Below, one piece after another: positions 1 to 64,000 of a DNA stretch of 64,000 nucleotides. Location of the stretch: positions 1 to 64,000 of the forward strand of contig CM039010.1 of the NCBI GenBank assembly GCA_017499595.2. The letters are read 5' to 3'. A program made the translations under genes and the position numbers. Within the stretch, counting starts at the first letter, position 1; each line of letters opens with the position of its first letter. The notes under the pieces are model-generated. The model made no database searches, was not told the origin of the DNA, and worked only from the letters and a program-made list of their open reading frames with translations. Origin of the DNA: Psilocybe cubensis. Its lineage: Eukaryota.

Positions 1-190
1 TAAACCCTAAACCCTAAACCCTAAACCCTAAACCCTAAACCCTAAACCCTAAACCCTAAACCCTAAACCCTAAACCCTAAACCCTAAACCCTAAACCCTA
101 AACCCTAAACCCTAAACCCTAAACCCTAAACCCTAAACCCTAAACCCTAAACCTAAACCTAAACCCTAAACCCTAAACCCTAAACCCTAA
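1..190 (+). repeat. Terminal telomere (CCCTAAA)n = (TTTAGGG)n, left chromosome end
   Basis: Perfect CCCTAAA heptamers from base 1 to ~150. They merge into the element's own variant tract (cctaaa cctaaa ccctaaa...) up to ~190. Confidence 0.97.
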
Positions 191-744
191 CCTAACCCCA
201 ACCCTAAGCTAACTAAGTCTAACCTTAGTAGGAAGTAAGGTAGGCGTGTGAACTTCCGAACGGCATGTGATTGTGAAGGGCCGGATCTAATTTAGTACAT
301 GGGAAAAGTTACTTAGTACTTCGGGAAAAGTTCCTTAGTACCGTGGAAACATTTTTGATGGACCGGATCATGAACTGTCCAATTAAGATTCACAACAATC
401 AATCATTCTATTGTTTGATTGTTAGGTAAGGACCCAGGTAAGCTATTTATACTCTAGACATGTGAATATTCCCATGTCGCGGTTACTCGGAGCCACGTAA
501 CCAGAGTAATCTATATCCATGTGATTCACATCACAGTCAATAACCCACGATGTCAAAGAACAAAAGTGTTGGATCCACTTTTGACAGGTTACCATGTGCC
601 ACATCGACCCGTGACACTCTGTTCATCAGAGACCTGTCTAACTTGACAATAAACATTGACAGATTTGTGATAGTCGGTAAGATACATGACAGCTGCGCAG
701 CATCACTTCACGCGCTGTCATCGGATGTCTAGAACATTCCTTCT

Positions 745-1749
745 AAGAATAGCCACTGAAGAGTCTATAAAGACGAAAGGGCTGGTTGTTGGGATCCCCC
801 AACAGCCCTCAAGTACTCGTCCTCTCCCAAACTCCTGCCGCTTGTGCCTTCCCAACTCATCCGGGAGCCCTTTCGTCACTGATCTTGCCCTTGACTCGGG
901 GACGTTTCATCGACATGTTGGCTGCCTCACGGCAAGCGGGGCCCTTTTTCTTTCACTCGCTCACGCCTTCTATGTTGGGTTACGGAGGTCATACAAACTC
1001 GTTTTAGTCTAGCTGCGGGGATATCCAGCTATGATGACTTTGTAATTCGAGGGCGCGCAGTTCTTCAATGGGTATGGACATCAGGTGAGAGTACACTGGG
1101 GGTTGTCAGGACCAGCTCTGCTGGATACGCTCCTGGCAAGTCGGTTGCAGCCGGCGACACTACCGAATTGCTGGGACGTCCTAAAGCTTGTGGGTACCGC
1201 CGACCGCTGGAAACAGCCTAGGCACCGGTGGCGACCGGGTATGGTAACAATCCCCAAGATTCAGCGAAAGCTGGAATGGATAATCAGCAGCGAATCCGTA
1301 ACGGTCACGCCGACGGAAGCGTTCAACGACTAGGTGGTAGTGGGGTCTTCGGATCTTAAGATATAGTCTTGGGAGTGGGGAAACCCACATCTGGTATCTA
1401 AACCGCGCCTCGCTGCTTACGAGGACGGCCCGAAGTCCAGAACCGCTTAAAACGCGGGTGACCCGGCCTCCCCTTAGTAAAGGGAGTTAACACAAGGATG
1501 GACAAATAGTTCGTCGCCGGAAATGAACCTGTGGCTGTAATGGCTGATGTGGCGCCCCTTGGTAAAGGGCTTAAAGGGTATTAGCCTGCCATGTCCAATG
1601 GCATGAGAGTGTCCCTTGGTAAAGGACTTAATAGGCAATAGCCTGCTCTTTTGTCATGAGCGGTATGTAGTGATCGTTTGCCTGTACGGTAGCGCCCATT
1701 GCTTGCACTGGTCCACGCCCGTAAAAAATCACGAGCCGCTGGCCTTCTT
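745..1749 (+). ncRNA. Type I hammerhead ribozyme split by a group I intron (halves 745-809 and 1739-1749)
   Basis: CTGAAGA-GTCT(ATAA)AGAC-GAAA-GGGCTG...CAGCCC-T at 756-809. C17 and the stem I 3' strand (C-TGGCCTTCTT) resume at 1739. Confidence 0.88.
810..1738 (+). ncRNA. Group I self-splicing intron, IC1-like, 929 nt, no homing endonuclease ORF
   Basis: Core motifs: P GAATTGCTGGGA 1165-1176, Q AATCAGCAGC 1282-1291, R GTTCAACGACTA 1321-1332, S AAGATATAGTC 1358-1368. Pairings: P3 CACTACC/GGTAGTG, P7 GACTA/TAGTC, P5abc with GAAA loop and A-rich bulge TATGGTAACAA, P8 UUCG loop, P9 GAAA loop. 5' exon ends in U809, intron ends in G1738, IGS GGGGTTGT 1099-1106. Precisely absent from other copies. 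Confidence 0.92.
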
Positions 1750-1852
1750 TCTATTTCAAACTCACAGTTTAAACTAGTCGCTCGCACCTCGCTTCGCTCG
1801 GTGCTCGCTCCCCCCCTAAACCCAACGACTTTGCTATCACCCATCAGTTACC

Positions 1853-3011
1853 ATGTCATCCCAATACTCTGCTGCATTCTCTCGTGCCATGTCCCCTACC
1901 CTGGACGCACTCACCCAGGCCGTCGTCAACAACACTGTCTTCGGCGTCAACGATGAAGCAGGCCGCCATAACGCTCTTATCGACGAGCTGGCCACTGTGG
2001 TCATCAAAAAAATAGCTGAGTGCCGCTCCGTTGACCAAGTCATAGACTGCGTCTTTTTTGACTATCGTGCTGCCCTCAGGGAGTTTCTCCTCAACCTCGC
2101 ATCGTGGTGCGACAAGAGGGAAACAGTCAAGGCTAGCCTCGAGCGCCTTGAATCTGCCGTTAGCGCAGGCAACACGCCCAATCGCCTTAAGGTGAAGGCA
2201 CCCGAGTTCCAACTTACGAAGGAATTCGCGGATGCCGGGTCAGCGGAGGCTCTTCGAGTCTCCACTACGTTCTCTTCCGCTCGTGATGCCTTCCAAAAGG
2301 CAATTAACGACGGCGCCGTTCAGGCGAAAAAGGACGAGCTGGCTTTTTGGGATGATAAATGCGCGCTCAACTCTTGCTACGAAGCTGCTGCCCTCATCGT
2401 TAAGGCAACTTACGATGATCGCAAATCCAGCTACAAGCTCCCTGTTTTCTCTACAGACAACAAGGGAGTTCGACGTATAGCAGAGTGGGTAGTGTCTCCG
2501 CAAAAGAAAGCCGAATGCAGTGCGCTGCAAACTATACTGCCGGCGATCTTTTCTCATATCAAACAGATTGTCAACATGCGCCACCGCGCCTTGGCAATTA
2601 AGATTGAGAAAAAGCGGACGACTGCGGCAACAGCCGATGTCGAGATGGCCGATGCGACCAAACCAGGTCCATCGATTCAATCCCTTATTGATAAGGGCTT
2701 GAATGCACGTCTCAAAAAGCTCAACCTTGGATCTGTGGGCAAGAAGGCAAGTTTTCGTAACCCTTCACCCATAATTCTGGACACTAATTATTACTCTAAT
2801 TACCCAGACTTTGTCTGGCCAGAATTCGTCCAAGGCTCCTCAACCTCAGGCCAGGAAAGCTGGCCCTTCGAAACCCAAGTCGTCGTCGACGCCTTCGCAG
2901 AGGAAGCCTCAAACCAAGGCTTCCAACAAGGTCGACAACAAGAAGAAAGGGAAGGGGAGAGCTCCCGTCAAGAACAACGATCCAAAGGGAAAGGGAAAGG
3001 CAAGAGCCTAG
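1853..3011 (+). CDS. Predicted spliced ORF1-like isoform, join(1853..2746,2808..3011), 365 aa with Lys-rich tail
   Basis: AAG|GCAAGT donor at 2747, CTAAT branch candidates, CAG acceptor at 2807. Removing 61 nt joins codon 298 to the open frame 2808-3011. Present in all full copies. Confidence 0.7.
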
Positions 3012-5386
3012 ACGCGCGGTCTACTGTAGCATCATTTACGTCGGTGAGACCCGCCTTCCCCAACTCTATTCCTGACGATATACTCACCATGACTAAAACA
3101 GACGCAGTTTCTTTTGTACACCTCAATACCCCGATTTCATTCTTATTGGCTGGCCAGTATAGATCTAGTGTACACTGTAGTCCTGGTGTTTCGGTCCCTG
3201 TTGATGTAGCAAATGATTTATCTCTTGGACTCAATTATATGTTTTTTACACTGCCTTCTAAAAATCTGATCATGCAAGCATGGAATGATTTTCAACGAAG
3301 AATAAGATGGCGTATCTATTTTTTGTTTAAAGAAGGCATGAATAAACCTTTCGATCCAGACTATGGAGTAAGCTCTAAAAAGAAAGAGAAACCTCCAATG
3401 TTACCGCAATTTATGGAACTTGGCCTTTCAATGGGACGTCGGTACGTTATTAAAACGATCGCAAGTATCCCGGAAGAAGCCCTTAAAGAGATGCGAAAGC
3501 ACGCGTTCTCTCCTAAAAGGGACAAGATCCAAAAGTTTCTTTTCGATAACAACTATGTTATTACGATGACAGATAAGAATCTTGGCCTCGCGGTGTCTGA
3601 ACGCGACTGGATATTAAGGAATGAGCTCAATCTTCTTGAAGATGAACGCAACTACGAAGAGTTAGAATTCGAAGTTGCGCAAGAAGTTATGAAGAGCAAA
3701 ATGATTCAGATGCAAACTCTCGCACGTACCGTCGAAGATGAACATCTGTTTCTATTTGAACTTGGGTTGTCTCGATTCTTTCTATCGAATGTACCGGAAG
3801 ACGGATCATCGTTCAAGTATCCTCAATTTCATGGTATACCTAAAATCCACAAGAAACCTACTGGATTTAGGCCCATAATTCCGTGTCACTCTGTAGTATT
3901 TAATCCTGCAGCCAAGTTTGTATCAAAAGAGCTTAAGCCGATTATTAAATCGACTCCTTCAATCATTCACGGAACGAAGGATCTCTTTACGAGATTAAGC
4001 CAATTGCGTATAGACCCCAAACGACAATGGTATTTTGTCACCGGGGATGTAGTTGCTTTCTATCCCAATATTCCGTTGGACTTGTGCATCGAAATCGTTT
4101 GTAATATGTACGAGGAATGGTTACTCAACGCTTCGGAAGAGAACACTGCATTAGCCCATATTAATCCAAATTCGTTAGAGAATAACTTGGTTAAATTGGG
4201 CATCTTTAAACGTGCTATCGAGATTGGCAATACGCAATTGATAACACAACATGGGTCTAGATATTTTAGACAAAAAAATGGCCTCGCAATGGGCGTCGCG
4301 GATTCTCCGGACCTTGCTAACCTCTTTGGAGCCCATTTTGAAATAAAGTCAAAAATCTTAGACCACCCAAACGTGGCCTTCTATGGAAGGTACATCGACG
4401 ATTGTTTCGCAATTGTTTACGCCGAGTCCGAAGCACTTGCACTTAATCTTATTAAAGAAACAATAAAGTTCGATGGTTGTGTTATCGAATGGGCTGTTTC
4501 CTCGTCGGGATGTCAATTTCTCGATGCTTTCATATTCAAGGAGTCTGGAAAACTTCATTGGAAGCCATTTGTCAAGACAGGAAACAACCGAGAACGAGTT
4601 CCATGGGTATCACATCATCCTTTGGACGTCAAACGTGGCGTCTACATTGGAGAGTTATCCAGGTTAGCCGTGCTATGTAGTACCAAGGAAATCTACATCG
4701 GAGCAATTAGAGACCTTAACGCTCTCTATTTGATGCGCGGTTATCCCGAAAACCTAGTCATGTCTTGGTGTAAGAAGAATATACAAGAACGTTGGGAAAA
4801 GCGATTCGCTTTACGAGTCGCAGAGCACGACGAATCCATTCTTGTACTTAAAACCAGATTTGATCAGGTATGGAATTGGTTTTCAGCTGCTGAACTTGGA
4901 AAGACTGTTACCGAGTACTGGTCGGCATGGTATGAACATGCCGAGAAAGGTTTGTATAGTGCAGACTCGTCCAGACCCCTTATCAAACCAGATCCAAATT
5001 ACGTTCACGACCTCGATGATGTTCGCCCGGAGCTGTTCACACAGATCCTCGTGGACGGAGAAACTGAGTTCGTACCGGATTTGAGGAAGATAGGACTACT
5101 CGGAAGTCGTTGGATAGTATCGCGAAAACGCAATACTAATCTTTTCGACCTTGCAAATGTGTGGAAGAAAACAGTCTTTCGTAAACTGGATGAAAACATC
5201 GCTGAAAAAGGTGGTGTTGTTCCCGAAACTCAAAACGTTAATGAAACTTATCATTCTGCTTTAGTTGAAGCTGCTGAACAGATAAGTATCGAAAGTGATA
5301 ACGAGATAATACTTCATAGACGTTCAATCTCACAAGAGAGGGAACATCCAGAATTCGGCAGAATATCCAAATCTTACAACCGATGA
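1853..5386 (+). CDS. Penelope-like reverse transcriptase polyprotein (EN-), subtype A, 1177 aa
   Basis: Motifs TDKNLG, FHGIPKIHK, FRPII, GDVVAFYPNIP, YFRQKNGLAMG, RYIDD (4388-4402), FLD, SHHP. No GIY-YIG motif seen in the C-terminus. Confidence 0.95.
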   Translation: MSSQYSAAFSRAMSPTLDALTQAVVNNTVFGVNDEAGRHNALIDELATVVIKKIAECRSVDQVIDCVFFDYRAALREFLLNLASWCDKRETVKASLERLESAVSAGNTPNRLKVKAPEFQLTKEFADAGSAEALRVSTTFSSARDAFQKAINDGAVQAKKDELAFWDDKCALNSCYEAAALIVKATYDDRKSSYKLPVFSTDNKGVRRIAEWVVSPQKKAECSALQTILPAIFSHIKQIVNMRHRALAIKIEKKRTTAATADVEMADATKPGPSIQSLIDKGLNARLKKLNLGSVGKKASFRNPSPIILDTNYYSNYPDFVWPEFVQGSSTSGQESWPFETQVVVDAFAEEASNQGFQQGRQQEEREGESSRQEQRSKGKGKGKSLDARSTVASFTSVRPAFPNSIPDDILTMTKTDAVSFVHLNTPISFLLAGQYRSSVHCSPGVSVPVDVANDLSLGLNYMFFTLPSKNLIMQAWNDFQRRIRWRIYFLFKEGMNKPFDPDYGVSSKKKEKPPMLPQFMELGLSMGRRYVIKTIASIPEEALKEMRKHAFSPKRDKIQKFLFDNNYVITMTDKNLGLAVSERDWILRNELNLLEDERNYEELEFEVAQEVMKSKMIQMQTLARTVEDEHLFLFELGLSRFFLSNVPEDGSSFKYPQFHGIPKIHKKPTGFRPIIPCHSVVFNPAAKFVSKELKPIIKSTPSIIHGTKDLFTRLSQLRIDPKRQWYFVTGDVVAFYPNIPLDLCIEIVCNMYEEWLLNASEENTALAHINPNSLENNLVKLGIFKRAIEIGNTQLITQHGSRYFRQKNGLAMGVADSPDLANLFGAHFEIKSKILDHPNVAFYGRYIDDCFAIVYAESEALALNLIKETIKFDGCVIEWAVSSSGCQFLDAFIFKESGKLHWKPFVKTGNNRERVPWVSHHPLDVKRGVYIGELSRLAVLCSTKEIYIGAIRDLNALYLMRGYPENLVMSWCKKNIQERWEKRFALRVAEHDESILVLKTRFDQVWNWFSAAELGKTVTEYWSAWYEHAEKGLYSADSSRPLIKPDPNYVHDLDDVRPELFTQILVDGETEFVPDLRKIGLLGSRWIVSRKRNTNLFDLANVWKKTVFRKLDENIAEKGGVVPETQNVNETYHSALVEAAEQISIESDNEIILHRRSISQEREHPEFGRISKSYNR

Positions 5387-5498
5387 AAAGAATACTAGCG
5401 CGTAAGGCGTAAAGCATTAGAAAAAAACCCTAACCGTAAGTATTCCTTGCTACAAAGTAACAAACATCTACTTACAAGCAACACATTGGATTAAATAG

Positions 5499-5576
5499 CT
5501 AAACCTAAACCTAAACCCTAAACCCTAAACCCTAAACCCTAACCTAACCCCAACCCTAAGCTAACTAAGTCTAACC
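5499..5576 (+). repeat. Element-internal telomere-like tract decaying into variant repeats (present in every 3' UTR)
   Basis: ctaaacctaaacctaaaccctaaa...ccctaacctaaccccaaccctaagctaactaagtctaacc, ~110 nt after each stop codon. Confidence 0.9.
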
Positions 5577-6096
5577 TTAGTAGGAAGTAAGGTAGGCGTG
5601 TGAACTTCCGAACGGCATGTGATTGTGAAGGGCCGGATCTAATTTAGTACATGGGAAAAGTTACTTAGTACTTCGGGAAAAGTTCCTTAGTACCGTGGAA
5701 ACATTTTTGATGGACCGGATCATGAACTGTCCAATTAAGATTCACAACAATCAATCATTCTATTGTTTGATTGTTAGGTAAGGACCCAGGTAAGCTATTT
5801 ATACTCTAGACATGTGAATATTCCCATGTCGCGGTTACTCGGAGCCACGTAACCAGAGTAATCTATATCCATGTGATTCACATCACAGTCAATAACCCAC
5901 GATGTCAAAGAACAAAAGTGTTGGATCCACTTTTGACAGGTTACCATGTGCCACATCGACCCGTGACACTCTGTTCATCAGAGACCTGTCTAACTTGACA
6001 ATAAACATTGACAGATTTGTGATAGTCGGTAAGATACATGACAGCTGCGCAGCATCACTTCACGCGCTGTCATCGGATGTCTAGAACATTCCTTCT

Positions 6097-6172
6097 AAGA
6101 ATAGCCACTGAAGAGTCTATAAAGACGAAAGGGCTGGTTGTTGGGATCCCCCAACAGCCCTCTGGCCTTCTT
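6097..6172 (+). ncRNA. Intact type I hammerhead ribozyme (predicted cleavage after C6162)
   Basis: Stem I AAGAA..GCCA/TGGC..TTCTT, CTGAAGA, stem II GTCT/AGAC, GAAA, stem III GGGCTG/CAGCCC, then TC. Confidence 0.9.
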
Positions 6173-6236
6173 TCTATTTCAAACTCACAGTTTAAACTAG
6201 TCGCTCGCACCTCGCTTCGCTCGGTGCTCGCTCCCC

Positions 6237-6323
6237 CCCTAAACCCTAAACCCTAAACCCTAAACCCTAAACCCTAAACCCTAAACCCTAAACCCTAAAC
6301 CCTAAACCCTAAACCCTAAACCC
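6237..6323 (+). repeat. Interstitial telomeric tract (~12 x CCCTAAA) between copies
   Basis: Direct reading. Confidence 0.95.
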
Positions 6324-7233
6324 AAACTCCTGCCGCTTGTGCCTTCCCAACTCATCCGGGAGCCCTTTCGTCACTGATCTTGCCCTTGACTCGGGGACGT
6401 TTCATCGACATGTTGGCTGCCTCACGGCAAGCGGGGCCCTTTTTCTTTCACTCGCTCACGCCTTCTATGTTGGGTTACGGAGGTCATACAAACTCGTTTT
6501 AGTCTAGCTGCGGGGTTATCCAGCTATGATGACTTTGTAATTCGAGGGCGCGCAGTTCTTCAATGGGTATGGACATCAGGTGAGAGTACACTGGGGGTTG
6601 TCAGGACCAGCTCTGCTGGATACGCTCCTGGCAAGTCGGTTGCAGCCGGCGACACTACCGAATTGCTGGGACGTCCTAAAGCTTGTGGGTACCGCCGACC
6701 GCTGGAAACAGCCTAGGCACCGGTGGCGACCGGGTATGGTAACAATCCCCAAGATTCAGCGAAAGCTGGAATGGATAATCAGCAGCGAATCCGTAACGGT
6801 CACGCCGACGGAAGCGTTCAACGACTAGGTGGTAGTGGGGTCTTCGGATCTTAAGATATAGTCTTGGGAGTGGGGAAACCCACATCTGGTATCTAAACCG
6901 CGCCTCGCTGCTTACGAGGACGGCCCGAAGTCCAGAACCGCTTAAAACGCGGGTGACCCGGCCTCCCCTTAGTAAAGGGAGTTAACACAAGGATGGACAA
7001 ATAGTTCGTCGCCGGAAATGAACCTGTGGCTGTAATGGCTGATGTGGCGCCCCTTGGTAAAGGGCTTAAAGGGTATTAGCCTGCCATGTCCAATGGCATG
7101 AGAGTGTCCCTTGGTAAAGGACTTAATAGGCAATAGCCTGCTCTTTTGTCATGAGCGGTATGTAGTGATCGTTTGCCTGTACGGTAGCGCCCATTGCTTG
7201 CACTGGTCCACGCCCGTAAAAAATCACGAGCCG
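6321..7233 (+). ncRNA. Group I intron copy lacking its first ~16 nt and 5' splice site
   Basis: Matches 826-1738, with the same P/Q/R/S core and terminal G7233. Confidence 0.88.
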
Positions 7234-7345
7234 CTGGCCTTCTTTCCATTTAACTCACAGTTTAAACAAGTCGCTCGCACCTCGCTTCGCTCGGTGCTCG
7301 CTCCCCCCCTAAACCCAACGACTTTGCTATTACCCAACAGCTACT

Positions 7346-10300
7346 ATGTCTTCCACTTACTCTGCTGCCTTCTCTCGTGCCATGTCCCCCACCCTGGACG
7401 CACTCACCCAGGCTGTCGTCAACAACACAGTTTTTGGCGTCAACGACGAAGCTGGCCGCCACAACGCCCTCATCGACGAGTTGGCCACTGTCGTCATCAA
7501 GAAAATAGCTGAGTGCCGCTCCATTGACCAGATTGTAGACTGCGTCTTTTTTGACTATCGTGCTGCCCTTAGGGAGTTTCTCCTCAACCTCGCATCGTGG
7601 TGCGATAAGAGGGAAACAGTCAAGGCTAGCCTCGAGCGCCTTGAACTTGCCGTTAGCGCAGGCAACACCCCCAATCGCCTTCGGGTGAAGGCTCCCGAGT
7701 TCCAACTTACGAAGGAATTCGCGGATGCCGGGTCAGCGGAAGCTCTTCGAGTTTCCTCTACGTTCTCCACCGCTCGTGATGTCTTCCAAAAGGCAATCAA
7801 CGACGGCGCCATTCAGGCGAAAAAGGACGAACTGGCCTTTTGGGATGATAAATGCGCACTCAATAACTGTTATGAAGCTGCTGCCCTCATCGTTAAGACA
7901 ACTTACGATGATCGCAAATCCAGCTATAAGCTCCCCGTTTTCTCTACAGACAACAAGGGAGTTCGTCGAATAACAGATTGGGTAGTGTCACCGCAGAAGA
8001 AGGCTGAATGCAGCGCATTGCAAACCATTTTGCCAGCCATCTTCTCTCATATCAAACAGATTGTCAACTTGCGCCACCGCGCTTTGGCAATCAAGATTGA
8101 GAAAAAGCGGTCGACTGCGGCAACAGCCGATGTCGAGATGGCCGATGCGACCAAACCAGGTCCATCGATTCAATCCCTTATTGATAAGGGCTTGAATGCA
8201 CGTCTCAAGAAGCTCAACCTTGGATCTGTGGGCAAGAAGGCAAGTTCTCGTAACCCTTCACCCATAATTCTGGATACTAATTACTATTCTAATTACCCAG
8301 ACTTTGTCTGGCCAGAATTCGTCCAAGGCTCCTCAACCTCAGGCCAAGAAAGCTGGCCCTTCGAAATTCAAACCCTCGTCGACGCCTTCGCAGAAGAAGC
8401 CCCAAACCAAGGCTTCCAACAAGGTCGACAACAAGAAGAAAGGGAAGGGGAGAGCTCCCGTCAAGAACGATCCAAAGGGAAAGGGAAAGGCAAGAGCCTA
8501 GACGCGCGGTCTAATGTAGTACCTTTTACGTCGGTAAGACCCGCCTTCCCCAACTCTATTCCTGACGATATACTCACCATGACTAAAACAGACGCAGTTT
8601 CTTTTGTACACTTACATACGCCGATCTCATTCTTGTTGGCTGGCCAGTATCGTAGTAGTGTACACTGTAGTCCTGGTGTGGTGGTCCCTGTAGATATAGC
8701 AAATGATTTGTCACTCGGACTCAATTATATGTTTTTTACTCTACCTTCTCAAAGTCTGATCATGCAAGCATGGAATGATTTTCAACGAAGAATAAGATGG
8801 CGTATCTATTTTTTGTTTAAGGAAGGCATGAACAAACCTTTTGATCCAGATTACGGAGTAAGCTCAAAAAAGAAAGAGAAACCTCCAGTATTACCGCAAT
8901 ACATGGAACTTGGCCTTTCGATGGGACGTCGGTACGTGCAACGCACGATCGCAAGTATCCCGGAAGAAGCCCTTACGGAGATGCGAAAGCACGCGTTCTC
9001 TCCTAAAAGGGACAAGATCCGTAAGTTTCTTATCGATAACAACTATGTTATTACGATGACAGATAAGAATCTTGGCCTCGCGGTGTCTGAACGCGACTGG
9101 ATATTAAGGAATGAGCTCAATCTTCTTGAAGATGAACGTAACTATGAAGAGTTAGAATTCGAAGTTGCGCAAGAAGTAATGAAGAGCAAAATGATCCAGA
9201 TGCAAACTCTTGCACGTACCGTCGAAGATGAACATCTGTTTCTATTTGAACTTGGGTTGTCTCGATTCTTTCTATCGAATGTACCGGAAGACGGATCATC
9301 GTTCAAGTATCCTCAATTTCATGGTATACCTAAAATCCACAAAAAACCTACTGGATTTAGGCCCATAATTCCGTGTCACTCTGTAGTATTTAATCCTGCA
9401 GCCAAGTTTGTATCAAAAGAGCTTAAGCCGATTATTAAATCGACTCCTTCAATCATTCACGGAACGAAGGATCTCTTTACGAGATTAAGCCAATTGCGTA
9501 TAGACCCCAAACGACAATGGTATTTTGTCACCGGGGATGTAGTTGCTTTCTATCCCAATATTCCGTTGGACTTGTGCATCGAAATCGTTTGTAATATGTA
9601 CGAGGAATGGTTACTCAACGCTTCGGAAGAAAACACTGCATTAGCCCATATTAATCCAAATTCGTTAGGGAATAACTTGGTTAAATTGGGCATCTTTAAA
9701 CGTGCTATCGAGATTGGCAATACGCAATTGATAACACAACATGGGTCTAGATATTTTAGACAAAAAAATGGCCTCGCAATGGGCGTCGCGGATTCTCCGG
9801 ACCTTGCTAACCTCTTTGGAGCCCATTTTGAAATAAAGTCAAAAATCTTAGACCACCCAAACGTGGCCTTCTATGGAAGGTACATCGACGATTGTTTCGC
9901 AATTGTTTACGCCGAGTCCGAAGCACTTGCACTTAATCTTATTAAAGAAACAATAAAGTTCGATGGTTGTGTTATCGAATGGGCTGTTTCCTCGTCGGGA
10001 TGTCAATTTCTCGATGCTTTCATATTCAAGGAGTCTGGAAAACTTCATTGGAAGCCATTTGTCAAGACAGGAAACAACCGAGAACGAGTTCCATGGGTAT
10101 CACATCATCCTTTGGACGTCAAACGTGGCGTCTACATTGGAGAGTTATCCAGGTTAGCCGTGCTATGTAGTACCAAGGAAATCTACATCGGAGCAATTAG
10201 AGACCTTAACGCTCTCTATTTGATGCGCGGTTATCCCGAAAACCTAGTCATGTCTTGGTGTAAGAAGAATATACAAGAACGTTGGGAAAAGCGATTCGCT

Positions 10301-10876
10301 TTACGAGTCGCAGAGCACGACGAATCCATTCTTGTACTTAAAACCAGATTTGATCAGGTATGGAATTGGTTTTCAGCTGCTGAACTTGGAAAAACTGTTA
10401 CCGAGTACTGGTCGGCATGGTATGAACATGCCGAGAAAGGTTTGTATAGTGCAGACTCGTCCAGACCCCTTATCAAACCAGATCCAAATTACGTTCACGA
10501 CCTCGATGATGTTCGCCCGGAGCTGTTCACACAGATCCTCGTGGACGGAGAAACTGAGTTCGTACCGGATTTGAGGAAGATAGGACTACTCGGAAGTCGT
10601 TGGATAGTATCGCGAAAACGCAATACTAATCTTTTCGACCTTGCAAATGTGTGGAAGAAAACAGTCTTTCGTAAACTGGATGAAGACATCGCTGAAAAAG
10701 GTGGTGTTGTTCCCGAAACTCAAAACGTTAATGAAACTTATCATTCTGCTTTAGTTGAAGCTGCTGAACAGATAAGTATCGAAAGTGATAACGAGATAAT
10801 ACTTCATAGACGTTCAATCTCACAAGAGAGGGAACATCCAGAATTCGGCAGAATATCCAAATCTTACAACCGATGA
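7346..10876 (+). CDS. Penelope-like RT polyprotein, subtype B, 1176 aa
   Basis: Same RT motifs (RYIDD). N-terminal half differs from subtype A. Confidence 0.95.
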   Translation: MSSTYSAAFSRAMSPTLDALTQAVVNNTVFGVNDEAGRHNALIDELATVVIKKIAECRSIDQIVDCVFFDYRAALREFLLNLASWCDKRETVKASLERLELAVSAGNTPNRLRVKAPEFQLTKEFADAGSAEALRVSSTFSTARDVFQKAINDGAIQAKKDELAFWDDKCALNNCYEAAALIVKTTYDDRKSSYKLPVFSTDNKGVRRITDWVVSPQKKAECSALQTILPAIFSHIKQIVNLRHRALAIKIEKKRSTAATADVEMADATKPGPSIQSLIDKGLNARLKKLNLGSVGKKASSRNPSPIILDTNYYSNYPDFVWPEFVQGSSTSGQESWPFEIQTLVDAFAEEAPNQGFQQGRQQEEREGESSRQERSKGKGKGKSLDARSNVVPFTSVRPAFPNSIPDDILTMTKTDAVSFVHLHTPISFLLAGQYRSSVHCSPGVVVPVDIANDLSLGLNYMFFTLPSQSLIMQAWNDFQRRIRWRIYFLFKEGMNKPFDPDYGVSSKKKEKPPVLPQYMELGLSMGRRYVQRTIASIPEEALTEMRKHAFSPKRDKIRKFLIDNNYVITMTDKNLGLAVSERDWILRNELNLLEDERNYEELEFEVAQEVMKSKMIQMQTLARTVEDEHLFLFELGLSRFFLSNVPEDGSSFKYPQFHGIPKIHKKPTGFRPIIPCHSVVFNPAAKFVSKELKPIIKSTPSIIHGTKDLFTRLSQLRIDPKRQWYFVTGDVVAFYPNIPLDLCIEIVCNMYEEWLLNASEENTALAHINPNSLGNNLVKLGIFKRAIEIGNTQLITQHGSRYFRQKNGLAMGVADSPDLANLFGAHFEIKSKILDHPNVAFYGRYIDDCFAIVYAESEALALNLIKETIKFDGCVIEWAVSSSGCQFLDAFIFKESGKLHWKPFVKTGNNRERVPWVSHHPLDVKRGVYIGELSRLAVLCSTKEIYIGAIRDLNALYLMRGYPENLVMSWCKKNIQERWEKRFALRVAEHDESILVLKTRFDQVWNWFSAAELGKTVTEYWSAWYEHAEKGLYSADSSRPLIKPDPNYVHDLDDVRPELFTQILVDGETEFVPDLRKIGLLGSRWIVSRKRNTNLFDLANVWKKTVFRKLDEDIAEKGGVVPETQNVNETYHSALVEAAEQISIESDNEIILHRRSISQEREHPEFGRISKSYNR

Positions 10877-11579
10877 AAAGAATACTAGCGCGTAAGGCGT
10901 AAAGCATTAGAAAAAAACCCTAACCGTAAGTATTCCTTGCTACAAAGTAACAAACATCTACTTACAAGCAACACATTGGATTAAATAGCTAAACCTAAAC
11001 CTAAACCCTAAACCCTAAACCCTAAGCCCTAACCTAACCCCAACCCTAAGCTAACTAAGTCTAACCTTAGTAGGAAGTAAGGTAGGCGTGTGAACTTCCG
11101 AAAGGCATGTGATTGTGAAGGGCCGGATCTAATTTAGTACATGGGAAAAGTTACTTAGTACCTCGGGAAAAGTTCCTTAGTACCGTGGAAACATTTTTGA
11201 TGGACCGGATCATGAACTGTCCAATTAAGATTCACAACAATCAATCAATTGATTGTTAGGTAAGGACCCAGGTAAGCTATTTATACTCTTGACATGAGAA
11301 TATTCCCATGTCACGGTTACTCGGAGCCACGTAACCAGAGTATTTTATATCCATGTGATTCACATCACAGTCAATAACCCACGATGTCAAAGAACAAAAG
11401 TGTTGGATCCACTTTTGACAGGTTACCATGTGCCACATCGACCCGTGACACTCTGTTCATCAGAGATCTGTCTAACTTGACAATAAACATTGACAGATTT
11501 GTGATAGTCGGTAAGATACATGACAGCTGCGCAGCATCACTTCACGCGCTGTCATCGGATGTTCCAGAACATTCCTTCT

Positions 11580-11655
11580 AAGAATAGCCACTGAAGAGTC
11601 TATAAAGACGAAAGGGCTGGCTGCTGATAACAATCAACAGCCCTCTGGCCTTCTT
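11580..11655 (+). ncRNA. Intact hammerhead ribozyme (C17 = 11645)
   Basis: Same core and stems as 6097-6172, with a different stem III loop. Confidence 0.9.
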
Positions 11656-11717
11656 TCCATTTAACTCACAGTTTAAACAAGTCGCTCGCACCTCGCTTCG
11701 CTCGGTGCTCGCTCCCC

Positions 11718-11763
11718 CCCTAAACCCTAAACCCTAAACCCTAAACCCTAAACCCTAAACCCT
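11718..11763 (+). repeat. Interstitial telomeric tract
   Basis: About 6 x CCCTAAA. Confidence 0.93.
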
Positions 11764-12595
11764 GAAAAAGTTGAAGCTGCTGAACAGATAAGTATCGAAA
11801 GTGATAACGAGATAATACTTCATAGACGTTCAATCTCACAAGAGAGGGAACATCCAGAATTCGGCAGAATATCCAAATCTTACAACCGATGAAAAGAATA
11901 CTAGCGCGTAAGGCGTAAAGCATTAGAAAAAAACCCTAACCGTAAGTATTCCTTGCTACAAAGTAACAAACATCTACTTACAAGCAACACATTGGATTAA
12001 ATAGCTAAACCTAAACCTAAACCCTAAACCCTAAACCCTAAGCCCTAACCTAACCCCAACCCTAAGCTAACTAAGTCTAACCTTAGTAGGAAGTAAGGTA
12101 GGCGTGTGAACTTCCGAAAGGCATGTGATTGTGAAGGGCCGGATCTAATTTAGTACATGGGAAAAGTTACTTAGTACCTCGGGAAAAGTTCCTTAGTACC
12201 GTGGAAACATTTTTGATGGACCGGATCATGAACTGTCCAATTAAGATTCACAACAATCAATCAATTGATTGTTAGGTAAGGACCCAGGTAAGCTATTTAT
12301 ACTCTTGACATGAGAATATTCCCATGTCACGGTTACTCGGAGCCACGTAACCAGAGTATTTTATATCCATGTGATTCACATCACAGTCAATAACCCACGA
12401 TGTCAAAGAACAAAAGTGTTGGATCCACTTTTGACAGGTTACCATGTGCCACATCGACCCGTGACACTCTGTTCATCAGAGATCTGTCTAACTTGACAAT
12501 AAACATTGACAGATTTGTGATAGTCGGTAAGATACATGACAGCTGCGCAGCATCACTTCACGCGCTGTCATCGGATGTTCCAGAACATTCCTTCT

Positions 12596-12671
12596 AAGAA
12601 TAGCCACTGAAGAGTCTATAAAGACGAAAGGGCTGGCTGCTGATAACAATCAACAGCCCTCTGGCCTTCTT
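12596..12671 (+). ncRNA. Intact hammerhead ribozyme (C17 = 12661)
   Basis: Conserved core and stems. Confidence 0.9.
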
Positions 12672-12772
12672 TCCATTTAACTCACAGTTTAAACAAGTCG
12701 CTCGCACCTCGCTTCGCTCGGTGCTCGCTCCCCCCCTAAACCCAACGACTTTGCTATTACCCAACAGCTACT

Positions 12773-15700
12773 ATGTCTTCCACTTACTCTGCTGCCTTCT
12801 CTCGTGCCATGTCCCCCACCCTGGACGCACTCACCCAGGCTGTCGTCAACAACACAGTTTTTGGCGTCAACGACGAAGCTGGCCGCCACAACGCCCTCAT
12901 CGACGAGTTGGCCACTGTCGTCATCAAGAAAATAGCTGAGTGCCGCTCCATTGACCAGATTGTAGACTGCGTCTTTTTTGACTATCGTGCTGCCCTTAGG
13001 GAGTTTCTCCTCAACCTCGCATCGTGGTGCGATAAGAGGGAAACAGTCAAGGCTAGCCTCGAGCGCCTTGAACTTGCCGTTAGCGCAGGCAACACCCCCA
13101 ATCGCCTTCGGGTGAAGGCTCCCGAGTTCCAACTTACGAAGGAATTCGCGGATGCCGGGTCAGCGGAAGCTCTTCGAGTTTCCTCTACGTTCTCCACCGC
13201 TCGTGATGTCTTCCAAAAGGCAATCAACGACGGCGCCATTCAGGCGAAAAAGGACGAACTGGCCTTTTGGGATGATAAATGCGCACTCAATAACTGTTAT
13301 GAAGCTGCTGCCCTCATCGTTAAGACAACTTACGATGATCGCAAATCCAGCTATAAGCTCCCCGTTTTCTCTACAGACAACAAGGGAGTTCGTCGAATAA
13401 CAGATTGGGTAGTGTCACCGCAGAAGAAGGCTGAATGCAGCGCATTGCAAACCATTTTGCCAGCCATCTTCTCTCATATCAAACAGATTGTCAACTTGCG
13501 CCACCGCGCTTTGGCAATCAAGATTGAGAAAAAGCGGTCGACTGCGGCAACAGCCGATGTCGAGATGGCCGATGCGACCAAACCAGGTCCATCGATTCAA
13601 TCCCTTATTGATAAGGGCTTGAATGCACGTCTCAAGAAGCTCAACCTTGGATCTGTGGGCAAGAAGGCAAGTTCTCGTAACCCTTCACCCATAATTCTGG
13701 ATACTAATTACTATTCTAATTACCCAGACTTTGTCTGGCCAGAATTCGTCCAAGGCTCCTCAACCTCAGGCCAAGAAAGCTGGCCCTTCGAAATTCAAAC
13801 CCTCGTCGACGCCTTCGCAGAAGAAGCCCCAAACCAAGGCTTCCAACAAGGTCGACAACAAGAAGAAAGGGAAGGGGAGAGCTCCCGTCAAGAACGATCC
13901 AAAGGGAAAGGGAAAGGCAAGAGCCTAGACGCGCGGTCTAATGTAGTACCTTTTACGTCGGTAAGACCCGCCTTCCCCAACTCTATTCCTGACGATATAC
14001 TCACCATGACTAAAACAGACGCAGTTTCTTTTGTACACTTACATACGCCGATCTCATTCTTGTTGGCTGGCCAGTATCGTAGTAGTGTACACTGTAGTCC
14101 TGGTGTGGTGGTCCCTGTAGATATAGCAAATGATTTGTCACTCGGACTCAATTATATGTTTTTTACTCTACCTTCTCAAAGTCTGATCATGCAAGCATGG
14201 AATGATTTTCAACGAAGAATAAGATGGCGTATCTATTTTTTGTTTAAGGAAGGCATGAACAAACCTTTTGATCCAGATTACGGAGTAAGCTCAAAAAAGA
14301 AAGAGAAACCTCCAGTATTACCGCAATACATGGAACTTGGCCTTTCGATGGGACGTCGGTACGTGCAACGCACGATCGCAAGTATCCCGGAAGAAGCCCT
14401 TACGGAGATGCGAAAGCACGCGTTCTCTCCTAAAAGGGACAAGATCCGTAAGTTTCTTATCGATAACAACTATGTTATTACGATGACAGATAAGAATCTT
14501 GGCCTCGCGGTGTCTGAACGCGACTGGATATTAAGGAATGAGCTCAATCTTCTTGAAGATGAACGTAACTATGAAGAGTTAGAATTCGAAGTTGCGCAAG
14601 AAGTAATGAAGAGCAAAATGATCCAGATGCAAACTCTTGCACGTACCGTCGAAGATGAACATCTGTTTCTATTTGAACTTGGGTTGTCTCGATTCTTTCT
14701 ATCGAATGTACCGGAAGACGGATCATCGTTCAAGTATCCTCAATTTCATGGTATACCTAAAATCCACAAAAAACCTACTGGATTTAGGCCCATAATTCCG
14801 TGTCACTCTGTAGTATTTAATCCTGCAGCCAAGTTTGTATCAAAAGAGCTTAAGCCGATTATTAAATCGACTCCTTCAATCATTCACGGAACGAAGGATC
14901 TCTTTACGAGATTAAGCCAATTGCGTATAGACCCCAAACGACAATGGTATTTTGTCACCGGGGATGTAGTTGCTTTCTATCCCAATATTCCGTTGGACTT
15001 GTGCATCGAAATCGTTTGTAATATGTACGAGGAATGGTTACTCAACGCTTCGGAAGAAAACACTGCATTAGCCCATATTAATCCAAATTCGTTAGAGAAT
15101 AACTTGGTTAAATTGGGCATCTTTAAACGTGCTATCGAGATTGGCAATACGCAATTGATAACACAACATGGGTCTAGATATTTTAGACAAAAAAATGGCC
15201 TCGCAATGGGCGTCGCGGATTCTCCGGACCTTGCTAACCTCTTTGGAGCCCATTTTGAAATAAAGTCAAAAATCTTAGACCACCCAAACGTGGCCTTCTA
15301 TGGAAGGTACATCGACGATTGTTTCGCAATTGTTTACGCCGAGTCCGAAGCACTTGCACTTAATCTTATTAAAGAAACAATAAAGTTCGATGGTTGTGTT
15401 ATCGAATGGGCTGTTTCCTCGTCGGGATGTCAATTTCTCGATGCTTTCATATTCAAGGAGTCTGGAAAACTTCATTGGAAGCCATTTGTCAAGACAGGAA
15501 ACAACCGAGAACGAGTTCCATGGGTATCACATCATCCTTTGGACGTCAAACGTGGCGTCTACATTGGAGAGTTATCCAGGTTAGCCGTGCTATGTAGTAC
15601 CAAGGAAATCTACATCGGAGCAATTAGAGACCTTAACGCTCTCTATTTGATGCGCGGTTATCCCGAAAACCTAGTCATGTCTTGGTGTAAGAAGAATATA

Positions 15701-16303
15701 CAAGAACGTTGGGAAAAGCGATTCGCTTTACGAGTCGCAGAGCACGACGAATCCATTCTTGTACTTAAAACCAGATTTGATCAGGTATGGAATTGGTTTT
15801 CAGCTGCTGAACTTGGAAAAACTGTTACCGAGTACTGGTCGGCATGGTATGAACATGCCGAGAAAGGTTTGTATAGTGCAGACTCGTCCAGACCCCTTAT
15901 CAAACCAGATCCAAATTACGTTCACGACCTCGATGATGTTCGCCCGGAGCTGTTCACACAGATCCTCGTGGACGGAGAAACTGAGTTCGTACCGGATTTG
16001 AGGAAGATAGGACTACTCGGAAGTCGTTGGATAGTATCGCGAAAACGCAATACTAATCTTTTCGACCTTGCAAATGTGTGGAAGAAAACAGTCTTTCGTA
16101 AACTGGATGAAGACATCGCTGAAAAAGGTGGTGTTGTTCCCGAAACTCAAAACGTTAATGAAACTTATCATTCTGCTTTAGTTGAAGCTGCTGAACAGAT
16201 AAGTATCGAAAGTGATAACGAGATAATACTTCATAGACGTTCAATCTCACAAGAGAGGGAACATCCAGAATTCGGCAGAATATCCAAATCTTACAACCGA
16301 TGA
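12773..16303 (+). CDS. Penelope-like RT polyprotein, subtype B
   Basis: Intact 1176-aa ORF with RT motifs. Confidence 0.95.
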   Translation: MSSTYSAAFSRAMSPTLDALTQAVVNNTVFGVNDEAGRHNALIDELATVVIKKIAECRSIDQIVDCVFFDYRAALREFLLNLASWCDKRETVKASLERLELAVSAGNTPNRLRVKAPEFQLTKEFADAGSAEALRVSSTFSTARDVFQKAINDGAIQAKKDELAFWDDKCALNNCYEAAALIVKTTYDDRKSSYKLPVFSTDNKGVRRITDWVVSPQKKAECSALQTILPAIFSHIKQIVNLRHRALAIKIEKKRSTAATADVEMADATKPGPSIQSLIDKGLNARLKKLNLGSVGKKASSRNPSPIILDTNYYSNYPDFVWPEFVQGSSTSGQESWPFEIQTLVDAFAEEAPNQGFQQGRQQEEREGESSRQERSKGKGKGKSLDARSNVVPFTSVRPAFPNSIPDDILTMTKTDAVSFVHLHTPISFLLAGQYRSSVHCSPGVVVPVDIANDLSLGLNYMFFTLPSQSLIMQAWNDFQRRIRWRIYFLFKEGMNKPFDPDYGVSSKKKEKPPVLPQYMELGLSMGRRYVQRTIASIPEEALTEMRKHAFSPKRDKIRKFLIDNNYVITMTDKNLGLAVSERDWILRNELNLLEDERNYEELEFEVAQEVMKSKMIQMQTLARTVEDEHLFLFELGLSRFFLSNVPEDGSSFKYPQFHGIPKIHKKPTGFRPIIPCHSVVFNPAAKFVSKELKPIIKSTPSIIHGTKDLFTRLSQLRIDPKRQWYFVTGDVVAFYPNIPLDLCIEIVCNMYEEWLLNASEENTALAHINPNSLENNLVKLGIFKRAIEIGNTQLITQHGSRYFRQKNGLAMGVADSPDLANLFGAHFEIKSKILDHPNVAFYGRYIDDCFAIVYAESEALALNLIKETIKFDGCVIEWAVSSSGCQFLDAFIFKESGKLHWKPFVKTGNNRERVPWVSHHPLDVKRGVYIGELSRLAVLCSTKEIYIGAIRDLNALYLMRGYPENLVMSWCKKNIQERWEKRFALRVAEHDESILVLKTRFDQVWNWFSAAELGKTVTEYWSAWYEHAEKGLYSADSSRPLIKPDPNYVHDLDDVRPELFTQILVDGETEFVPDLRKIGLLGSRWIVSRKRNTNLFDLANVWKKTVFRKLDEDIAEKGGVVPETQNVNETYHSALVEAAEQISIESDNEIILHRRSISQEREHPEFGRISKSYNR

Positions 16304-17006
16304 AAAGAATACTAGCGCGTAAGGCGTAAAGCATTAGAAAAAAACCCTAACCGTAAGTATTCCTTGCTACAAAGTAACAAACATCTACTTACAAGCAACA
16401 CATTGGATTAAATAGCTAAACCTAAACCTAAACCCTAAACCCTAAACCCTAAGCCCTAACCTAACCCCAACCCTAAGCTAACTAAGTCTAACCTTAGTAG
16501 GAAGTAAGGTAGGCGTGTGAACTTCCGAAAGGCATGTGATTGTGAAGGGCCGGATCTAATTTAGTACATGGGAAAAGTTACTTAGTACCTCGGGAAAAGT
16601 TCCTTAGTACCGTGGAAACATTTTTGATGGACCGGATCATGAACTGTCCAATTAAGATTCACAACAATCAATCAATTGATTGTTAGGTAAGGACCCAGGT
16701 AAGCTATTTATACTCTTGACATGAGAATATTCCCATGTCACGGTTACTCGGAGCCACGTAACCAGAGTATTTTATATCCATGTGATTCACATCACAGTCA
16801 ATAACCCACGATGTCAAAGAACAAAAGTGTTGGATCCACTTTTGACAGGTTACCATGTGCCACATCGACCCGTGACACTCTGTTCATCAGAGATCTGTCT
16901 AACTTGACAATAAACATTGACAGATTTGTGATAGTCGGTAAGATACATGACAGCTGCGCAGCATCACTTCACGCGCTGTCATCGGATGTTCCAGAACATT
17001 CCTTCT

Positions 17007-17082
17007 AAGAATAGCCACTGAAGAGTCTATAAAGACGAAAGGGCTGGCTGCTGATAACAATCAACAGCCCTCTGGCCTTCTT
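17007..17082 (+). ncRNA. Intact hammerhead ribozyme (C17 = 17072)
   Basis: Conserved core and stems. Confidence 0.9.
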
Positions 17083-17183
17083 TCCATTTAACTCACAGTT
17101 TAAACAAGTCGCTCGCACCTCGCTTCGCTCGGTGCTCGCTCCCCCCCTAAACCCAACGACTTTGCTATTACCCAACAGCTACT

Positions 17184-20100
17184 ATGTCTTCCACTTACTC
17201 TGCTGCCTTCTCTCGTGCCATGTCCCCCACCCTGGACGCACTCACCCAGGCTGTCGTCAACAACACAGTTTTTGGCGTCAACGACGAAGCTGGCCGCCAC
17301 AACGCCCTCATCGACGAGTTGGCCACTGTCGTCATCAAGAAAATAGCTGAGTGCCGCTCCATTGACCAGATTGTAGACTGCGTCTTTTTTGACTATCGTG
17401 CTGCCCTTAGGGAGTTTCTCCTCAACCTCGCATCGTGGTGCGATAAGAGGGAAACAGTCAAGGCTAGCCTCGAGCGCCTTGAACTTGCCGTTAGCGCAGG
17501 CAACACCCCCAATCGCCTTCGGGTGAAGGCTCCCGAGTTCCAACTTACGAAGGAATTCGCGGATGCCGGGTCAGCGGAAGCTCTTCGAGTTTCCTCTACG
17601 TTCTCCACCGCTCGTGATGTCTTCCAAAAGGCAATCAACGACGGCGCCATTCAGGCGAAAAAGGACGAACTGGCCTTTTGGGATGATAAATGCGCACTCA
17701 ATAACTGTTATGAAGCTGCTGCCCTCATCGTTAAGACAACTTACGATGATCGCAAATCCAGCTATAAGCTCCCCGTTTTCTCTACAGACAACAAGGGAGT
17801 TCGTCGAATAACAGATTGGGTAGTGTCACCGCAGAAGAAGGCTGAATGCAGCGCATTGCAAACCATTTTGCCAGCCATCTTCTCTCATATCAAACAGATT
17901 GTCAACTTGCGCCACCGCGCTTTGGCAATCAAGATTGAGAAAAAGCGGTCGACTGCGGCAACAGCCGATGTCGAGATGGCCGATGCGACCAAACCAGGTC
18001 CATCGATTCAATCCCTTATTGATAAGGGCTTGAATGCACGTCTCAAGAAGCTCAACCTTGGATCTGTGGGCAAGAAGGCAAGTTCTCGTAACCCTTCACC
18101 CATAATTCTGGATACTAATTACTATTCTAATTACCCAGACTTTGTCTGGCCAGAATTCGTCCAAGGCTCCTCAACCTCAGGCCAAGAAAGCTGGCCCTTC
18201 GAAATTCAAACCCTCGTCGACGCCTTCGCAGAAGAAGCCCCAAACCAAGGCTTCCAACAAGGTCGACAACAAGAAGAAAGGGAAGGGGAGAGCTCCCGTC
18301 AAGAACGATCCAAAGGGAAAGGGAAAGGCAAGAGCCTAGACGCGCGGTCTAATGTAGTACCTTTTACGTCGGTAAGACCCGCCTTCCCCAACTCTATTCC
18401 TGACGATATACTCACCATGACTAAAACAGACGCAGTTTCTTTTGTACACTTACATACGCCGATCTCATTCTTGTTGGCTGGCCAGTATCGTAGTAGTGTA
18501 CACTGTAGTCCTGGTGTGGTGGTCCCTGTAGATATAGCAAATGATTTGTCACTCGGACTCAATTATATGTTTTTTACTCTACCTTCTCAAAGTCTGATCA
18601 TGCAAGCATGGAATGATTTTCAACGAAGAATAAGATGGCGTATCTATTTTTTGTTTAAGGAAGGCATGAACAAACCTTTTGATCCAGATTACGGAGTAAG
18701 CTCAAAAAAGAAAGAGAAACCTCCAGTATTACCGCAATACATGGAACTTGGCCTTTCGATGGGACGTCGGTACGTGCAACGCACGATCGCAAGTATCCCG
18801 GAAGAAGCCCTTACGGAGATGCGAAAGCACGCGTTCTCTCCTAAAAGGGACAAGATCCGTAAGTTTCTTATCGATAACAACTATGTTATTACGATGACAG
18901 ATAAGAATCTTGGCCTCGCGGTGTCTGAACGCGACTGGATATTAAGGAATGAGCTCAATCTTCTTGAAGATGAACGTAACTATGAAGAGTTAGAATTCGA
19001 AGTTGCGCAAGAAGTAATGAAGAGCAAAATGATCCAGATGCAAACTCTTGCACGTACCGTCGAAGATGAACATCTGTTTCTATTTGAACTTGGGTTGTCT
19101 CGATTCTTTCTATCGAATGTACCGGAAGACGGATCATCGTTCAAGTATCCTCAATTTCATGGTATACCTAAAATCCACAAAAAACCTACTGGATTTAGGC
19201 CCATAATTCCGTGTCACTCTGTAGTATTTAATCCTGCAGCCAAGTTTGTATCAAAAGAGCTTAAGCCGATTATTAAATCGACTCCTTCAATCATTCACGG
19301 AACGAAGGATCTCTTTACGAGATTAAGCCAATTGCGTATAGACCCCAAACGACAATGGTATTTTGTCACCGGGGATGTAGTTGCTTTCTATCCCAATATT
19401 CCGTTGGACTTGTGCATCGAAATCGTTTGTAATATGTACGAGGAATGGTTACTCAACGCTTCGGAAGAAAACACTGCATTAGCCCATATTAATCCAAATT
19501 CGTTAGAGAATAACTTGGTTAAATTGGGCATCTTTAAACGTGCTATCGAGATTGGCAATACGCAATTGATAACACAACATGGGTCTAGATATTTTAGACA
19601 AAAAAATGGCCTCGCAATGGGCGTCGCGGATTCTCCGGACCTTGCTAACCTCTTTGGAGCCCATTTTGAAATAAAGTCAAAAATCTTAGACCACCCAAAC
19701 GTGGCCTTCTATGGAAGGTACATCGACGATTGTTTCGCAATTGTTTACGCCGAGTCCGAAGCACTTGCACTTAATCTTATTAAAGAAACAATAAAGTTCG
19801 ATGGTTGTGTTATCGAATGGGCTGTTTCCTCGTCGGGATGTCAATTTCTCGATGCTTTCATATTCAAGGAGTCTGGAAAACTTCATTGGAAGCCATTTGT
19901 CAAGACAGGAAACAACCGAGAACGAGTTCCATGGGTATCACATCATCCTTTGGACGTCAAACGTGGCGTCTACATTGGAGAGTTATCCAGGTTAGCCGTG
20001 CTATGTAGTACCAAGGAAATCTACATCGGAGCAATTAGAGACCTTAACGCTCTCTATTTGATGCGCGGTTATCCCGAAAACCTAGTCATGTCTTGGTGTA

Positions 20101-20714
20101 AGAAGAATATACAAGAACGTTGGGAAAAGCGATTCGCTTTACGAGTCGCAGAGCACGACGAATCCATTCTTGTACTTAAAACCAGATTTGATCAGGTATG
20201 GAATTGGTTTTCAGCTGCTGAACTTGGAAAAACTGTTACCGAGTACTGGTCGGCATGGTATGAACATGCCGAGAAAGGTTTGTATAGTGCAGACTCGTCC
20301 AGACCCCTTATCAAACCAGATCCAAATTACGTTCACGACCTCGATGATGTTCGCCCGGAGCTGTTCACACAGATCCTCGTGGACGGAGAAACTGAGTTCG
20401 TACCGGATTTGAGGAAGATAGGACTACTCGGAAGTCGTTGGATAGTATCGCGAAAACGCAATACTAATCTTTTCGACCTTGCAAATGTGTGGAAGAAAAC
20501 AGTCTTTCGTAAACTGGATGAAGACATCGCTGAAAAAGGTGGTGTTGTTCCCGAAACTCAAAACGTTAATGAAACTTATCATTCTGCTTTAGTTGAAGCT
20601 GCTGAACAGATAAGTATCGAAAGTGATAACGAGATAATACTTCATAGACGTTCAATCTCACAAGAGAGGGAACATCCAGAATTCGGCAGAATATCCAAAT
20701 CTTACAACCGATGA
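17184..20714 (+). CDS. Penelope-like RT polyprotein, subtype B
   Basis: Intact 1176-aa ORF with RT motifs. Confidence 0.95.
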   Translation: MSSTYSAAFSRAMSPTLDALTQAVVNNTVFGVNDEAGRHNALIDELATVVIKKIAECRSIDQIVDCVFFDYRAALREFLLNLASWCDKRETVKASLERLELAVSAGNTPNRLRVKAPEFQLTKEFADAGSAEALRVSSTFSTARDVFQKAINDGAIQAKKDELAFWDDKCALNNCYEAAALIVKTTYDDRKSSYKLPVFSTDNKGVRRITDWVVSPQKKAECSALQTILPAIFSHIKQIVNLRHRALAIKIEKKRSTAATADVEMADATKPGPSIQSLIDKGLNARLKKLNLGSVGKKASSRNPSPIILDTNYYSNYPDFVWPEFVQGSSTSGQESWPFEIQTLVDAFAEEAPNQGFQQGRQQEEREGESSRQERSKGKGKGKSLDARSNVVPFTSVRPAFPNSIPDDILTMTKTDAVSFVHLHTPISFLLAGQYRSSVHCSPGVVVPVDIANDLSLGLNYMFFTLPSQSLIMQAWNDFQRRIRWRIYFLFKEGMNKPFDPDYGVSSKKKEKPPVLPQYMELGLSMGRRYVQRTIASIPEEALTEMRKHAFSPKRDKIRKFLIDNNYVITMTDKNLGLAVSERDWILRNELNLLEDERNYEELEFEVAQEVMKSKMIQMQTLARTVEDEHLFLFELGLSRFFLSNVPEDGSSFKYPQFHGIPKIHKKPTGFRPIIPCHSVVFNPAAKFVSKELKPIIKSTPSIIHGTKDLFTRLSQLRIDPKRQWYFVTGDVVAFYPNIPLDLCIEIVCNMYEEWLLNASEENTALAHINPNSLENNLVKLGIFKRAIEIGNTQLITQHGSRYFRQKNGLAMGVADSPDLANLFGAHFEIKSKILDHPNVAFYGRYIDDCFAIVYAESEALALNLIKETIKFDGCVIEWAVSSSGCQFLDAFIFKESGKLHWKPFVKTGNNRERVPWVSHHPLDVKRGVYIGELSRLAVLCSTKEIYIGAIRDLNALYLMRGYPENLVMSWCKKNIQERWEKRFALRVAEHDESILVLKTRFDQVWNWFSAAELGKTVTEYWSAWYEHAEKGLYSADSSRPLIKPDPNYVHDLDDVRPELFTQILVDGETEFVPDLRKIGLLGSRWIVSRKRNTNLFDLANVWKKTVFRKLDEDIAEKGGVVPETQNVNETYHSALVEAAEQISIESDNEIILHRRSISQEREHPEFGRISKSYNR

Positions 20715-21417
20715 AAAGAATACTAGCGCGTAAGGCGTAAAGCATTAGAAAAAAACCCTAACCGTAAGTATTCCTTGCTACAAAGTAACAAACATCTACT
20801 TACAAGCAACACATTGGATTAAATAGCTAAACCTAAACCTAAACCCTAAACCCTAAACCCTAAGCCCTAACCTAACCCCAACCCTAAGCTAACTAAGTCT
20901 AACCTTAGTAGGAAGTAAGGTAGGCGTGTGAACTTCCGAAAGGCATGTGATTGTGAAGGGCCGGATCTAATTTAGTACATGGGAAAAGTTACTTAGTACC
21001 TCGGGAAAAGTTCCTTAGTACCGTGGAAACATTTTTGATGGACCGGATCATGAACTGTCCAATTAAGATTCACAACAATCAATCAATTGATTGTTAGGTA
21101 AGGACCCAGGTAAGCTATTTATACTCTTGACATGAGAATATTCCCATGTCACGGTTACTCGGAGCCACGTAACCAGAGTATTTTATATCCATGTGATTCA
21201 CATCACAGTCAATAACCCACGATGTCAAAGAACAAAAGTGTTGGATCCACTTTTGACAGGTTACCATGTGCCACATCGACCCGTGACACTCTGTTCATCA
21301 GAGATCTGTCTAACTTGACAATAAACATTGACAGATTTGTGATAGTCGGTAAGATACATGACAGCTGCGCAGCATCACTTCACGCGCTGTCATCGGATGT
21401 TCCAGAACATTCCTTCT

Positions 21418-21493
21418 AAGAATAGCCACTGAAGAGTCTATAAAGACGAAAGGGCTGGCTGCTGATAACAATCAACAGCCCTCTGGCCTTCTT
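21418..21493 (+). ncRNA. Intact hammerhead ribozyme (C17 = 21483)
   Basis: Conserved core and stems. Confidence 0.9.
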
Positions 21494-21574
21494 TCCATTT
21501 AACTCACAGTTTAAACAAGTCGCTCGCACCTCGCTTCGCTCGGTGCTCGCTCCCCCCCTAAACCCTAAACCCTA

Positions 21575-21902
21575 AACAAAAGTGTTGGATCCACTTTTGA
21601 CAGGTTACCATGTGCCACATCGACCCGTGACACTCTGTTCATCAGAGATCTGTCTAACTTGACAATAAACATTGACAGATTTGTGATAGTCGGTAAGATA
21701 CATGACAGCTGCGCAGCATCACTTCACGCGCTGTCATCGGATGTTCCAGAACATTCCTTCTAAGAATAGCCACTGAAGAGTCTATAAAGACGAAAGGGCT
21801 GGCTGCTGATAACAATCAACAGCCCTCTGGCCTTCTTTCCATTTAACTCACAGTTTAAACAAGTCGCTCGCACCTCGCTTCGCTCGGTGCTCGCTCCCCC
21901 CC
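21575..21902 (+). mobile_element. Short 3' fragment of the PLE (~330 bp) with hammerhead at 21762-21837
   Basis: Follows ~3 telomeric repeats and ends at the canonical 3' end. Confidence 0.88.
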
Positions 21903-22629
21903 TAAACCCTAAACCCTAAACCCTAAGCCCTAACCTAACCCCAACCCTAAGCTAACTAAGTCTAACCTTAGTAGGAAGTAAGGTAGGCGTGTGAACTTCC
22001 GAACGGCATGTGATTGTGAAGGGCCGGATCTAATTTAGTACATGGGAAAAGTTACTTAGTACTTCGGGAAAAGTTCCTTAGTACCGTGGAAACATTTTTG
22101 ATGGACCAGATCATGAACTGTCCAATTAAGATTCACAACAATCAATCAGTCTATTGTTTGATTGTTAGGTAAGGACCCAGGTAAGCTATTTATACTCTAG
22201 ACATGTGAATATTCCCATGTCGCGGTTACTCGGAGCCACGTAACCAGAGTTTTCTATATCCATGTGATTCACATCACAGTCAATAACCCACGATGTCAAA
22301 GAACAAAAGTGTTGGATCCACTTTTGACAGGTTACCATATGCCACATTGACCCGTGACACTCTGTTCATCAGAGATCTGTCTAACTTGACAATAAACATT
22401 GACAGATTTGTGATAGTCGGTAAGATACATGACAGCTGCGCAGCATCACTTCACGCGCTGTCATCGGATGTTCCAGAACATTCCTTCTAAGAATAGCCAC
22501 TGAAGAGTCTATAAAGACGAAAGGGCTGGCTGCTGATAACAATCAACAGCCCTCTGGCTTCTTTCCATTTTAACTCCCAGTTTAAACTAGTCGCTCGCAC
22601 CTCGCTTCGCTCGGTGCTCGCTCCCCCCC
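21903..22629 (+). mobile_element. 3'-UTR-only PLE fragment with hammerhead at 22489-22563
   Basis: Begins in the internal telomeric tract and ends at the canonical 3' end. Confidence 0.88.
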
Positions 22630-23280
22630 TAAACCCTAAACCCTAAACCCTAAACCCTAACCTAACCCCAACCCTAAGCTAACTAAGTCTAACCTTAGTA
22701 GGAAGTAAGGTAGGCGTGTGAACTTCCGAACGGCATGTGATTGTGAAGGGCCGGATCTAATTTAGTACATGGGAAAAGTTACTTAGTACTTCGGGAAAAG
22801 TTCCTTAGTACCGTGGAAACATTTTTGATGGACCGGATCATGAACTGTCCAATTAAGATTCACAACAATCAATCATTCTATTGTTTGATTGTTAGGTAAG
22901 GACCCAGGTAAGCTATTTATACTCTAGACATGTGAATATTCCCATGTCGCGGTTACTCGGAGCCACGTAACCAGAGTAATCTATATCCATGTGATTCACA
23001 TCACAGTCAATAACCCACGATGTCAAAGAACAAAAGTGTTGGATCCACTTTTGACAGGTTACCATGTGCCACATCGACCCGTGACACTCTGTTCATCAGA
23101 GACCTGTCTAACTTGACAATAAACATTGACAGATTTGTGATAGTCGGTAAGATACATGACAGCTGCGCAGCATCACTTCACGCGCTGTCATCGGATGTTC
23201 CAGAACATTCCTTCTAAGAATAGCCACTGAAGAGTCTATAAAGACGAAAGGGCTGGCTGCTGATAACAATCAACAGCCCT

Positions 23281-24209
23281 CAAGTACTCGTCCTCTCCCA
23301 AACTCCTGCCGCTTGTGCCTTCCCAACTCATCCGGGAGCCCTTTCGTCACTGATCTTGCCCTTGACTCGGGGACGTTTCATCGACATGTTGGCTGCCTCA
23401 CGGCAAGCGGGGCCCTTTTTCTTTCACTCGCTCACGCCTTCTATGTTGGGTTACGGAGGTCATACAAACTCGTTTTAGTCTAGCTGCGGGGTTATCCAGC
23501 TATGATGACTTTGTAATTCGAGGGCGCGTAGTTCTTCAATGGGTATGGACATCAGGTGAGAGTACACTGGGGGTTGTCAGGACCAGCTCTGCTGGATACG
23601 CTCCTGGCAAGTCGGTTGCAGCCGGCGACACTACCGAATTGCTGGGACGTCCTAAAGCTTGTGGGTACCGCCGACCGCTGGAAACAGCCTAGGCACCGGT
23701 GGCGACCGGGTATGGTAACAATCCCCAAGATTCAGCGAAAGCTGGAATGGATAATCAGCAGCGAATCCGTAACGGTCACGCCGACGGAAGCGTTCAACGA
23801 CTAGGTGGTAGTGGGGTCTTCGGATCTTAAGATATAGTCTTGGGAGTGGGGAAACCCACATCTGGTATCTAAACCGCGCCTCGCTGCTTACGAGGACGGC
23901 CCGAAGTCCAGAACCGCTTAAAACGCGGGTGACCCGGCCTCCCCTTAGTAAAGGGAGTTAACACAAGGATGGACAAATAGTTCGTCGCCGGAAATGAACC
24001 TGTGGCTGTAATGGCTGATGTGGCGCCCCTTGGTAAAGGGCTTAAAGGGTATTAGCCTGCCATGTCCAATGGCATGAGAGTGTCCCTTGGTAAAGGACTT
24101 AATAGGCAATAGCCTGCTCTTTTGTCATGAGCGGTATGTAGTGATCGTTTGCCTGTACGGTAGCGCCCATTGCTTGCACTGGTCCACGCCCGTAAAAAAT
24201 CACGAGCCG
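23281..24209 (+). ncRNA. Group I intron (full, 929 nt) splitting the hammerhead
   Basis: CAGCCCT|CAAGTAC...GAGCCG|CTGGCC. Near-identical to 810-1738. Confidence 0.92.
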
Positions 24210-24323
24210 CTGGCCTTCTTTCTATTTCAAACTCACAGTTTAAACTAGTCGCTCGCACCTCGCTTCGCTCGGTGCTCGCTCCCCCCCTAAACCCAACGAC
24301 TTTGCTATCACCCATCAGTTACC

Positions 24324-27300
24324 ATGTCATCCCAATACTCTGCTGCATTCTCTCGTGCCATGTCCCCTACCCTGGACGCACTCACCCAGGCCGTCGTCAA
24401 CAACACTGTCTTCGGCGTCAACGATGAAGCAGGCCGCCATAACGCTCTTATCGACGAGCTGGCCACTGTGGTCATCAAAAAAATAGCTGAGTGCCGCTCC
24501 GTTGACCAAGTCATAGACTGCGTCTTTTTTGACTATCGTGCTGCCCTCAGGGAGTTTCTCCTCAACCTCGCATCGTGGTGCGACAAGAGGGAAACAGTCA
24601 AGGCTAGCCTCGAGCGCCTTGAATCTGCCGTTAGCGCAGGCAACACGCCCAATCGCCTTAAGGTGAAGGCACCCGAGTTCCAACTTACGAAGGAATTCGC
24701 GGATGCCGGGTCAGCGGAGGCTCTTCGAGTCTCCACTACGTTCTCTTCCGCTCGTGATGCCTTCCAAAAGGCAATTAACGACGGCGCCGTTCAGGCGAAA
24801 AAGGACGAGCTGGCTTTTTGGGATGATAAATGCGCGCTCAACTCTTGCTACGAAGCTGCTGCCCTCATCGTTAAGGCAACTTACGATGATCGCAAATCCA
24901 GCTACAAGCTCCCTGTTTTCTCTACAGACAACAAGGGAGTTCGACGTATAGCAGAGTGGGTAGTGTCTCCGCAAAAGAAAGCCGAATGCAGTGCGCTGCA
25001 AACTATACTGCCGGCGATCTTTTCTCATATCAAACAGATTGTCAACATGCGCCACCGCGCCTTGGCAATTAAGATTGAGAAAAAGCGGACGACTGCGGCA
25101 ACAGCCGATGTCGAGATGGCCGATGCGACCAAACCAGGTCCATCGATTCAATCCCTTATTGATAAGGGCTTGAATGCACGTCTCAAAAAGCTCAACCTTG
25201 GATCTGTGGGCAAGAAGGCAAGTTTTCGTAACCCTTCACCCATAATTCTGGACACTAATTATTACTCTAATTACCCAGACTTTGTCTGGCCAGAATTCGT
25301 CCAAGGCTCCTCAACCTCAGGCCAGGAAAGCTGGCCCTTCGAAACCCAAGTCGTCGTCGACGCCTTCGCAGAGGAAGCCTCAAACCAAGGCTTCCAACAA
25401 GGTCGACAACAAGAAGAAAGGGAAGGGGAGAGCTCCCGTCAAGAACAACGATCCAAAGGGAAAGGGAAAGGCAATAGCCTAGACGCGCGGTCTACTGTAG
25501 CATCATTTACGTCGGTGAGACCCGCCTTCCCCAACTCTATTCCTGACGATATACTCACCATGACTAAAACAGACGCAGTTTCTTTTGTACACCTCAATAC
25601 CCCGATTTCATTCTTATTGGCTGGCCAGTATAGATCTAGTGTACACTGTAGTCCTGGTGTTTCGGTCCCTGTTGATGTAGCAAATGATTTATCTCTTGGA
25701 CTCAATTATATGTTTTTTACACTGCCTTCTAAAAGTCTGATCATGCAAGCATGGAATGATTTTCAACGAAGAATAAGATGGCGTATCTATTTTTTGTTTA
25801 AAGAAGGCATGAATAAACCTTTCGATCCAGACTATGGAGTAAGCTCTAAAAAGAAAGAGAAACCTCCAATGTTACCGCAATTTATGGAACTTGGCCTTTC
25901 AATGGGACGTCGGTACGTTATTAAAACGATCGCAAGTATCCCGGAAGAAGCCCTTAAAGAGATGCGAAAGCACGCGTTCTCTCCTAAAAGGGACAAGATC
26001 CAAAAGTTTCTTTTCGATAACAACTATGTTATTACGATGACAGATAAGAATCTTGGCCTCGCGGTGTCTGAACGCGACTGGATATTAAGGAATGAGCTCA
26101 ATCTTCTTGAAGATGAACGCAACTACGAAGAGTTAGAATTCGAAGTTGCGCAAGAAGTTATGAAGAGCAAAATGATTCAGATGCAAACTCTCGCACGTAC
26201 CGTCGAAGATGAACATCTGTTTCTATTTGAACTTGGGTTGTCTCGATTCTTTCTATCGAATGTACCGGAAGACGGATCATCGTTCAAGTATCCTCAATTT
26301 CATGGTATACCTAAAATCCACAAGAAACCTACTGGATTTAGGCCCATAATTCCGTGTCACTCTGTAGTATTTAATCCTGCAGCCAAGTTTGTATCAAAAG
26401 AGCTTAAGCCGATTATTAAATCGACTCCTTCAATCATTCACGGAACGAAGGATCTCTTTACGAGATTAAGCCAATTGCGTATAGACCCCAAACGACAATG
26501 GTATTTTGTCACCGGGGATGTAGTTGCTTTCTATCCCAATATTCCGTTGGACTTGTGCATCGAAATCGTTTGTAATATGTACGAGGAATGGTTACTCAAC
26601 GCTTCGGAAGAAAACACTGCATTAGCCCATATTAATCCAAATTCGTTAGAGAATAACTTGGTTAAATTGGGCATCTTTAAACGTGCTATCAAGATTGGCA
26701 ATACGCAATTGATAACACAACATGGGTCTAGATATTTTAGACAAAAAAATGGCCTCGCAATGGGCGTCGCGGATTCTCCGGACCTTGCTAACCTCTTTGG
26801 AGCCCATTTTGAAATAAAGTCAAAAATCTTAGACCACCCAAACGTGGCCTTCTATGGAAGGTACATCGACGATTGTTTCGCAATTGTTTACGCCGAGTCC
26901 GAAGCACTTGCACTTAATCTTATTAAAGAAACAATAAAGTTCGATGGTTGTGTTATCGAATGGGCTGTTTCCTCGTCGGGATGTCAATTTCTCGATGCTT
27001 TCATATTCAAGGAGTCTGGAAAACTTCATTGGAAGCCATTTGTCAAGACAGGAAACAACCGAGAACGAGTTCCATGGGTATCACATCATCCTTTGGACGT
27101 CAAACGTGGCGTCTACATTGGAGAGTTATCCAGGTTAGCCGTGCTATGTAGTACCAAGGAAATCTACATCGGAGCAATTAGAGACCTTAACGCTCTCTAT
27201 TTGATGCGCGGTTATCCCGAAAACCTAGTCATGTCTTGGTGTAAGAAGAATATACAAGAACGTTGGGAAAAGCGATTCGCTTTACGAGTCGCAGAGCACG

Positions 27301-27857
27301 ACGAATCCATTCTTGTACTTAAAACCAGATTTGATCAGGTATGGAATTGGTTTTCAGCTGCTGAACTTGGAAAGACTGTTACCGAGTACTGGTCGGCATG
27401 GTATGAACATGCCGAGAAAGGTCTGTATAGTGCAGACTCGTCCAGACCCCTTATCAAACCAGATCCAAATTACGTTCACGACCTCGATGATGTTCGCCCG
27501 GAGCTGTTCACACAGATCCTCGTGGACGGAGAAACTGAGTTCGTACCGGATTTGAGGAAGATAGGACTACTCGGAAGTCGTTGGATAGTATCGCGAAAGC
27601 GCAATACTAATCTTTTCGACCTTGCAAATGTGTGGAAGAAAACAGTCTTTCGTAAACTGGATGAAAACATCGCTGAAAAAGGTGGTGTTGTTCCCGAAAC
27701 TCAAAACGTTAATGAAACTTATCATTCTGCTCTAGTTGAAGCTGCTGAACAGATAAGTATCGAAAGTGATAACGAGATAATACTTCATAGACGTTCAACC
27801 TCACAAGAGAGGGAACATCCAGAATTCGGCAGAATATCCAAATCTTACAACCGATGA
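24324..27857 (+). CDS. Penelope-like RT polyprotein, subtype A
   Basis: Intact 1177-aa ORF with RT motifs. Confidence 0.95.
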   Translation: MSSQYSAAFSRAMSPTLDALTQAVVNNTVFGVNDEAGRHNALIDELATVVIKKIAECRSVDQVIDCVFFDYRAALREFLLNLASWCDKRETVKASLERLESAVSAGNTPNRLKVKAPEFQLTKEFADAGSAEALRVSTTFSSARDAFQKAINDGAVQAKKDELAFWDDKCALNSCYEAAALIVKATYDDRKSSYKLPVFSTDNKGVRRIAEWVVSPQKKAECSALQTILPAIFSHIKQIVNMRHRALAIKIEKKRTTAATADVEMADATKPGPSIQSLIDKGLNARLKKLNLGSVGKKASFRNPSPIILDTNYYSNYPDFVWPEFVQGSSTSGQESWPFETQVVVDAFAEEASNQGFQQGRQQEEREGESSRQEQRSKGKGKGNSLDARSTVASFTSVRPAFPNSIPDDILTMTKTDAVSFVHLNTPISFLLAGQYRSSVHCSPGVSVPVDVANDLSLGLNYMFFTLPSKSLIMQAWNDFQRRIRWRIYFLFKEGMNKPFDPDYGVSSKKKEKPPMLPQFMELGLSMGRRYVIKTIASIPEEALKEMRKHAFSPKRDKIQKFLFDNNYVITMTDKNLGLAVSERDWILRNELNLLEDERNYEELEFEVAQEVMKSKMIQMQTLARTVEDEHLFLFELGLSRFFLSNVPEDGSSFKYPQFHGIPKIHKKPTGFRPIIPCHSVVFNPAAKFVSKELKPIIKSTPSIIHGTKDLFTRLSQLRIDPKRQWYFVTGDVVAFYPNIPLDLCIEIVCNMYEEWLLNASEENTALAHINPNSLENNLVKLGIFKRAIKIGNTQLITQHGSRYFRQKNGLAMGVADSPDLANLFGAHFEIKSKILDHPNVAFYGRYIDDCFAIVYAESEALALNLIKETIKFDGCVIEWAVSSSGCQFLDAFIFKESGKLHWKPFVKTGNNRERVPWVSHHPLDVKRGVYIGELSRLAVLCSTKEIYIGAIRDLNALYLMRGYPENLVMSWCKKNIQERWEKRFALRVAEHDESILVLKTRFDQVWNWFSAAELGKTVTEYWSAWYEHAEKGLYSADSSRPLIKPDPNYVHDLDDVRPELFTQILVDGETEFVPDLRKIGLLGSRWIVSRKRNTNLFDLANVWKKTVFRKLDENIAEKGGVVPETQNVNETYHSALVEAAEQISIESDNEIILHRRSTSQEREHPEFGRISKSYNR

Positions 27858-28562
27858 AAAGAATACTAGCGCGTAAGGCGTAAAGCATTAGAAAAAAACC
27901 CTAACCGTAAGTATTCCTTGCTATAAAGTAACAAACATCTACTTACAAGCAACACTTTGGATTAAATAGCTAAACCTAAACCCTAAACCCTAAACCCTAA
28001 ACCCTAACCTAACCCCAACCCTAAGCTAACTAAGTCTAACCTTAGTAGGAAGTAAGGTAGGCGTGTGAACTTCCGAACGGCATGTGATTGTGAAGGGCCG
28101 GATCTAATTTAGTACATGGGAAAAGTTACTTAGTACTTCGGGAAAAGTTCCTTAGTACCGTGGAAACATTTTTGATGGACCGGATCATGAACTGTCCAAT
28201 TAAGATTCACAACAATCAATCATTCTATTGTTTGATTGTTAGGTAAGGACCCAGGTAAGCTATTTATACTCTAGACATGTGAATATTCCCATGTCGCGGT
28301 TACTCGGAGCCACGTAACCAGAGTAATCTATATCCATGTGATTCACATCACAGTCAATAACCCACGATGTCAAAGAACAAAAGTGTTGGATCCACTTTTG
28401 ACAGGTTACCATGTGCCACATCGACCCGTGACACTCTGTTCATCAGAGACCTGTCTAACTTGACAATAAACATTGACAGATTTGTGATAGTCGGTAAGAT
28501 ACATGACAGCTGCGCAGCATCACTTCACGCGCTGTCATCGGATGTTCCAGAACATTCCTTCT

Positions 28563-28638
28563 AAGAATAGCCACTGAAGAGTCTATAAAGACGAAAGGGC
28601 TGGCTGCTGATAACAATCAACAGCCCTCTGGCCTTCTT
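28563..28638 (+). ncRNA. Intact hammerhead ribozyme (C17 = 28628)
   Basis: Conserved core and stems. Confidence 0.9.
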
Positions 28639-28713
28639 TCTATTTCAAACTCACAGTTTAAACTAGTCGCTCGCACCTCGCTTCGCTCGGTGCTCGCTCC
28701 CCCCCTAAACCCT

Positions 28714-28798
28714 AACAGCCCTCTGGCTTCTTTCCATTTTAACTCCCAGTTTAAACTAGTCGCTCGCACCTCGCTTCGCTCGGTGCTCGCTCCCCCCC
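28714..28798 (+). mobile_element. Minimal ~85-bp 3'-terminal PLE fragment
   Basis: AACAGCCCTCTGGC...TCGCTCCCCCCC flanked by telomeric repeats on both sides. Confidence 0.88.
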
Positions 28799-28835
28799 TA
28801 AACCCTAAACCCTAAACCCTAAACCCTAAACCCTA

Positions 28836-31000
28836 ATCCCAATATTCCGTTGGACTTGTGCATCGAAATCGTTTGTAGTATGTACGAGGAATGGTTACTC
28901 AATGCTTCGGAAGAAAACACTGCATTAGCCCATATTAATCCAAATTCGTTAGAGAATAACTTGGTTAAATTGGGCATCTTTAAACGTGCTATCGAGATTG
29001 GCAATACGCAATTGATAACACAACATGGGTCTAGATATTTTAGACAAAAAAATGGCCTCGCAATGGGCGTCGCGGATTCTCCGGACCTTGCTAACCTCTT
29101 TGGAGCCCATTTTGAAATAAAGTCAAAAATCTTAGACCACCCTAATGTGGCCTTCTATGGAAGGTACATCGACGATTGTTTTGCAATTGTTTACGCCGAG
29201 TCCGAAGCACTTGCACTTAATTTAATTAAAGAAACAATAAAGTTCGATGGTTGTGTTATCGAATGGGCTGTTTCCTCGTCGGGATGTCAATTTCTCGATG
29301 CTTTCATATTCAAGGAGTCTGGAAAACTTCATTGGAAGCCTTTTGTCAAGACAGGAAACAACCGAGAACGAGTTCCATGGGTATCACATCATCCTTTAGA
29401 CGTCAAACGTGGCGTTTACATTGGAGAGTTATCCAGGTTAGCCGTGCTATGTAGTACCAAGGAAATCTACATTGGAGCAATTAGAGACCTTAACGCTCTC
29501 TATTTGATGCGCGGTTATCCCGAAAACCTAGTCATGTCTTGGTGTAAGAAGAATATACAAGAACGTTGGGAAAAGCGATTCGCTTTACGAATCGCAGAGC
29601 ACGACGAATCCATTCTTGTACTTAAAACCAGGTTTGATCAGGTATGGAATTGGTTTTCAGCTGCTGAACTTGGAAAAACTGTTACCGAGTACTGGTCGGC
29701 ATGGTATGAACATGCCGAGAAAGGTCTGTATAGTGTAGACTCGTCCAGACCCCTTATCAAACCAGATCCAAATTACGTTCACGACCTCGATGATGTTCGC
29801 CCGGAGCTGTTCACACAGATCCTCGTGGACGGAGAAACTGAGTTCGTACCGGATTTGAGGAAGATAGGACTACTCGGAAGTCGTTGGATAGTATCGCGAA
29901 AGCGCAATACTAATCTTTTCGACCTTGCAAATGTGTGGAAGAAAACAGTTTTTCGTAAACTGGATGAAGACATTGCCGAAAAAGGTGGTGTTGTTCCCGA
30001 AACTCAAAACGTTAATGAAACTTATCATTCTGCTCTAGTTGAAGCTGCTGAACAGATAAGTATCGAAAGCGATAACGAGATAATACTTCATAGACGTTCA
30101 ATCTCACAAGAGAGGGAACATCCAGAATTCGGCAGAATATCCAAATCTTACAACCGATGAAAAGAATACTAGCGCTTAAGGCGTAAAGCATTAGAAAAAA
30201 ACCCTAACCGTAAGTATTCATTGCTATAAAGTAACAAACATCTACTTACAAGCAACACATTGGATTAAATAGCTAAACCTAAACCTAAACCCTAAACCCT
30301 AAACCCTAAGCCCTAACCTAACCCCAACCCTAAGCTAACTAAGTCTAACCTTAGTAGGAAGTAAGGTAGGCGTGTGAACTTCCGAACGGCATGTGATTGT
30401 GAAGGGCCGGATCTAATTTAGTACATGGGAAAAGTTACTTAGTACTTCGGGAAAAGTTCCTTAGTACCGTGGAAACATTTTTGATGGACCGGATCATGAA
30501 CTGTCCAATTAAGATTCACAACAATCAATCAATTGATTGTTAGGTAAGGACCCAGGTAAGCTATTTATACTCTTGACATGTGAATATTCCCATGTCGCGG
30601 TTACTCGGAGCCACGTAACCAGAGTAATCTATATCCATGTGATTCACATCACAGTCAATAACCCACGATGTCAAAGAACAAAAGTGTTGGATCCACTTTT
30701 GACAGGTTACCATGTGCCACATTGACCCGTGACACTCTGTTCATCAGAGACCTGTCTAACTTGACAATAAACATTGACAGATTTGTGATAGTCGGTAAGA
30801 TACATGACAGCTGCACAGCATCACTTCACGCGCTGTCATCGGATGTCTAGAACATTCCTTCTAAGAATAGCCACTGAAGAGTCTATAAAGACGAAAGGGC
30901 TGGTTGTTGGTACCCCCCAACAGCCCTCTGGCCTTCTTTCCATTTAACTCACAGTTTAAACAAGTCGCTCGCACCTCGCTTCGCTCGGTGCTCGCTCCCA
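28836..31000 (+). mobile_element. PLE copy 6, 5'-truncated within RT motif A; hammerhead at 30863-30938
   Basis: Telomeric repeats join to (A)TCCCAATATTCCG, within the YPNIP motif. Confidence 0.9.
28850..30160 (+). pseudogene. 5'-truncated RT ORF (C-terminal 436 aa)
   Basis: Lacks the N-terminus and the motif A Asp. Retains RYIDD. Confidence 0.9.
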
Positions 31001-31662
31001 CCCTAAAAACCTAAACCCTAAACCCTAAACCCTAAGCCCTAACCTAACCCCAACCCTAAGCTAACTAAGTCTAACCTTAGTAGGAAGTAAGGTAGGCGTG
31101 TGAACTTCCGAACGGCATGTGATTGTGAAGGGCCGGATCTAATTTAGTACATGGGAAAAGTTACTTAGTACTTCGGGAAAAGTTCCTTAGTACCGTGGAA
31201 ACATTTTTGATGGACCAGATCATGAACTGTCCAATTAAGATTCACAACAATCAATCAGTCTATTGTTTGATTGTTAGGTAAGGACCCAGGTAAGCTATTT
31301 ATACTCTAGACATGTGAATATTCCCATGTCGCGGTTACTCGGAGCCACGTAACCAGAGTTTTCTATATCCATGTGATTCACATCACAGTCAATAACCCAC
31401 GATGTCAAAGAACAAAAGTGTTGGATCCACTTTTGACAGGTTACCATATGCCACATTGACCCGTGACACTCTGTTCATCAGAGATCTGTCTAACTTGACA
31501 ATAAACATTGACAGATTTGTGATAGTCGGTAAGATACATGACAGCTGCGCAGCATCACTTCACGCACTGTCATCGGATGTTCCAGAACATTCCTTCTAAG
31601 AATAGCCACTGAAGAGTCTATAAAGACGAAAGGGCTGGCTGCTGATAACAATCAACAGCCCT

Positions 31663-32591
31663 CAAGTACTCGTCCTCTCCCAAACTCCTGCCGCTTGTGC
31701 CTTCCCAACTCATCCGGGAGCCCTTTCGTCACTGATCTTGCCCTTGACTCGGGGACGTTTCATCGACATGTTGGCTGCCTCACGGCAAGCGGGGCCCTTT
31801 TTCTTTCACTCGCTCACGCCTTCTATGTTGGGTTACGGAGGTCATACAAACTCGTTTTAGTCTAGCTGCGGGGTTATCCAGCTATGATGACTTTGTAATT
31901 CGAGGGCGCGCAGTTCTTCAATGGGTATGGACATCAGGTGAGAGTACACTGGGGGTTGTCAGGACCAGCTCTGCTGGATACGCTCCTGGCAAGTCGGTTG
32001 CAGCCGGCGACACTACCGAATTGCTGGGACGTCCTAAAGCTTGTGGGTACCGCCGACCGCTGGAAACAGCCTAGGCACCGGTGGCGACCGGGTATGGTAA
32101 CAATCCCCAAGATTCAGCGAAAGCTGGAATGGATAATCAGCAGCGAATCCGTAACGGTCACGCCGACGGAAGCGTTCAACGACTAGGTGGTAGTGGGGTC
32201 TTCGGATCTTAAGATATAGTCTTGGGAGTGGGGAAACCCACATCTGGTATCTAAACCGCGCCTCGCTGCTTACGAGGACGGCCCGAAGTCCAGAACCGCT
32301 TAAAACGCGGGTGACCCGGCCTCCCCTTAGTAAAGGGAGTTAACACAAGGATGGACAAATAGTTCGTCGCCGGAAATGAACCTGTGGCTGTAATGGCTGA
32401 TGTGGCGCCCCTTGGTAAAGGGCTTAAAGGGTATTAGCCTGCCATGTCCAATGGCATGAGAGTGTCCCTTGGTAAAGGACTTAATAGGCAATAGCCTGCT
32501 CTTTTGTCATGAGCGGTATGTAGTGATCGTTTGCCTGTACGGTAGCGCCCATTGCTTGCACTGGTCCACGCCCGTAAAAAATCACGAGCCG
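31663..32591 (+). ncRNA. Group I intron (full, 929 nt) splitting the hammerhead
   Basis: Same junctions and core as 810-1738. Confidence 0.92.
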
Positions 32592-32705
32592 CTGGCCTTC
32601 TTTCTATTTCAAACTCACAGTTTAAACTAGTCGCTCGCACCTCGCTTCGCTCGGTGCTCGCTCCCCCCCTAAACCCAACGACTTTGCTATCACCCATCAG
32701 TTACC

Positions 32706-35700
32706 ATGTCATCCCAATACTCTGCTGCATTCTCTCGTGCCATGTCCCCTACCCTGGACGCACTCACCCAGGCCGTCGTCAACAACACTGTCTTCGGCGT
32801 CAACGATGAAGCAGGCCGCCATAACGCTCTTATCGACGAGCTGGCCACTGTGGTCATCAAAAAAATAGCTGAGTGCCGCTCCGTTGACCAAGTCATAGAC
32901 TGCGTCTTTTTTGACTATCGTGCTGCCCTCAGGGAGTTTCTCCTCAACCTCGCATCGTGGTGCGACAAGAGGGAAACAGTCAAGGCTAGCCTCGAGCGCC
33001 TTGAATCTGCCGTTAGCGCAGGCAACACGCCCAATCGCCTTAAGGTGAAGGCACCCGAGTTCCAACTTACGAAGGAATTCGCGGATGCCGGGTCAGCGGA
33101 GGCTCTTCGAGTCTCCACTACGTTCTCTTCCGCTCGTGATGCCTTCCAAAAGGCAATTAACGACGGCGCCGTTCAGGCGAAAAAGGACGAGCTGGCTTTT
33201 TGGGATGATAAATGCGCGCTCAACTCTTGCTACGAAGCTGCTGCCCTCATCGTTAAGGCAACTTACGATGATCGCAAATCCAGCTACAAGCTCCCTGTTT
33301 TCTCTACAGACAACAAGGGAGTTCGACGTATAGCAGAGTGGGTAGTGTCTCCGCAAAAGAAAGCCGAATGCAGTGCGCTGCAAACTATACTGCCGGCGAT
33401 CTTTTCTCATATCAAACAGATTGTCAACATGCGCCACCGCGCCTTGGCAATTAAGATTGAGAAAAAGCGGACGACTGCGGCAACAGCCGATGTCGAGATG
33501 GCCGATGCGACCAAACCAGGTCCATCGATTCAATCCCTTATTGATAAGGGCTTGAATGCACGTCTCAAAAAGCTCAACCTTGGATCTGTGGGCAAGAAGG
33601 CAAGTTTTCGTAACCCTTCACCCATAATTCTGGACACTAATTATTACTCTAATTACCCAGACTTTGTCTGGCCAGAATTCGTCCAAGGCTCCTCAACCTC
33701 AGGCCAGGAAAGCTGGCCCTTCGAAACCCAAGTCGTCGTCGACGCCTTCGCAGAGGAAGCCTCAAACCAAGGCTTCCAACAAGGTCGACAACAAGAAGAA
33801 AGGGAAGGGGAGAGCTCCCGTCAAGAACAACGATCCAAAGGGAAAGGGAAAGGCAAGAGCCTAGACGCGCGGTCTACTGTAGCATCATTTACGTCGGTGA
33901 GACCCGCCTTCCCCAACTCTATTCCTGACGATATACTCACCATGACTAAAACAGACGCAGTTTCTTTTGTACACCTCAATACCCCGATTTCATTCTTATT
34001 GGCTGGCCAGTATAGATCTAGTGTACACTGTAGTCCTGGTGTTTCGGTCCCTGTTGATGTAGCAAATGATTTATCTCTTGGACTTAATTATATGTTTTTT
34101 ACACTGCCTTCTAAAAGTCTGATCATGCAAGCATGGAATGATTTTCAACGAAGAATAAGATGGCGTATCTATTTTTTGTTTAAAGAAGGCATGAATAAAC
34201 CTTTCGATCCAGACTATGGAGTAAGCTCTAAAAAGAAAGAGAAACCTCCAATGTTACCGCAATTTATGGAACTTGGCCTTTCAATGGGACGTCGGTACGT
34301 TATTAAAACGATCGCAAGTATCCCGGAAGAAGCCCTTAAAGAGATGCGAAAGCACGCGTTCTCTCCTAAAAGGGACAAGATCCAAAAGTTTCTTTTCGAT
34401 AACAACTATGTTATTACGATGACAGATAAGAATCTTGGCCTCGCGGTGTCTGAACGCGACTGGATATTAAGGAATGAGCTCAATCTTCTTGAAGATGAAC
34501 GCAACTACGAAGAGTTAGAATTCGAAGTTGCGCAAGAAGTTATGAAGAGCAAAATGATTCAGATGCAAACTCTCGCACGTACCGTCGAAGATGAACATCT
34601 GTTTCTATTTGAACTTGGGTTGTCTCGATTCTTTCTATCGAATGTACCGGAAGACGGATCATCGTTCAAGTATCCTCAATTTCATGGTATACCTAAAATC
34701 CACAAGAAACCTACTGGATTTAGGCCCATAATTCCGTGTCACTCTGTAGTATTTAATCCTGCAGCCAAGTTTGTATCAAAAGAGCTTAAGCCGATTATTA
34801 AATCGACTCCTTCAATCATTCACGGAACGAAGGATCTCTTTACGAGATTAAGCCAATTGCGTATAGACTCCAAAAGACAATGGTATTTTGTCACTGGAGA
34901 TGTAGTTGCTTTCTATCCCAATATTCCGTTGGACTTGTGCATCGAAATCGTTTGTAGTATGTACGAGGAATGGTTACTCAACGCTTCGGAAGAAAACACT
35001 GCATTAGCCCATATTAATCCAAATTCGTTAGAAAATAACTTGGTTAAATTGGGCATCTTTAAACGTGCTATCGAGATTGGCAATACGCAATTAATAACAC
35101 AACATGGGTCTAGATATTTTAGACAAAAAAATGGCCTCGCAATGGGCGTCGCGGATTCTCCGGACCTTGCTAACCTCTTTGGAGCCCATTTTGAAATAAA
35201 GTCAAAAATCTTGGACCACCCAAACGTGGCCTTCTATGGAAGGTACATCGACGATTGTTTCGCAATTGTTTACGCCGAGTCCGAAGCACTTGCACTTAAT
35301 CTTATTAAAGAAACAATAAAGTTCGATGGTTGTGTTATCGAATGGGCTGTTTCCTCGTCGGGATGTCAATTTCTCGATGCTTTCATATTCAAGGAGTCTG
35401 GAAAACTTCATTGGAAGCCTTTTGTCAAGACAGGAAACAACCGAGAACGAGTTCCATGGGTATCACATCATCCTTTGGACGTCAAACGTGGCGTCTACAT
35501 TGGAGAGTTATCCAGGTTAGCCGTGCTATGTAGTACCAAGGAAATCTACATCGGAGCAATTAGAGACCTTAACGCTCTCTATTTGATGCGCGGTTATCCC
35601 GAAAACCTAGTCATATCTTGGTGTAAGAAGAATATACAAGAACGTTGGGAAAAGCGATTCGCTTTACGAGTCGCAGAGCACGACGAATCCATTCTTGTAC

Positions 35701-36239
35701 TTAAAACCAGATTTGATCAGGTATGGAATTGGTTTTCAGCTGCTGAACTTGGAAAAACTGTTACCGAGTACTGGTCGGCATGGTATGAACATGCCGAGAA
35801 AGGTTTGTATAGTGCAGACTCGTCCAGACCCCTTATCAAACCAGATCCAAATTACGTTCACGACCTCGATGATGTTCGCCCGGAGCTGTTCACACAGATC
35901 CTCGTGGACGGAGAAACTGAGTTCGTACCGGATTTGAGGAAGATAGGACTACTCGGAAGTCGTTGGATAGTATCGCGAAAACGCAATACTAATCTTTTCG
36001 ACCTTGCAAATGTGTGGAAGAAAACAGTCTTTCGTAAACTGGATGAAGACATCGCTGAAAAAGGTGGTGTTGTTCCCGAAACTCAAAACGTTAATGAAAC
36101 TTATCATTCTGCTTTAGTTGAAGCTGCTGAGCAGATAAGTATCGAAAGTGATAACGAGATAATACTTCATAGACGTTCAATCTCACAAGAGAGGGAACAT
36201 CCAGAATTCGGCAGAATATCCAAATCTTACAACCGATGA
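32706..36239 (+). CDS. Penelope-like RT polyprotein, subtype A
   Basis: Intact 1177-aa ORF with RT motifs. Confidence 0.95.
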   Translation: MSSQYSAAFSRAMSPTLDALTQAVVNNTVFGVNDEAGRHNALIDELATVVIKKIAECRSVDQVIDCVFFDYRAALREFLLNLASWCDKRETVKASLERLESAVSAGNTPNRLKVKAPEFQLTKEFADAGSAEALRVSTTFSSARDAFQKAINDGAVQAKKDELAFWDDKCALNSCYEAAALIVKATYDDRKSSYKLPVFSTDNKGVRRIAEWVVSPQKKAECSALQTILPAIFSHIKQIVNMRHRALAIKIEKKRTTAATADVEMADATKPGPSIQSLIDKGLNARLKKLNLGSVGKKASFRNPSPIILDTNYYSNYPDFVWPEFVQGSSTSGQESWPFETQVVVDAFAEEASNQGFQQGRQQEEREGESSRQEQRSKGKGKGKSLDARSTVASFTSVRPAFPNSIPDDILTMTKTDAVSFVHLNTPISFLLAGQYRSSVHCSPGVSVPVDVANDLSLGLNYMFFTLPSKSLIMQAWNDFQRRIRWRIYFLFKEGMNKPFDPDYGVSSKKKEKPPMLPQFMELGLSMGRRYVIKTIASIPEEALKEMRKHAFSPKRDKIQKFLFDNNYVITMTDKNLGLAVSERDWILRNELNLLEDERNYEELEFEVAQEVMKSKMIQMQTLARTVEDEHLFLFELGLSRFFLSNVPEDGSSFKYPQFHGIPKIHKKPTGFRPIIPCHSVVFNPAAKFVSKELKPIIKSTPSIIHGTKDLFTRLSQLRIDSKRQWYFVTGDVVAFYPNIPLDLCIEIVCSMYEEWLLNASEENTALAHINPNSLENNLVKLGIFKRAIEIGNTQLITQHGSRYFRQKNGLAMGVADSPDLANLFGAHFEIKSKILDHPNVAFYGRYIDDCFAIVYAESEALALNLIKETIKFDGCVIEWAVSSSGCQFLDAFIFKESGKLHWKPFVKTGNNRERVPWVSHHPLDVKRGVYIGELSRLAVLCSTKEIYIGAIRDLNALYLMRGYPENLVISWCKKNIQERWEKRFALRVAEHDESILVLKTRFDQVWNWFSAAELGKTVTEYWSAWYEHAEKGLYSADSSRPLIKPDPNYVHDLDDVRPELFTQILVDGETEFVPDLRKIGLLGSRWIVSRKRNTNLFDLANVWKKTVFRKLDEDIAEKGGVVPETQNVNETYHSALVEAAEQISIESDNEIILHRRSISQEREHPEFGRISKSYNR

Positions 36240-37110
36240 AAAGAATACTAGCGCTTAAGGCGTAAAGCATTAGAAAAAAACCCTAACCGTAAGTATTCCT
36301 TGCTATAAAGTAACAAACATCTACTTACAAGCAACACATTGGATTGAATAGCTAAACCTAAACCTAAACCCTAAACCCTAAACCCTAAGCCCTAACCTAA
36401 CCCCAACCCTAAGCTAACTAAGTCTAACCTTAGTAGGAAGTAAGGTAGGCGTGTGAACTTCCGAACGGCATGTGATTGTGAAGGGCCGGATCTAATTTAG
36501 TACATGGGAAAAGTTACTTAGTACTTCGGGAAAAGTTCCTTAGTACCGTGGAAACATTTTTGATGGACCAGATCATGAACTGTCCAATTAAGATTCACAA
36601 CAATCAATCAGTCTATTGTTTGATTGTTAGGTAAGGACCCAGGTAAGCTATTTATACTCTAGACATGTGAATATTCCCATGTCGCGGTTACTCGGAGCCA
36701 CGTAACCAGAGTTTTCTATATCCATGTGATTCACATCACAGTCAATAACCCACGATGTCAAAGAACAAAAGTGTTGGATCCACTTTTGACAGGTTACCAT
36801 ATGCCACATTGACCCGTGACACTCTGTTCATCAGAGATCTGTCTAACTTGACAATAAACATTGACAGATTTGTGATAGTCGGTAAGATACATGACAGCTG
36901 CGCAGCATCACTTCACGCACTGTCATCGGATGTTCCAGAACATTCCTTCTAAGAATAGCCACTGAAGAGTCTATAAAGACGAAAGGGCTGGCTGCTGATA
37001 ACAATCAACAGCCCTCTGGCCTTCTTTCTATTTCAAACTCACAGTTTAAACTAGTCGCTCGCACCTCGCTTCGCTCGGTGCTCGCTCCCCCCCTAAACCC
37101 TAAACCCTAA

Positions 37111-40100
37111 CCCTAAACCTAAACCTAAACCCTAAACCCTAAACCCTAAGCCCTAACCTAACCCCAACCCTAAGCTAACTAAGTCTAACCTTAGTAGGAA
37201 GTAAGGTAGGCGTGTGAACTTCCGAACGGCATGTGATTGTGAAGGGCCGGATCTAATTTAGTACATGGGAAAAGTTACTTAGTACTTCGGGAAAAGTTCC
37301 TTAGTACCGTGGAAACATTTTTGATGGACCGGATCATGAATTGTCCAATTAAGATTCACAACAATCAATCATTCTATTTTTTGATTGTTAGGTAAGGACC
37401 CAGGTAAGCTATTTATACTCTAGACATGTGAATATTCCCATGTCGCGGTTACTCGGAGCCACGTAACCAGAGTAATCTATATCCATGTGATTCACATCAC
37501 AGTCAATAACCCACGATGTCAAAGAACAAAAGTGTTGGATCCACTTTTGACAGGTTACCATGTGCCACATTGACCCGTGACACTCTGTTCATCAGAGACC
37601 TGTCTAACTTGACAATAAACATTGACAGATTTGTGATAGTCGGTAAGATACATGACAGCTGCGCAGCATCACTTCACGCGCTGTCATCGGATGTTCCAGA
37701 ACATTCCTTCTAAGAATAGCCACTGAAGAGTCTATAAAGACGAAAGGGCTGGCCGTTTGTACCCCCAAACAGCCCTCTGGCCTTCTTTCTATTTCAAACT
37801 CACAGTTTAAACTAGTCGCTCGCACCTCGCTTCGCTCGGTGCTCGCTCCCCCCCTAAACCCAACGACTTTGCTATCACCCATCAGTTACCATGTCATCCC
37901 AATACTCTGCTGCATTCTCTCGTGCCATGTCCCCTACCCTGGACGCACTCACCCAGGCCGTCGTCAACAACACTGTCTTCGGCGTCAACGATGAAGCAGG
38001 CCGCCATAACGCTCTTATCGACGAGCTGGCCACTGTGGTCATCAAAAAAATAGCTGAGTGCCGCTCCGTTGACCAAGTCATAGACTGCGTCTTTTTTGAC
38101 TATCGTGCTGCCCTCAGGGAGTTTCTCCTCAACCTCGCATCGTGGTGCGACAAGAGGGAAACAGTCAAGGCTAGCCTCGAGCGCCTTGAATCTGCCGTTA
38201 GCGCAGGCAACACGCCCAATCGCCTTAAGGTGAAGGCGCCCGAGTTCCAACTCACGAAGGAATTCGCGGATGCCGGGTCAGCGGAGGCTCTTCGAGTCTC
38301 CACTACGTTCTCTACCGCTCGTGACGTCTTCCAAAAGACGATTAACGACGGCGCCATTCAGGCGAAAAAGGACGAGCTGGCCTTTTGGGATGATAAATGC
38401 GCGCTCAACTCTTGCTACGAAGCTGCTGCCCTCATCGTTAAGGCAACTTACGATGACCGCAAATCCAGCTACAAGCTCCCTGTTTTCTCTACAGACAACA
38501 AGGGAGTGCGACGTATAGCAGAGTGGGTAGTGTCTCCGCAAAAGAAAGCCGAATGCAGTGCGCTGCAAACTATACTGCCGGCGATCTTTTCTCATATCAA
38601 ACAGATTGTCAACATGCGCCACCGCGCCTTGGCAATTAAGATTGAGAAAAAGCGGACGACTGCGGCAACAGCCGATGTCGAGATGGCCGACGCGACCAAA
38701 CCAGGTCCGTCGATTCAATCCCTTATTGATAAGGGCTTGAATGCACGTCTCAAGAAGCTCAACCTTGGATCTGTGGGCAAGAAGGCAAGTTTTCGTAACC
38801 CTTCACCCATAATTCTGGACACTAATTATTACTCTAATTACCCAGACTTTGTCTGGCCCGAATTCGTCCAAGGCTCCTCAACCTCAGGCCAGAAAAGCTG
38901 GCCCTTCGAAACCCAAGTCGTCGTCGACGCCTTTGCAGAGGAAGCCTCAAACCAAGGCTTCCAACAAGGTCGACAACAAGAAGAAAGGGAAGGGGAGAGC
39001 TCCCGTCAAGAACAACGATCCAAAGGGAAAGGGAAAGGCAAGAGCCTAGACGCGCGGTCTACTGTAGCATCATTTACGTCGGTGAGACCCGCCTTCCCCA
39101 ACTCTATTCCTGACGATATACTCACCATGACTAAAACAGACGCAGTTTCTTTTGTACACCTCAATACCCCGATTTCATTCTTATTGGCTGGCCAGTATAG
39201 ATCTAGTGTACACTGTAGTCCTGGTGTTTCGGTCCCTGTTGATGTAGCAAATGATTTATCTCTTGGACTCAATTATATGTTTTTTACACTGCCTTCTAAA
39301 AGTCTGATCATGCAAGCATGGAATGATTTTCAACGAAGAATAAGATGGCGTATCTATTTTTTGTTTAAGGAAGGCATGAATAAACCCTTCGATCCAGACT
39401 ATGGAGTAAGCTCTAAAAAGAAAGAGAAACCTCCAATGTTACCGCAATTTATGGAACTTGGCCTTTCAATGGGACGTCGGTACGTTATTAAAACGATCGC
39501 AAGTATCCCGGAAGAAGCCCTCAAGGAGATGCGAAAGCACGCGTTCTCTCCTAAAAGGGACAAGATCCAAAAGTTTCTTATCGATAACAACTATGTTATT
39601 ACGATGACAGATAAGAATCTTGGCCTCGCGGTGTCTGAACGCGACTGGATATTAAGGAACGAGCTCAATCTTCTTGAAGATGAACGCAACTACGAAGAGT
39701 TAGAATTCGAAGTTGCTCAAGAAGTTATGAAGAGCAAAATGATTCAGATGCAAACTCTTGCACGTACCGTCGAAGATGAACATCTGTTTCTATTTGAACT
39801 TGGGTTGTCTCGATTTTTTCTATCGAATGTACCGGAAGATGGATCATCGTTCAAGTATCCTCAATTTCATGGTATACCTAAAATCCACAAGAAACCTACT
39901 GGATTTAGGCCCATAATTCCGTGTCACTCTGTAGTATTTAATCCTGCAGCCAAGTTTGTATCAAAAGAGCTTAAGCCGATTATTAAATCGACTCCTTCAA
40001 TCATTCACGGAACGAAGGATCTCTTTACGAGATTAAGCCAATTGCGTATAGACTCCAAAAGACAATGGTATTTTGTCACTGGAGATGTAGTTGCTTTCTA

Positions 40101-42278
40101 TCCCAATATTCCGTTGGACTTGTGCATCGAAATCGTTTGTAGTATGTACGAGGAATGGTTACTCAACACTTCGGAAGAAAACACTACATTAGCCCACATT
40201 AAGCCAAATTCGTTAGAGAATAACTTGGTTAAATTGGGCATCTTTAAACGTGCTATCGAGATTGGCAATACGCAATTGATAACACAACATGGGTCTAGAT
40301 ATTTTAGACAAAAAAATGGCCTCGCAATGGGCGTCGCGGATTCTCCGGACCTTGCTAACCTCTTTGGAGCCCATTTTGAAATAAAGTCAAAAATCTTGGA
40401 CCACCCAAACGTGGCCTTCTATGGAAGGTACATCGACGATTGTTTCGCAATTGTTTACGCCGAGTCCGAAGCACTTGCACTTAATCTTATTAAAGAAACA
40501 ATAAAGTTCGATGGTTGTGTTATCGAATGGGCTGTTTCCTCGTCGGGATGTCAATTTCTCGATGCTTTCATATTCAAGGAGTCTGGAAAACTTCATTGGA
40601 AGCCTTTTGTCAAGACAGGAAACAACCGAGAACGAGTTCCATGGGTATCACATCATCCTTTGGACGTCAAACGTGGCGTTTACATTGGAGAGTTATCCAG
40701 GTTAGCCGTGCTATGTAGTACCAAGGAAATCTACATCGGAGCAATTAGAGACCTTAACGCTCTCTATTTGATGCGCGGTTATCCCGAAAACCTAGTCATG
40801 TCTTGGTGTAAGAAGAATATACAAGAACGTTGGGAAAAGCGATTTGCTTTACGAGTCGCAGAGCACGACGAATCCATTCTTGTACTTAAAACCAGGTTTG
40901 ATCAGGTATGGAATTGGTTTTCAGCTGCTGAACTTGGAAAAACTGTTACCGAGTACTGGTCGGCATGGTATGAACATGCCGAGAAAGGTCTGTATAGTGC
41001 AGACTCGTCCAGACCCCTTATCAAACCAGATCCAAATTACGTTCACGACCTCGATGATGTTCGCCCGGAGCTGTTCACACAGATCCTCGTGGACGGAGAA
41101 ACTGAGTTCGTACCGGATTTGAGGAAGATAGGACTACTCGGAAGTCGTTGGATAGTATCGCGAAAGCGCAATACTAATCTTTTCGACCTTGCAAATGTGT
41201 GGAAGAAAACAGTTTTTCGTAAACTGGATGAAGACATTGCCGAAAAAGGTGGTGTTGTTCCCGAAACTCAAAACGTTAATGAAACTTATCATTCTGCTCT
41301 AGTTGAAGCTGCTGAACAGATAAGTATCGAAAGCGATAACGAGATAATACTTCATAGACGTTCAATCTCACAAGAGAGGGAACATCCAGAATTCGGCAGA
41401 ATATCCAAATCTTACAACCGATGAAAAGAATACTAGCGCTTAAGGCGTAAAGCATTAGAAAAAAACCCTAACCGTAAGTATTCATTGCTATAAAGTAACA
41501 AACATCTACTTACAAGCAACACATTGGATTGAATAGCTAAACCTAAACCTAAACCCTAAACCCTAAACCCTAAGCCCTAACCTAACCCCAACCCTAAGCT
41601 AACTAAGTCTAACCTTAGTAGGAAGTAAGGTAGGCGTGTGAACTTCCGAACGGCATGTGATTGTGAAGGGCCGGATCTAATTTAGTACATGGGAAAAGTT
41701 ACTTAGTACTTCGGGAAAAGTTCCTTAGTACCGTGGAAACATTTTTGATGGACCGGATCATGAATTGTCCAATTAAGATTCACAACAATCAATCATTCTA
41801 TTTTTTGATTGTTAGGTAAGGACCCAGGTAAGCTATTTATACTCTAGACATGTGAATATTCCCATGTCGCGGTTACTCGGAGCCACGTAACCAGAGTAAT
41901 CTATATCCATGTGATTCACATCACAGTCAATAACCCACGATGTCAAAGAACAAAAGTGTTGGATCCACTTTTGACAGGTTACCATGTGCCACATTGACCC
42001 GTGACACTCTGTTCATCAGAGACCTGTCTAACTTGACAATAAACATTGACAGATTTGTGATAGTCGGTAAGATACATGACAGCTGCGCAGCATCACTTCA
42101 CGCGCTGTCATCGGATGTTCCAGAACATTCCTTCTAAGAATAGCCACTGAAGAGTCTATAAAGACGAAAGGGCTGGCCGTTTGTACCCCCAAACAGCCCT
42201 CTGGCCTTCTTTCTATTTCAAACTCACAGTTTAAACTAGTCGCTCGCACCTCGCTTCGCTCGGTGCTCGCTCCCCCCC
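37111..42278 (+). mobile_element. PLE copy 8 (subtype A variant), intron-less leader; hammerheads at 37712-37787 and 42136-42211
   Basis: Leader, ORF and 3' UTR. Both hammerheads carry the same private stem III loop. Confidence 0.9.
37891..41424 (+). CDS. Penelope-like RT polyprotein, subtype A variant
   Basis: Intact 1177-aa ORF with RT motifs. Confidence 0.95.
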   Translation: MSSQYSAAFSRAMSPTLDALTQAVVNNTVFGVNDEAGRHNALIDELATVVIKKIAECRSVDQVIDCVFFDYRAALREFLLNLASWCDKRETVKASLERLESAVSAGNTPNRLKVKAPEFQLTKEFADAGSAEALRVSTTFSTARDVFQKTINDGAIQAKKDELAFWDDKCALNSCYEAAALIVKATYDDRKSSYKLPVFSTDNKGVRRIAEWVVSPQKKAECSALQTILPAIFSHIKQIVNMRHRALAIKIEKKRTTAATADVEMADATKPGPSIQSLIDKGLNARLKKLNLGSVGKKASFRNPSPIILDTNYYSNYPDFVWPEFVQGSSTSGQKSWPFETQVVVDAFAEEASNQGFQQGRQQEEREGESSRQEQRSKGKGKGKSLDARSTVASFTSVRPAFPNSIPDDILTMTKTDAVSFVHLNTPISFLLAGQYRSSVHCSPGVSVPVDVANDLSLGLNYMFFTLPSKSLIMQAWNDFQRRIRWRIYFLFKEGMNKPFDPDYGVSSKKKEKPPMLPQFMELGLSMGRRYVIKTIASIPEEALKEMRKHAFSPKRDKIQKFLIDNNYVITMTDKNLGLAVSERDWILRNELNLLEDERNYEELEFEVAQEVMKSKMIQMQTLARTVEDEHLFLFELGLSRFFLSNVPEDGSSFKYPQFHGIPKIHKKPTGFRPIIPCHSVVFNPAAKFVSKELKPIIKSTPSIIHGTKDLFTRLSQLRIDSKRQWYFVTGDVVAFYPNIPLDLCIEIVCSMYEEWLLNTSEENTTLAHIKPNSLENNLVKLGIFKRAIEIGNTQLITQHGSRYFRQKNGLAMGVADSPDLANLFGAHFEIKSKILDHPNVAFYGRYIDDCFAIVYAESEALALNLIKETIKFDGCVIEWAVSSSGCQFLDAFIFKESGKLHWKPFVKTGNNRERVPWVSHHPLDVKRGVYIGELSRLAVLCSTKEIYIGAIRDLNALYLMRGYPENLVMSWCKKNIQERWEKRFALRVAEHDESILVLKTRFDQVWNWFSAAELGKTVTEYWSAWYEHAEKGLYSADSSRPLIKPDPNYVHDLDDVRPELFTQILVDGETEFVPDLRKIGLLGSRWIVSRKRNTNLFDLANVWKKTVFRKLDEDIAEKGGVVPETQNVNETYHSALVEAAEQISIESDNEIILHRRSISQEREHPEFGRISKSYNR

Positions 42279-42340
42279 TAAACCCTAAACCCTAAACCCT
42301 AAACCCTAAACCCTAAACCCTAAACCCTAAACCCTAAACC
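42276..42340 (+). repeat. Interstitial telomeric tract (~9 x CCCTAAA)
   Basis: Direct reading. Confidence 0.93.
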
Positions 42341-45300
42341 ACAGTTTTTGGCGTCAACGACGAAGCTGGCCGCCACAACGCCCTCATCGACGAGTTGGCC
42401 ACTGTCGTCATCAAGAAAATAGCTGAGTGCCGCTCCATTGACCAGATTGTAGACTGCGTCTTTTTTGACTATCGTGCTGCCCTTAGGGAGTTTCTCCTCA
42501 ACCTCGCATCGTGGTGCGATAAGAGGGAAACAGTCAAGGCTAGCCTCGAGCGCCTTGAACTTGCCGTTAGCGCAGGCAACACCCCCAATCGCCTTCGGGT
42601 GAAGGCTCCCGAGTTCCAACTTACGAAGGAATTCGCGGATGCCGGGTCAGCGGAAGCTCTTCGAGTTTCCTCTACGTTCTCCACCGCTCGTGATGTCTTC
42701 CAAAAGGCAATCAACGACGGCGCCATTCAGGCGAAAAAGGACGAACTGGCCTTTTGGGATGATAAATGCGCACTCAATAACTGTTATGAAGCTGCTGCCC
42801 TCATCGTTAAGACAACTTACGATGATCGCAAATCCAGCTATAAGCTCCCCGTTTTCTCTACAGACAACAAGGGAGTTCGTCGAATAACAGATTGGGTAGT
42901 GTCACCGCAGAAGAAGGCTGAATGCAGCGCATTGCAAACCATTTTGCCAGCCATCTTCTCTCATATCAAACAGATTGTCAACTTGCGCCACCGCGCTTTG
43001 GCAATCAAGATTGAGAAAAAGCGGTCGACTGCGGCAACAGCCGATGTCGAGATGGCCGATGCGACCAAACCAGGTCCATCGATTCAATCCCTTATTGATA
43101 AGGGCTTGAATGCACGTCTCAAGAAGCTCAACCTTGGATCTGTGGGCAAGAAGGCAAGTTCTCGTAACCCTTCACCCATAATTCTGGATACTAATTACTA
43201 TTCTAATTACCCAGACTTTGTCTGGCCAGAATTCGTCCAAGGCTCCTCAACCTCAGGCCAAGAAAGCTGGCCCTTCGAAATTCAAACCCTCGTCGACGCC
43301 TTCGCAGAAGAAGCCCCAAACCAAGGCTTCCAACAAGGTCGACAACAAGAAGAAAGGGAAGGGGAGAGCTCCCGTCAAGAACGATCCAAAGGGAAAGGGA
43401 AAGGCAAGAGCCTAGACGCGCGGTCTAATGTAGTACCTTTTACGTCGGTAAGACCCGCCTTCCCCAACTCTATTCCTGACGATATACTCACCATGACTAA
43501 AACAGACGCAGTTTCTTTTGTACACTTACATACGCCGATCTCATTCTTGTTGGCTGGCCAGTATCGTAGTAGTGTACACTGTAGTCCTGGTGTGGTGGTC
43601 CCTGTAGATATAGCAAATGATTTGTCGCTCGGACTCAATTATATGTTTTTTACTCTGCCTTCTCAAAGTCTGATCATGCAAGCATGGAATGATTTTCAAC
43701 GAAGAATAAGATGGCGTATCTATTTTTTGTTTAAGGAAGGCATGAACAAACCTTTTGATCCAGATTACGGAGTAAGCTCAAAAAAGAAAGAGAAATCTCC
43801 AGTATTACCGCAATACATGGAACTTGGCCTTTCGATGGGACGTCGGTACGTGCAACGCACGATCGCAAGTATCCCGGAAGAAGCCCTTACGGAGATGCGA
43901 AAGCACGCGTTCTCTCCTAAAAGGGACAAGATCCGTAAGTTTCTTATCGATAACAACTATGTTATTACGATGACAGATAAGAATCTTGGCCTCGCGGTGT
44001 CTGAACGCGACTGGATATTAAGGAATGAGCTCAATCTTCTTGAAGATGAACGTAACTATGAAGAGTTAGAATTCGAAGTTGCGCAAGAAGTAATGAAGAG
44101 CAAAATGATCCAGATGCAAACTCTTGCACGTACCGTCGAAGATGAACATCTGTTTCTATTTGAACTTGGGTTGTCTCGATTCTTTCTATCGAATGTACCG
44201 GAAGACGGATCATCGTTCAAGTATCCTCAATTTCATGGTATACCTAAAATCCACAAGAAACCTACTGGATTTAGGCCCATAATTCCGTGTCACTCTGTAG
44301 TATTTAATCCTGCAGCCAAGTTTGTATCAAAAGAGCTTAAGCCGATTATTAAATCGACTCCTTCAATCATTCACGGAACGAAGGATCTCTTTACGAGATT
44401 AAGCCAATTGCGTATAGACCCCAAACGACAATGGTATTTTGTCACCGGGGATGTAGTTGCTTTCTATCCCAATATTCCGTTGGACTTGTGCATCGAAATC
44501 GTTTGTAGTATGTACGAGGAATGGTTACTCAATGCTTCGGAAGAAAACACTGCATTAGCCCATATTAATCCAAATTCGTTAGAGAATAACTTGGTTAAAT
44601 TGGGCATCTTTAAACGTGCTATCGAGATTGGCAATACGCAATTGATAACACAACATGGGTCTAGATATTTTAGACAAAAAAATGGCCTCGCAATGGGCGT
44701 CGCGGATTCTCCGGACCTTGCTAACCTCTTTGGAGCCCATTTTGAAATAAAGTCAAAAATCTTAGACCACCCTAATGTGGCCTTCTATGGAAGGTACATC
44801 GACGATTGTTTTGCAATTGTTTACGCCGAGTCCGAAGCACTTGCACTTAATTTAATTAAAGAAACAATAAAGTTCGATGGTTGTGTTATCGAATGGGCTG
44901 TTTCCTCGTCGGGATGTCAATTTCTCGATGCTTTCATATTCAAGGAGTCTGGAAAACTTCATTGGAAGCCTTTTGTCAAGACAGGAAACAACCGAGAACG
45001 AGTTCCATGGGTATCACATCATCCTTTAGACGTCAAACGTGGCGTTTACATTGGAGAGTTATCCAGGTTAGCCGTGCTATGTAGTACCAAGGAAATCTAC
45101 ATTGGAGCAATTAGAGACCTTAACGCTCTCTATTTGATGCGCGGTTATCCCGAAAACCTAGTCATGTCTTGGTGTAAGAAGAATATACAAGAACGTTGGG
45201 AAAAGCGATTCGCTTTACGAATCGCAGAGCACGACGAATCCATTCTTGTACTTAAAACCAGGTTTGATCAGGTATGGAATTGGTTTTCAGCTGCTGAACT

Positions 45301-46633
45301 TGGAAAAACTGTTACCGAGTACTGGTCGGCATGGTATGAACATGCCGAGAAAGGTCTGTATAGTGTAGACTCGTCCAGACCCCTTATCAAACCAGATCCA
45401 AATTACGTTCACGACCTCGATGATGTTCGCCCGGAGCTGTTCACACAGATCCTCGTGGACGGAGAAACTGAGTTCGTACCGGATTTGAGGAAGATAGGAC
45501 TACTCGGAAGTCGTTGGATAGTATCGCGAAAGCGCAATACTAATCTTTTCGACCTTGCAAATGTGTGGAAGAAAACAGTTTTTCGTAAACTGGATGAAGA
45601 CATTGCCGAAAAAGGTGGTGTTGTTCCCGAAACTCAAAACGTTAATGAAACTTATCATTCTGCTCTAGTTGAAGCTGCTGAACAGATAAGTATCGAAAGC
45701 GATAACGAGATAATACTTCATAGACGTTCAATCTCACAAGAGAGGGAACATCCAGAATTCGGCAGAATATCCAAATCTTACAACCGATGAAAAGAATACT
45801 AGCGCTTAAGGCGTAAAGCATTAGAAAAAAACCCTAACCGTAAGTATTCATTGCTATAAAGTAACAAACATCTACTTACAAGCAACACATTGGATTAAAT
45901 AGCTAAACCTAAACCTAAACCCTAAACCCTAAACCCTAAGCCCTAACCTAACCCCAACCCTAAGCTAACTAAGTCTAACCTTAGTAGGAAGTAAGGTAGG
46001 CGTGTGAACTTCCGAACGGCATGTGATTGTGAAGGGCCGGATCTAATTTAGTACATGGGAAAAGTTACTTAGTACTTCGGGAAAAGTTCCTTAGTACCGT
46101 GGAAACATTTTTGATGGACCGGATCATGAACTGTCCAATTAAGATTCACAACAATCAATCAATTGATTGTTAGGTAAGGACCCAGGTAAGCTATTTATAC
46201 TCTTGACATGTGAATATTCCCATGTCGCGGTTACTCGGAGCCACGTAACCAGAGTAATCTATATCCATGTGATTCACATCACAGTCAATAACCCACGATG
46301 TCAAAGAACAAAAGTGTTGGATCCACTTTTGACAGGTTACCATGTGCCACATTGACCCGTGACACTCTGTTCATCAGAGACCTGTCTAACTTGACAATAA
46401 ACATTGACAGATTTGTGATAGTCGGTAAGATACATGACAGCTGCACAGCATCACTTCACGCGCTGTCATCGGATGTCTAGAACATTCCTTCTAAGAATAG
46501 CCACTGAAGAGTCTATAAAGACGAAAGGGCTGGTTGTTGGTACCCCCCAACAGCCCTCTGGCCTTCTTTCCATTTAACTCACAGTTTAAACAAGTCGCTC
46601 GCACCTCGCTTCGCTCGGTGCTCGCTCCCCCCC
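42340..46633 (+). mobile_element. PLE copy 9 (subtype B), most proximal, 5'-truncated; hammerhead at 46493-46568
   Basis: Lacks the leader and first ~27 codons. Joined to unique DNA by CCCTAAACCCTAA (46631-46643). Confidence 0.9.
42341..45790 (+). pseudogene. 5'-truncated RT polyprotein ORF (native ATG lost, otherwise open)
   Basis: Frame begins at TVFGVNDE, directly after the telomeric repeats. Confidence 0.85.
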
Positions 46634-46954
46634 TAAACCCTAACGCCGTCTCACGGCGCCCTACCATGAAGCATAGTCCGTTACAGGTGGCGTTTGGGTG
46701 GTGTTCATGCTATATTTGAGTACAACGCACATGGAATAGTTCTATTTCCTCGCCAAAAGAACTCTTCGTAACTCTTCGTAATCATAGGCCCTCGCTCTTG
46801 GGCGCTGATGCAGGTCGTATCAACATGATCAGACACAGCCTCTTTATACCCTCCAAAAATAACGGTCAAAAGAGCTATAAGATGGAACGATCTCCAGTCC
46901 GAATTGACTTTGATCAATTAATTGACCCTGCACAACAACAGTAACCACAACACC

Positions 46955-48406
46955 ATGCCCGTCCTCCTCCCTATAGAGCTCATCGATCACATCATCCACC
47001 AAGCGGTTCACACCGCACAATCACATCCAAAAGGGACATCATCCATTGCACTCATATCACATCGTTATCGCACCATGTTATATAGGGAGCGCTTCTCCTC
47101 AGTTGCCTTCATGGACTGGCCGACTGATTACAACAAAGACAAATTTACGTATCGCATACTTGGACTGGCCAAACTTGTTGCTGAATCTATCCAATATCCG
47201 AGGATGCGCGGTGTACACACATTTATCACATCATTCTCACTCATTGCATGGCCCTATAGAGAAATCCTTAATGATACATCGCAAATCTCACAATCTTTAA
47301 TCACAATCCTCGACAACCTGTTCCGCGACCCGTCGTCACTATCATCCATCCCATATCGCACTCTGACGCTAAGGACACCACATGGATGGCCCAAGAACAA
47401 AGCTTTAGCTGCTTCACTTCGCTCGATGATCAAAACATCGCACATCAACGCCCTTTGCGTGGATGACGATTCTCATTTGCCGTCTGATATCATCCTCGGA
47501 TGCAACATTGAGCATCTAACAATCAAACGCGGCTTTTGCCTGGACAGGAAATTCAAAAGTGGGGCTCATAATTCCTATTTTAATCCTGTTCCTCTAAAGT
47601 CTTTGACAATCACTGGAGTGTATGAGAGCGAATTCGTGTTTCACAATATTACAATGGTTATATGTGGCCAGAATTTTCCGGCACCGGATATGTTTGCTCA
47701 TCTGACAACCCTGGCTATATACAAATCCTTTCCAGATCTCATCGCATGTGTAGTAAACAACACAAACATATTAGAATCTCTAACAATTCAATTTTTACAA
47801 AGACTGTTACCCTGTACGTGTCCTACATGTCATTTCTGTGCGGTGTGTGACTGACGAGAATGTCAAAAATTTGAAGCAGGTGATGCGGCCAAAATACCTC
47901 GTATCCATTTCAAGTCATTACAACATCTAAAAGCGCTCAACATCTCATACCTGAGGAAAATAGACAAAGAAACACCGCCAATAACACCCATCGCATTCTT
48001 CCAACACGAGGATCCACCACCGCTTCTCGAAAAATTCACTTTGAAAATAACATTAGTCAACTCTTTTCCACCTCCCTTCCGCTCACCGGAGGATGACCTC
48101 AACAGCGCCATACAAGAAAAACACGAAATCTCACAATGGGACAGGTACCTCTCTTCCCTGAAGCCACTCTGCAATCTGCACACAATCACTGTAGACCTGC
48201 TCATTCGACGCCTTGTATGCTTTCCTGGAGAGATTCAGTGCTACCCAAGCTGGAGCGATACATGGTGCCCCTACTTTTCCGATGCGTTTGTGAAGTGCAA
48301 TAGGGTGTATAAGGCTGTACATGTGACAGTGCGCGCGGACACGATCTTGCATGCAAAGGTCAAGAATCCAGAATATTTTTACCGGGCGTTCTGCAAGTTA
48401 AGATAA
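46955..48406 (+). CDS. Hypothetical protein with N-terminal F-box-like motif; predicted join(46955..47813, 47877 or 47880..48406)
   Basis: Starts MPVLLPIELIDHIIHQA. GTACGT donor at 47814, CTGAC branch at 47851, AG at 47876 or 47879 restores frame into ORF 48041-48406. The 3' end is uncertain. Confidence 0.6.
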
Positions 48407-48873
48407 GGTGTTTATTTTATTTTATTTCTAGCACAGTGTGATGCCAGAGAGGAATTTCAGAGGTGACACGAGCGCACAAACAATTCGGTAGCATAAAGAG
48501 CTGACTTGTTCCTTGTCGAGGTTCAACAACCCCCGCGCTAAGCTCCACCCTTCCCATCACTTTATCTTTCTCGTCTGGAGGCACCCTGTTGCTGAGCACA
48601 AGTCGTGTGTTATGTTAATAATATCATACCCTCTACCGCTGTCGCATGCTCCCATCTTCTTTATCCTATTTCATCTCATCGTTGATTTCGCTTGTAATGT
48701 TGATTCACGCTCTTTGCTACCACTATCTTCCAAAAATAAGCAAATCCATGTCGCTCATACAAGGACAATGTCAACCCCTCCGCTCATCATCGACAGTGTA
48801 CACTCTATTTTTGACGTCGATTAAGACACGAATCAGATTGAAGAGGTGTGAAGGGGTGGTGCGTTTGCGTTTG

Positions 48874-48918
48874 CGAGAGTGAGAGTGAGAGAATGAGTGT
48901 GAGAGTGAGAGTGAGAGT
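48874..48918. repeat. Imperfect (GAGAGT)n microsatellite
   Basis: Direct reading. Confidence 0.7.
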
Positions 48919-49348
48919 CATCACTGTCCCAGCCCCATACGGCGGTTTGCAATTGAAATAATTGAAGTTCTTGGTAATACGTATATCTCACGCATTGCGT
49001 TGTCATTTACTTCCCTCTTCTTTCCGTCCAACTGTCGATGTTGATCAAAAAGCCATGAACACGAAGTGCCGAATGCCGAAAGGCCGTGCGTAGCATTACT
49101 TATGTCCCACGGTCACTTTGCGTCGTGATTATCTCGGAGATATTATTACTCAAGGAAAACAGTGTTATCTGATTTCTTATCTCACTCTGGGCGACGTCGC
49201 CTTTGATGTGCGATGTTTATGTTATCCCACCTTCATGACAGTGTTAAGAAGTACTCAAACTTATCAAGATATTCTGTGTGTCCCGAGGTATTTGTATTCT
49301 TTTTAATTTTCATTAGATACTAACTGCATTTTGTTGGCTAGCATCAAA

Positions 49349-51460
49349 CTAAATTACTGCCCTGAAGCCCTGTGGCTCATGTGTAGGCCTCATCACCTGG
49401 AAGGTTAATCCTCCATCCTTTTTTCGGTGGCGCTCACGCTTCTCGATCACCAGACGCCCTTGCGAGAACCCTTCAGCTAGACAGCGCGGCTGTGCTGGCC
49501 GCAACTGGGGTCTCGGTTCGGCCGTCAGGGTCGCTGTGACCCTGCTCACACTCCCCTTTTGGTCCTCCTCGGTCTGCGCCGAGGTGCTCGTTCCACTCCC
49601 ACGTACCAGTAGTGAGCCTGCTCGTGGACGTTTGAGGGCAGAGGCGGATTCACCCCTGGGTAAAAGAGGAAGCAAGGAGATGGAATATTAAATACTGAGA
49701 AAAACAATAAAAGGTGTGTTGTACATACCTATCTCCGTTTGCCGTCGACAGTCTTCGCTTCCGTGTATATCTAGAAGCGGTGGCGACTTGACTAATTTCA
49801 AAAGGTACGGTCAGTTTTTTTGTTGTGTTCGTTGACTAGACAATGGGTTGACTCGTACCTGTCGCCATTCCGTGTTTCTGTGCAATGATTGGTCATCCTA
49901 CATAATCGAAAAGAAGTGTCAGATACGGTTTCACACTCTGACGATGAGAAAAGAAAACAATTTATCATACCCTCCATTGCCCTGTCTGAGCTTTGCAAGA
50001 GACTCGACGGGGTTACCCCCGGAGCCCTCTTCACGGTTCAATTTCATCTTGATGGATCTATCTTGATAACTTGTTTCCATTTCTCCGATATAGGAGTGGA
50101 AACTGTCGGTAGCGCTCCTTGGGATGTTGGCATGGCTTCCATGTTGATAATAGGAAACCAGTTGTTCAACGTTTTCAAGGGTTGGAAGAAACTGTTGTCT
50201 TCGTTTGTCATCTTCTGTGTGCACCCTAGTGAGGGTATGTGCCGCCTGTTCTGGTGGTTCTGGATCAGTTCCCCAGATTCCGCCATGAATGATGTCAATA
50301 TAGCGATTTTGCTTCCCAGGTTTGGACGCAGCACTCGTGGAGGTGGTGGAGGGCTCATTCAAGTACCTGAGGACAATGAGTTCTAAGGCCAATCTGAGTC
50401 CTGCGATGCAAGACGTACCTTTCATCCTGATCAACAAATTGACATGCCGCGGGATTTCTGAAAGACAGAGCTTGATTACTGCTCGATGCCAGGGGAGGGG
50501 TATTCATGCACGTTGACGTAGAGAATAAGCCCTCAGAACGAGGTATAATTCTATTCAGTGAGGAGTTCCTTGAGACAAGCGGTCTAGTCGAAATGATGCC
50601 TGCACCTGACATAGAAAGCTGGTTAGCGGGATCGACAAAGTTGATACCCTCCGGAGCAGATGAAAAGCCTAAATCTATTGATGAAAACAATATGGAAGCC
50701 GTTGTTAGTCTGAAGTCTCGAATACGGGGTATCTCGGTTCTTACAATTCAAGTCGTCGAAGGCTTGCGATTGATACAATGATGATGATGCCATGGCAGGC
50801 TCCTTGTTAATTCGATGGCATGACGAAGATGATGCTGGAGAGGTGTTGAATGGAATGTGTAATTTGGGGGCCCGAGTTGACGCAGATGCTGCATTTGTTG
50901 TGGTGCACATATCAGGTATCGAGTTCAACATTGCTTCTTAAAGATTATGGTCAGTATTTTGTTGTGAAATCAAATGTTCCCATTTCTTACTGCTAGTGTC
51001 TGATGAAGTTGACGCAGTAGATGAAAATGGTTTGATGCCATGTTCTATGGGAATTTCCATGTTTATTGACGATAAGGGCATGGTGCTTGGAGGGCCAGTA
51101 ATGCTGTCGGTAATAACATCTTTTGAGGGATGGTCTTCAAGTACCAGTTGTGGATCTTCTGAGTGCAGATCACATATTGATCAGAAATCCAAGTCGAATA
51201 TGATACGGAGATTACCCACCAGCCAACAGCTCGGAGAAGAAAAGATCGTAACCCAAAGGATACTCGAGGAAAGAGTAGTCAAAAAAATTGCTGGAATCCA
51301 TGTTTGAGTATACTGGCTTGGGGTACCAATGTAGGAGGGGGGGAAGAATGGTATGGTATGGGTCGATGAACTATTTCTCATGTTCCCGGCTCTTGTAGGG
51401 CTAGTGCAGGATGACTCGTCAGCTCCTCGTGTATAAAATGATGTTTCAACCCTTTAGGCA
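49349..51460 (-). CDS. Possible multi-exon hypothetical gene or pseudogene (Ser/Thr/Pro-rich); exon structure unresolved
   Basis: Chain of minus-strand open segments (49349-49675, 49931-50437, 50623-50931) with GTATGT/GTATGA/GTAAGA-type donors between them. No recognisable domain. Confidence 0.3.
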
Positions 51461-54400
51461 ATAAAATACAATGGTTTCCCATGAACACACACAATCGACG
51501 TTTGTCTGTGCCTATGGCCGCACCATTACCCTGACGTGCCGAGAGAAAGGACCTGTCATTATCCACCTCGTGTCCTATTTCCATCACACAAAATTCGATT
51601 GGTTAATGTGTTATTTCTCATATGTGTATGATGTGGCTACCTTGGTTGTAATTATTATTTTGTATTAGTTGGACCTCAATGACCATGTTGGCTTGTACCG
51701 GAAGCGCACACGCGGAGTTTCAATTTCTTTGGAACCAGCAAGATCTCTGTGAGAGCGTTGCTCCTGGTTTTGTATGTTCTGGCGGATGGAATTGGAGAGC
51801 ACACATCCTTGCCATATCTGTATGTCGCCTTTTCTCCAATGTCTCTTTGCTCATTTATCTGTATCATAGCTTGTCCATAGGTGCTATTGCACCGGGCACC
51901 GATCGCATACACACGCCTTTCCGACCCCGCCACATGCCACCGCTTCAACTCTCCACCCTACGCCCCTCATATCATCATCGCAGACCTCCCAACCTCTTCA
52001 CATGGTGCCTGAAATAGGGAATCTGCTTGACAGTCATTATCGTACTGCGATTAGATCAAGGTTGAATTGGGTTTATGAGCGGAGGTTACTGTCACACGTA
52101 TATTCTGTGTATTAAGGTGCGTTTTTTTCTGTTCCCTAAGTAACTGCCACTCATCTCCACCTGTCCCTTCCCACCTTGCCCTGCCCTGTATCCACACCAC
52201 ATACATTCGCATTCGCACTCCCAGGAGAGCTTGTCAATTTCAGCGTATCCGATGCATATGCACCAACCCCACCCCACTCGTACACCCGCAGCCTTTGCCA
52301 CTCTTTCCATTTTTTACATGTTCCGCCTCCGTCCCTTCCCTTGGTATTTTCGTCGAACATCCTAAGAGCAATATGCGATACACTATACGGACTCGGGCCT
52401 GGACACTCCACGCTCAGCAGTTTGAGGAGAGTGTATGCGCACATTCGCGGGTAAGATCACATCCTTTCCCCCGTTGACTTACCGTTCGCATCCTGTTTCT
52501 CCTTAGTCTTGTCTACACGGTCCAAAACAACGATGAAATAGTCAGTAGACAAGTTCTCGCACAAATCCATCTCTGTCTGCACTGGAACCGCCTCGTATCA
52601 CACCAGGTTACACCCTCCATCATCGTCGAGTGCACGTATTCTCTTTTGCCTCTCCGCTATTTTGAATTTGAGTTTGATTTCGTTGGAACACAGCGCCGTT
52701 AACCGAGAACAAGGACACTCAAGCACGAGCACGAGCCAGCCTGGGAGAAAGGCTCCCTACCCTCATTGCTGATGGGGTGTATATGCGTGCAGACGTTGGA
52801 ATCGATGTCTACAAGTACGAAGATTCGAGTGGAAGTGGTGTCGTAGTGGGTGCGCGGTGAGGAATGTGTATGGTGGGTTTGAAGAGGGTTGTTGTAGTAT
52901 GCGAGCGTGTGCATATGTGGACATGAGTGAGTAGACATTATCTCCTCTGCTACCGCTCTCCACTAATCTCCACGCTTTCCACCATTTCTCCACCACCAAC
53001 CGTTACCCGTTCGCTAAATCCTCGCTGAGAATATGTGGTCCACAACTTGGTACACACCACACGTCGTCTGTCCCGATCCCCACTCCTCGAAACACGCTGT
53101 CGAAAAAAAGGACAGGAACAAGTGGCCTTTGACATGCGCTGGTTTATGGTTCGCTGGGGATCTAGGATGCGTCTTGGCGCGAGTATGGGCAACGGTGCGG
53201 GAGATTTTGATGATTCTCGATCGGTGCACGATTGTATTGACGTTGCTGTTGAATTGAACTCTGACTCTAACATCGCCTCAGACATGGACTTTAACTCGAA
53301 CATAGGGTCTGTATAATCACCTCTCTGTTTGGCTTTAAGTCTCCGTACCCGTTTGTGTGGCTGGCAGATCGGTTGTACGTCTATACGTCTTTCTCTGTGT
53401 ATTATTATTCTCTGTACGAACCACGCCTCTCCTATTATCTGTATGTGCTATCTTTATCTTAACTTGAATCTCTATATAATTCTATCTCGTCCGGTACGTC
53501 CTCTATCTTGCGTACAATTATGCATTCAATCAAACGCGCACCTCCACTCGATTCACAACAAGAACAAACACGGAAACGTAACCTCCTGCTTTTCACTACA
53601 ACCATGGCGGCTGCCGCCAACACCACCACCAATGACTTGCGGTGCATGGAAAGAACTCCAACGACGGAGGAAGGTTTCACTGCCTTGGTTTTGGAAGGGA
53701 AGCAATAGAAAGAACTGTGCGTTTCGATCAAATGCAACCGAGAAAACTGACGACACTCTTTTCGTAGTTCGTGACCGATACGTATAATGTACACGCCCAA
53801 TGCTACTTGCCAGCGCTTGAATCTATCTTTTCCAACGAGTGGCTGCTCGTCTTGATTCCTTTCATCTCGGCCACATGTGCCTCTTCCATCTACCCAAAAC
53901 AATACGATGAGGATTTCCAACGCACAAAATTGAGTAGCGGTTGACGATGGGATAGGTGTGGGCGTGGGTGGGGTGGATATGTGTAAGGGTTAACATGGGA
54001 GTGACCATACGGCGGGCACCTGTGGGAGACTTGGGGAGGAGTTAACCTACAGTAACAGGTGAGTGTTAATTTTACTCAATATTCCACAGATACTTAATCA
54101 ATCGTTATCATAGAACTTCATGGCCCTCTCCAACGCGAAATCCTCTCCCACTTCCTTTCTTTCTCGGCGCACCATTAAACCCACACACACACTAACCGCC
54201 CAGCCTCACATTCTTTTGTCACCCACGGCCACACAGCCCGATCGACCCGTCCAACTCGCTACGCGGGTTCCTGGCACAGTTCATGCGCTTCGACCACCAA
54301 CCAGCCACTCAAAGTATTGACCTCCGCACAGCGGCTACAGCCAACACCCATGCACCATCCCAAACCTTTCCATACTTGCAACCCCTCCCACGTTATCCAT

Positions 54401-57400
54401 GACCTCTTTCCATATCATCACTTTTCCACCCGTTTCCTTCGTGACGCAAAGTACCCGCATACTCCTCCCTTACTCGGCTGGCCAGTACCCTGGATGAGGT
54501 GTTGATATGGATTCCAAGAATTTTACGCGGGGCATTTGGATACCCGTTTTGATATTCAACTTCCTGCGGTCTTTGACACCCCCTCGATGGCTCTGGAAGC
54601 GGATGTTGACCTTGCGTGGGGCATGGGGAGTGTGCAGAGGGAGCCAAGCCCGCTCTGACACCGAGTAAATGGCTTTCCCCAACATTTCGTATGGCGGGGG
54701 GTTACAACACGATGCGTCTGCCTCTACCCTACTTCTTCCACCACCACATTTATGTCCAACTCCCCCTCTTCTGCTGGTACCGTTATTTCCATCAGGTATT
54801 GACCACTTGAGATGCAACAAAAGCAACCGACGACGGAGGAGTATGAGAGGTATTGCGACAAGGGTAATGTTCTGTGGTCCGAAGGGAAGGATATGAATTG
54901 GTTAGAGTCGTACAAGATCCTGATTGACAGCTCGAGGAGGAAGAGTGCAAGCATAGCGGCACCTCCCTTTTGGTGAGAGCTATCACCACCGTTCGCCATC
55001 TGTCGTGCACACGAACAAGCGGCAGCTACCGCTTTTACGATTCCTAAATCTTCGAATTGGACTCTTGAGGCTCCCAGCCTTTGCGACGCTCCCCACCTCA
55101 TTTTACCTGTTCGCTGGATCGTGCGGTACAAGACTCAGTTCTGTGCTAGTGAGTTCGAGTTCCTGCCCTTCTCAGAGCTCACACCGGTACTAACTATTCT
55201 TGTGATGTTCACCGTACATTATGATCTGCCTCCCCCATTCGCACTTGGCCTCGATGTCAGGATACAGACAGAGCACACGCACACAGACACACACACTTGT
55301 CAATTCTCACGCTCGAGCTGTCCACCACCACCACCACCATCACTCCTTCCACATTCCCATTTCCATCCCCATTTTCGTCTGTTTCATTCTCTACAGCCTC
55401 TACAAGCATCGCACTATTGACGCGTGGTTTTAAATGAGGAAAAGAGAAATATTATGATTGCAAAATCGAAACATGGTACGCAGTGGGTAGACCACTAGGA
55501 TGTGCACAATCGGGAAGAGGAGGGTCCTGTGCGAGAGAATCCTTGGGCTCAATTTCAGCGCATATATGCGCATCTACGTTCAAATTCAGTACTCAAATGT
55601 TGATGCGCATGGGTTTTAGTGGCGGTCTGGTGTGTAGGTAGAGATCTGGTTGATCCCGTCGTGAAGGCTGGGTTGTGTGGGTGCAGGGGGTTTGAACGAT
55701 GGTTTTTCAATTGAGTGGTTCGACTCGCTTGCCGCTGTATAATGCAACTTTCTTCATGGATGCCATCGCCTACAGTGCAGTGAACTGTTTAACCGAGTTG
55801 GACGGGCGAGGGTTGCGGGAGGGAGAAGAAATGAACTTACGTCTTTCAATTTTCCGATTTTCTGTTCCATTCTATTCTAGTGCGTGCTCTACCATTCATT
55901 GTTCGCTTCTCGAACCACTAAACGTTCAGTGCACAACGCCGGACTACCTGCCACGCCTATCCAAGACGAGGAACACACTGGGTACGTTCACTATGTGGTT
56001 CCCACTTTTGAAGTAATCTTGGACTTGGACCTGGGTACAGTCGCTGCATTAATCGTCGGCGAATCCTTTACTGGGTGACCTGCTTGCTAGTTTCTTGTGA
56101 TCTATGCGTCTGTCAGGTCATCTATGAACAGGATGCGAACCCCGACGCATCTTTGAGACCAAGAATGTAGCAGGTTCATGCTAGCCCTACTGTGTTGTTT
56201 CTGCTTGAAGCTTCCACTCGGATTTGGAAATGGGCGCAGATCTTGTATTGCCATCGTTGTCGTTGTCTCTATGGCTGGCTTCGATTCTCTGTGTATCTGG
56301 CTAGCTGAAATAGTTTCCCCTCGTGCAACCGAGCATCTGGATGGGCAGCTATACACCGGCCGCTGGACGTAAATTGCCTGATGCCTGCTCCCCCACTCTA
56401 GTTCTGTAACACACCTGGGTCTTTTTACCACAATACGTAGTGTGGCAGGGTATTGTATGTGTTCGCCTTTTGGTAATTTGAACTTGTTCTGGGTTGGTGA
56501 CGTGTGTCTGTGTGTCTAGTGGTGTGCCTGCTCGCCTGCTCGTCTGCGTGATGGATGATGGGTGAAGTTATAGGTTTCGATTGTCTTGCAATGGTTCATG
56601 GCTCATCTCATCTCATCTCATGACTCGGCTGGTTCAGCTTGCTCTACATGCGGCATATATTCTTAGGCTAATAAATAGCATTTATTCAACAAACTAGCCA
56701 GCCCAAGCATCGTACATTGCTCCGAGTATGGGCCCATAATCGCGCGCTTCAAGAGTTAAAGCGGAGTTTGAATGTCCTTGACAACGGCCAAACAACACGC
56801 CATTTGTTTTCGACCACCACCACCCCTCCCCCAGCCACTCGAACAACAATGGACTCCGGATGTACGCAAACTAGGGAGAGGGGAGGGAGGAACAAAGGAG
56901 GAGGAGCATCTATGTGAGTGATTCGCATTCCCTGTCTTTTTTTTTTCGCTTTGGTGCATGCACCCGGCTTTCGACTCTCCAATGCTATCACCCTCGATTT
57001 TCCATTGCACTGGCACATACTTGACATCTACGCCGTGCAAGATACACCGGGTCCATATGGCTGTCGGTGTACTGCCTGCGTTCTATGCCATTCTACATTC
57101 AAGTAGGCGCTGTGCAGTGGAAATAGTGGGTAACACAGTCTTGTACTCTGTATGACATTCCCAGCATTTGTTTATACGCACTTTGTCTGTCTAATTGCCT
57201 AAACCCTCTCTACAGTCACGCCTCTCCTCTACAAACCCTCTCCCTCGACCACGTACTTAATTTCACCCCCCTAAACAAACAAATAGACACGTCAGACCCT
57301 CCCTATCTTTAACCCCGGATATTGCACGTACATACACCATCGCAACTCACCACTGTCCCGCTCGCTTGCTTCGTGACTAAAGGCACCCAACTCCGTCTAT

Positions 57401-58847
57401 TTGTTGATCGGTCAGCTATTCCGATGCATGGGATGTGCTGATGCGCTCGTGAACTATGCCCTCGATGAGTTGCATGGATTTTTCGCGGGAAAGTACAATA
57501 TCCGTACACGTTGATTAACGGATATTCAACTGAATATGGGCATGATGAGTGCAAAATATGCCCTCTTTCACGTCCAGTACAGGCCTTTTTCTACTTTTTA
57601 TTAGAGGGCAGGTTACAACAAGGGGTACGCTGACCTCCATGACCTCTGCAGTGTCTTCCACCCTGATTAATTAGATTCCAAGCCGACCCCCTCTTCTACG
57701 GATCTGGTTGTCTATGTGGATGATTTCGATCGCCATTGTAAGGGGAAAGTGTGTGAGCGCGAACGCGAGCTCAGGCGCGTAACATCCAGCTCACCATGGA
57801 CATCAAGCACACCAACGGCAACCCAACTCAACGAACGACTGCGCATGTCCGTCCTTCCCTCATCCAACTCTTTTCTTTGCATGCAAGTACACAGCTTGGT
57901 CACTCTCTCACCCGGTTTTGCCCGTATGCTAGATTCTGCGGTTATCTCAGTGCTGGTGAGTGCGTCCCTCTCTCCACTAACCCACCATTAACATCGACAC
58001 GAACGCACTGCGCTCCACGTGGGTGTCCATCAGTCCGCGTGTCCCCATCCTTGACACCCTCTATACGCATCCCGCATGCGTTTCGGGATGTCAAACAAGA
58101 ATAAAACCACAATGAACACTGCGAAACCAATGCACACGCAGTGCTACATTACCAGCACGAACACAAGCGTGATTCAAAAACGAGGGTTCTGTGTGAAGGA
58201 CTCTCCCGCCTCGAGATGAGCACTTCAACGTTCAAGGGCAGTATACATATGTTTATTCATATGTGTTTGAGGTTTGATTCCTCAACCACATCGTTATCCG
58301 TATCCGCTTCCCCTATCCGTTTCGGTGTTAATCCGCCCACCGTCAATTCGGAATGCAGAGTATCCACCGAAAGCACAAGAAAGGATTGGTTTGCGAGATG
58401 GAGGCAGGGTTGGTGTTATTTTGTTATCAGAACGCCGGGTGGCAGAACAGTTAGTCGTATTCCAGTGAGTTTACGCCCTTATTCATCCAACAACTGCCTC
58501 ACCCTCACACTTGATTTCACTCTCCCAATGTTTATGTGAGCTCGCGCATTTGTATACCTCTATGCAATGTACAAGGGTGTGGATACAGCTTGACGGTCAG
58601 TGGAGTGTCAATCCAGATGAAAATGGATACCATGGTTTGCGCCAAGTAGCGGTGCGTCATCGCACGTACGGGTCTGGTGCAGGGGGGAGTGTGCGTTTTA
58701 TGGTGCACGCTTCGATACCCACGAACATGCATCAGCCGCGCTAAATATTCCGCATGCAGATCATCAGAAATGCTATGCAATTCCTAACTAATCGTTATTG
58801 GTCCACTAAGTATAACTCGGCTTGCGATTGGCATCTGAGTTTGAAGA

Positions 58848-61800
58848 ATGACATGGGTCAGAGCGATTTCAAGATCGATAAGAGGGCGATCAGCTCTACC
58901 ATATCTCCTACTACAACTGCCAAGCAAAAATGTCAGTAAATCACCGTTTTGTTCATTGCGCTTTAGAAACAAAATCTTACTACATGTTATGCAGCTTTCA
59001 CCAATTCTTCGAGGATCTAACGTTATGAAGTCAAACGAAGAGCAACTGCCCAGCGTAGATAAGAAAACAACAGGAATTGATAACACTAGACGGCCTGCTA
59101 CATCTGATAGTGTCCCTTCGGGAGGCGACAGCAAAACAGGCCGTCGTGATAATTCCAAGATACATGAAATGCTCGATAGCTGTTCGCCCGAACACCCTGA
59201 TCGACAGGCTGCAGTCAAATACATCGTCGAATATATGCTTGATCACTATTCAGAAATTATAGGGAAGGCGATGGAGGAGGTACCGGTTTCCCAGGACGCA
59301 AACAAACTAAAAAACCCTATTCCGCCTGATCATATTGCCAACAAATTGTTAGATAAACTCACCAACGACGTTGAAGTAGCTATTGCGTATTACCGCGAGC
59401 TTCTCAATAGAGCTCCACCAGACCATTATTATCGCCCACAATGTCTGGAGGGACTTTGCAGTGCACTAGTATCCCGCTTTTCAGAGACTAGAGAAATTGA
59501 AGACCTCGACGAAGCAATTTTACGACAACGTGAAGAACTAGCAATCCATATTTCTCGCGGGTCAAATCGTTCAGTCAGTCTAAACAACCTCGCCAATATG
59601 TTTTCTATGCGATTTGAAGAAACAGACGAAATGACAGACCTTGATGATGCAATCAAATATCATCGCGAATCTCTTTCTCTGCGTTCTCCTGATCATCCTC
59701 ATCGTTACGTCGCTTTGCTAGGGCTGGGTGATGTACTCAAAGAACGCTTCGACCTAGGAGGAACTATTGACGATTTGGAAGAGGCAATACCGGCATACCG
59801 CGAGCTGTTAAGCATCTGGACCACTGGTCACCCCAACAACTCAATGGCTCTGAACCGCCTTGCTAGTTGTCTTATAGTTCGATATGAGCAACTTGGAGAT
59901 ACGGAAGATCTGAAGCAATCTATCGCCTACTTATGCGAATCGCTCAGAGTATGTCCCGGTTACCATCCAGAGCATTCAAGATGCTTTGACGCCCTTGCCA
60001 CTGTGATCTCGGTTCGGTATAATAGGTTTGGAGAAATAAAAGATTTGGAAGAAGCAATGGTGCTCCATAAAAATGCCCTTGATTTGTGCCCTCCAGGACA
60101 CCCTCAACGATCAATGACCTTGATCAATTTTGCTATTTCTCACAAAAAACGATATGAACGACTTGGAAATATGGAAGACTTGGAGCAGGCAATTTCTTAT
60201 AATCGTGAAGCGCTAACATTGGTCCCCTTTCCCACCAATGAACGTGGAAAGCTCTTGAACAATCTCGCAAATGCTCTCCAAGCTCGATATATTACCCTAG
60301 GATCCACCAAAGATCTGGAAGAGTCCATAATTTACTTTTATGATGCCCTCAATATCTATCCAGAAGGTGACCCAGAGCGTGCTTTGCCCCTGAATAACAT
60401 TGCCAATGCCATTCATATCCGATACGAGCTCTTTGGTGAACCACAGGACTTGGAAAAGTTAATCATGTACCGTCGCGAAGCTCTCTCGCTCTACCCTGAG
60501 CATCACATTGAGCGTGCAGGGGCTTTAAACCACCTTGCAAGTGCCATATTCCTTCGCTTTGCCTCCTTTGGCTCAATGGAAGACCTAGAAGAGTGCATTT
60601 CCATCAATCGAACATCAATGGAGCTATCTCCAGCCGACGATGATCGATGTGCCGCCTTGTGTAACATCGTAAATGCCCTTCAAACACGTTACGAGCATTT
60701 AGGTACCGCTGAAGACTTGGATGAAGCAATCAGCTACATTGAAGATGGCCTTCGCTTCGAGTCCCGAGGAAACCTCCATCTTTCAGTGTTATTGAACACG
60801 TTTGGAATGGTTCTTCAACACCGCTATCGTCTGGTCCATAACGTTGACGATTTGGAGTATGCAATCATCTTGTATCGCAAAGTTCTTGAGCTTCAACCGC
60901 CCGGTCATCCCTTGCGATTCACATCGTTGAACAATATTTCCATATCGCTTCAAGGCCGATATATACGTTTCGGTTCTCCCGAAGACCTCGAGGAAGCAAT
61001 CCAATTCCTGCGCGAATCCATGGCGTGTCTGACAAAAAGTCACACTCGATACCCGTTTATTATTAACAACCTTTCCGAAGCCCTTGCAAGGTCATCGGAG
61101 AAGGAGAATATGGACGAAGCGGTCGACCTTGGCCGTCAAGCTCTCCTCATGCTGTCGGGTGGTCATCCTGGTCGGTCGAGGGCTCTGTTAAACCTTGGGG
61201 ATACACTTTTATCACGCTTCAATCTATTGAACAATATGGAGGATCATGATGAGGCCTTCACATTGTATGAACAAGCTGCAGGTACTGTTACCTCCCCTTC
61301 GTTTCATTGTCTCTTCGCCGCCGTCCGCTGGATGTATCGGGGGAACAAGTATCAACACGAATCCGTAATTAGGGCATGCAAAGCGTCGTTGCAGCTGCTT
61401 CATCGCTCTTCCATGTTCCAAGGAAACGTTGAGTCGCAGCATAGGTTCATGATTGTAGCCAATACCAGACTTCCACTGTCAATGATATCCGACGCAGCGT
61501 CTTTTGCCATCAACACAGGAAATCTAGAGCTAGCGGTCGAGTTCCTTGAGCAAGGCAGAGCAATATTGTGGTCCAGGGTAAATAACTACAAGACCACACT
61601 CGAGGAGCTCCGGAACATTGCAGGCGGAATTGAACTGGCCGATCGTCTGGAGTCAATTAATTCACAGCTTAATGGGATTGTTTTCGAATCAAAAGGTGGA
61701 ATGATAGGAAAACAAGACATATCTTTCTGGAATATCTTTGACGCGCAGATGAAAAACCATCGCTTACTTTCAGAGCAAAGGGAAGAAATAATAGGAAAAA

Positions 61801-62858
61801 TTCGCAAGCTTCGCGGATTTGAAAACTTTCTACAGGCTCTGCCGTTTAAAACTCTTCAGCTAGCTGCTGCTGAAGGGCCTGTCATAGTCATCAATGTGGG
61901 CGCCTTTCGTTGTGACGCAATCATCGTGCTTAACGATGGCTCTCCTATTCTCATTCCCCTGCCGTTACTGGATGAAATTGAAGAACTTACTGAACAGCTT
62001 AATCGACACCGCTTTTCTCGCCAGATCGTTTCAGTCTTGCGTAATTTGTGGGACTTGATCGTATGCCCCGTAGTCGAACGGTTGACCAAGCTCGGAGTCC
62101 CACACAAGTCACGAATCTGGTGGTGTCCTACATCTGACCTGTGTACATTACCCATTCACGCGGCAGGTCCGTACAGGCCTGGGGAAAAGAATTTACCGGA
62201 CATTTACCTATCCTCCTACACCTCCACATTAACATCACTGATCCGAGCAAGGGAAAACATAGCAAAATCGTACGAGGCTCCAAAGTTGCTGGTCGTCGGT
62301 CAGCTTGGGCCAGACCTCCAAAGCGTCCAGGACGAGGTAGACGCGATAAAGGAGTACAAAAATGACACCAGCGTATTAATGGGCCCAGAGGCAACTCCCG
62401 ACACCGTTCTCGATGGTCTAAAAGCGCATTCATGGGCCCATCTTGCTTGCCACGGCCGTCTAGCCAAAGATAACCAACTATTCCGCACGCATTTCGAGCT
62501 TTCTGGAGGAGAACTGACACTCCTCGACTTGATCCGTGCCAAGATCCCCAATGCCGAGTTCGCATTTCTATCCGCATGCCACAGCGCATCAGGAGGTGTA
62601 CTCACTCCCGACGAGAGCATCCATTTATCGGCGGCAATGCAGTTCTGTGGATTCCGCAGTGTGGTTGGGACGCTGTGGGAGATGGCCGATGAGGATGGAC
62701 CGACCATTGCGAAGGAGTTTTACAACTATATGTTCCGCAATGAGACAGAGATCAACTTCAGAGACTCGGCAGCGGCGCTGTATTCTGCCATTAGGGTAAT
62801 GAGAAAGAACAAGGCGTCCCCGGAACGCTGGGTTATGTTTGTACATACCGGTGCTTGA
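58848..62858 (+). CDS. TPR-repeat protein with C-terminal CHAT (caspase-like) protease domain; true start probably in upstream exons
   Basis: More than 10 repeats of type 'LNNLA..L..RY...G..EDLEEAI...REAL.L.P.GHP'. CHAT motifs IWWCPT..L..LPIHAAG, HLACHG (His at 62451), FLSACHS (Cys at 62577), VVGTLW, W..FVHTGA. Confidence 0.9.
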   Translation: MTWVRAISRSIRGRSALPYLLLQLPSKNVSKSPFCSLRFRNKILLHVMQLSPILRGSNVMKSNEEQLPSVDKKTTGIDNTRRPATSDSVPSGGDSKTGRRDNSKIHEMLDSCSPEHPDRQAAVKYIVEYMLDHYSEIIGKAMEEVPVSQDANKLKNPIPPDHIANKLLDKLTNDVEVAIAYYRELLNRAPPDHYYRPQCLEGLCSALVSRFSETREIEDLDEAILRQREELAIHISRGSNRSVSLNNLANMFSMRFEETDEMTDLDDAIKYHRESLSLRSPDHPHRYVALLGLGDVLKERFDLGGTIDDLEEAIPAYRELLSIWTTGHPNNSMALNRLASCLIVRYEQLGDTEDLKQSIAYLCESLRVCPGYHPEHSRCFDALATVISVRYNRFGEIKDLEEAMVLHKNALDLCPPGHPQRSMTLINFAISHKKRYERLGNMEDLEQAISYNREALTLVPFPTNERGKLLNNLANALQARYITLGSTKDLEESIIYFYDALNIYPEGDPERALPLNNIANAIHIRYELFGEPQDLEKLIMYRREALSLYPEHHIERAGALNHLASAIFLRFASFGSMEDLEECISINRTSMELSPADDDRCAALCNIVNALQTRYEHLGTAEDLDEAISYIEDGLRFESRGNLHLSVLLNTFGMVLQHRYRLVHNVDDLEYAIILYRKVLELQPPGHPLRFTSLNNISISLQGRYIRFGSPEDLEEAIQFLRESMACLTKSHTRYPFIINNLSEALARSSEKENMDEAVDLGRQALLMLSGGHPGRSRALLNLGDTLLSRFNLLNNMEDHDEAFTLYEQAAGTVTSPSFHCLFAAVRWMYRGNKYQHESVIRACKASLQLLHRSSMFQGNVESQHRFMIVANTRLPLSMISDAASFAINTGNLELAVEFLEQGRAILWSRVNNYKTTLEELRNIAGGIELADRLESINSQLNGIVFESKGGMIGKQDISFWNIFDAQMKNHRLLSEQREEIIGKIRKLRGFENFLQALPFKTLQLAAAEGPVIVINVGAFRCDAIIVLNDGSPILIPLPLLDEIEELTEQLNRHRFSRQIVSVLRNLWDLIVCPVVERLTKLGVPHKSRIWWCPTSDLCTLPIHAAGPYRPGEKNLPDIYLSSYTSTLTSLIRARENIAKSYEAPKLLVVGQLGPDLQSVQDEVDAIKEYKNDTSVLMGPEATPDTVLDGLKAHSWAHLACHGRLAKDNQLFRTHFELSGGELTLLDLIRAKIPNAEFAFLSACHSASGGVLTPDESIHLSAAMQFCGFRSVVGTLWEMADEDGPTIAKEFYNYMFRNETEINFRDSAAALYSAIRVMRKNKASPERWVMFVHTGA

Positions 62859-64000
62859 TTACCGTATGTGTATGTTTATTATTGTAGATCATTTCGATGC
62901 TAATCGTGTTACACTTTCAGTGCATGATGAGAGCTAAATGAACTGTGCATTACACTTACCTCTGTAATGCACGTCGACTGTCCCTGTTTTAATTTTTCTC
63001 AAGAACTATGCCTCAACGACTTGTTTAAAGCCAGAATGATAAAAATTCAAGGACTCACATTGTTCTTTGTTGTTTTGTAATGTCCATATTTTTGTTAACA
63101 CTCGTATGATTGAACGATATGGTGAAGAATGAACGTTGTATAATCAGATCACGGATTAAAATCACAGGACACGCGTAGTTCTTGGATGGCTTGATCATAC
63201 AAGCATACGTTGTAGCATGCGACAACATTTTTTGCTGACCTGAGGTGTCCAATTAATAACAGTATGTGCATGCGCGTTAAGGCTAGGAAGGATAGAAATG
63301 CCAGTGAGAATGCAATTGATGTGAGGTAGACTGCAACACCTGCATGATGGCACAATCAGAATGTGTATGTGTCATATATTGAGCATATATGCGTGGATTC
63401 CGATAGTAGGAAGGTCAAGCAAAAAAAGACTGCACTGTGCGTATATGACGTCTTATACACACCGCAGGCGCAAATATATGCGTGACTGTCCTGCGAAGAT
63501 CTCGCCGAGTTCCGAGAGCCAGGGAGTGAATGACAGAAATCGAGCGAACCAAAGCAAATCAAGCCAGACAAGTCGGTCCGATTGAGCGTCCGCAAAAAGT
63601 CCGCGAGCTGAAAGACATCAGATGGGACAATGTATGATGTATATCTCCCCCGAGTGCGGGGAATGGACAGAACAATGGGGTATTTTTGGAAGGTGTACAT
63701 ATGCCTGGCATAGCAACGGTATGGGATTCAGACCGCGGGCGGGAAACTTGGCGTGGACGTTAAGAGAGAGGTTCAATTTCGTATTTGGGAATTCTGGAGA
63801 GATGAGTGGGTGTAGTGACGCACTGAGCGGCGGTTTCGGGGAAGGTGTGGGGGATCTGGTGCGCATATAGATGGTATTTTTTTGGATGACTGGGGAGACA
63901 AAAACGGCAATTTTACACCCATGACTGTTGGTTGAATAGGTCCGATCCGAGGCTAGTTACCGGGTTTGAGGAGCATAATGATGCTGGATGGAGATTAGAT

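Follow-up and report, generated by a model that had tools for sequence, protein, structure and literature searches.

A group I intron inside the hammerhead ribozyme of a telomeric Penelope-like retroelement, with related introns in other fungal element leaders

The stretch of DNA analysed here (64 kb, hereafter the window) starts at a chromosome end, where Penelope-like elements (PLEs) of the endonuclease-less type, joined head-to-tail, fill about 46 kb behind a terminal telomere tract, in an array that extends from 196 to about 46645 (Table 1). The motif CCCCAACCCTAAG recurs at 15 leader starts. In the element's open reading frame, a PKIHKKP motif is visible in addition to YIDD, and 8 of 22 aligned homologues match RVT_1 (Pfam). 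The window protein itself gave no domain match and no endonuclease match in Pfam, and the PDB search with this reading frame returned no match. From sequence, a telomere-attached reverse-transcriptase element in which no GIY-YIG endonuclease domain was found is supported as the host; the core positions of its hammerhead, its telomere attachment and its reverse-transcriptase reading frame agree with the telomeric PLE carrying a hammerhead that the initial annotation had proposed. The label "Coprina-type" is a provisional one, taken from the host (best matches named Psilocybe cubensis) and from the architecture. Athena and Coprina PLEs are indeed described as attached head-to-tail to telomeres via reverse-complement telomere repeats next to a hammerhead (PMC8557442). 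In 10 terminal pseudo-LTRs (pLTRs) of the array, the telomere run begins 73-82 nt past hammerhead position C17, which makes the CCCTAAACCC motif a likely annealing site of the telomeric G-overhang, and 195 sequencing reads have loose telomere-like ends behind 1823.

Table 1. Coordinates of the observed and predicted features in the window.
Feature	Position	Strand	Remarks
Terminal telomere tract	5..195	+	(CCCTAAA)n, C-rich strand running inward; 191-nt run
Outermost element's pLTR leader	196..751	+	opens with CCCCAACCCTAAG
Split hammerhead, 5' part	752..809	+	helix I strand GCCA 752-755; core CUGAAGA 756-762; helix II hairpin 763-774; GAAA 775-778; helix III hairpin 779-808; U16.1 = 809
Group I intron, copy 1	810..1738	+	929 nt, no ORF; starts with C, ends with G1738 (omega-G)
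P1-loop insertion	819..1088	+	about 270 nt, between 5' splice site and guide sequence; poorly conserved
Internal guide sequence UGGGGGUUGU	1097..1106	+	P1 with exon and intron start, 802-811
Intron catalytic core	1107..1390	+	P2 1107-1135; P2.1 1140-1155; P3 1158-1164/1336-1342; P4 1169-1174/1284-1289; P5 1179-1181/1278-1280, its extension roughly 90 nt long and bearing two GAAA loops; P6 region 1290-1320; P7 1328-1332/1364-1368; P8 1343-1356; P9 1375-1388 (GAAA loop)
Intron 3' peripheral domain	1391..1737	+	three similar hairpins (CCCUUGGUAAAGGG type)
Split hammerhead, 3' part	1739..1743	+	C17 = 1739; helix I strand UGGC 1740-1743; cut would come after 1739 once exons are joined
CCCTAAACCC motif	1814..1823	+	about 75 nt past C17; candidate annealing site of telomeric G-overhang
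Reverse-transcriptase ORF	1853..5386	+	1177 aa; contains YIDD; no endonuclease domain detected
Intact, intron-free hammerhead, outermost element's 3' pLTR	6104..6166	+	cut after 6162
5'-eroded intron copy	6321..7233	+	without first ~17 nt; in subfamily-B element
Full intron, copy 2	23281..24209	+	929 nt
Full intron, copy 3	31663..32591	+	929 nt

The hammerhead core CTGAAGAGTC occurs 16 times on the + strand of the window. Thirteen of these cores run on to CAGCCCTCTGGC and form an intact hammerhead, while the other three (756, 23227 and 31609) run on as CAGCCCT followed directly by CAAGTACTC. A fourteenth occurrence of CAGCCCTCTGGC, at 28716, belongs to a telomere-capped fragment without the core. 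The 13 intact copies show every canonical type I core position (CUGANGA ... GAAA, G10.1-C11.1, A15.1-U16.1, H17) together with the three helices, and the one in the 3' pLTR of the outermost element is identical in sequence to the hammerhead of copy 1. A parser with a minimum of four pairs in helix I and three each in helices II and III gathered 38 distinct hammerhead sequences from the window and from 35 of 80 metagenome PLE loci; in this set, three to four pair types are seen at most helix positions, and all 38 keep G10.1-C11.1. Scores against the Rfam hammerhead models remained below cut-off (RF03152, 23.0 bits for 56.3; RF00008, 19.5 for 48.5). According to Cervera and de la Pena (2014; PMC4209133), hammerheads of fungal PLEs are variants in which helix III is large, and one from a basidiomycete self-cleaves in vitro; the role of PLE hammerheads is still called unclear in one source (PMC11167929).

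The three interrupted hammerheads differ from the 13 intron-free ones by exactly 929 nt. The insert lies between U16.1 and C17, the 5' junction motif being found at 802, 23273 and 31655 and the 3' junction motif (CACGAGCCG followed by CTGGCC) at 1730, 7225, 24201 and 32583. At the DNA level its border is ambiguous by one C, and only the reading in which it follows U, starts with C, ends with G and precedes C obeys group I rules. The fourth, 5'-eroded copy is capped directly by a telomere tract (6237-6320). Only two columns vary among the aligned copies, with 0-2 pairwise differences in 912 nt; copies so alike do not reveal purifying selection within the genome. No ORF of at least 40 aa lies wholly inside the insert on the + strand. 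The core and CAGCCCTCTGGC counts bear out the 13 intact hammerheads of the initial annotation, and its three 929-nt inserts and truncated copy were found again with identical borders. Its placement of the insert at the hammerhead cleavage site needs refinement: the insertion is indeed inside the hammerhead, but offset from the scissile bond by one nucleotide to the 5' side. An origin of the insert by template jumping from RNA ends left by hammerhead cutting was considered and rejected, since the cut comes after C17, yet C17 follows the insert on its 3' side, and extra bases are absent. On inspection of the sequence, a pseudo-hammerhead in the unspliced precursor was likewise discarded: position 16.1 would be G1738, and only two helix III pairs are possible.

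By covariance model and helices, the insert is a genuine group I intron. All four inserts match Rfam RF00028 at 70.9-73.0 bits (cut-off 50; E 1.3e-16 to 5.6e-16), in line with the identity first proposed from the letters. Of the Rfam models named for checking that proposal, the group I model exceeded its cut-off and the hammerhead models did not. Nothing else in the 64 kb reached cut-off in the Rfam scan, and no rRNA match was found in the window. P1 pairs the exon sequence ACAGCCCU with GGGGUUGU; it comprises 10 contiguous pairs (802-811/1097-1106), uses the last eight exon nucleotides and places a U809-G1099 wobble at the splice site. It is extended by six pairs between GUACUC (813-818) and GAGUAC (1089-1094), and the exon-guide pairing with its U.G wobble and GTACTC/GAGTAC extension thus stands as first described, as do the U that precedes the insert and the G that ends it in all four copies. 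P7 (GACUA/UAGUC) and the J8/7 sequence AAGAUAUAGUC align to the RF00028 model. P1 was recovered in an unconstrained fold of 795-1760, whereas a fold begun at 745 formed the hammerhead helix III hairpin instead; the two compete. P10 amounts to one base pair at most, only C1739-G1098 being able to pair on inspection of the sequence; this helix is dispensable in some group I introns. P2 and P2.1 are present, and P5 has a long extension with two GAAA loops, which we take to resemble the Tetrahymena P5abc; on this architecture the intron may be called IC1-like.

Related introns were found in other PLE leaders; a search of other fungal PLEs had been proposed in the first description of the locus. 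Group I cores were detected in the leaders of four of the 80 metagenome PLE loci (L051, L066, L071 and L077). The window intron retrieved three of them by blastn (L077, E 2.7e-14; L071, 2e-9; L066, 4.6e-5), and RF00028, run in E-value mode, matched all four cores with E values of 4e-7 to 1e-4, at 31.6-39.6 bits, below the cut-off of 50. A gathering-mode Rfam scan of 20 related loci found none; the remaining 60 were screened with blastn, a J8/7 pattern and nhmmer, from which diverged introns may have escaped. The nhmmer profile included L077, L051 and L066, and its independent match is therefore L071 only (E 2.9e-8). Relative to the hammerhead cut, the intron sites lie at -1, +4, +5 and +48 nt, the relatives' introns being 4-48 nt past it. 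L066 701-748 aligns to the beginning of the 3' exon in L051 at a score of 58, for a control of 35, which indicates that these two introns sit 44 nt apart in collinear leaders. P1 fits the introns' own exons with 8, 7, 6 and 6 of 7 pairs, and a U-G wobble P1 is present at homologous positions in L077, L051 and L066 as well. In relatives, the proposed 5' splice site came out top among 141, 65 and 71 upstream U positions, and it shared the top rank among 133 in the window.

Compensatory changes were observed in P2.1, P3, P4, P5, P8 and P9, with helices checked sequence by sequence. When four cores were aligned with MAFFT, RNAalifold found P2.1, P7 and P9 again and lost P3-P6, variable insertions in P5 and P6 being misaligned; when the 3' halves of five sequences were aligned, P8 and P9 fell out of register. 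The introns measure about 0.9-1.1 kb. Their P1 loop, long in all four relatives (about 150-290 nt), and their 3' domain (about 350-500 nt) are poorly conserved, the CCCUUGGUAAAGGG-type hairpin motif of the latter being common to the window and L071 introns. The reverse transcriptases of the intron-bearing lineages are 32-66% identical to that of the window. Three relatives carry an intact hammerhead upstream of the intron, so that splice-then-cleave is not a conserved design.

Several observations bear on how the intron may move. Subfamilies A and B of the element differ at 144-170 of 3531 ORF positions (about 4%), whereas their introns differ at 0-1 of 912, where about 38 differences would be expected at this divergence (Poisson P about 1e-15). 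In raw DNA reads of a related strain (run X20), a junction leading from the intron end directly to the intron start (1738 to 810) was found in nine reads with seven different starts; its two sides share only one base, and it was not found within the window. Raw reads of the same run cover the whole insert. Intron depth was 87-115 for a leader depth of 1164-1513, i.e., approximately 7%, which argues against a high-copy rDNA resident in that strain. Among 23 listed runs, 10 contain at least half of the sampled words, and contigs of run X8 extend over 893-1303 (1 difference) and 1485-1689 (0 differences). One run (X16) is recorded as RNA, and two presumed RNA runs hold next to none of the sampled words. 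The X16 contig is an intron-free, uncut hammerhead, which fits spliced RNA and transcripts of intron-free copies equally well. Contigs of run X12 (organism F) contain PLE pieces and do not cover the intron interior, a pattern in contigs that cannot prove absence. Taken together, the near-identity across diverged subfamilies, the leader sites with matching guides and the intron-intron junction point to RNA-level mobility. The intron also appears to spread by being copied along with the retroelement, as first suggested for an insert riding its host without a homing endonuclease; the lack of an ORF of 40 aa or more wholly inside it on the + strand, its near-identity between A and B and its kin in other leaders all support this.

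We consider it probable that these sequences represent a family of ORF-less group I introns of the leaders of fungal telomeric endonuclease-less PLEs, maintained by the following putative cycle of splicing and reverse splicing. The unspliced RNA would contain no hammerhead, as the helix III strand and U16.1 lie 929 nt from C17 and the helix I strand; moreover, P1 would claim the same eight nucleotides as the hammerhead, so that an unspliced transcript may stay whole. Guanosine-initiated splicing would join CAGCCCU to CUGGCC and recreate the hammerhead, making the cut after C17 possible. We infer this splicing, and its order before cleavage, from sequence; for the splicing, the precise intron-free alleles and the intron-intron junction in DNA reads lend indirect support. 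Unspliced RNA that is reverse-transcribed on the telomeric G-overhang would transmit the intron, and spliced RNA would give rise to intron-free copies. After excision, the intron could enter PLE RNA that lacks it by reverse splicing, at the same or a neighbouring site, and the element's reverse transcriptase would fix this event in DNA. The leader is probably the sole region of the element where an unspliced intron spares the reverse-transcriptase ORF, which may explain why all five introns reside in leaders.

A dead passenger would account for part of these data. A single entry, followed by loss of splicing and passive copying, with patchiness produced by copy-choice switching or gene conversion between pLTRs, is an explanation that we regard as unlikely. 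The pLTRs of the array are indeed mosaics in which leader types and helix III variants are mixed, so that copy-choice recombination is frequent and could have brought the intron into subfamily B. Downstream of the 3' splice site, the subfamilies first diverge after 17 nt, beside a stable hairpin at which a reverse transcriptase could pause and change template. However, a single switch would have to land in a 17-nt stretch out of some 3.6 kb of homology, every copy has an intact core, and passive copying fails to explain either homologous introns at four leader sites whose guides match their own exons or the exact junction between intron end and intron start.

Domestication of the ribozyme appears quite improbable. 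According to this explanation, the element would use the fold as a switch or structural module, for example to keep the hammerhead inactive and save full-length template RNA or to help recruit the reverse transcriptase, mobility being secondary. The presence of the intron in PLEs with such distant reverse transcriptases, always between hammerhead and ORF, is in line with such a role, as is the competition of P1 and hammerhead helices for the same nucleotides in the window, L051 and L077. Four of seven ORF-proximal pLTRs in the window contain the intron and none of 10 terminal ones (Fisher P 0.015), but this pattern may be inherited from two parent copies. Only two of 21 assessable hammerhead-to-ORF leaders hold an intron, the other 19 having a spacer of 82-155 nt, and overall four loci in 80 carry it. 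It is, moreover, polymorphic among almost identical elements (one ORF difference in 3531), it occupies different positions, and little conservation is seen in its long P1-loop and 3' domains. An assembly or annotation artefact, i.e., a mis-joined piece of rDNA or organelle DNA, was envisaged because nuclear group I introns are otherwise known from rDNA only; no support for it was found, and it is barely credible in view of four copies with identical borders, the lack of an rRNA match in the window, and the occurrence of the intron in independent runs (the 10 runs, the X8 contigs and the X20 raw reads).

Within the splicing and reverse-splicing family that we favour, a stronger claim may be advanced tentatively: the intron would be a retro-mobile parasite of PLE RNA and reverse transcriptase, acting also as a catch on the hammerhead, and the first nuclear group I family outside rDNA. 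If true, the long-proposed cycle of reverse splicing, reverse transcription and integration would be completed naturally, unspliced RNA would serve as the transposition template and spliced RNA would be cut, and the intron family would be old, being common to PLE lineages with no more than about one-third identity between their reverse transcriptases. For RNA-level mobility of group I introns, the complete pathway is described in one review as lacking experimental evidence (PMC3679873). The subfamily identity, the site changes with matching guides and the tandem junction make this old question directly testable, in a group I intron housed in an RNA whose normal life cycle includes reverse transcription, and in a mushroom that can be cultivated and that keeps a record of successive insertions at its chromosome ends. 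The locus also offers a natural case of two mutually exclusive ribozyme folds, which bears on how PLEs use their hammerheads. According to the reviews (PMC3679873, PMC8395846, PMC9223047), all nuclear group I introns known so far lie in rRNA genes; the initial annotation had called them known essentially from rDNA. The literature search found no paper on a group I intron in a PLE hammerhead or leader, in agreement with the annotation, which knew of no description of the arrangement.

Compared with the nuclear rDNA IC1 introns (Tetrahymena LSU, fungal SSU and LSU), the window intron shares the P1-P9 core, the U-G wobble and the terminal G, as well as P2, P2.1, a long P5 extension with GAAA loops and a GAAA loop on P9. 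It differs from them in its host, the leader of a telomeric retroelement rather than an rRNA gene, in the lack of a homing endonuclease gene, in an apparently near-absent P10 and in the low copy number noted in X20, and the PLE introns further differ in the extent of the P1 loop and of the 3' domain. Peripheral P1 insertions are nonetheless known in nuclear rDNA introns (PMC3679873). The hammerheads resemble those described in PLE pLTRs in being of type I, with a large helix III and adjoining reverse-complement telomere repeats (PMC4209133, PMC8557442); unlike these, three of 16 in the window are split by a second ribozyme. Nested catalytic RNAs with possibly interdependent processing are also found in twintrons and in twin-ribozyme introns such as Didymium GIR1 in GIR2 (PMC2219692). 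In Didymium, however, a group I-like branching ribozyme and an endonuclease gene lie within an rDNA group I intron, whereas here a splicing ribozyme lies within the small self-cleaving ribozyme of a retroelement. The cycle proposed here is similar in outline to the retrohoming of mobile group II introns, ribozyme-catalysed reverse splicing being followed by reverse transcription; group II introns, however, carry a reverse-transcriptase gene of their own and target DNA when they reverse-splice, whereas the ORF-less intron of the window would borrow the reverse transcriptase of the element that it invades.

A group I intron inside the hammerhead ribozyme of a telomeric Penelope-like element (PLE) was confirmed by our analysis. 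The window contains 16 copies of the hammerhead core CTGAAGAGTC, always on the + strand; 13 of them continue into ...CAGCCCTCTGGC, and three (at 756, 23227 and 31609) into CAGCCCT/CAAGTACTC, the slash marking the start of an insert whose 3' border, ...CACGAGCCG/CTGGCC, is found four times. The copies differ in only two alignment columns, and the end of the eroded one reads CCCAAACTCC, which fits terminal erosion followed by healing by telomerase. Re-reading of 745-1749 agreed with the initial annotation, and its assignment to group I was borne out by covariance models: RF00028 was the only Rfam family above its cut-off in the 64 kb, with four matches, one per insert (70.9-73.0 bits, cut-off 50).

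Coordinates of inserts, open reading frames, related group I cores and intron sites (L051, L066, L071 and L077, PLE loci from metagenome contigs)
Feature	Position	Strand	Remark
Full insert, 929 nt	810-1738	+	border motifs
Full insert, 929 nt	23281-24209	+	border motifs
Full insert, 929 nt	31663-32591	+	border motifs
Eroded insert copy, starts ~17 nt into insert	immediately behind telomere tract 6237-6320	+	3' border motif
Subfamily A ORFs, window array	start 1853, 24324, 32706, 37891
Subfamily B ORFs, window array	start 7346, 12773, 17184
L071 core	1-294, cut by contig end		Rfam 39.6 bits, E 4e-7
L051 core	608-1009		Rfam 34.2 bits, E 1.6e-5
L077 core	2067-2326		Rfam 32.7 bits, E 4.7e-5
L066 core	957-1321		Rfam 31.6 bits, E 1e-4
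Window intron site	between U16.1 (809) and C17 (1739)		one nt before hammerhead cut
L051 intron site	cut after 439, splice site 443		4 nt past hammerhead cut
L077 intron site	cut after 1677, splice site 1682		5 nt past hammerhead cut
L066 intron site	cut after 700, splice site 748		48 nt past hammerhead cut

The pairing of an internal guide with the 5' exon, with a U-G wobble at the splice site, was found as initially annotated: P1 consists of 10 pairs, ACAGCCCUCA (802-811) with UGGGGGUUGU (1097-1106), including the wobble U809-G1099, is extended past a small internal loop by GUACUC/GAGUAC, and holds about 270 nt in its loop. Coordinates confirmed each of P2, P2.1, P3, P4, P5, P7, P8 (UUCG loop) and P9 (GAAA loop). 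P5 bears an extension of about 90 nt with two GAAA loops, and the last 350 nt form a 3' peripheral domain with three similar hairpins. Judged by its sequence, the insert has the features that define a group I intron; no ORF of at least 40 aa lies wholly within it on the + strand. Folding of 795-1760 yields P1, and folding from 745 yields the hairpin of hammerhead helix III in its place. As a duplex, P1 amounts to -24.4 kcal/mol, and the hairpin reaches -17.0 or -11.0 depending on the variant; in these models, P1 and the hairpin are rivals for the same 8 nt. The predicted order, splicing and then cleavage, would follow from the split-hammerhead anatomy.

The hammerhead reads GCCA-CUGAAGA-G[UCUAUAAAGA]C-GAAA-[helix III]-U-C/UGGC. 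All core positions are canonical, and the scores with the Rfam hammerhead models lie under the cut-offs (23.0 vs 56.3, and 19.5 vs 48.5). A parser requiring the core and a minimum of 4, 3 and 3 pairs in the helices recovered 53 hammerheads from 36 sources, i.e., the window (13 copies) and 35 of 80 related loci, with 37-38 distinct sequences. Most helix positions showed 3-4 pair types, a diversity not forced by the parser, unlike the canonical first pairs of the helices; G10.1-C11.1 was kept in 38/38. PMC4209133 describes hammerheads of this kind from telomeric PLEs of fungi, in which helix III is large, including one with activity in vitro. At 779-809 and equivalent positions, helix III starts with GGGCUGG(U/C)(U/C)G, the second GG(U/C)(U/C)G of which can pair with CAGCC out of register. 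This inactive register is favoured in the minimum-energy fold and may represent a built-in conformational switch. Two distinct helix III variants occur in the intron-bearing hammerheads, and each is also found intron-free. A single RNA contig (178 nt, metatranscriptome run X16), matching 689-810 and 1759-1797, carries an intron-free hammerhead, uncut across the cut site, in a variant which recurs in the window at 22500.

The surrounding PLE copies form a head-to-tail array that gives way to unique sequence at about 46645 and lies behind a (CCCTAAA)n tract of 191 nt (positions 5-195) that opens the window. The usual telomere repeat of mushrooms is the 6-mer TTAGGG; this tract and the internal runs are instead built of the 7-mer CCCTAAA (TTTAGGG type). 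The array region holds seven complete ORFs (1176-1177 aa) and three 5'-truncated ones; the ORF carries a YIDD motif. Pfam and PDB searches with the ORF itself gave no match, RVT_1 was found in 8 of 22 aligned homologues, and 347 proteins matched at E 1e-3 or better, the closest (98-99% identity) being named Psilocybe cubensis. Each unit runs from leader through hammerhead, about 112 nt, ORF, 3' UTR and a near-constant telomere-like tract of 38-44 nt to the next leader. Ten pseudo-LTRs (pLTRs, carrying leader and hammerhead) terminate in telomere runs of variable length (13-84 nt), 73-82 nt beyond the hammerhead; in the genomic run X20, 195 reads pass into telomere-like sequence right behind 1823. 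The templates would be pLTR-ORF-pLTR RNAs, sometimes with two ORFs, primed by a telomeric G-overhang annealing to CCCUAAACCC beyond the 3' hammerhead. This reading fits what PMC8557442 says of PLEs that lack an endonuclease, and also the finding for another PLE, in PMC11167929, that reverse transcription starts internally on RNA that has not been cut. A single insertion seems to span 11760-21555, where three pLTRs and two complete ORFs are flanked by two variable telomere runs; this suggests that templates include read-through RNAs longer than one unit. Next to the array lies an ORF (46955-47854) for which a Pfam search gave no match; farther into the unique subtelomeric part, 58848-62858 (+) encodes 1336 aa that contain TPR repeats and end in a CHAT domain (E 3.7e-32).

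Metagenome contigs were scanned with the 22 aligned homologues, which gave the 80 related loci; their reverse transcriptases share 29-67% identity with that of the window. Of the 80, four contain a related group I core; all four score under the RF00028 cut-off of 50, and gathering mode over 20 loci gave none. All five introns share GUUCAACGACUA, UUAAG(A/G)UAUAGUCU and a P9 capped by GAAA, with compensatory changes in P2.1 and P3 (two positions each), P4 and P5 (one each), P8 and P9. The 3' hairpins of the window intron, of the type CCCUUGGUAAAGGG(C)UUAA.GG.AUUAGCCU (1470-1490, 1555-1575 and 1612-1632), recur twice in the L071 intron (165-182 and 612-640), from a locus with a 32% identical reverse transcriptase.

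The introns lie between hammerhead and ORF start, at differing sites; the shift from L051 to L066 is real, because the L051 3' exon can be aligned at its start with L066 701-748 (score 58 vs control 35). At the homologous position, each guide fits the exon of its own intron, with 8, 7, 6 and 6-of-7 pairs. When all U sites upstream were scanned, the proposed 5' site came first of 141, 65 and 71, and shared first place among 133 in the window. The L051 guide can also pair with the L077 exon, because both sites are alike. Among 21 loci with a parsed hammerhead before an ORF of at least 400 aa, the spacer measures 82-155 nt in 19 and 1172 nt in two. Splicing before cleavage cannot be a general rule of the family, because the hammerhead is intact upstream of the intron in three relatives, in two of which its cut would leave a 5' exon of 4-5 nt.

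Signs of intron movement were also found, among them the presence of the intron in hammerheads with either helix III variant. ORFs of subfamilies A and B, two sequence groups within the array, show 144-170 differences over 3531 positions, and their 3' exons, compared over 112 positions, have 6 mismatches plus 2 gaps. Between the eroded intron of B unit 7346 and those of the A units, 0-1 differences were counted over 912 positions (about 38 expected, Poisson P about 1e-15); intron-bearing and intron-free B units differ at 1/3531 ORF positions. Copy-choice within the first 17 nt past the 3' splice site, identical between subfamilies, could have moved the intron into B, in line with the mosaic structure of the pLTRs in the array. 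In raw genomic reads of X20 (organism B), intron end is joined directly to intron start (1738 to 810, one base shared; 9 reads, 7 starts), a junction absent from the window. It represents either a tandem intron or an intron circle copied into DNA. The former would result if an intron reverse-spliced at the 5' splice site of one already resident, the latter from reverse transcription of a full-length circle; homology-driven switching is an unlikely source.

Depth in X20 was 1164-1513 over the leader and 364-715 across the ORF, compared with 87-115 in the intron interior. This makes the intron a minority passenger of the PLE in this strain rather than a high-copy rDNA resident, read placement missing any rDNA relative less than 88% alike. 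Contigs of the DNA run X8 (organism C) cover 893-1303 with one difference and 1485-1689 with none; in X12 (organism F), PLE pieces were seen and the intron interior was not found. Among the 16 pLTRs of the window, the intron occupies 4/7 of the ORF-proximal ones vs 0/10 of those with a telomere run at their end (Fisher P 0.015), which may reflect a real bias or a layout inherited from two parent copies; the excess carries no argument, because the four copies may stem from two parents.

Nuclear group I introns are stated to be restricted to rDNA in PMC3679873, PMC8395846 and PMC9223047, the first of which, a review, regards complete experimental evidence for the reverse-splicing pathway as wanting. 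In line with the initial annotation, which knew of no such arrangement, full-text searches of open-access papers and bioRxiv found no paper that places a group I intron within a PLE or within any nuclear gene outside rDNA. Hammerhead and PLE are of known kinds; what is new is the genomic home of the intron and its nesting within another ribozyme, together with its apparent dependence on the reverse transcriptase of a retroelement.

Follow-up and report, generated by a model that had tools for sequence, protein, structure and literature searches.

A group I intron at the cleavage site of a retroelement hammerhead ribozyme carries a 12-nt complement to the hammerhead core

Background

Penelope-like retroelements without an endonuclease, such as Athena and Coprina, are described in PMC8557442 as forming telomeric arrays with telomere-like repeats and an adjacent hammerhead ribozyme, and according to passages of PMC4209133 the fungal elements of this kind have variant type I hammerheads whose helix III is large. 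The latter source also recounts that small RNA pathogens regulate hammerhead self-cleavage by conformation. As to group I introns, those of nuclear genomes are said in the reviews PMC3679873 and PMC8395846 to be confined to rDNA; PMC6155759 states that engineered trans-splicing group I ribozymes work more efficiently when antisense duplexes are added. Our literature search, which covered titles, abstract openings and some passages, returned no report of Penelope-like elements, or of hammerheads, that contain a group I intron.

Here we describe a locus in which these themes meet. The window, i.e. the 64,000 nt at the start of contig CM039010.1 of Psilocybe cubensis (GCA_017499595.2, forward strand), contains hammerheads of a telomeric Penelope-like element, some of them split by a group I intron whose P1 loop carries an exact 12-nt complement to the hammerhead core. 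Judged from the sequence, this complement is a genuine, non-random feature and is unlikely to be due to chance at this position. We tentatively read it as an intron-borne segment that would hold the hammerhead inactive, and weigh this reading below against the alternatives.

Host element and hammerhead ribozyme

The window opens with 21 copies of the 7-mer CCCTAAA and therefore represents a chromosome end. It is filled to ~47 kb by a head-to-tail array of a single element with an ORF of 1176-1177 aa. The ORF (P0001) contains a YIDD reverse transcriptase motif, and over residues 560-1000 it matches Psilocybe cubensis proteins at 98-99% identity, which carry a precomputed PF00078 assignment; a Pfam scan of the ORF itself returned no family at E 0.01. 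Further database proteins (P0005-P0046) are 63-75% identical. Taking the diagnostic features of endonuclease-less Penelope-like elements from the relevant part of PMC8557442, we found all those of the Coprina type: a reverse transcriptase ORF without an endonuclease, a telomeric head-to-tail array with telomere-like repeats, and a hammerhead. By these features the host element is a telomere-attached Penelope-like retroelement without an endonuclease, bearing a type I hammerhead.

All 16 hammerheads in the window share one layout, which reads GCCA, CUGAAGA, G-UCU-AUAA-AGA-C, GAAA, stem III, U and C^UGGCC. It shows the features of a type I hammerhead: both conserved core segments (Table 1), the A778-U809 pair, C17, and three helices with stem I open. 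A15.1 and U16.1 are present in all 20 rows in which stem I could be located, of 27 motif matches examined; the rows of loci L025 and L026, where our script misplaced stem I, were excluded from this count. The covariance-model scores fall below the gathering thresholds (RAGATH-1-hammerhead on an intron-less copy, 23.0 bits against 56.3; the type III model Hammerhead_3, 19.5 against 48.5). A metagenome scan with a reverse transcriptase alignment yielded 29 related loci (L001-L029), 18 of which have a matching hammerhead layout, with stem II varying across loci as GUCU/AGAC, GCCU/AGGC, GCCUU/AAGGC, GCCC/GGGC and GGCC/GGCC.

Stem III can be drawn in two registers. In the active one A778-G784 pairs with C803-U809, GGYU (784-787) is bulged and an upper stem follows, whose pairs covary among the four variants within the window; in the other the strands are slipped (Table 1). 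According to nearest-neighbour energies, on which all folding results in this work rest, the two registers lie 0-2 kcal/mol apart in the Psilocybe variants and in L001, L003, L004, L007, L009 and L017-L019. The bistable design itself, with 6 bp, a 4-nt bulge and an upper stem or else the slipped pairing, is found in Psilocybe variants V1-V4, L007, L009 and L017-L019.

A group I intron next to the cleavage site

Three of the 16 hammerheads are interrupted by a 929-nt insertion (810-1738, 23281-24209 and 31663-32591). The remaining 13 read CAGCCCUC directly followed by UGGCC and thus provide a precise empty site, as seen in DNA copies rather than in spliced RNA; a DNA contig from run X8 has the same joint, passing from 809 to 1739 with 929 nt skipped. 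Rfam model RF00028 identifies the insertion as a group I intron with 70.9 bits (1094-1390; gathering score 50), and the other three copies, including one cut at its 5' end, with 73 bits. With a 1-nt ambiguity resolved, the intron begins at C810, after U809 of the 5' exon, and ends at G1738. In the predicted P1, G1099-U1106 pairs with 802-809 (8 bp, with a U809-G1099 wobble), extended by two pairs of U1097 and G1098 with A811 and C810. The splice boundary after U809 and this pairing put just 1 nt between the 5' splice site and the hammerhead cleavage site downstream of it. The initial annotation had suggested that the intron co-adapted to this site. The fit of the intron to the site is supported by the U809-G1099 pair at the exon end, the 8+2 bp of P1 and the terminal G1738; co-adaptation would be a further step, discussed below.

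The four intron copies differ by at most 2 of 929 nt. The ORFs that host them form subfamilies separated by 147-156 differences in 3534 columns, and the intron-bearing unit u2 is 1 nt different from the intron-less units u3 and u4. Near-identical introns in diverged hosts, together with the closeness of u2 to u3 and u4, point to recent gain or loss of the intron independently of host divergence, whether the route was splicing plus reverse transcription, reverse splicing or recombination. The 5'-cut copy, which is capped by telomere repeats and retains the complement at 6361-6372, fits with reverse transcription of unspliced RNA or with healing of a break.

Table 1. Features of the split hammerhead and its intron; positions are those of the window
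Feature	Position	Strand	Basis or remark
Type I hammerhead, upstream part	745..809	+	Sequence reading and alignment of intron-less copy to RAGATH-1-hammerhead
Stem I, 3' strand	745-755	+	Sequence reading
Hammerhead core CUGAAGA	C756-A762	+	Sequence reading
Stem II, loop AUAA	763-766/771-774	+	Sequence reading
Hammerhead GAAA	G775-A778	+	Sequence reading
Stem III	778-809	+	Sequence reading
Slipped-register hairpin (predicted)	784..807 (784-793 with 798-807)	+	MFE structures; keeps P1 strand paired when 772-783 is sequestered
Antisense target GACGAAAGGGCU	772..783	+	Sequence; 12-mer also in L001, L007, L009 and L010 hammerheads
Group I intron, 929 nt	810..1738	+	Filled versus empty sites; DNA contig joint; Rfam RF00028
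Antisense segment AGCCCUUUCGUC	866..877	+	12 nt in ~287-nt P1 loop
Internal guide sequence	1097..1106	+	Predicted pair list; directly 5' of Rfam-aligned core
Weaker complement to 772-782, 11 pairs including 2 G-U	1645..1655	+	p ~0.04 alone (own arithmetic)
3' exon start	1739..1751	+	Empty-site copies; cleavage expected 3' of C1739 (hammerhead position 17)
Stem I, 5' strand	U1740 onward	+	Empty-site copies
5'-cut intron copy	6321..7233	+	Starts near intron nt 17 and abuts 12 telomere repeats; no upstream hammerhead of its own
Same target/antisense pair, in intron copy 3	23243..23348 (target 23243-23254, antisense 23337-23348)	+	
Target/antisense pair, in intron copy 4	31625..31730 (target 31625-31636, antisense 31719-31730)	+	

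The complement to the hammerhead core

The intron segment AGCCCTTTCGTC (866-877) was reported in the initial annotation to be the exact reverse complement of GACGAAAGGGCT (772-783) and to lie in the loop of P1, and we confirm both from the sequence: the P1 that encloses it, formed by 802-809 and G1099-U1106, is located upstream of the Rfam-aligned core. The description of the target is likewise correct, as it spans the 3' strand of stem II (G772-C774), the GAAA (G775-A778) and the 5' strand of stem III (G779-U783). The helix is not extendable, being flanked by A771/A878 and G784/G865. The antisense 12-mer occurs four times in the window (866, 6361, 23337 and 31719), once per intron copy, and the target 12-mer 16 times, once per hammerhead copy; both segments are identical in all four intron copies. 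We also compared four DNA runs with other organism labels. Three are uncovered at 823-863, their contigs starting at 881, 893 and 905, and the sole outside contig spanning 866-877 is that of run X11 (841-1042), with one T>C difference that we could not place. A contig of run X10 differs within the weaker second complement (1645 G>A, 1648 C>T). A hammerhead on the minus strand around 866-877 was considered and rejected by eye, for lack of a CUGANGA with a fitting stem II.

Folding of the region, proposed earlier as a check, strongly predicts the helix: 11 of its 12 pairs have a probability of 0.99-1.0 in RNAfold for the constructs 700-1110 and 735-900, and the latter fold has an MFE z of -2.72 (1/200 shuffles equally stable). 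The duplex is worth -20.8 kcal/mol, compared with -14.6 kcal/mol for P1. Forcing hammerhead stems II and III raises the energy 5.3-9.1 kcal/mol over the free ensemble in all three constructs, and forcing the antisense helix 0.3-1.5 kcal/mol. In keeping with the proposed unfolding of the half-hammerhead, the predicted helix is incompatible with stem II, with the core and with the base of stem III; the 3' strand of stem III re-pairs in the slipped register. The antisense helix and P1 cross each other (772 < 802 < 877 < 1106), therefore they are mutually exclusive in nested folding and could coexist only as a pseudoknot. Indeed, the MFE structure switches between them depending on construct length. 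With the duplex energy added to a state in which P1 is formed, the figure is 4.9-9.3 kcal/mol before any pseudoknot penalty, and in these models coexistence as a pseudoknot would be possible.

Among the related loci, a group I intron at the gathering score was found in none of the 20 loci L001-L020. Within L021-L029, L026 contains one (57.0 bits), and L023 begins inside another, which scores 39.6 bits and is cut by the contig end. The L026 intron (452-1590, 1139 nt) has a 5' exon ending in U and itself ends in G, as judged against the empty site of L025, and it lies 6 nt downstream of the cleavage site of its hammerhead, inside stem I. Its core and 3' domain are homologous to those of the Psilocybe intron (0/300 shuffles each); the P1 loops (L1) are not alignable, as 251/300 shuffles score at least as high as the real sequences. 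Against its own hammerhead the L026 intron has no complement of at least 8 nt, and of its four 7-nt matches none falls in L1. Conservation in related introns, which the initial annotation had named as a test, thus fails in the sole homologous intron that we found. We regard this as a weak refutation of co-adaptation, because that intron occupies a different site, where P1 would compete with stem I and not with stem III, and because it is a single relative. A conserved 32-nt hairpin motif of the intron had 0 matches in genome contigs and 0 in viral contigs.

The hammerheads without an intron offer a second comparison. In the intron-less Psilocybe copies GAAAGGGCU is predicted (MFE) to pair with GGCC..CUUUC of the 3' exon. 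The native 3' flanks of L007, L009 and L010 present, at +37, CTTTCGTC opposite GACGAAAG (equalled in 17, 9 and 10 of 500 shuffles, respectively), and those of L004 and L005 present, at +40, TTTCGCC opposite GGCGAAA (60 and 44 of 500 shuffles). The A/G difference in stem II between these two groups is matched by U/C in the flank. Such a native complement to the core occurs in 5 of 22 hammerhead rows, each modestly significant. From these flank pairings the hammerhead lineage seems to have an intrinsic off state, and the segment in the intron resembles a strengthened version of the partner that the insertion displaces.

Taken together, the exact complement in 4/4 intron copies, the strong predicted helix and the native off-pairing in relatives make an intron-borne lock on the hammerhead the explanation that we favour, with somewhat less than even confidence and on the strength of models. 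In the unspliced retroelement RNA, 866-877 would pair with 772-783 and hold the upstream half-hammerhead inactive, with stem II and the GAAA sequestered and stem III slipped. The helix would be a stronger version of the lineage's own off pairing with sequence downstream of the cleavage site, a partner that the intron displaces by 929 nt. The P1 strand would not be liberated, P1 and the helix would form together only as a pseudoknot, and the effect on splicing would be neutral or slowing. Possible benefits are that the exon is kept from folding as a hammerhead, that the 5' exon is tethered, or that splicing is slowed so that intron-bearing RNA gets reverse transcribed. For this to hold, we infer that the helix forms in vivo and has been under selection. 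On the other side, the unspliced hammerhead already lacks stem I beside its cleavage site, therefore an additional lock is not obviously needed.

Alternative explanations

The alternative that survives best is that the complementarity arose by chance and has no function, within a lineage-specific insertion in the intron loop. The match is the only perfect inverted repeat of at least 12 nt, with separate arms within 150 nt, in the 22.3 kb of non-repeated window sequence, where there is one 11-nt pair; by our own arithmetic ~0.2 such 12-mers are expected by chance in ~22 kb, and one per ~20-100 kb would be ordinary. The existence of one 12-mer is therefore unremarkable, and it is its position on the hammerhead core that is unusual. 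When 807-1738 was dinucleotide-shuffled 3000 times, 7 of the shuffles contained a perfect complement of at least 12 nt to 735-807, the 73-nt hammerhead stretch (p ~0.002; the shuffled stretch began 3 nt before the intron start at 810). Moreover, the match spans exactly the conserved core, the target has another, partial complement at 1645-1655, and the antisense segment resembles the native off-pairing partner of the relatives. On the other hand, L026 has neither a counterpart nor an alignable L1, and persistence in the four intron copies is uninformative on selection, as the copies are near-identical. Overall, we consider a chance origin unlikely, albeit with appreciable weight.

The initial annotation proposed instead a switch that promotes splicing: the antisense would unfold the half-hammerhead and free CAGCCCU (803-809) for the guide sequence, which would resolve the competition between stem III and P1. 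The predicted helix does remove the active-register pairs A778-U809 and G779-C808, and the antisense is transcribed ~220 nt ahead of the guide and so could act first; a 5' exon hairpin that competes with P1 is reportedly also a problem in Tetrahymena pre-rRNA. Folding runs with blocked segments contradict the proposed outcome. The cost of opening 802-811 rose when the target was blocked in all four cases (7.5 to 9.5, 5.7 to 8.0, 9.4 to 10.7 and 6.1 to 8.0 kcal/mol), and in 6/6 further models it was 9.1-10.0 kcal/mol with the antisense available versus 6.4-8.7 kcal/mol with it blocked. Once the target is sequestered, the slipped pairing of 784-793 with 798-807 takes over, and it is this hairpin, with the antisense helix stacked on it, that makes the opening more costly. 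At the splice site, nucleotides 808-811 stay open whether the antisense is available or not (0.17-0.29 kcal/mol). In these nearest-neighbour models the pairing thus does not make the 5' exon strand of P1 cheaper to expose, as an anti-attenuator would; the P1 strand stays paired in the slipped register, and the predicted effect on P1 formation is neutral to mildly inhibitory. With the crossing of the two helices as a further obstacle, we find a splicing-promoting switch improbable.

We give similarly little credence to a role in trans, whereby the 12-mer and the guide sequence of the excised intron would bind hammerhead RNAs, block their cleavage and direct reverse splicing, with the reverse transcriptase of the element fixing the insertion. 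Added antisense duplexes are stated to improve engineered trans-splicing group I ribozymes (PMC6155759), but these target sequence 3' of the splice site. In the Psilocybe intron the antisense does lie 5' of 1099-1106, but its target lies 5' of the splice site at 809 and the topology is crossing, which differs from an extended guide. The near-identity of the intron in two element subfamilies with diverged ORFs and the single difference between u2 and the intron-less u3 and u4 would agree with such spread, but DNA recombination between tandem units accounts for the distribution equally well. The target 12-mer is kept in hammerheads of elements with just 51-64% protein identity, and even the very distant L026 has a homologous intron beside its hammerhead cleavage site; that intron, however, has no such guide.

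Finally, it is very improbable that the 5' part of the intron loop is a relic of a native downstream hammerhead flank, captured when the intron moved and bringing its complementarity with it: CUUUCGUC and CGUCCUCU do occur both in the native 3' flanks of L007, L009 and L010 and at intron nt 9-16 and 61-68, and L1 aligns locally, if marginally, to the flanks of L001 (3/300 shuffles) and L010 (7/300), but these alignments fail correction for the 10 flanks tested, the alignment of L1 to Psilocybe's own 3' exon is not significant (420/500 shuffles, on which ground we also rejected L1 as a duplicate of that exon), and we know of no group I mobility pathway that duplicates flanking exon sequence.

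Implications

Returning to the intron-borne lock on the hammerhead, a functional helix would make this intron a natural ribozyme that carries an antisense dedicated to the catalytic core of the ribozyme that it interrupts, and the locus a model system in which to study how self-cleaving and self-splicing RNAs conflict and cooperate. If the helix is mere chance, the finding shrinks to one detail of an intron that is notable on other grounds. In our opinion the setting outweighs the 12-mer itself, as it places a group I intron within a nuclear, non-rDNA, reverse-transcribed RNA.

A broader and rather improbable proposition is that we are dealing with a nuclear non-rDNA group I intron specialised on the hammerheads of telomeric retroelements. 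Its two-part guide, composed of the guide sequence and the 12-nt complement to the core, would also block self-cleavage of the target, and the intron would reverse-splice into the target RNA and be written into the chromosome end by the host reverse transcriptase. If this were true, the intron would be a ribozyme that parasitises a retroelement with a ribozyme of its own, and it would exemplify the long-postulated reverse-splicing route of group I intron mobility, with the reverse transcription step supplied by the host element. The non-rDNA setting, the near-identity of the intron across diverged subfamilies and the presence of a homolog in L026 make spread by reverse splicing directly testable.

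Comparison with known systems

Cao and Woodson are said to have described, in 1998, a 5' exon hairpin of Tetrahymena pre-rRNA that competes with P1. The present locus is similar in that a stable 5' exon hairpin, here stem III, hides the P1 strand, and the opposite strand of that region is paired by a third sequence. It differs in that this third sequence is intronic rather than exonic, and in that the hairpin is not destabilised in our models, because the slipped register takes over.

With the Athena and Coprina hammerhead elements the window element shares its telomeric head-to-tail arrangement, telomere-like repeats and a type I hammerhead, the latter with a large helix III as reported for fungal elements; the accounts of those elements in the pertinent passages of PMC8557442 and PMC4209133 mention no group I intron, whereas the window element has one. 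As in the engineered trans-splicing ribozymes of PMC6155759, there is an extra duplex between the substrate and ribozyme sequence located 5' of the guide, with a loop separating it from P1. In the design outlined there, however, the antisense binds on the 3' side of the splice site as an in-line extension of P1, whereas that of the Psilocybe intron pairs 19 nt 5' of the P1 strand in a crossing arrangement, and is natural and in cis. A parallel to an intron-borne lock is offered by the alternative inactive folds of natural hammerheads treated in PMC4209133, where a competing complement likewise captures the core and a stem strand; unlike in the hammerheads described there, the competitor here comes from a group I intron, which also interrupts the ribozyme at 1 nt from the cleavage site.

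Homologous introns near hammerheads

A homologous group I intron of 1139 nt was found in the related metagenome locus L026, in which the host element is very distant from that of the window (protein identity 28–32%) and the insertion point lies on the 3' side of the hammerhead cleavage site, at a distance of 6 nt. Because a homologous intron thus sits beside the hammerhead of so distant an element, at a position other than the one occupied in the window (1 nt upstream of the cleavage site), members of this intron family seem to have struck hammerhead neighbourhoods more than once, and not always at one position. Both introns carry two occurrences of a two-hairpin motif (CCCTTGGTAAAGGRCTTAA..TAGCCT), which is 86–94% alike between them, while their P1 loops are unalignable; a shorter third look-alike is present at approximately 1466–1482 of the window. 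Searches for the two-hairpin motif in genome_contigs and viral_contigs returned no matches.

Coordinates of intron, telomeric and hammerhead-associated features in the window and in related metagenome loci (L numbers)
Feature	Sequence	Positions	Remark
Group I intron copies	window	810-1738, 6321-7233, 23281-24209, 31663-32591
Junction of cut intron copy and telomere repeats	window	6237-6330
Homologous intron regions	L026	395-1620
	L025	5235-5310	empty site
	L023	1-294	locus begins inside a group I intron
Two-hairpin motif	window	1549-1587, 1609-1647	~39 nt
	L026	731-766, 1519-1557
Telomere repeats	window	1-210 and internal blocks
Three short units	window	21789-23243	~727 nt
Second core complement in intron	window	1645-1655	11 pairs, including 2 G-U
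Native 3' flank complements to core	L007	~150-175
	L009	~4685-4710
	L010	~4590-4615
	L004, L005		just 3' of hammerheads

Intron copies in the telomeric array

The intron of the window resides in untranslated sequence of a telomeric retroelement, i.e. in a nuclear, non-rDNA setting, and its copies differ from each other at no more than 2 of 929 nt across host subfamilies that are ~4% apart. One copy, truncated at about its nucleotide 17, is directly abutted by 12 telomere repeats, an arrangement that points to one of two events: reverse transcription of unspliced element RNA onto a chromosome end, or telomerase healing of a break within the intron. The 7-mer CCCTAAA serves as the telomere unit, and variable runs of it (3–12 units) set some element copies apart at the internal motif CCCCCCCTAAACCC, located ~100 nt downstream of the hammerhead, which looks like a priming site on the G-rich overhang. 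In the short units, only a block of telomere-like sequence, the hammerhead and the priming motif are present; strong 5' truncation or internal priming probably accounts for them. Beyond the array, an ORF (58848–62858) encodes a 1336-aa protein containing TPR repeats and, at the C terminus, a CHAT domain.

Alternative pairings of the hammerhead

Stem III of this hammerhead lineage (778–809 in the window, and the relatives L007, L009 and L017–L019) is bistable according to structure prediction: one predicted register comprises 6 bp, a 4-nt 5' bulge (GGYU or GGCC) and an upper stem, the other is slipped and takes the bulge nucleotides into pairing, with a predicted energy gap of 0–2 kcal/mol between them. 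The intron contains a second segment, 83 nt upstream of the 3' splice site, that is complementary to the same hammerhead core (772–783) as the antisense 12-mer in the P1 loop (866–877); two of its positions are variable in one contig from a public DNA run with another organism label (X10). Complementarity to the core, over 7–8 nt, is also found in the native 3' flank of the hammerheads of five related loci, where it covaries with stem II (GUC/GAC versus GCC/GGC), and this suggests that pairing between flank and core is a natural off-state.

Follow-up and report, generated by a model that had tools for sequence, protein, structure and literature searches.

The Coprina and Athena elements, as portrayed in passages of PMC8557442, possess terminal repeats and a single RT ORF without an endonuclease domain (Gladyshev and Arkhipova 2007, cited there). 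They form head-to-tail arrays at chromosome ends, with the 3' ends pointing inward and short reverse-complement telomere repeats by a 3' hammerhead; for Coprina, the same passages place these repeats and the adjacent hammerhead at the 3' end. The passages on Penelope-like elements (PLEs), titles and abstracts searched report no group I intron in a PLE. A spliceosomal intron is retained in the 5' region of Penelope (Arkhipova et al. 2003, as cited in a passage of PMC4209133). Retrozymes and hammerhead-bounded circular RNAs are treated in PMC5680766 and PMC7761336. Nuclear rDNA group I introns (RF00028) have a P3-P9 core, a U.G pair at the 5' splice site in P1, a terminal G, no coding capacity and guide-directed mobility to new sites, all of which they share with the intron described below. 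Twin-ribozyme introns (GIR1 lariat-capping plus GIR2) hold two ribozymes per transcript whose folds and reactions interact. Retrozymes are propagated by copying of processed hammerhead-bounded monomers, and Penelope copies with and without the intron of the 5' or repeat region reportedly coexist.

The window (the whole stretch of DNA analysed, 64,000 nt at positions 1 to 64,000 of contig CM039010.1 of Psilocybe cubensis, forward strand) starts with telomere; next to it stands a 46-kb array of Coprina-type elements arranged head to tail. These are endonuclease-less PLEs with a single RT ORF each and with 3' ends pointing inward from the chromosome end, as in Coprina and Athena; they differ from the published descriptions in a group I intron in the 5' leader, found in this array and in 5 of 80 relatives. 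The main features of the array are as follows.

1..184, +, terminal telomere (CCCTAAA)n, merging into the degenerate telomere-like tract that opens each terminal repeat
185..809, +, 5' terminal repeat (pLTR-like), copy 1, with hammerhead motif; self-BLAST 147-810 against 10989-11645
1853..5386, +, RT ORF subtype A, copy 1, 1177 aa
7346..10876, +, RT ORF subtype B, copy 2, 1176 aa, 97-99% identity to Psilocybe cubensis proteins
10989..11645, +, 3' terminal repeat, copy 2: telomere-like tract, ~570 nt, then hammerhead
12662..21483, +, two tandem intron-free subtype-B units (12662-17072 and 17073-21483), hammerhead sites at both bounds
22628..23280, +, 5' terminal repeat, copy 3, ending ...CAGCCCT, the last T being hammerhead U16.1
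24324..27857, +, RT ORF subtype A, copy 3
31007..31662, +, 5' terminal repeat, copy 4
32706..36239, +, RT ORF subtype A, copy 4
37113..42201, +, full element with 5' repeat and intact hammerhead (site 37777), without intron
42340..46645, +, innermost element, 5'-truncated, with the last hammerhead (site 46558) and tail; end of the array

The insert in the 5' leader of these telomeric elements is a genuine group I intron of ~0.93 kb. At the gathering threshold (score 50), Rfam gave four RF00028 matches, all on the + strand: 1094-1390 (copy 1, 70.9 bits) and 6508-6885, 23484-23861 and 31866-32243 (73 bits each, full model coverage). A full 1176/1177-aa ORF lies downstream of each of the four cores, subtype A after copies 1, 3 and 4 and subtype B after copy 2, so that the intron does precede both ORF subtypes, as a preliminary description of this DNA had stated. 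The intron comprises the entire 929-nt insert, of which the Rfam core is only 378 nt. Intron-bearing junctions read CAGCCCT/C...929 nt...G/CTGGCC (in RNA, ...CAGCCCU/C...G/CUGGCC; slashes mark the splice sites), and removal of the intron restores exactly the hammerhead-tail junction present at every 3' end. The intron copies and their parts are listed below.

810..1738, +, intron copy 1, 929 nt, with 1 SNP in the 5' insertion between splice site and guide sequence
6321/6324..7233, +, intron copy 2, without the first 15-18 nt and without the 5' splice site
6593-6600, +, guide sequence GGGGGTTG, copy 2
7234..7316, +, tail (exon 2): C plus TGGCC..., a hairpin with conserved loop CTCGCTTCGCTCG, then C7 and TAAACCC
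23281..24209, +, intron copy 3, reference copy, 929 nt; 5' splice site 23280/23281 (U/C), final base G24209, exon 2 from C24210
23484..23861, +, catalytic core of copy 3, RF00028
23569..23576, +, internal guide sequence GGGGGTTG, copy 3, 8 contiguous bp with CAGCCCT/C (P1)
23862..24209, +, conserved 3' extension of copy 3, motifs GGAAATGAACCTGTGG, AGGGTATTAGCC and CCCTTGGTAAAGG
31663..32591, +, intron copy 4, 0 differences from copy 2 over the 900 nt compared

The guide sequence (GGGGGUUG as RNA) forms pairs with the 8 nt that lie across the 5' splice site, and its position is the sole one of 921 in the window intron that reaches 8 contiguous pairs. The P1 assigned by Rfam within 23484-23861 was rejected, being non-homologous between copies. 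RNAalifold on five homologues predicted 79 pairs, 37 of them with compensatory changes, including P3, P8 and P9. Outside the four window introns, motifs GGAAATGAACCTGTGG and AGGGTATTAGCC were found only in the metagenomic locus L071 (all but one GGAAATGAACCTGTGG match in intron a), while CCCTTGGTAAAGG has loose matches elsewhere too. The intron has no coding capacity and no homing endonuclease ORF. Its features may resemble those of the IC1 subgroup. It differs from the nuclear rDNA introns in its host, a telomeric retrotransposon transcript in place of rRNA, and in the distances of 143-288 nt from 5' splice site to guide sequence and of ~290-490 nt for the conserved extension past P9.

An assembly error, or a piece of rDNA or mitochondrial DNA wrongly placed in a repetitive chromosome end, is hardly credible as the source of the insert. 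Long telomeric tandem arrays are hard to assemble, but the four copies stand in three different flank contexts with clean junctions, the flanks give no rRNA match in Rfam, 10 sequencing runs from several studies each hold at least half of the sampled leader words, and homologous introns occur at the same position in independent metagenomic contigs.

A motif scan found 16 hammerhead cores in the window, with predicted cleavage at 810, 6162, 11645, 12661, 17072, 21483, 21827, 22554, 23281, 28628, 30928, 31663, 37016, 37777, 42201 and 46558. Thirteen run into the tail, their junctions reading CAGCCCTC^TGGCC, and the tail module is identical in kind after every intron-free hammerhead; the other three (810, 23281 and 31663) run directly into the intron. 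The ten hammerheads earlier listed as following an ORF end without intron were all recovered, each continuing into an intron-free tail: nine lie 768-777 nt past the ORF stop, among them that of the copy 2 3' repeat, where cleavage follows 11645, and 12661 follows a 948-nt 3' fragment. Absent from that list were the three intron-bearing sites and the intron-free solo repeats at 21827, 22554 and 37777. The claim that every intron-bearing repeat runs into a full ORF holds for the ORFs, but copy 2 is outside any repeat: it is 5'-truncated and capped by telomere repeats, with (CCCTAAA)12 at 6237-6320 directly 5'. Rfam gave no hammerhead at E<=1 over 48 kb, and on a 161-nt piece its only matches, RAGATH-1-hammerhead (23 bits) and Hammerhead_3 (19.5 bits), stayed below threshold. 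That the hammerhead does not reach the Rfam gathering scores counts against the reading preferred below.

The window intron is placed within the cleavage triplet of the hammerhead of the 5' terminal repeat, which in copy 1 closes with hammerhead core (motif start 756) and helix III. It puts 929 nt between the core with helix III and the 3' strand of helix I, and the 8-nt guide target used by its P1 is the 3' strand of helix III. With helix I displaced and the helix III strand taken, the 5' hammerhead should not cut before splicing; judged from this arrangement, it would be disabled in the window lineage until the intron is spliced out.

The intron was described as confined to 5' leader copies, and the counts bear this out: within the window it is present at 4 of 7 leader-type junctions and at none of 10 3'-end-type junctions (hand-calculated Fisher p = 0.015, valid only for independent copies, which is not fully the case). 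L071 has the intron in its 5' copy and not in its 3' copy, so the polarity is seen beyond the window; the window and L071 are the only two lineages showing both a 5' and a 3' copy. Counting against the reading preferred below, three of the seven leader junctions in the window, ahead of the full ORFs starting at 12773, 17184 and 37891, have no intron, and the element at 37113-42201 retains a 5' repeat without it, the form expected of cDNA from spliced RNA or of a never-invaded copy.

The intron copies are, as earlier noted, a base or two apart (0-2 mismatches over the last 900 nt). The ORFs next to them are up to 4.4% apart (153 of 3534 nt between copies 2 and 4), and the tail-to-ATG segments of copies 2 and 4 have 6 differences in 114 nt. 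The identity block stops within about 11-13 nt of the intron ends. From these sequence comparisons the intron evidently moves between elements, and the pattern fits the reverse-splicing re-entry proposed earlier. The accompanying caution was justified: the ORFs of copies 1, 3 and 4 are 99.4-99.8% identical, and the four copies evidently do not represent independent events. This kinship, the 99.8-100% identity of the four intron copies and the failure of the independence that the Fisher value presumes would also suit a founder effect, in which one ancestral 5' insertion was inherited, recombination or template switching carried it from one subtype to another, and the polarity is an accident. 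We consider this distinctly unlikely, given that the identity block stops at the intron borders and not at arbitrary homology points, that L071 independently has the intron in the 5' and not the 3' copy, and that the five insertion sites of the relatives all fall between hammerhead and codon 5, which by rough arithmetic would rarely occur at random in a 4.4-kb unit.

Of 80 distant metagenomic Coprina loci, 5 have homologous introns in the 5' leader, at five different insertion sites, all other than that of the window. Intron-bearing elements are spread over 3 RT clades, with at least 3 changes required on the tree. Between loci L052 and L063 the ORFs are 87.5% identical and the intron cores 68%, and the insertion sites differ. 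Insertion is precise in L071a by comparison with its own 3' copy, and in L052 and L063 by comparison with each other and with L048/L075/L054; in L071b, removal of the intron restores the N-terminus MSSNTGSASS.... Exon position -1 is U in 4 of 5 introns, and intron +1 is C, the last base G and exon 2 +1 C in all five; the boundary in L049 is likewise G/C. The guide pairs strongly with the local exon in two relatives and weakly or not at all in two: P1 has 8 contiguous pairs in the window, 7 in L052 and 5 in L063, at a homologous place just 5' of GU+P2, and is poor in L071a (3) and L071b (1), which counts against the main reading. The L052 guide position is the sole one of 1063 to reach its observed pairing length, and cross-pairings of guides with exons of other loci give at most 4 contiguous pairs.

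These boundaries bear on a further alternative, that the ~0.9-kb leader is no splicing intron and represents a 5' UTR module with a group I-derived fold and another role (RNA end protection, promoter or translation), joined by RT template jumps at hammerhead-cleaved ends. Both window borders lie within 1 nt of the hammerhead cleavage site, the leader stands unspliced in all four copies, and no role has been assigned either to the strongly conserved 3' extension or to the pyrimidine-rich 5' part. The reading is nevertheless very improbable: the junction retains a C (C17) that should be absent from a hammerhead-cleaved 5' end, the relatives have precise insertions with borders off the cleavage sites, the guide fits different local exons in the window, L052 and L063, exon -1 U and last-base G obey the group I rule, and the L071b intron splits the coding sequence.

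Protection of the transcript's 5' end from self-cleavage, as first suggested, agrees with the window, where the hammerhead is split and P1 lies on helix III, and with L052, where the predicted P1 overlaps hammerhead helix I; as a general cause it is not supported. The predicted hammerhead helices are unbroken in L071a, where the insertion comes ~13 nt past the cleavage site; the insertion of L063 is within the tail hairpin and that of L071b within coding sequence, so hammerhead blocking is not family-wide. The same evidence weighs on the idea of a domesticated switch, in which selection keeps the intron to protect the 5' repeat (which may carry a promoter), splicing releases hammerhead-bounded monomers, and all intron-free units are cDNAs of spliced RNA. 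The tandem subtype-B units, hammerhead-bounded and intron-free, show 0 mismatches in the compared segments, which is also compatible with the processed-monomer copying of retrozymes, although the units here are autonomous and RT-encoding. Between subtype-B copies that have the intron and those that do not, there is 1 difference in the 3531-nt ORF and none in the 769 nt from ORF stop to hammerhead site. The earlier proposal that intron-free repeats are cDNAs of spliced RNA accords with their sequence, letter for letter that of the ligated exons. Set against selection for a switch are the three insertions sparing the hammerhead, the intron-free 5' repeat of the element at 37113-42201 and the intron-free leaders of 26 of the 30 loci in which a hammerhead motif precedes the ORF start; on balance a switch is unlikely, and the preliminary interpretation is partly supported.

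We think it somewhat probable that a module is needed in cis at the 3' end of the element while its 5' copy is dispensable, and that a mobile group I intron is tolerated in the latter only. The hammerhead-tail module would be required at the 3' end for 3' processing and priming on the telomere overhang, a need suggested by its conservation in sequence, with the tail-loop motif present in ~30 of the 80 loci. Unspliced RNA would be unable to cut at the 5' hammerhead and would thereby keep the upstream repeat, and splicing would rebuild a working junction identical to that at all 3' ends and tandem junctions. The simplest route between elements would be reverse splicing of the intron into element RNA, which the element itself then reverse-transcribes. 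The 3' junctions would be rebuilt from RNA without intron and still be cleavable; the 5' copy, a by-product of the repeat structure, would be dispensable, so the intron could persist only there.

As in Penelope, the 5' or repeat region retains an intron despite replication through RNA and both copy types coexist; unlike the spliceosomal intron of Penelope, that of the window is predicted to be autocatalytic, is nested in a second ribozyme and has its own horizontal mobility. It shares two interacting ribozymes per transcript with the twin-ribozyme introns, but its partner is the hammerhead of the host element and not a group-I-like ribozyme, with no GIR1 match in Rfam. New are the boundaries of the whole 929-nt intron, the guide pairing, the contrast in copy identity and the homologues in distant Coprina loci. 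The intron would be the first group I intron in a nucleus outside ribosomal RNA genes.

The window opens with (CCCTAAA)n at positions 1-184, followed by an array that runs to about 46.6 kb and consists of head-to-tail units, all on the + strand, each with an ORF of 1176 or 1177 aa. The nearest homologues of this ORF are Psilocybe cubensis proteins (97-99% identity), followed by many proteins of 1150-1200 aa on soil-type contigs (35-64% identity). Database annotation names the closest homologue a reverse transcriptase (RT) domain protein. The window's own ORF gave no Pfam match, even at E ≤ 1; RVT_1 (Pfam) was matched by 6 of 12 aligned family members (best E 2e-8), and the sole match in a PDB profile search of the ORF was a reverse transcriptase, weak at E 0.074. 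None of the 12 aligned family members showed an endonuclease domain, GIY-YIG or other. For the ORF at 7346-10876, the precomputed annotation of a near-identical homologue lists PF00078, PF28514 and PF26215, the last two being absent from the local scan output. The tails of the units end in C7(TAAACCC)1-12, and the array begins at the telomere. According to passages in two papers, endonuclease-deficient Penelope-like elements of the Coprina and Athena types join telomeric overhangs via reverse-complement telomere repeats beside a hammerhead (PMC8557442, PMC4209133), and the unit ends of the window match those described in these passages. The elements fit the Coprina type in lacking an endonuclease, in forming a telomeric head-to-tail array and in carrying reverse-complement telomere repeats at their 3' ends.

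Telomeres are built of the 7-mer CCCTAAA in the window and the L052 group and of the 6-mer CCCTAA in L071, L052 and L071 being related loci on metagenome contigs (read at window 1-184, L052 6356-6459, and L071 9682-9693 and 10302-10313). A degenerate telomere-like tract is present in each 3' UTR, at 10989-11070 and equivalent positions ~110-190 nt past every ORF stop, and also at 147-190; the terminal telomere runs into such a tract. Repeats at 5' ends and 5'-truncated repeat fragments begin without exception at the tract (147, 21901, 22628, 31007, 37113), which could be a telomerase-healing seed after erosion, a stop of reverse transcription or a transcript start. The hammerhead-bounded tandem units 12662-17072 and 17073-21483 show 0 mismatches in the compared segments (600-nt repeat, leader, ORF, 769-nt 3' interval); this identity would fit a multimeric or circular processed RNA as the copied template, or a very recent duplication. 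Positions 28628-28880 form a scrambled junction: a tail and a single telomere repeat come first, then a partial 3' piece of a hammerhead, duplicated, and another tail, after which a 5'-truncated ORF (28880-30160) follows. Inward of the array, a 1336-aa ORF (58848-62858) in unique subtelomeric sequence encodes TPR repeats and, at the C-terminus, a CHAT domain (E 3.7e-32).

A hammerhead-like motif (CUGAAGAG...CGAAA plus helices) lies ~770 nt past the stop codon in each unit. The core motifs CUGANGA and GAAA were found at 16 sites in the window, among them all ten ORF-end hammerheads of the preliminary description. Helix II, helix III and a helix I of 4+5 bp can be read from the sequence, and minimum free energy (MFE) folding of 7 hammerhead pieces gave a three-way junction in the L071 3' copy only. 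No Rfam hammerhead match was obtained at E ≤ 1 across 48 kb; a 161-nt piece reached 23 bits with one hammerhead family and 19.5 bits with another, under the gathering scores. The label hammerhead is based on the core motifs, the helices read from sequence and the literature, and cleavage is predicted. The module after the cleavage site, here called the tail (83-88 nt), consists of a hairpin with the loop CUCGCUUCGCUCG, 7 C and 1-12 telomere repeats. The loop (e.g. window 7281-7293) is kept in about 30 of 80 related loci, across Coprina lineages whose RTs share just 31-66% identity with the window RT, and could serve the reverse transcriptase as a recognition site.

Four group I intron cores were detected in the window by Rfam, each 5' of a full ORF. 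The tail comes next at 13 of the 16 hammerhead sites and the intron at 3 (810, 23281, 31663); the remaining intron (copy 2) is without its first 15-18 nt and is preceded by 12 telomere repeats. The intron-free junction reads ...CAGCCCTC^TGGCC..., and the intron-bearing one (borders marked by slashes) ...CAGCCCT/C AAGTACTCG...(929 nt)...CACGAGCCG/C TGGCC.... The insert is precise, because the two junction sequences match across it, and its whole 929 nt make up the intron. Shifting the reading by one base places U at the end of the 5' exon and G at the end of the insert, as is the rule for group I introns. A self-BLAST of the window found the ~900-nt leader nowhere but in the four intron copies. 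It thus gave no core-less leader copies, and the most specific extension motifs, GGAAATGAACCTGTGG, AGGGTATTAGCC and AAAACGCGGGTGACCC, are confined to introns apart from one exception.

Junctions were classed by what comes after the tail, as leader type where this is a full ORF and otherwise as 3'-end type. The intron is present in 4 of 7 leader-type junctions (intron-free at 12661, 17072 and 37777) and in 0 of 10 of the 3'-end type (Fisher p 0.015, calculated by hand and indicative only, since the copies are not independent). The earlier observation that the intron occurs only in 5' leaders, never at 3' ends, thus holds for the window, with the refinement that intron-free leaders are also common there.

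As independent replicates, 80 related loci were taken from metagenome contigs. Sense-strand group I cores lie 5' of the RT ORF in four of them: L071, which has two (L071a and L071b), L052, L063 and L069, whose core is interrupted by the contig end. L049, recognised only through BLAST to L063, starts within the 3' part of such an intron, bringing the intron-bearing loci to 5 of 80. A P7-P9 domain model run on 81 sources matched the four window copies, L052, L063, L069 and L071, and no further copies were found by a regex screen, by Rfam (applied to 20 loci at the gathering score and to 4 at an E-value threshold) or by this model across the 81 sources. In 26 loci the stretch from hammerhead to ATG can be seen and spans only 84-172 nt, which makes them intron-free. 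About 1 kb separates a hammerhead-like motif from the ATG in a further locus (L066, ~370-1420); Rfam and the P7-P9 model found no group I match in this interval, which may be another insert, or the hammerhead motif may occur by chance. The introns and their sites are as follows.

Introns, with length, insertion site and the sequence used for comparison
Window intron: 929 nt; within the hammerhead cleavage triplet
L071a intron: 846 nt; ~13 nt past the cleavage site; compared with the element's own 3' copy
L071b intron: L071 4856-5815, 960 nt; codon 5, 13 nt past the ATG; second intron of the same element
L052 intron: 1071 nt; 4 nt past the cleavage site; compared with L063 and the intron-free L048, L075 and L054
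L063 intron: 1073 nt; tail hairpin loop; compared with L052 and the intron-free sisters L048, L075 and L054
L049 intron (3' part): site in the tail hairpin loop, as in L063

The insertion sites are all different (window, L052, L071a, L063/L049, L071b), and all five fall between the hammerhead and codon 5. L071b sits in RT coding sequence, and its removal gives an N-terminus resembling that of the window ORF. The polarity in L071 is as in the window, the 5' copy being with and the 3' copy without the intron; these are the only two lineages in which both copies are visible. Position -1 of the exon is U in 4 of 5 introns (A in L071b), whereas intron +1 and exon 2 +1 are C in 5/5. The last intron base is G in 5/5 empty-site comparisons, and also in L049. 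Taking the intron out of the sequence brings back the hammerhead-tail junction or the reading frame.

The four window copies score 70.9-73 bits with the Rfam group I intron model RF00028 (gathering score 50) at full model coverage, and the two L071 introns 72.8 and 76.5 bits; L052 (34), L063 (31.6) and L069 (39.6 bits) fall under the gathering score. RNAalifold predicted 79 pairs from 5 homologues, 37 of them changed on both sides (a small sample, with kinship ignored), and 4 of the 6 pairs of the P3 helix covary among the five sequences. MFE folding of the 1086-nt leader was uninformative. The subgroup features presumably resemble those of IC1. An insertion of 143-288 nt lies between the 5' splice site and the guide, and a conserved 3' extension is also present. 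A CUAAAC motif just after P9 is kept in 5 of 6 introns whatever the telomere type (CUAAGG in L069). No sense-strand ORF ≥40 aa is found within the intron, and hence no homing endonuclease ORF; Rfam gave no GIR1 match, so that these do not classify as twin-ribozyme introns. The core, the compensatory changes, the terminal G with precise excision and, in the window, L052 and L063, helix P1 between guide and exon point to group I introns whose splicing is predicted.

Two papers give rRNA genes as the sole known location of nuclear group I introns (PMC3679873, PMC9548176), and the literature searched gave no report of one in a Penelope-like element or at any nuclear site outside rDNA. In contrast to the described members, the window introns are flanked by the retroelement repeat, the tail and the RT ORF, and no rRNA match was obtained with Rfam in the 48 kb around them. 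Residence in rRNA genes is a habit shared by the nuclear members known so far and does not define the ribozyme.

The P1 hairpins assigned by Rfam are non-homologous between copies and were discarded; a pairing of the guide with telomeric G-strand RNA, built on these hairpins, was dropped. The guide was instead read as the 7-8 nt directly 5' of the conserved GU and helix P2, which pair with the local exon.

Guides, targets (slash, 5' splice site) and contiguous pairs
Window: guide GGGGGUUG, target CAGCCCU/C, 8 pairs
L052: guide GGGUUAA, target UUAACU/C, 7 pairs
L063: guide GGGCGCA, target UCGCU/C, 5 pairs
L071a: guide GGCAAAAG, target ACUUCGU/C, 3 pairs
L071b: guide GGGGCUUG, target UCAAACA/C, 1 pair

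The guides of the window, L052 and L063 are at a homologous position, and L071a and L071b fall short of a P1. In the intron that starts at 23281, the guide occupies 23569-23576. Cross-combinations of guides and targets reach at most 4 contiguous pairs, and the observed pairing length is unique within the whole intron (1 of 921 positions in the window, 1 of 1063 in L052). The guide's first G can pair with intron C+1 or with exon 2 C+1, which accounts for the C at both positions everywhere. The L071b guide mismatches its own exon and partly fits a window-type target (4 contiguous, 7/8 pairs); exon 2 of L071b begins CUGGC, as does that of the window.

In the window, U16.1 and C17 of the hammerhead flank the 5' splice site. 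Helix III of the hammerhead supplies, with its 3' strand, the exon strand of P1, and the helix I partner UGGCCUUCUU, which pairs with AAGAAUAGCCA, begins only past the intron; as read from the sequence, what follows C17 in intron-bearing copies does not pair with the helix I strand. With helix I split and the helix III strand used in P1, the 5' hammerhead would be disabled until the intron is spliced out. P1 overlaps helix I in L052, and the hammerhead is untouched in L071a, L063 and L071b. The suggestion of the preliminary description that the intron protects the 5' end from self-cleavage is therefore plausible locally but not as a general explanation; in the element at 37113-42201 a 5' repeat is retained in the absence of the intron. 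A leader existing as a separate RNA, joined by template jumps at hammerhead-cleaved ends, was rejected: C17 is still present at the junction, and the relatives have precise insertions that lie away from cleavage sites.

The window intron copies differ by 0-2 nt in 900, in agreement with the base or two noted earlier, and both SNPs lie within the 288-nt stretch between splice site and guide. The 5' repeats of the same copy pairs differ by 8-17 nt in 600, and copy 2 is separated from the others by 145-153 nt across the ORF of about 3530 nt and by 6 nt across the 114-nt tail-to-ATG interval; the block of identity, as read from the alignment, stops within about 11-13 nt of the intron borders. Subtype-B units with and without the intron show 1 difference in the 3531-nt ORF and 0 in the 769-nt interval from ORF stop to hammerhead. 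L052 and L063 present the opposite pattern to the window copies, with ORFs 87.5% identical, intron cores 68% identical and different sites. A FastTree phylogeny of 59 RT proteins places the intron-bearing elements in three clades, and its well-supported branches force at least 3 intron gains or losses. Taken together, the contrasts in divergence and the RT tree indicate that the history of the intron is uncoupled from that of its host. The simplest route would be reverse splicing into the RNA of the element, which the reverse transcriptase of the element would then copy. The L052 and L063 introns share about 87% identity over their last ~230 nt (L052 1283-1514, L063 1581-1821), a level like that of the host ORFs, and their 5' parts are unalignable; this mosaic could reflect recombination between introns or uneven evolutionary rates.

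A pure founder effect, in which the polarity would be inherited from a single event, is less likely in view of the replicates from other lineages. The preferred explanation of the 5'-only intron has two parts: a 3' module that is needed and a 5' copy that is free. The 3' hammerhead-tail module, which is conserved in many loci and to which passages in the literature give the job of telomere attachment (PMC8557442, PMC4209133), would be needed in cis. The junctions that close 3' ends or link tandem units would be regenerated from RNA with an intact hammerhead, so that the intron could not be there. The 5' copy would be a by-product of the repeat structure, free to hold an insert, and in the window lineage the insert may additionally avert loss of the upstream repeat.

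It is possible, if on balance doubtful, that an intron family left rDNA, resides in telomeric Penelope-like retrotransposons, spreads by reverse splicing into element RNA and fixation at chromosome ends by the element RT, and forms a two-ribozyme switch in the window lineage. Unspliced, such a switch would yield an uncuttable full-length genomic RNA that keeps the upstream repeat; spliced, the restored hammerhead would cut the RNA to monomers that serve translation or tandem copying. If true, the presence of a conserved family of such introns in a telomeric retrotransposon would break the rule that confines nuclear group I introns to rRNA genes. It would also provide a natural system for the long-postulated spread of group I introns via reverse splicing and reverse transcription, a route for which we know of no natural source of reverse transcriptase in nuclei so far. 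One ribozyme nested in the active site of another would give testable predictions on the coordination of self-cleavage and self-splicing, in the life cycle of retroelements that build chromosome ends.
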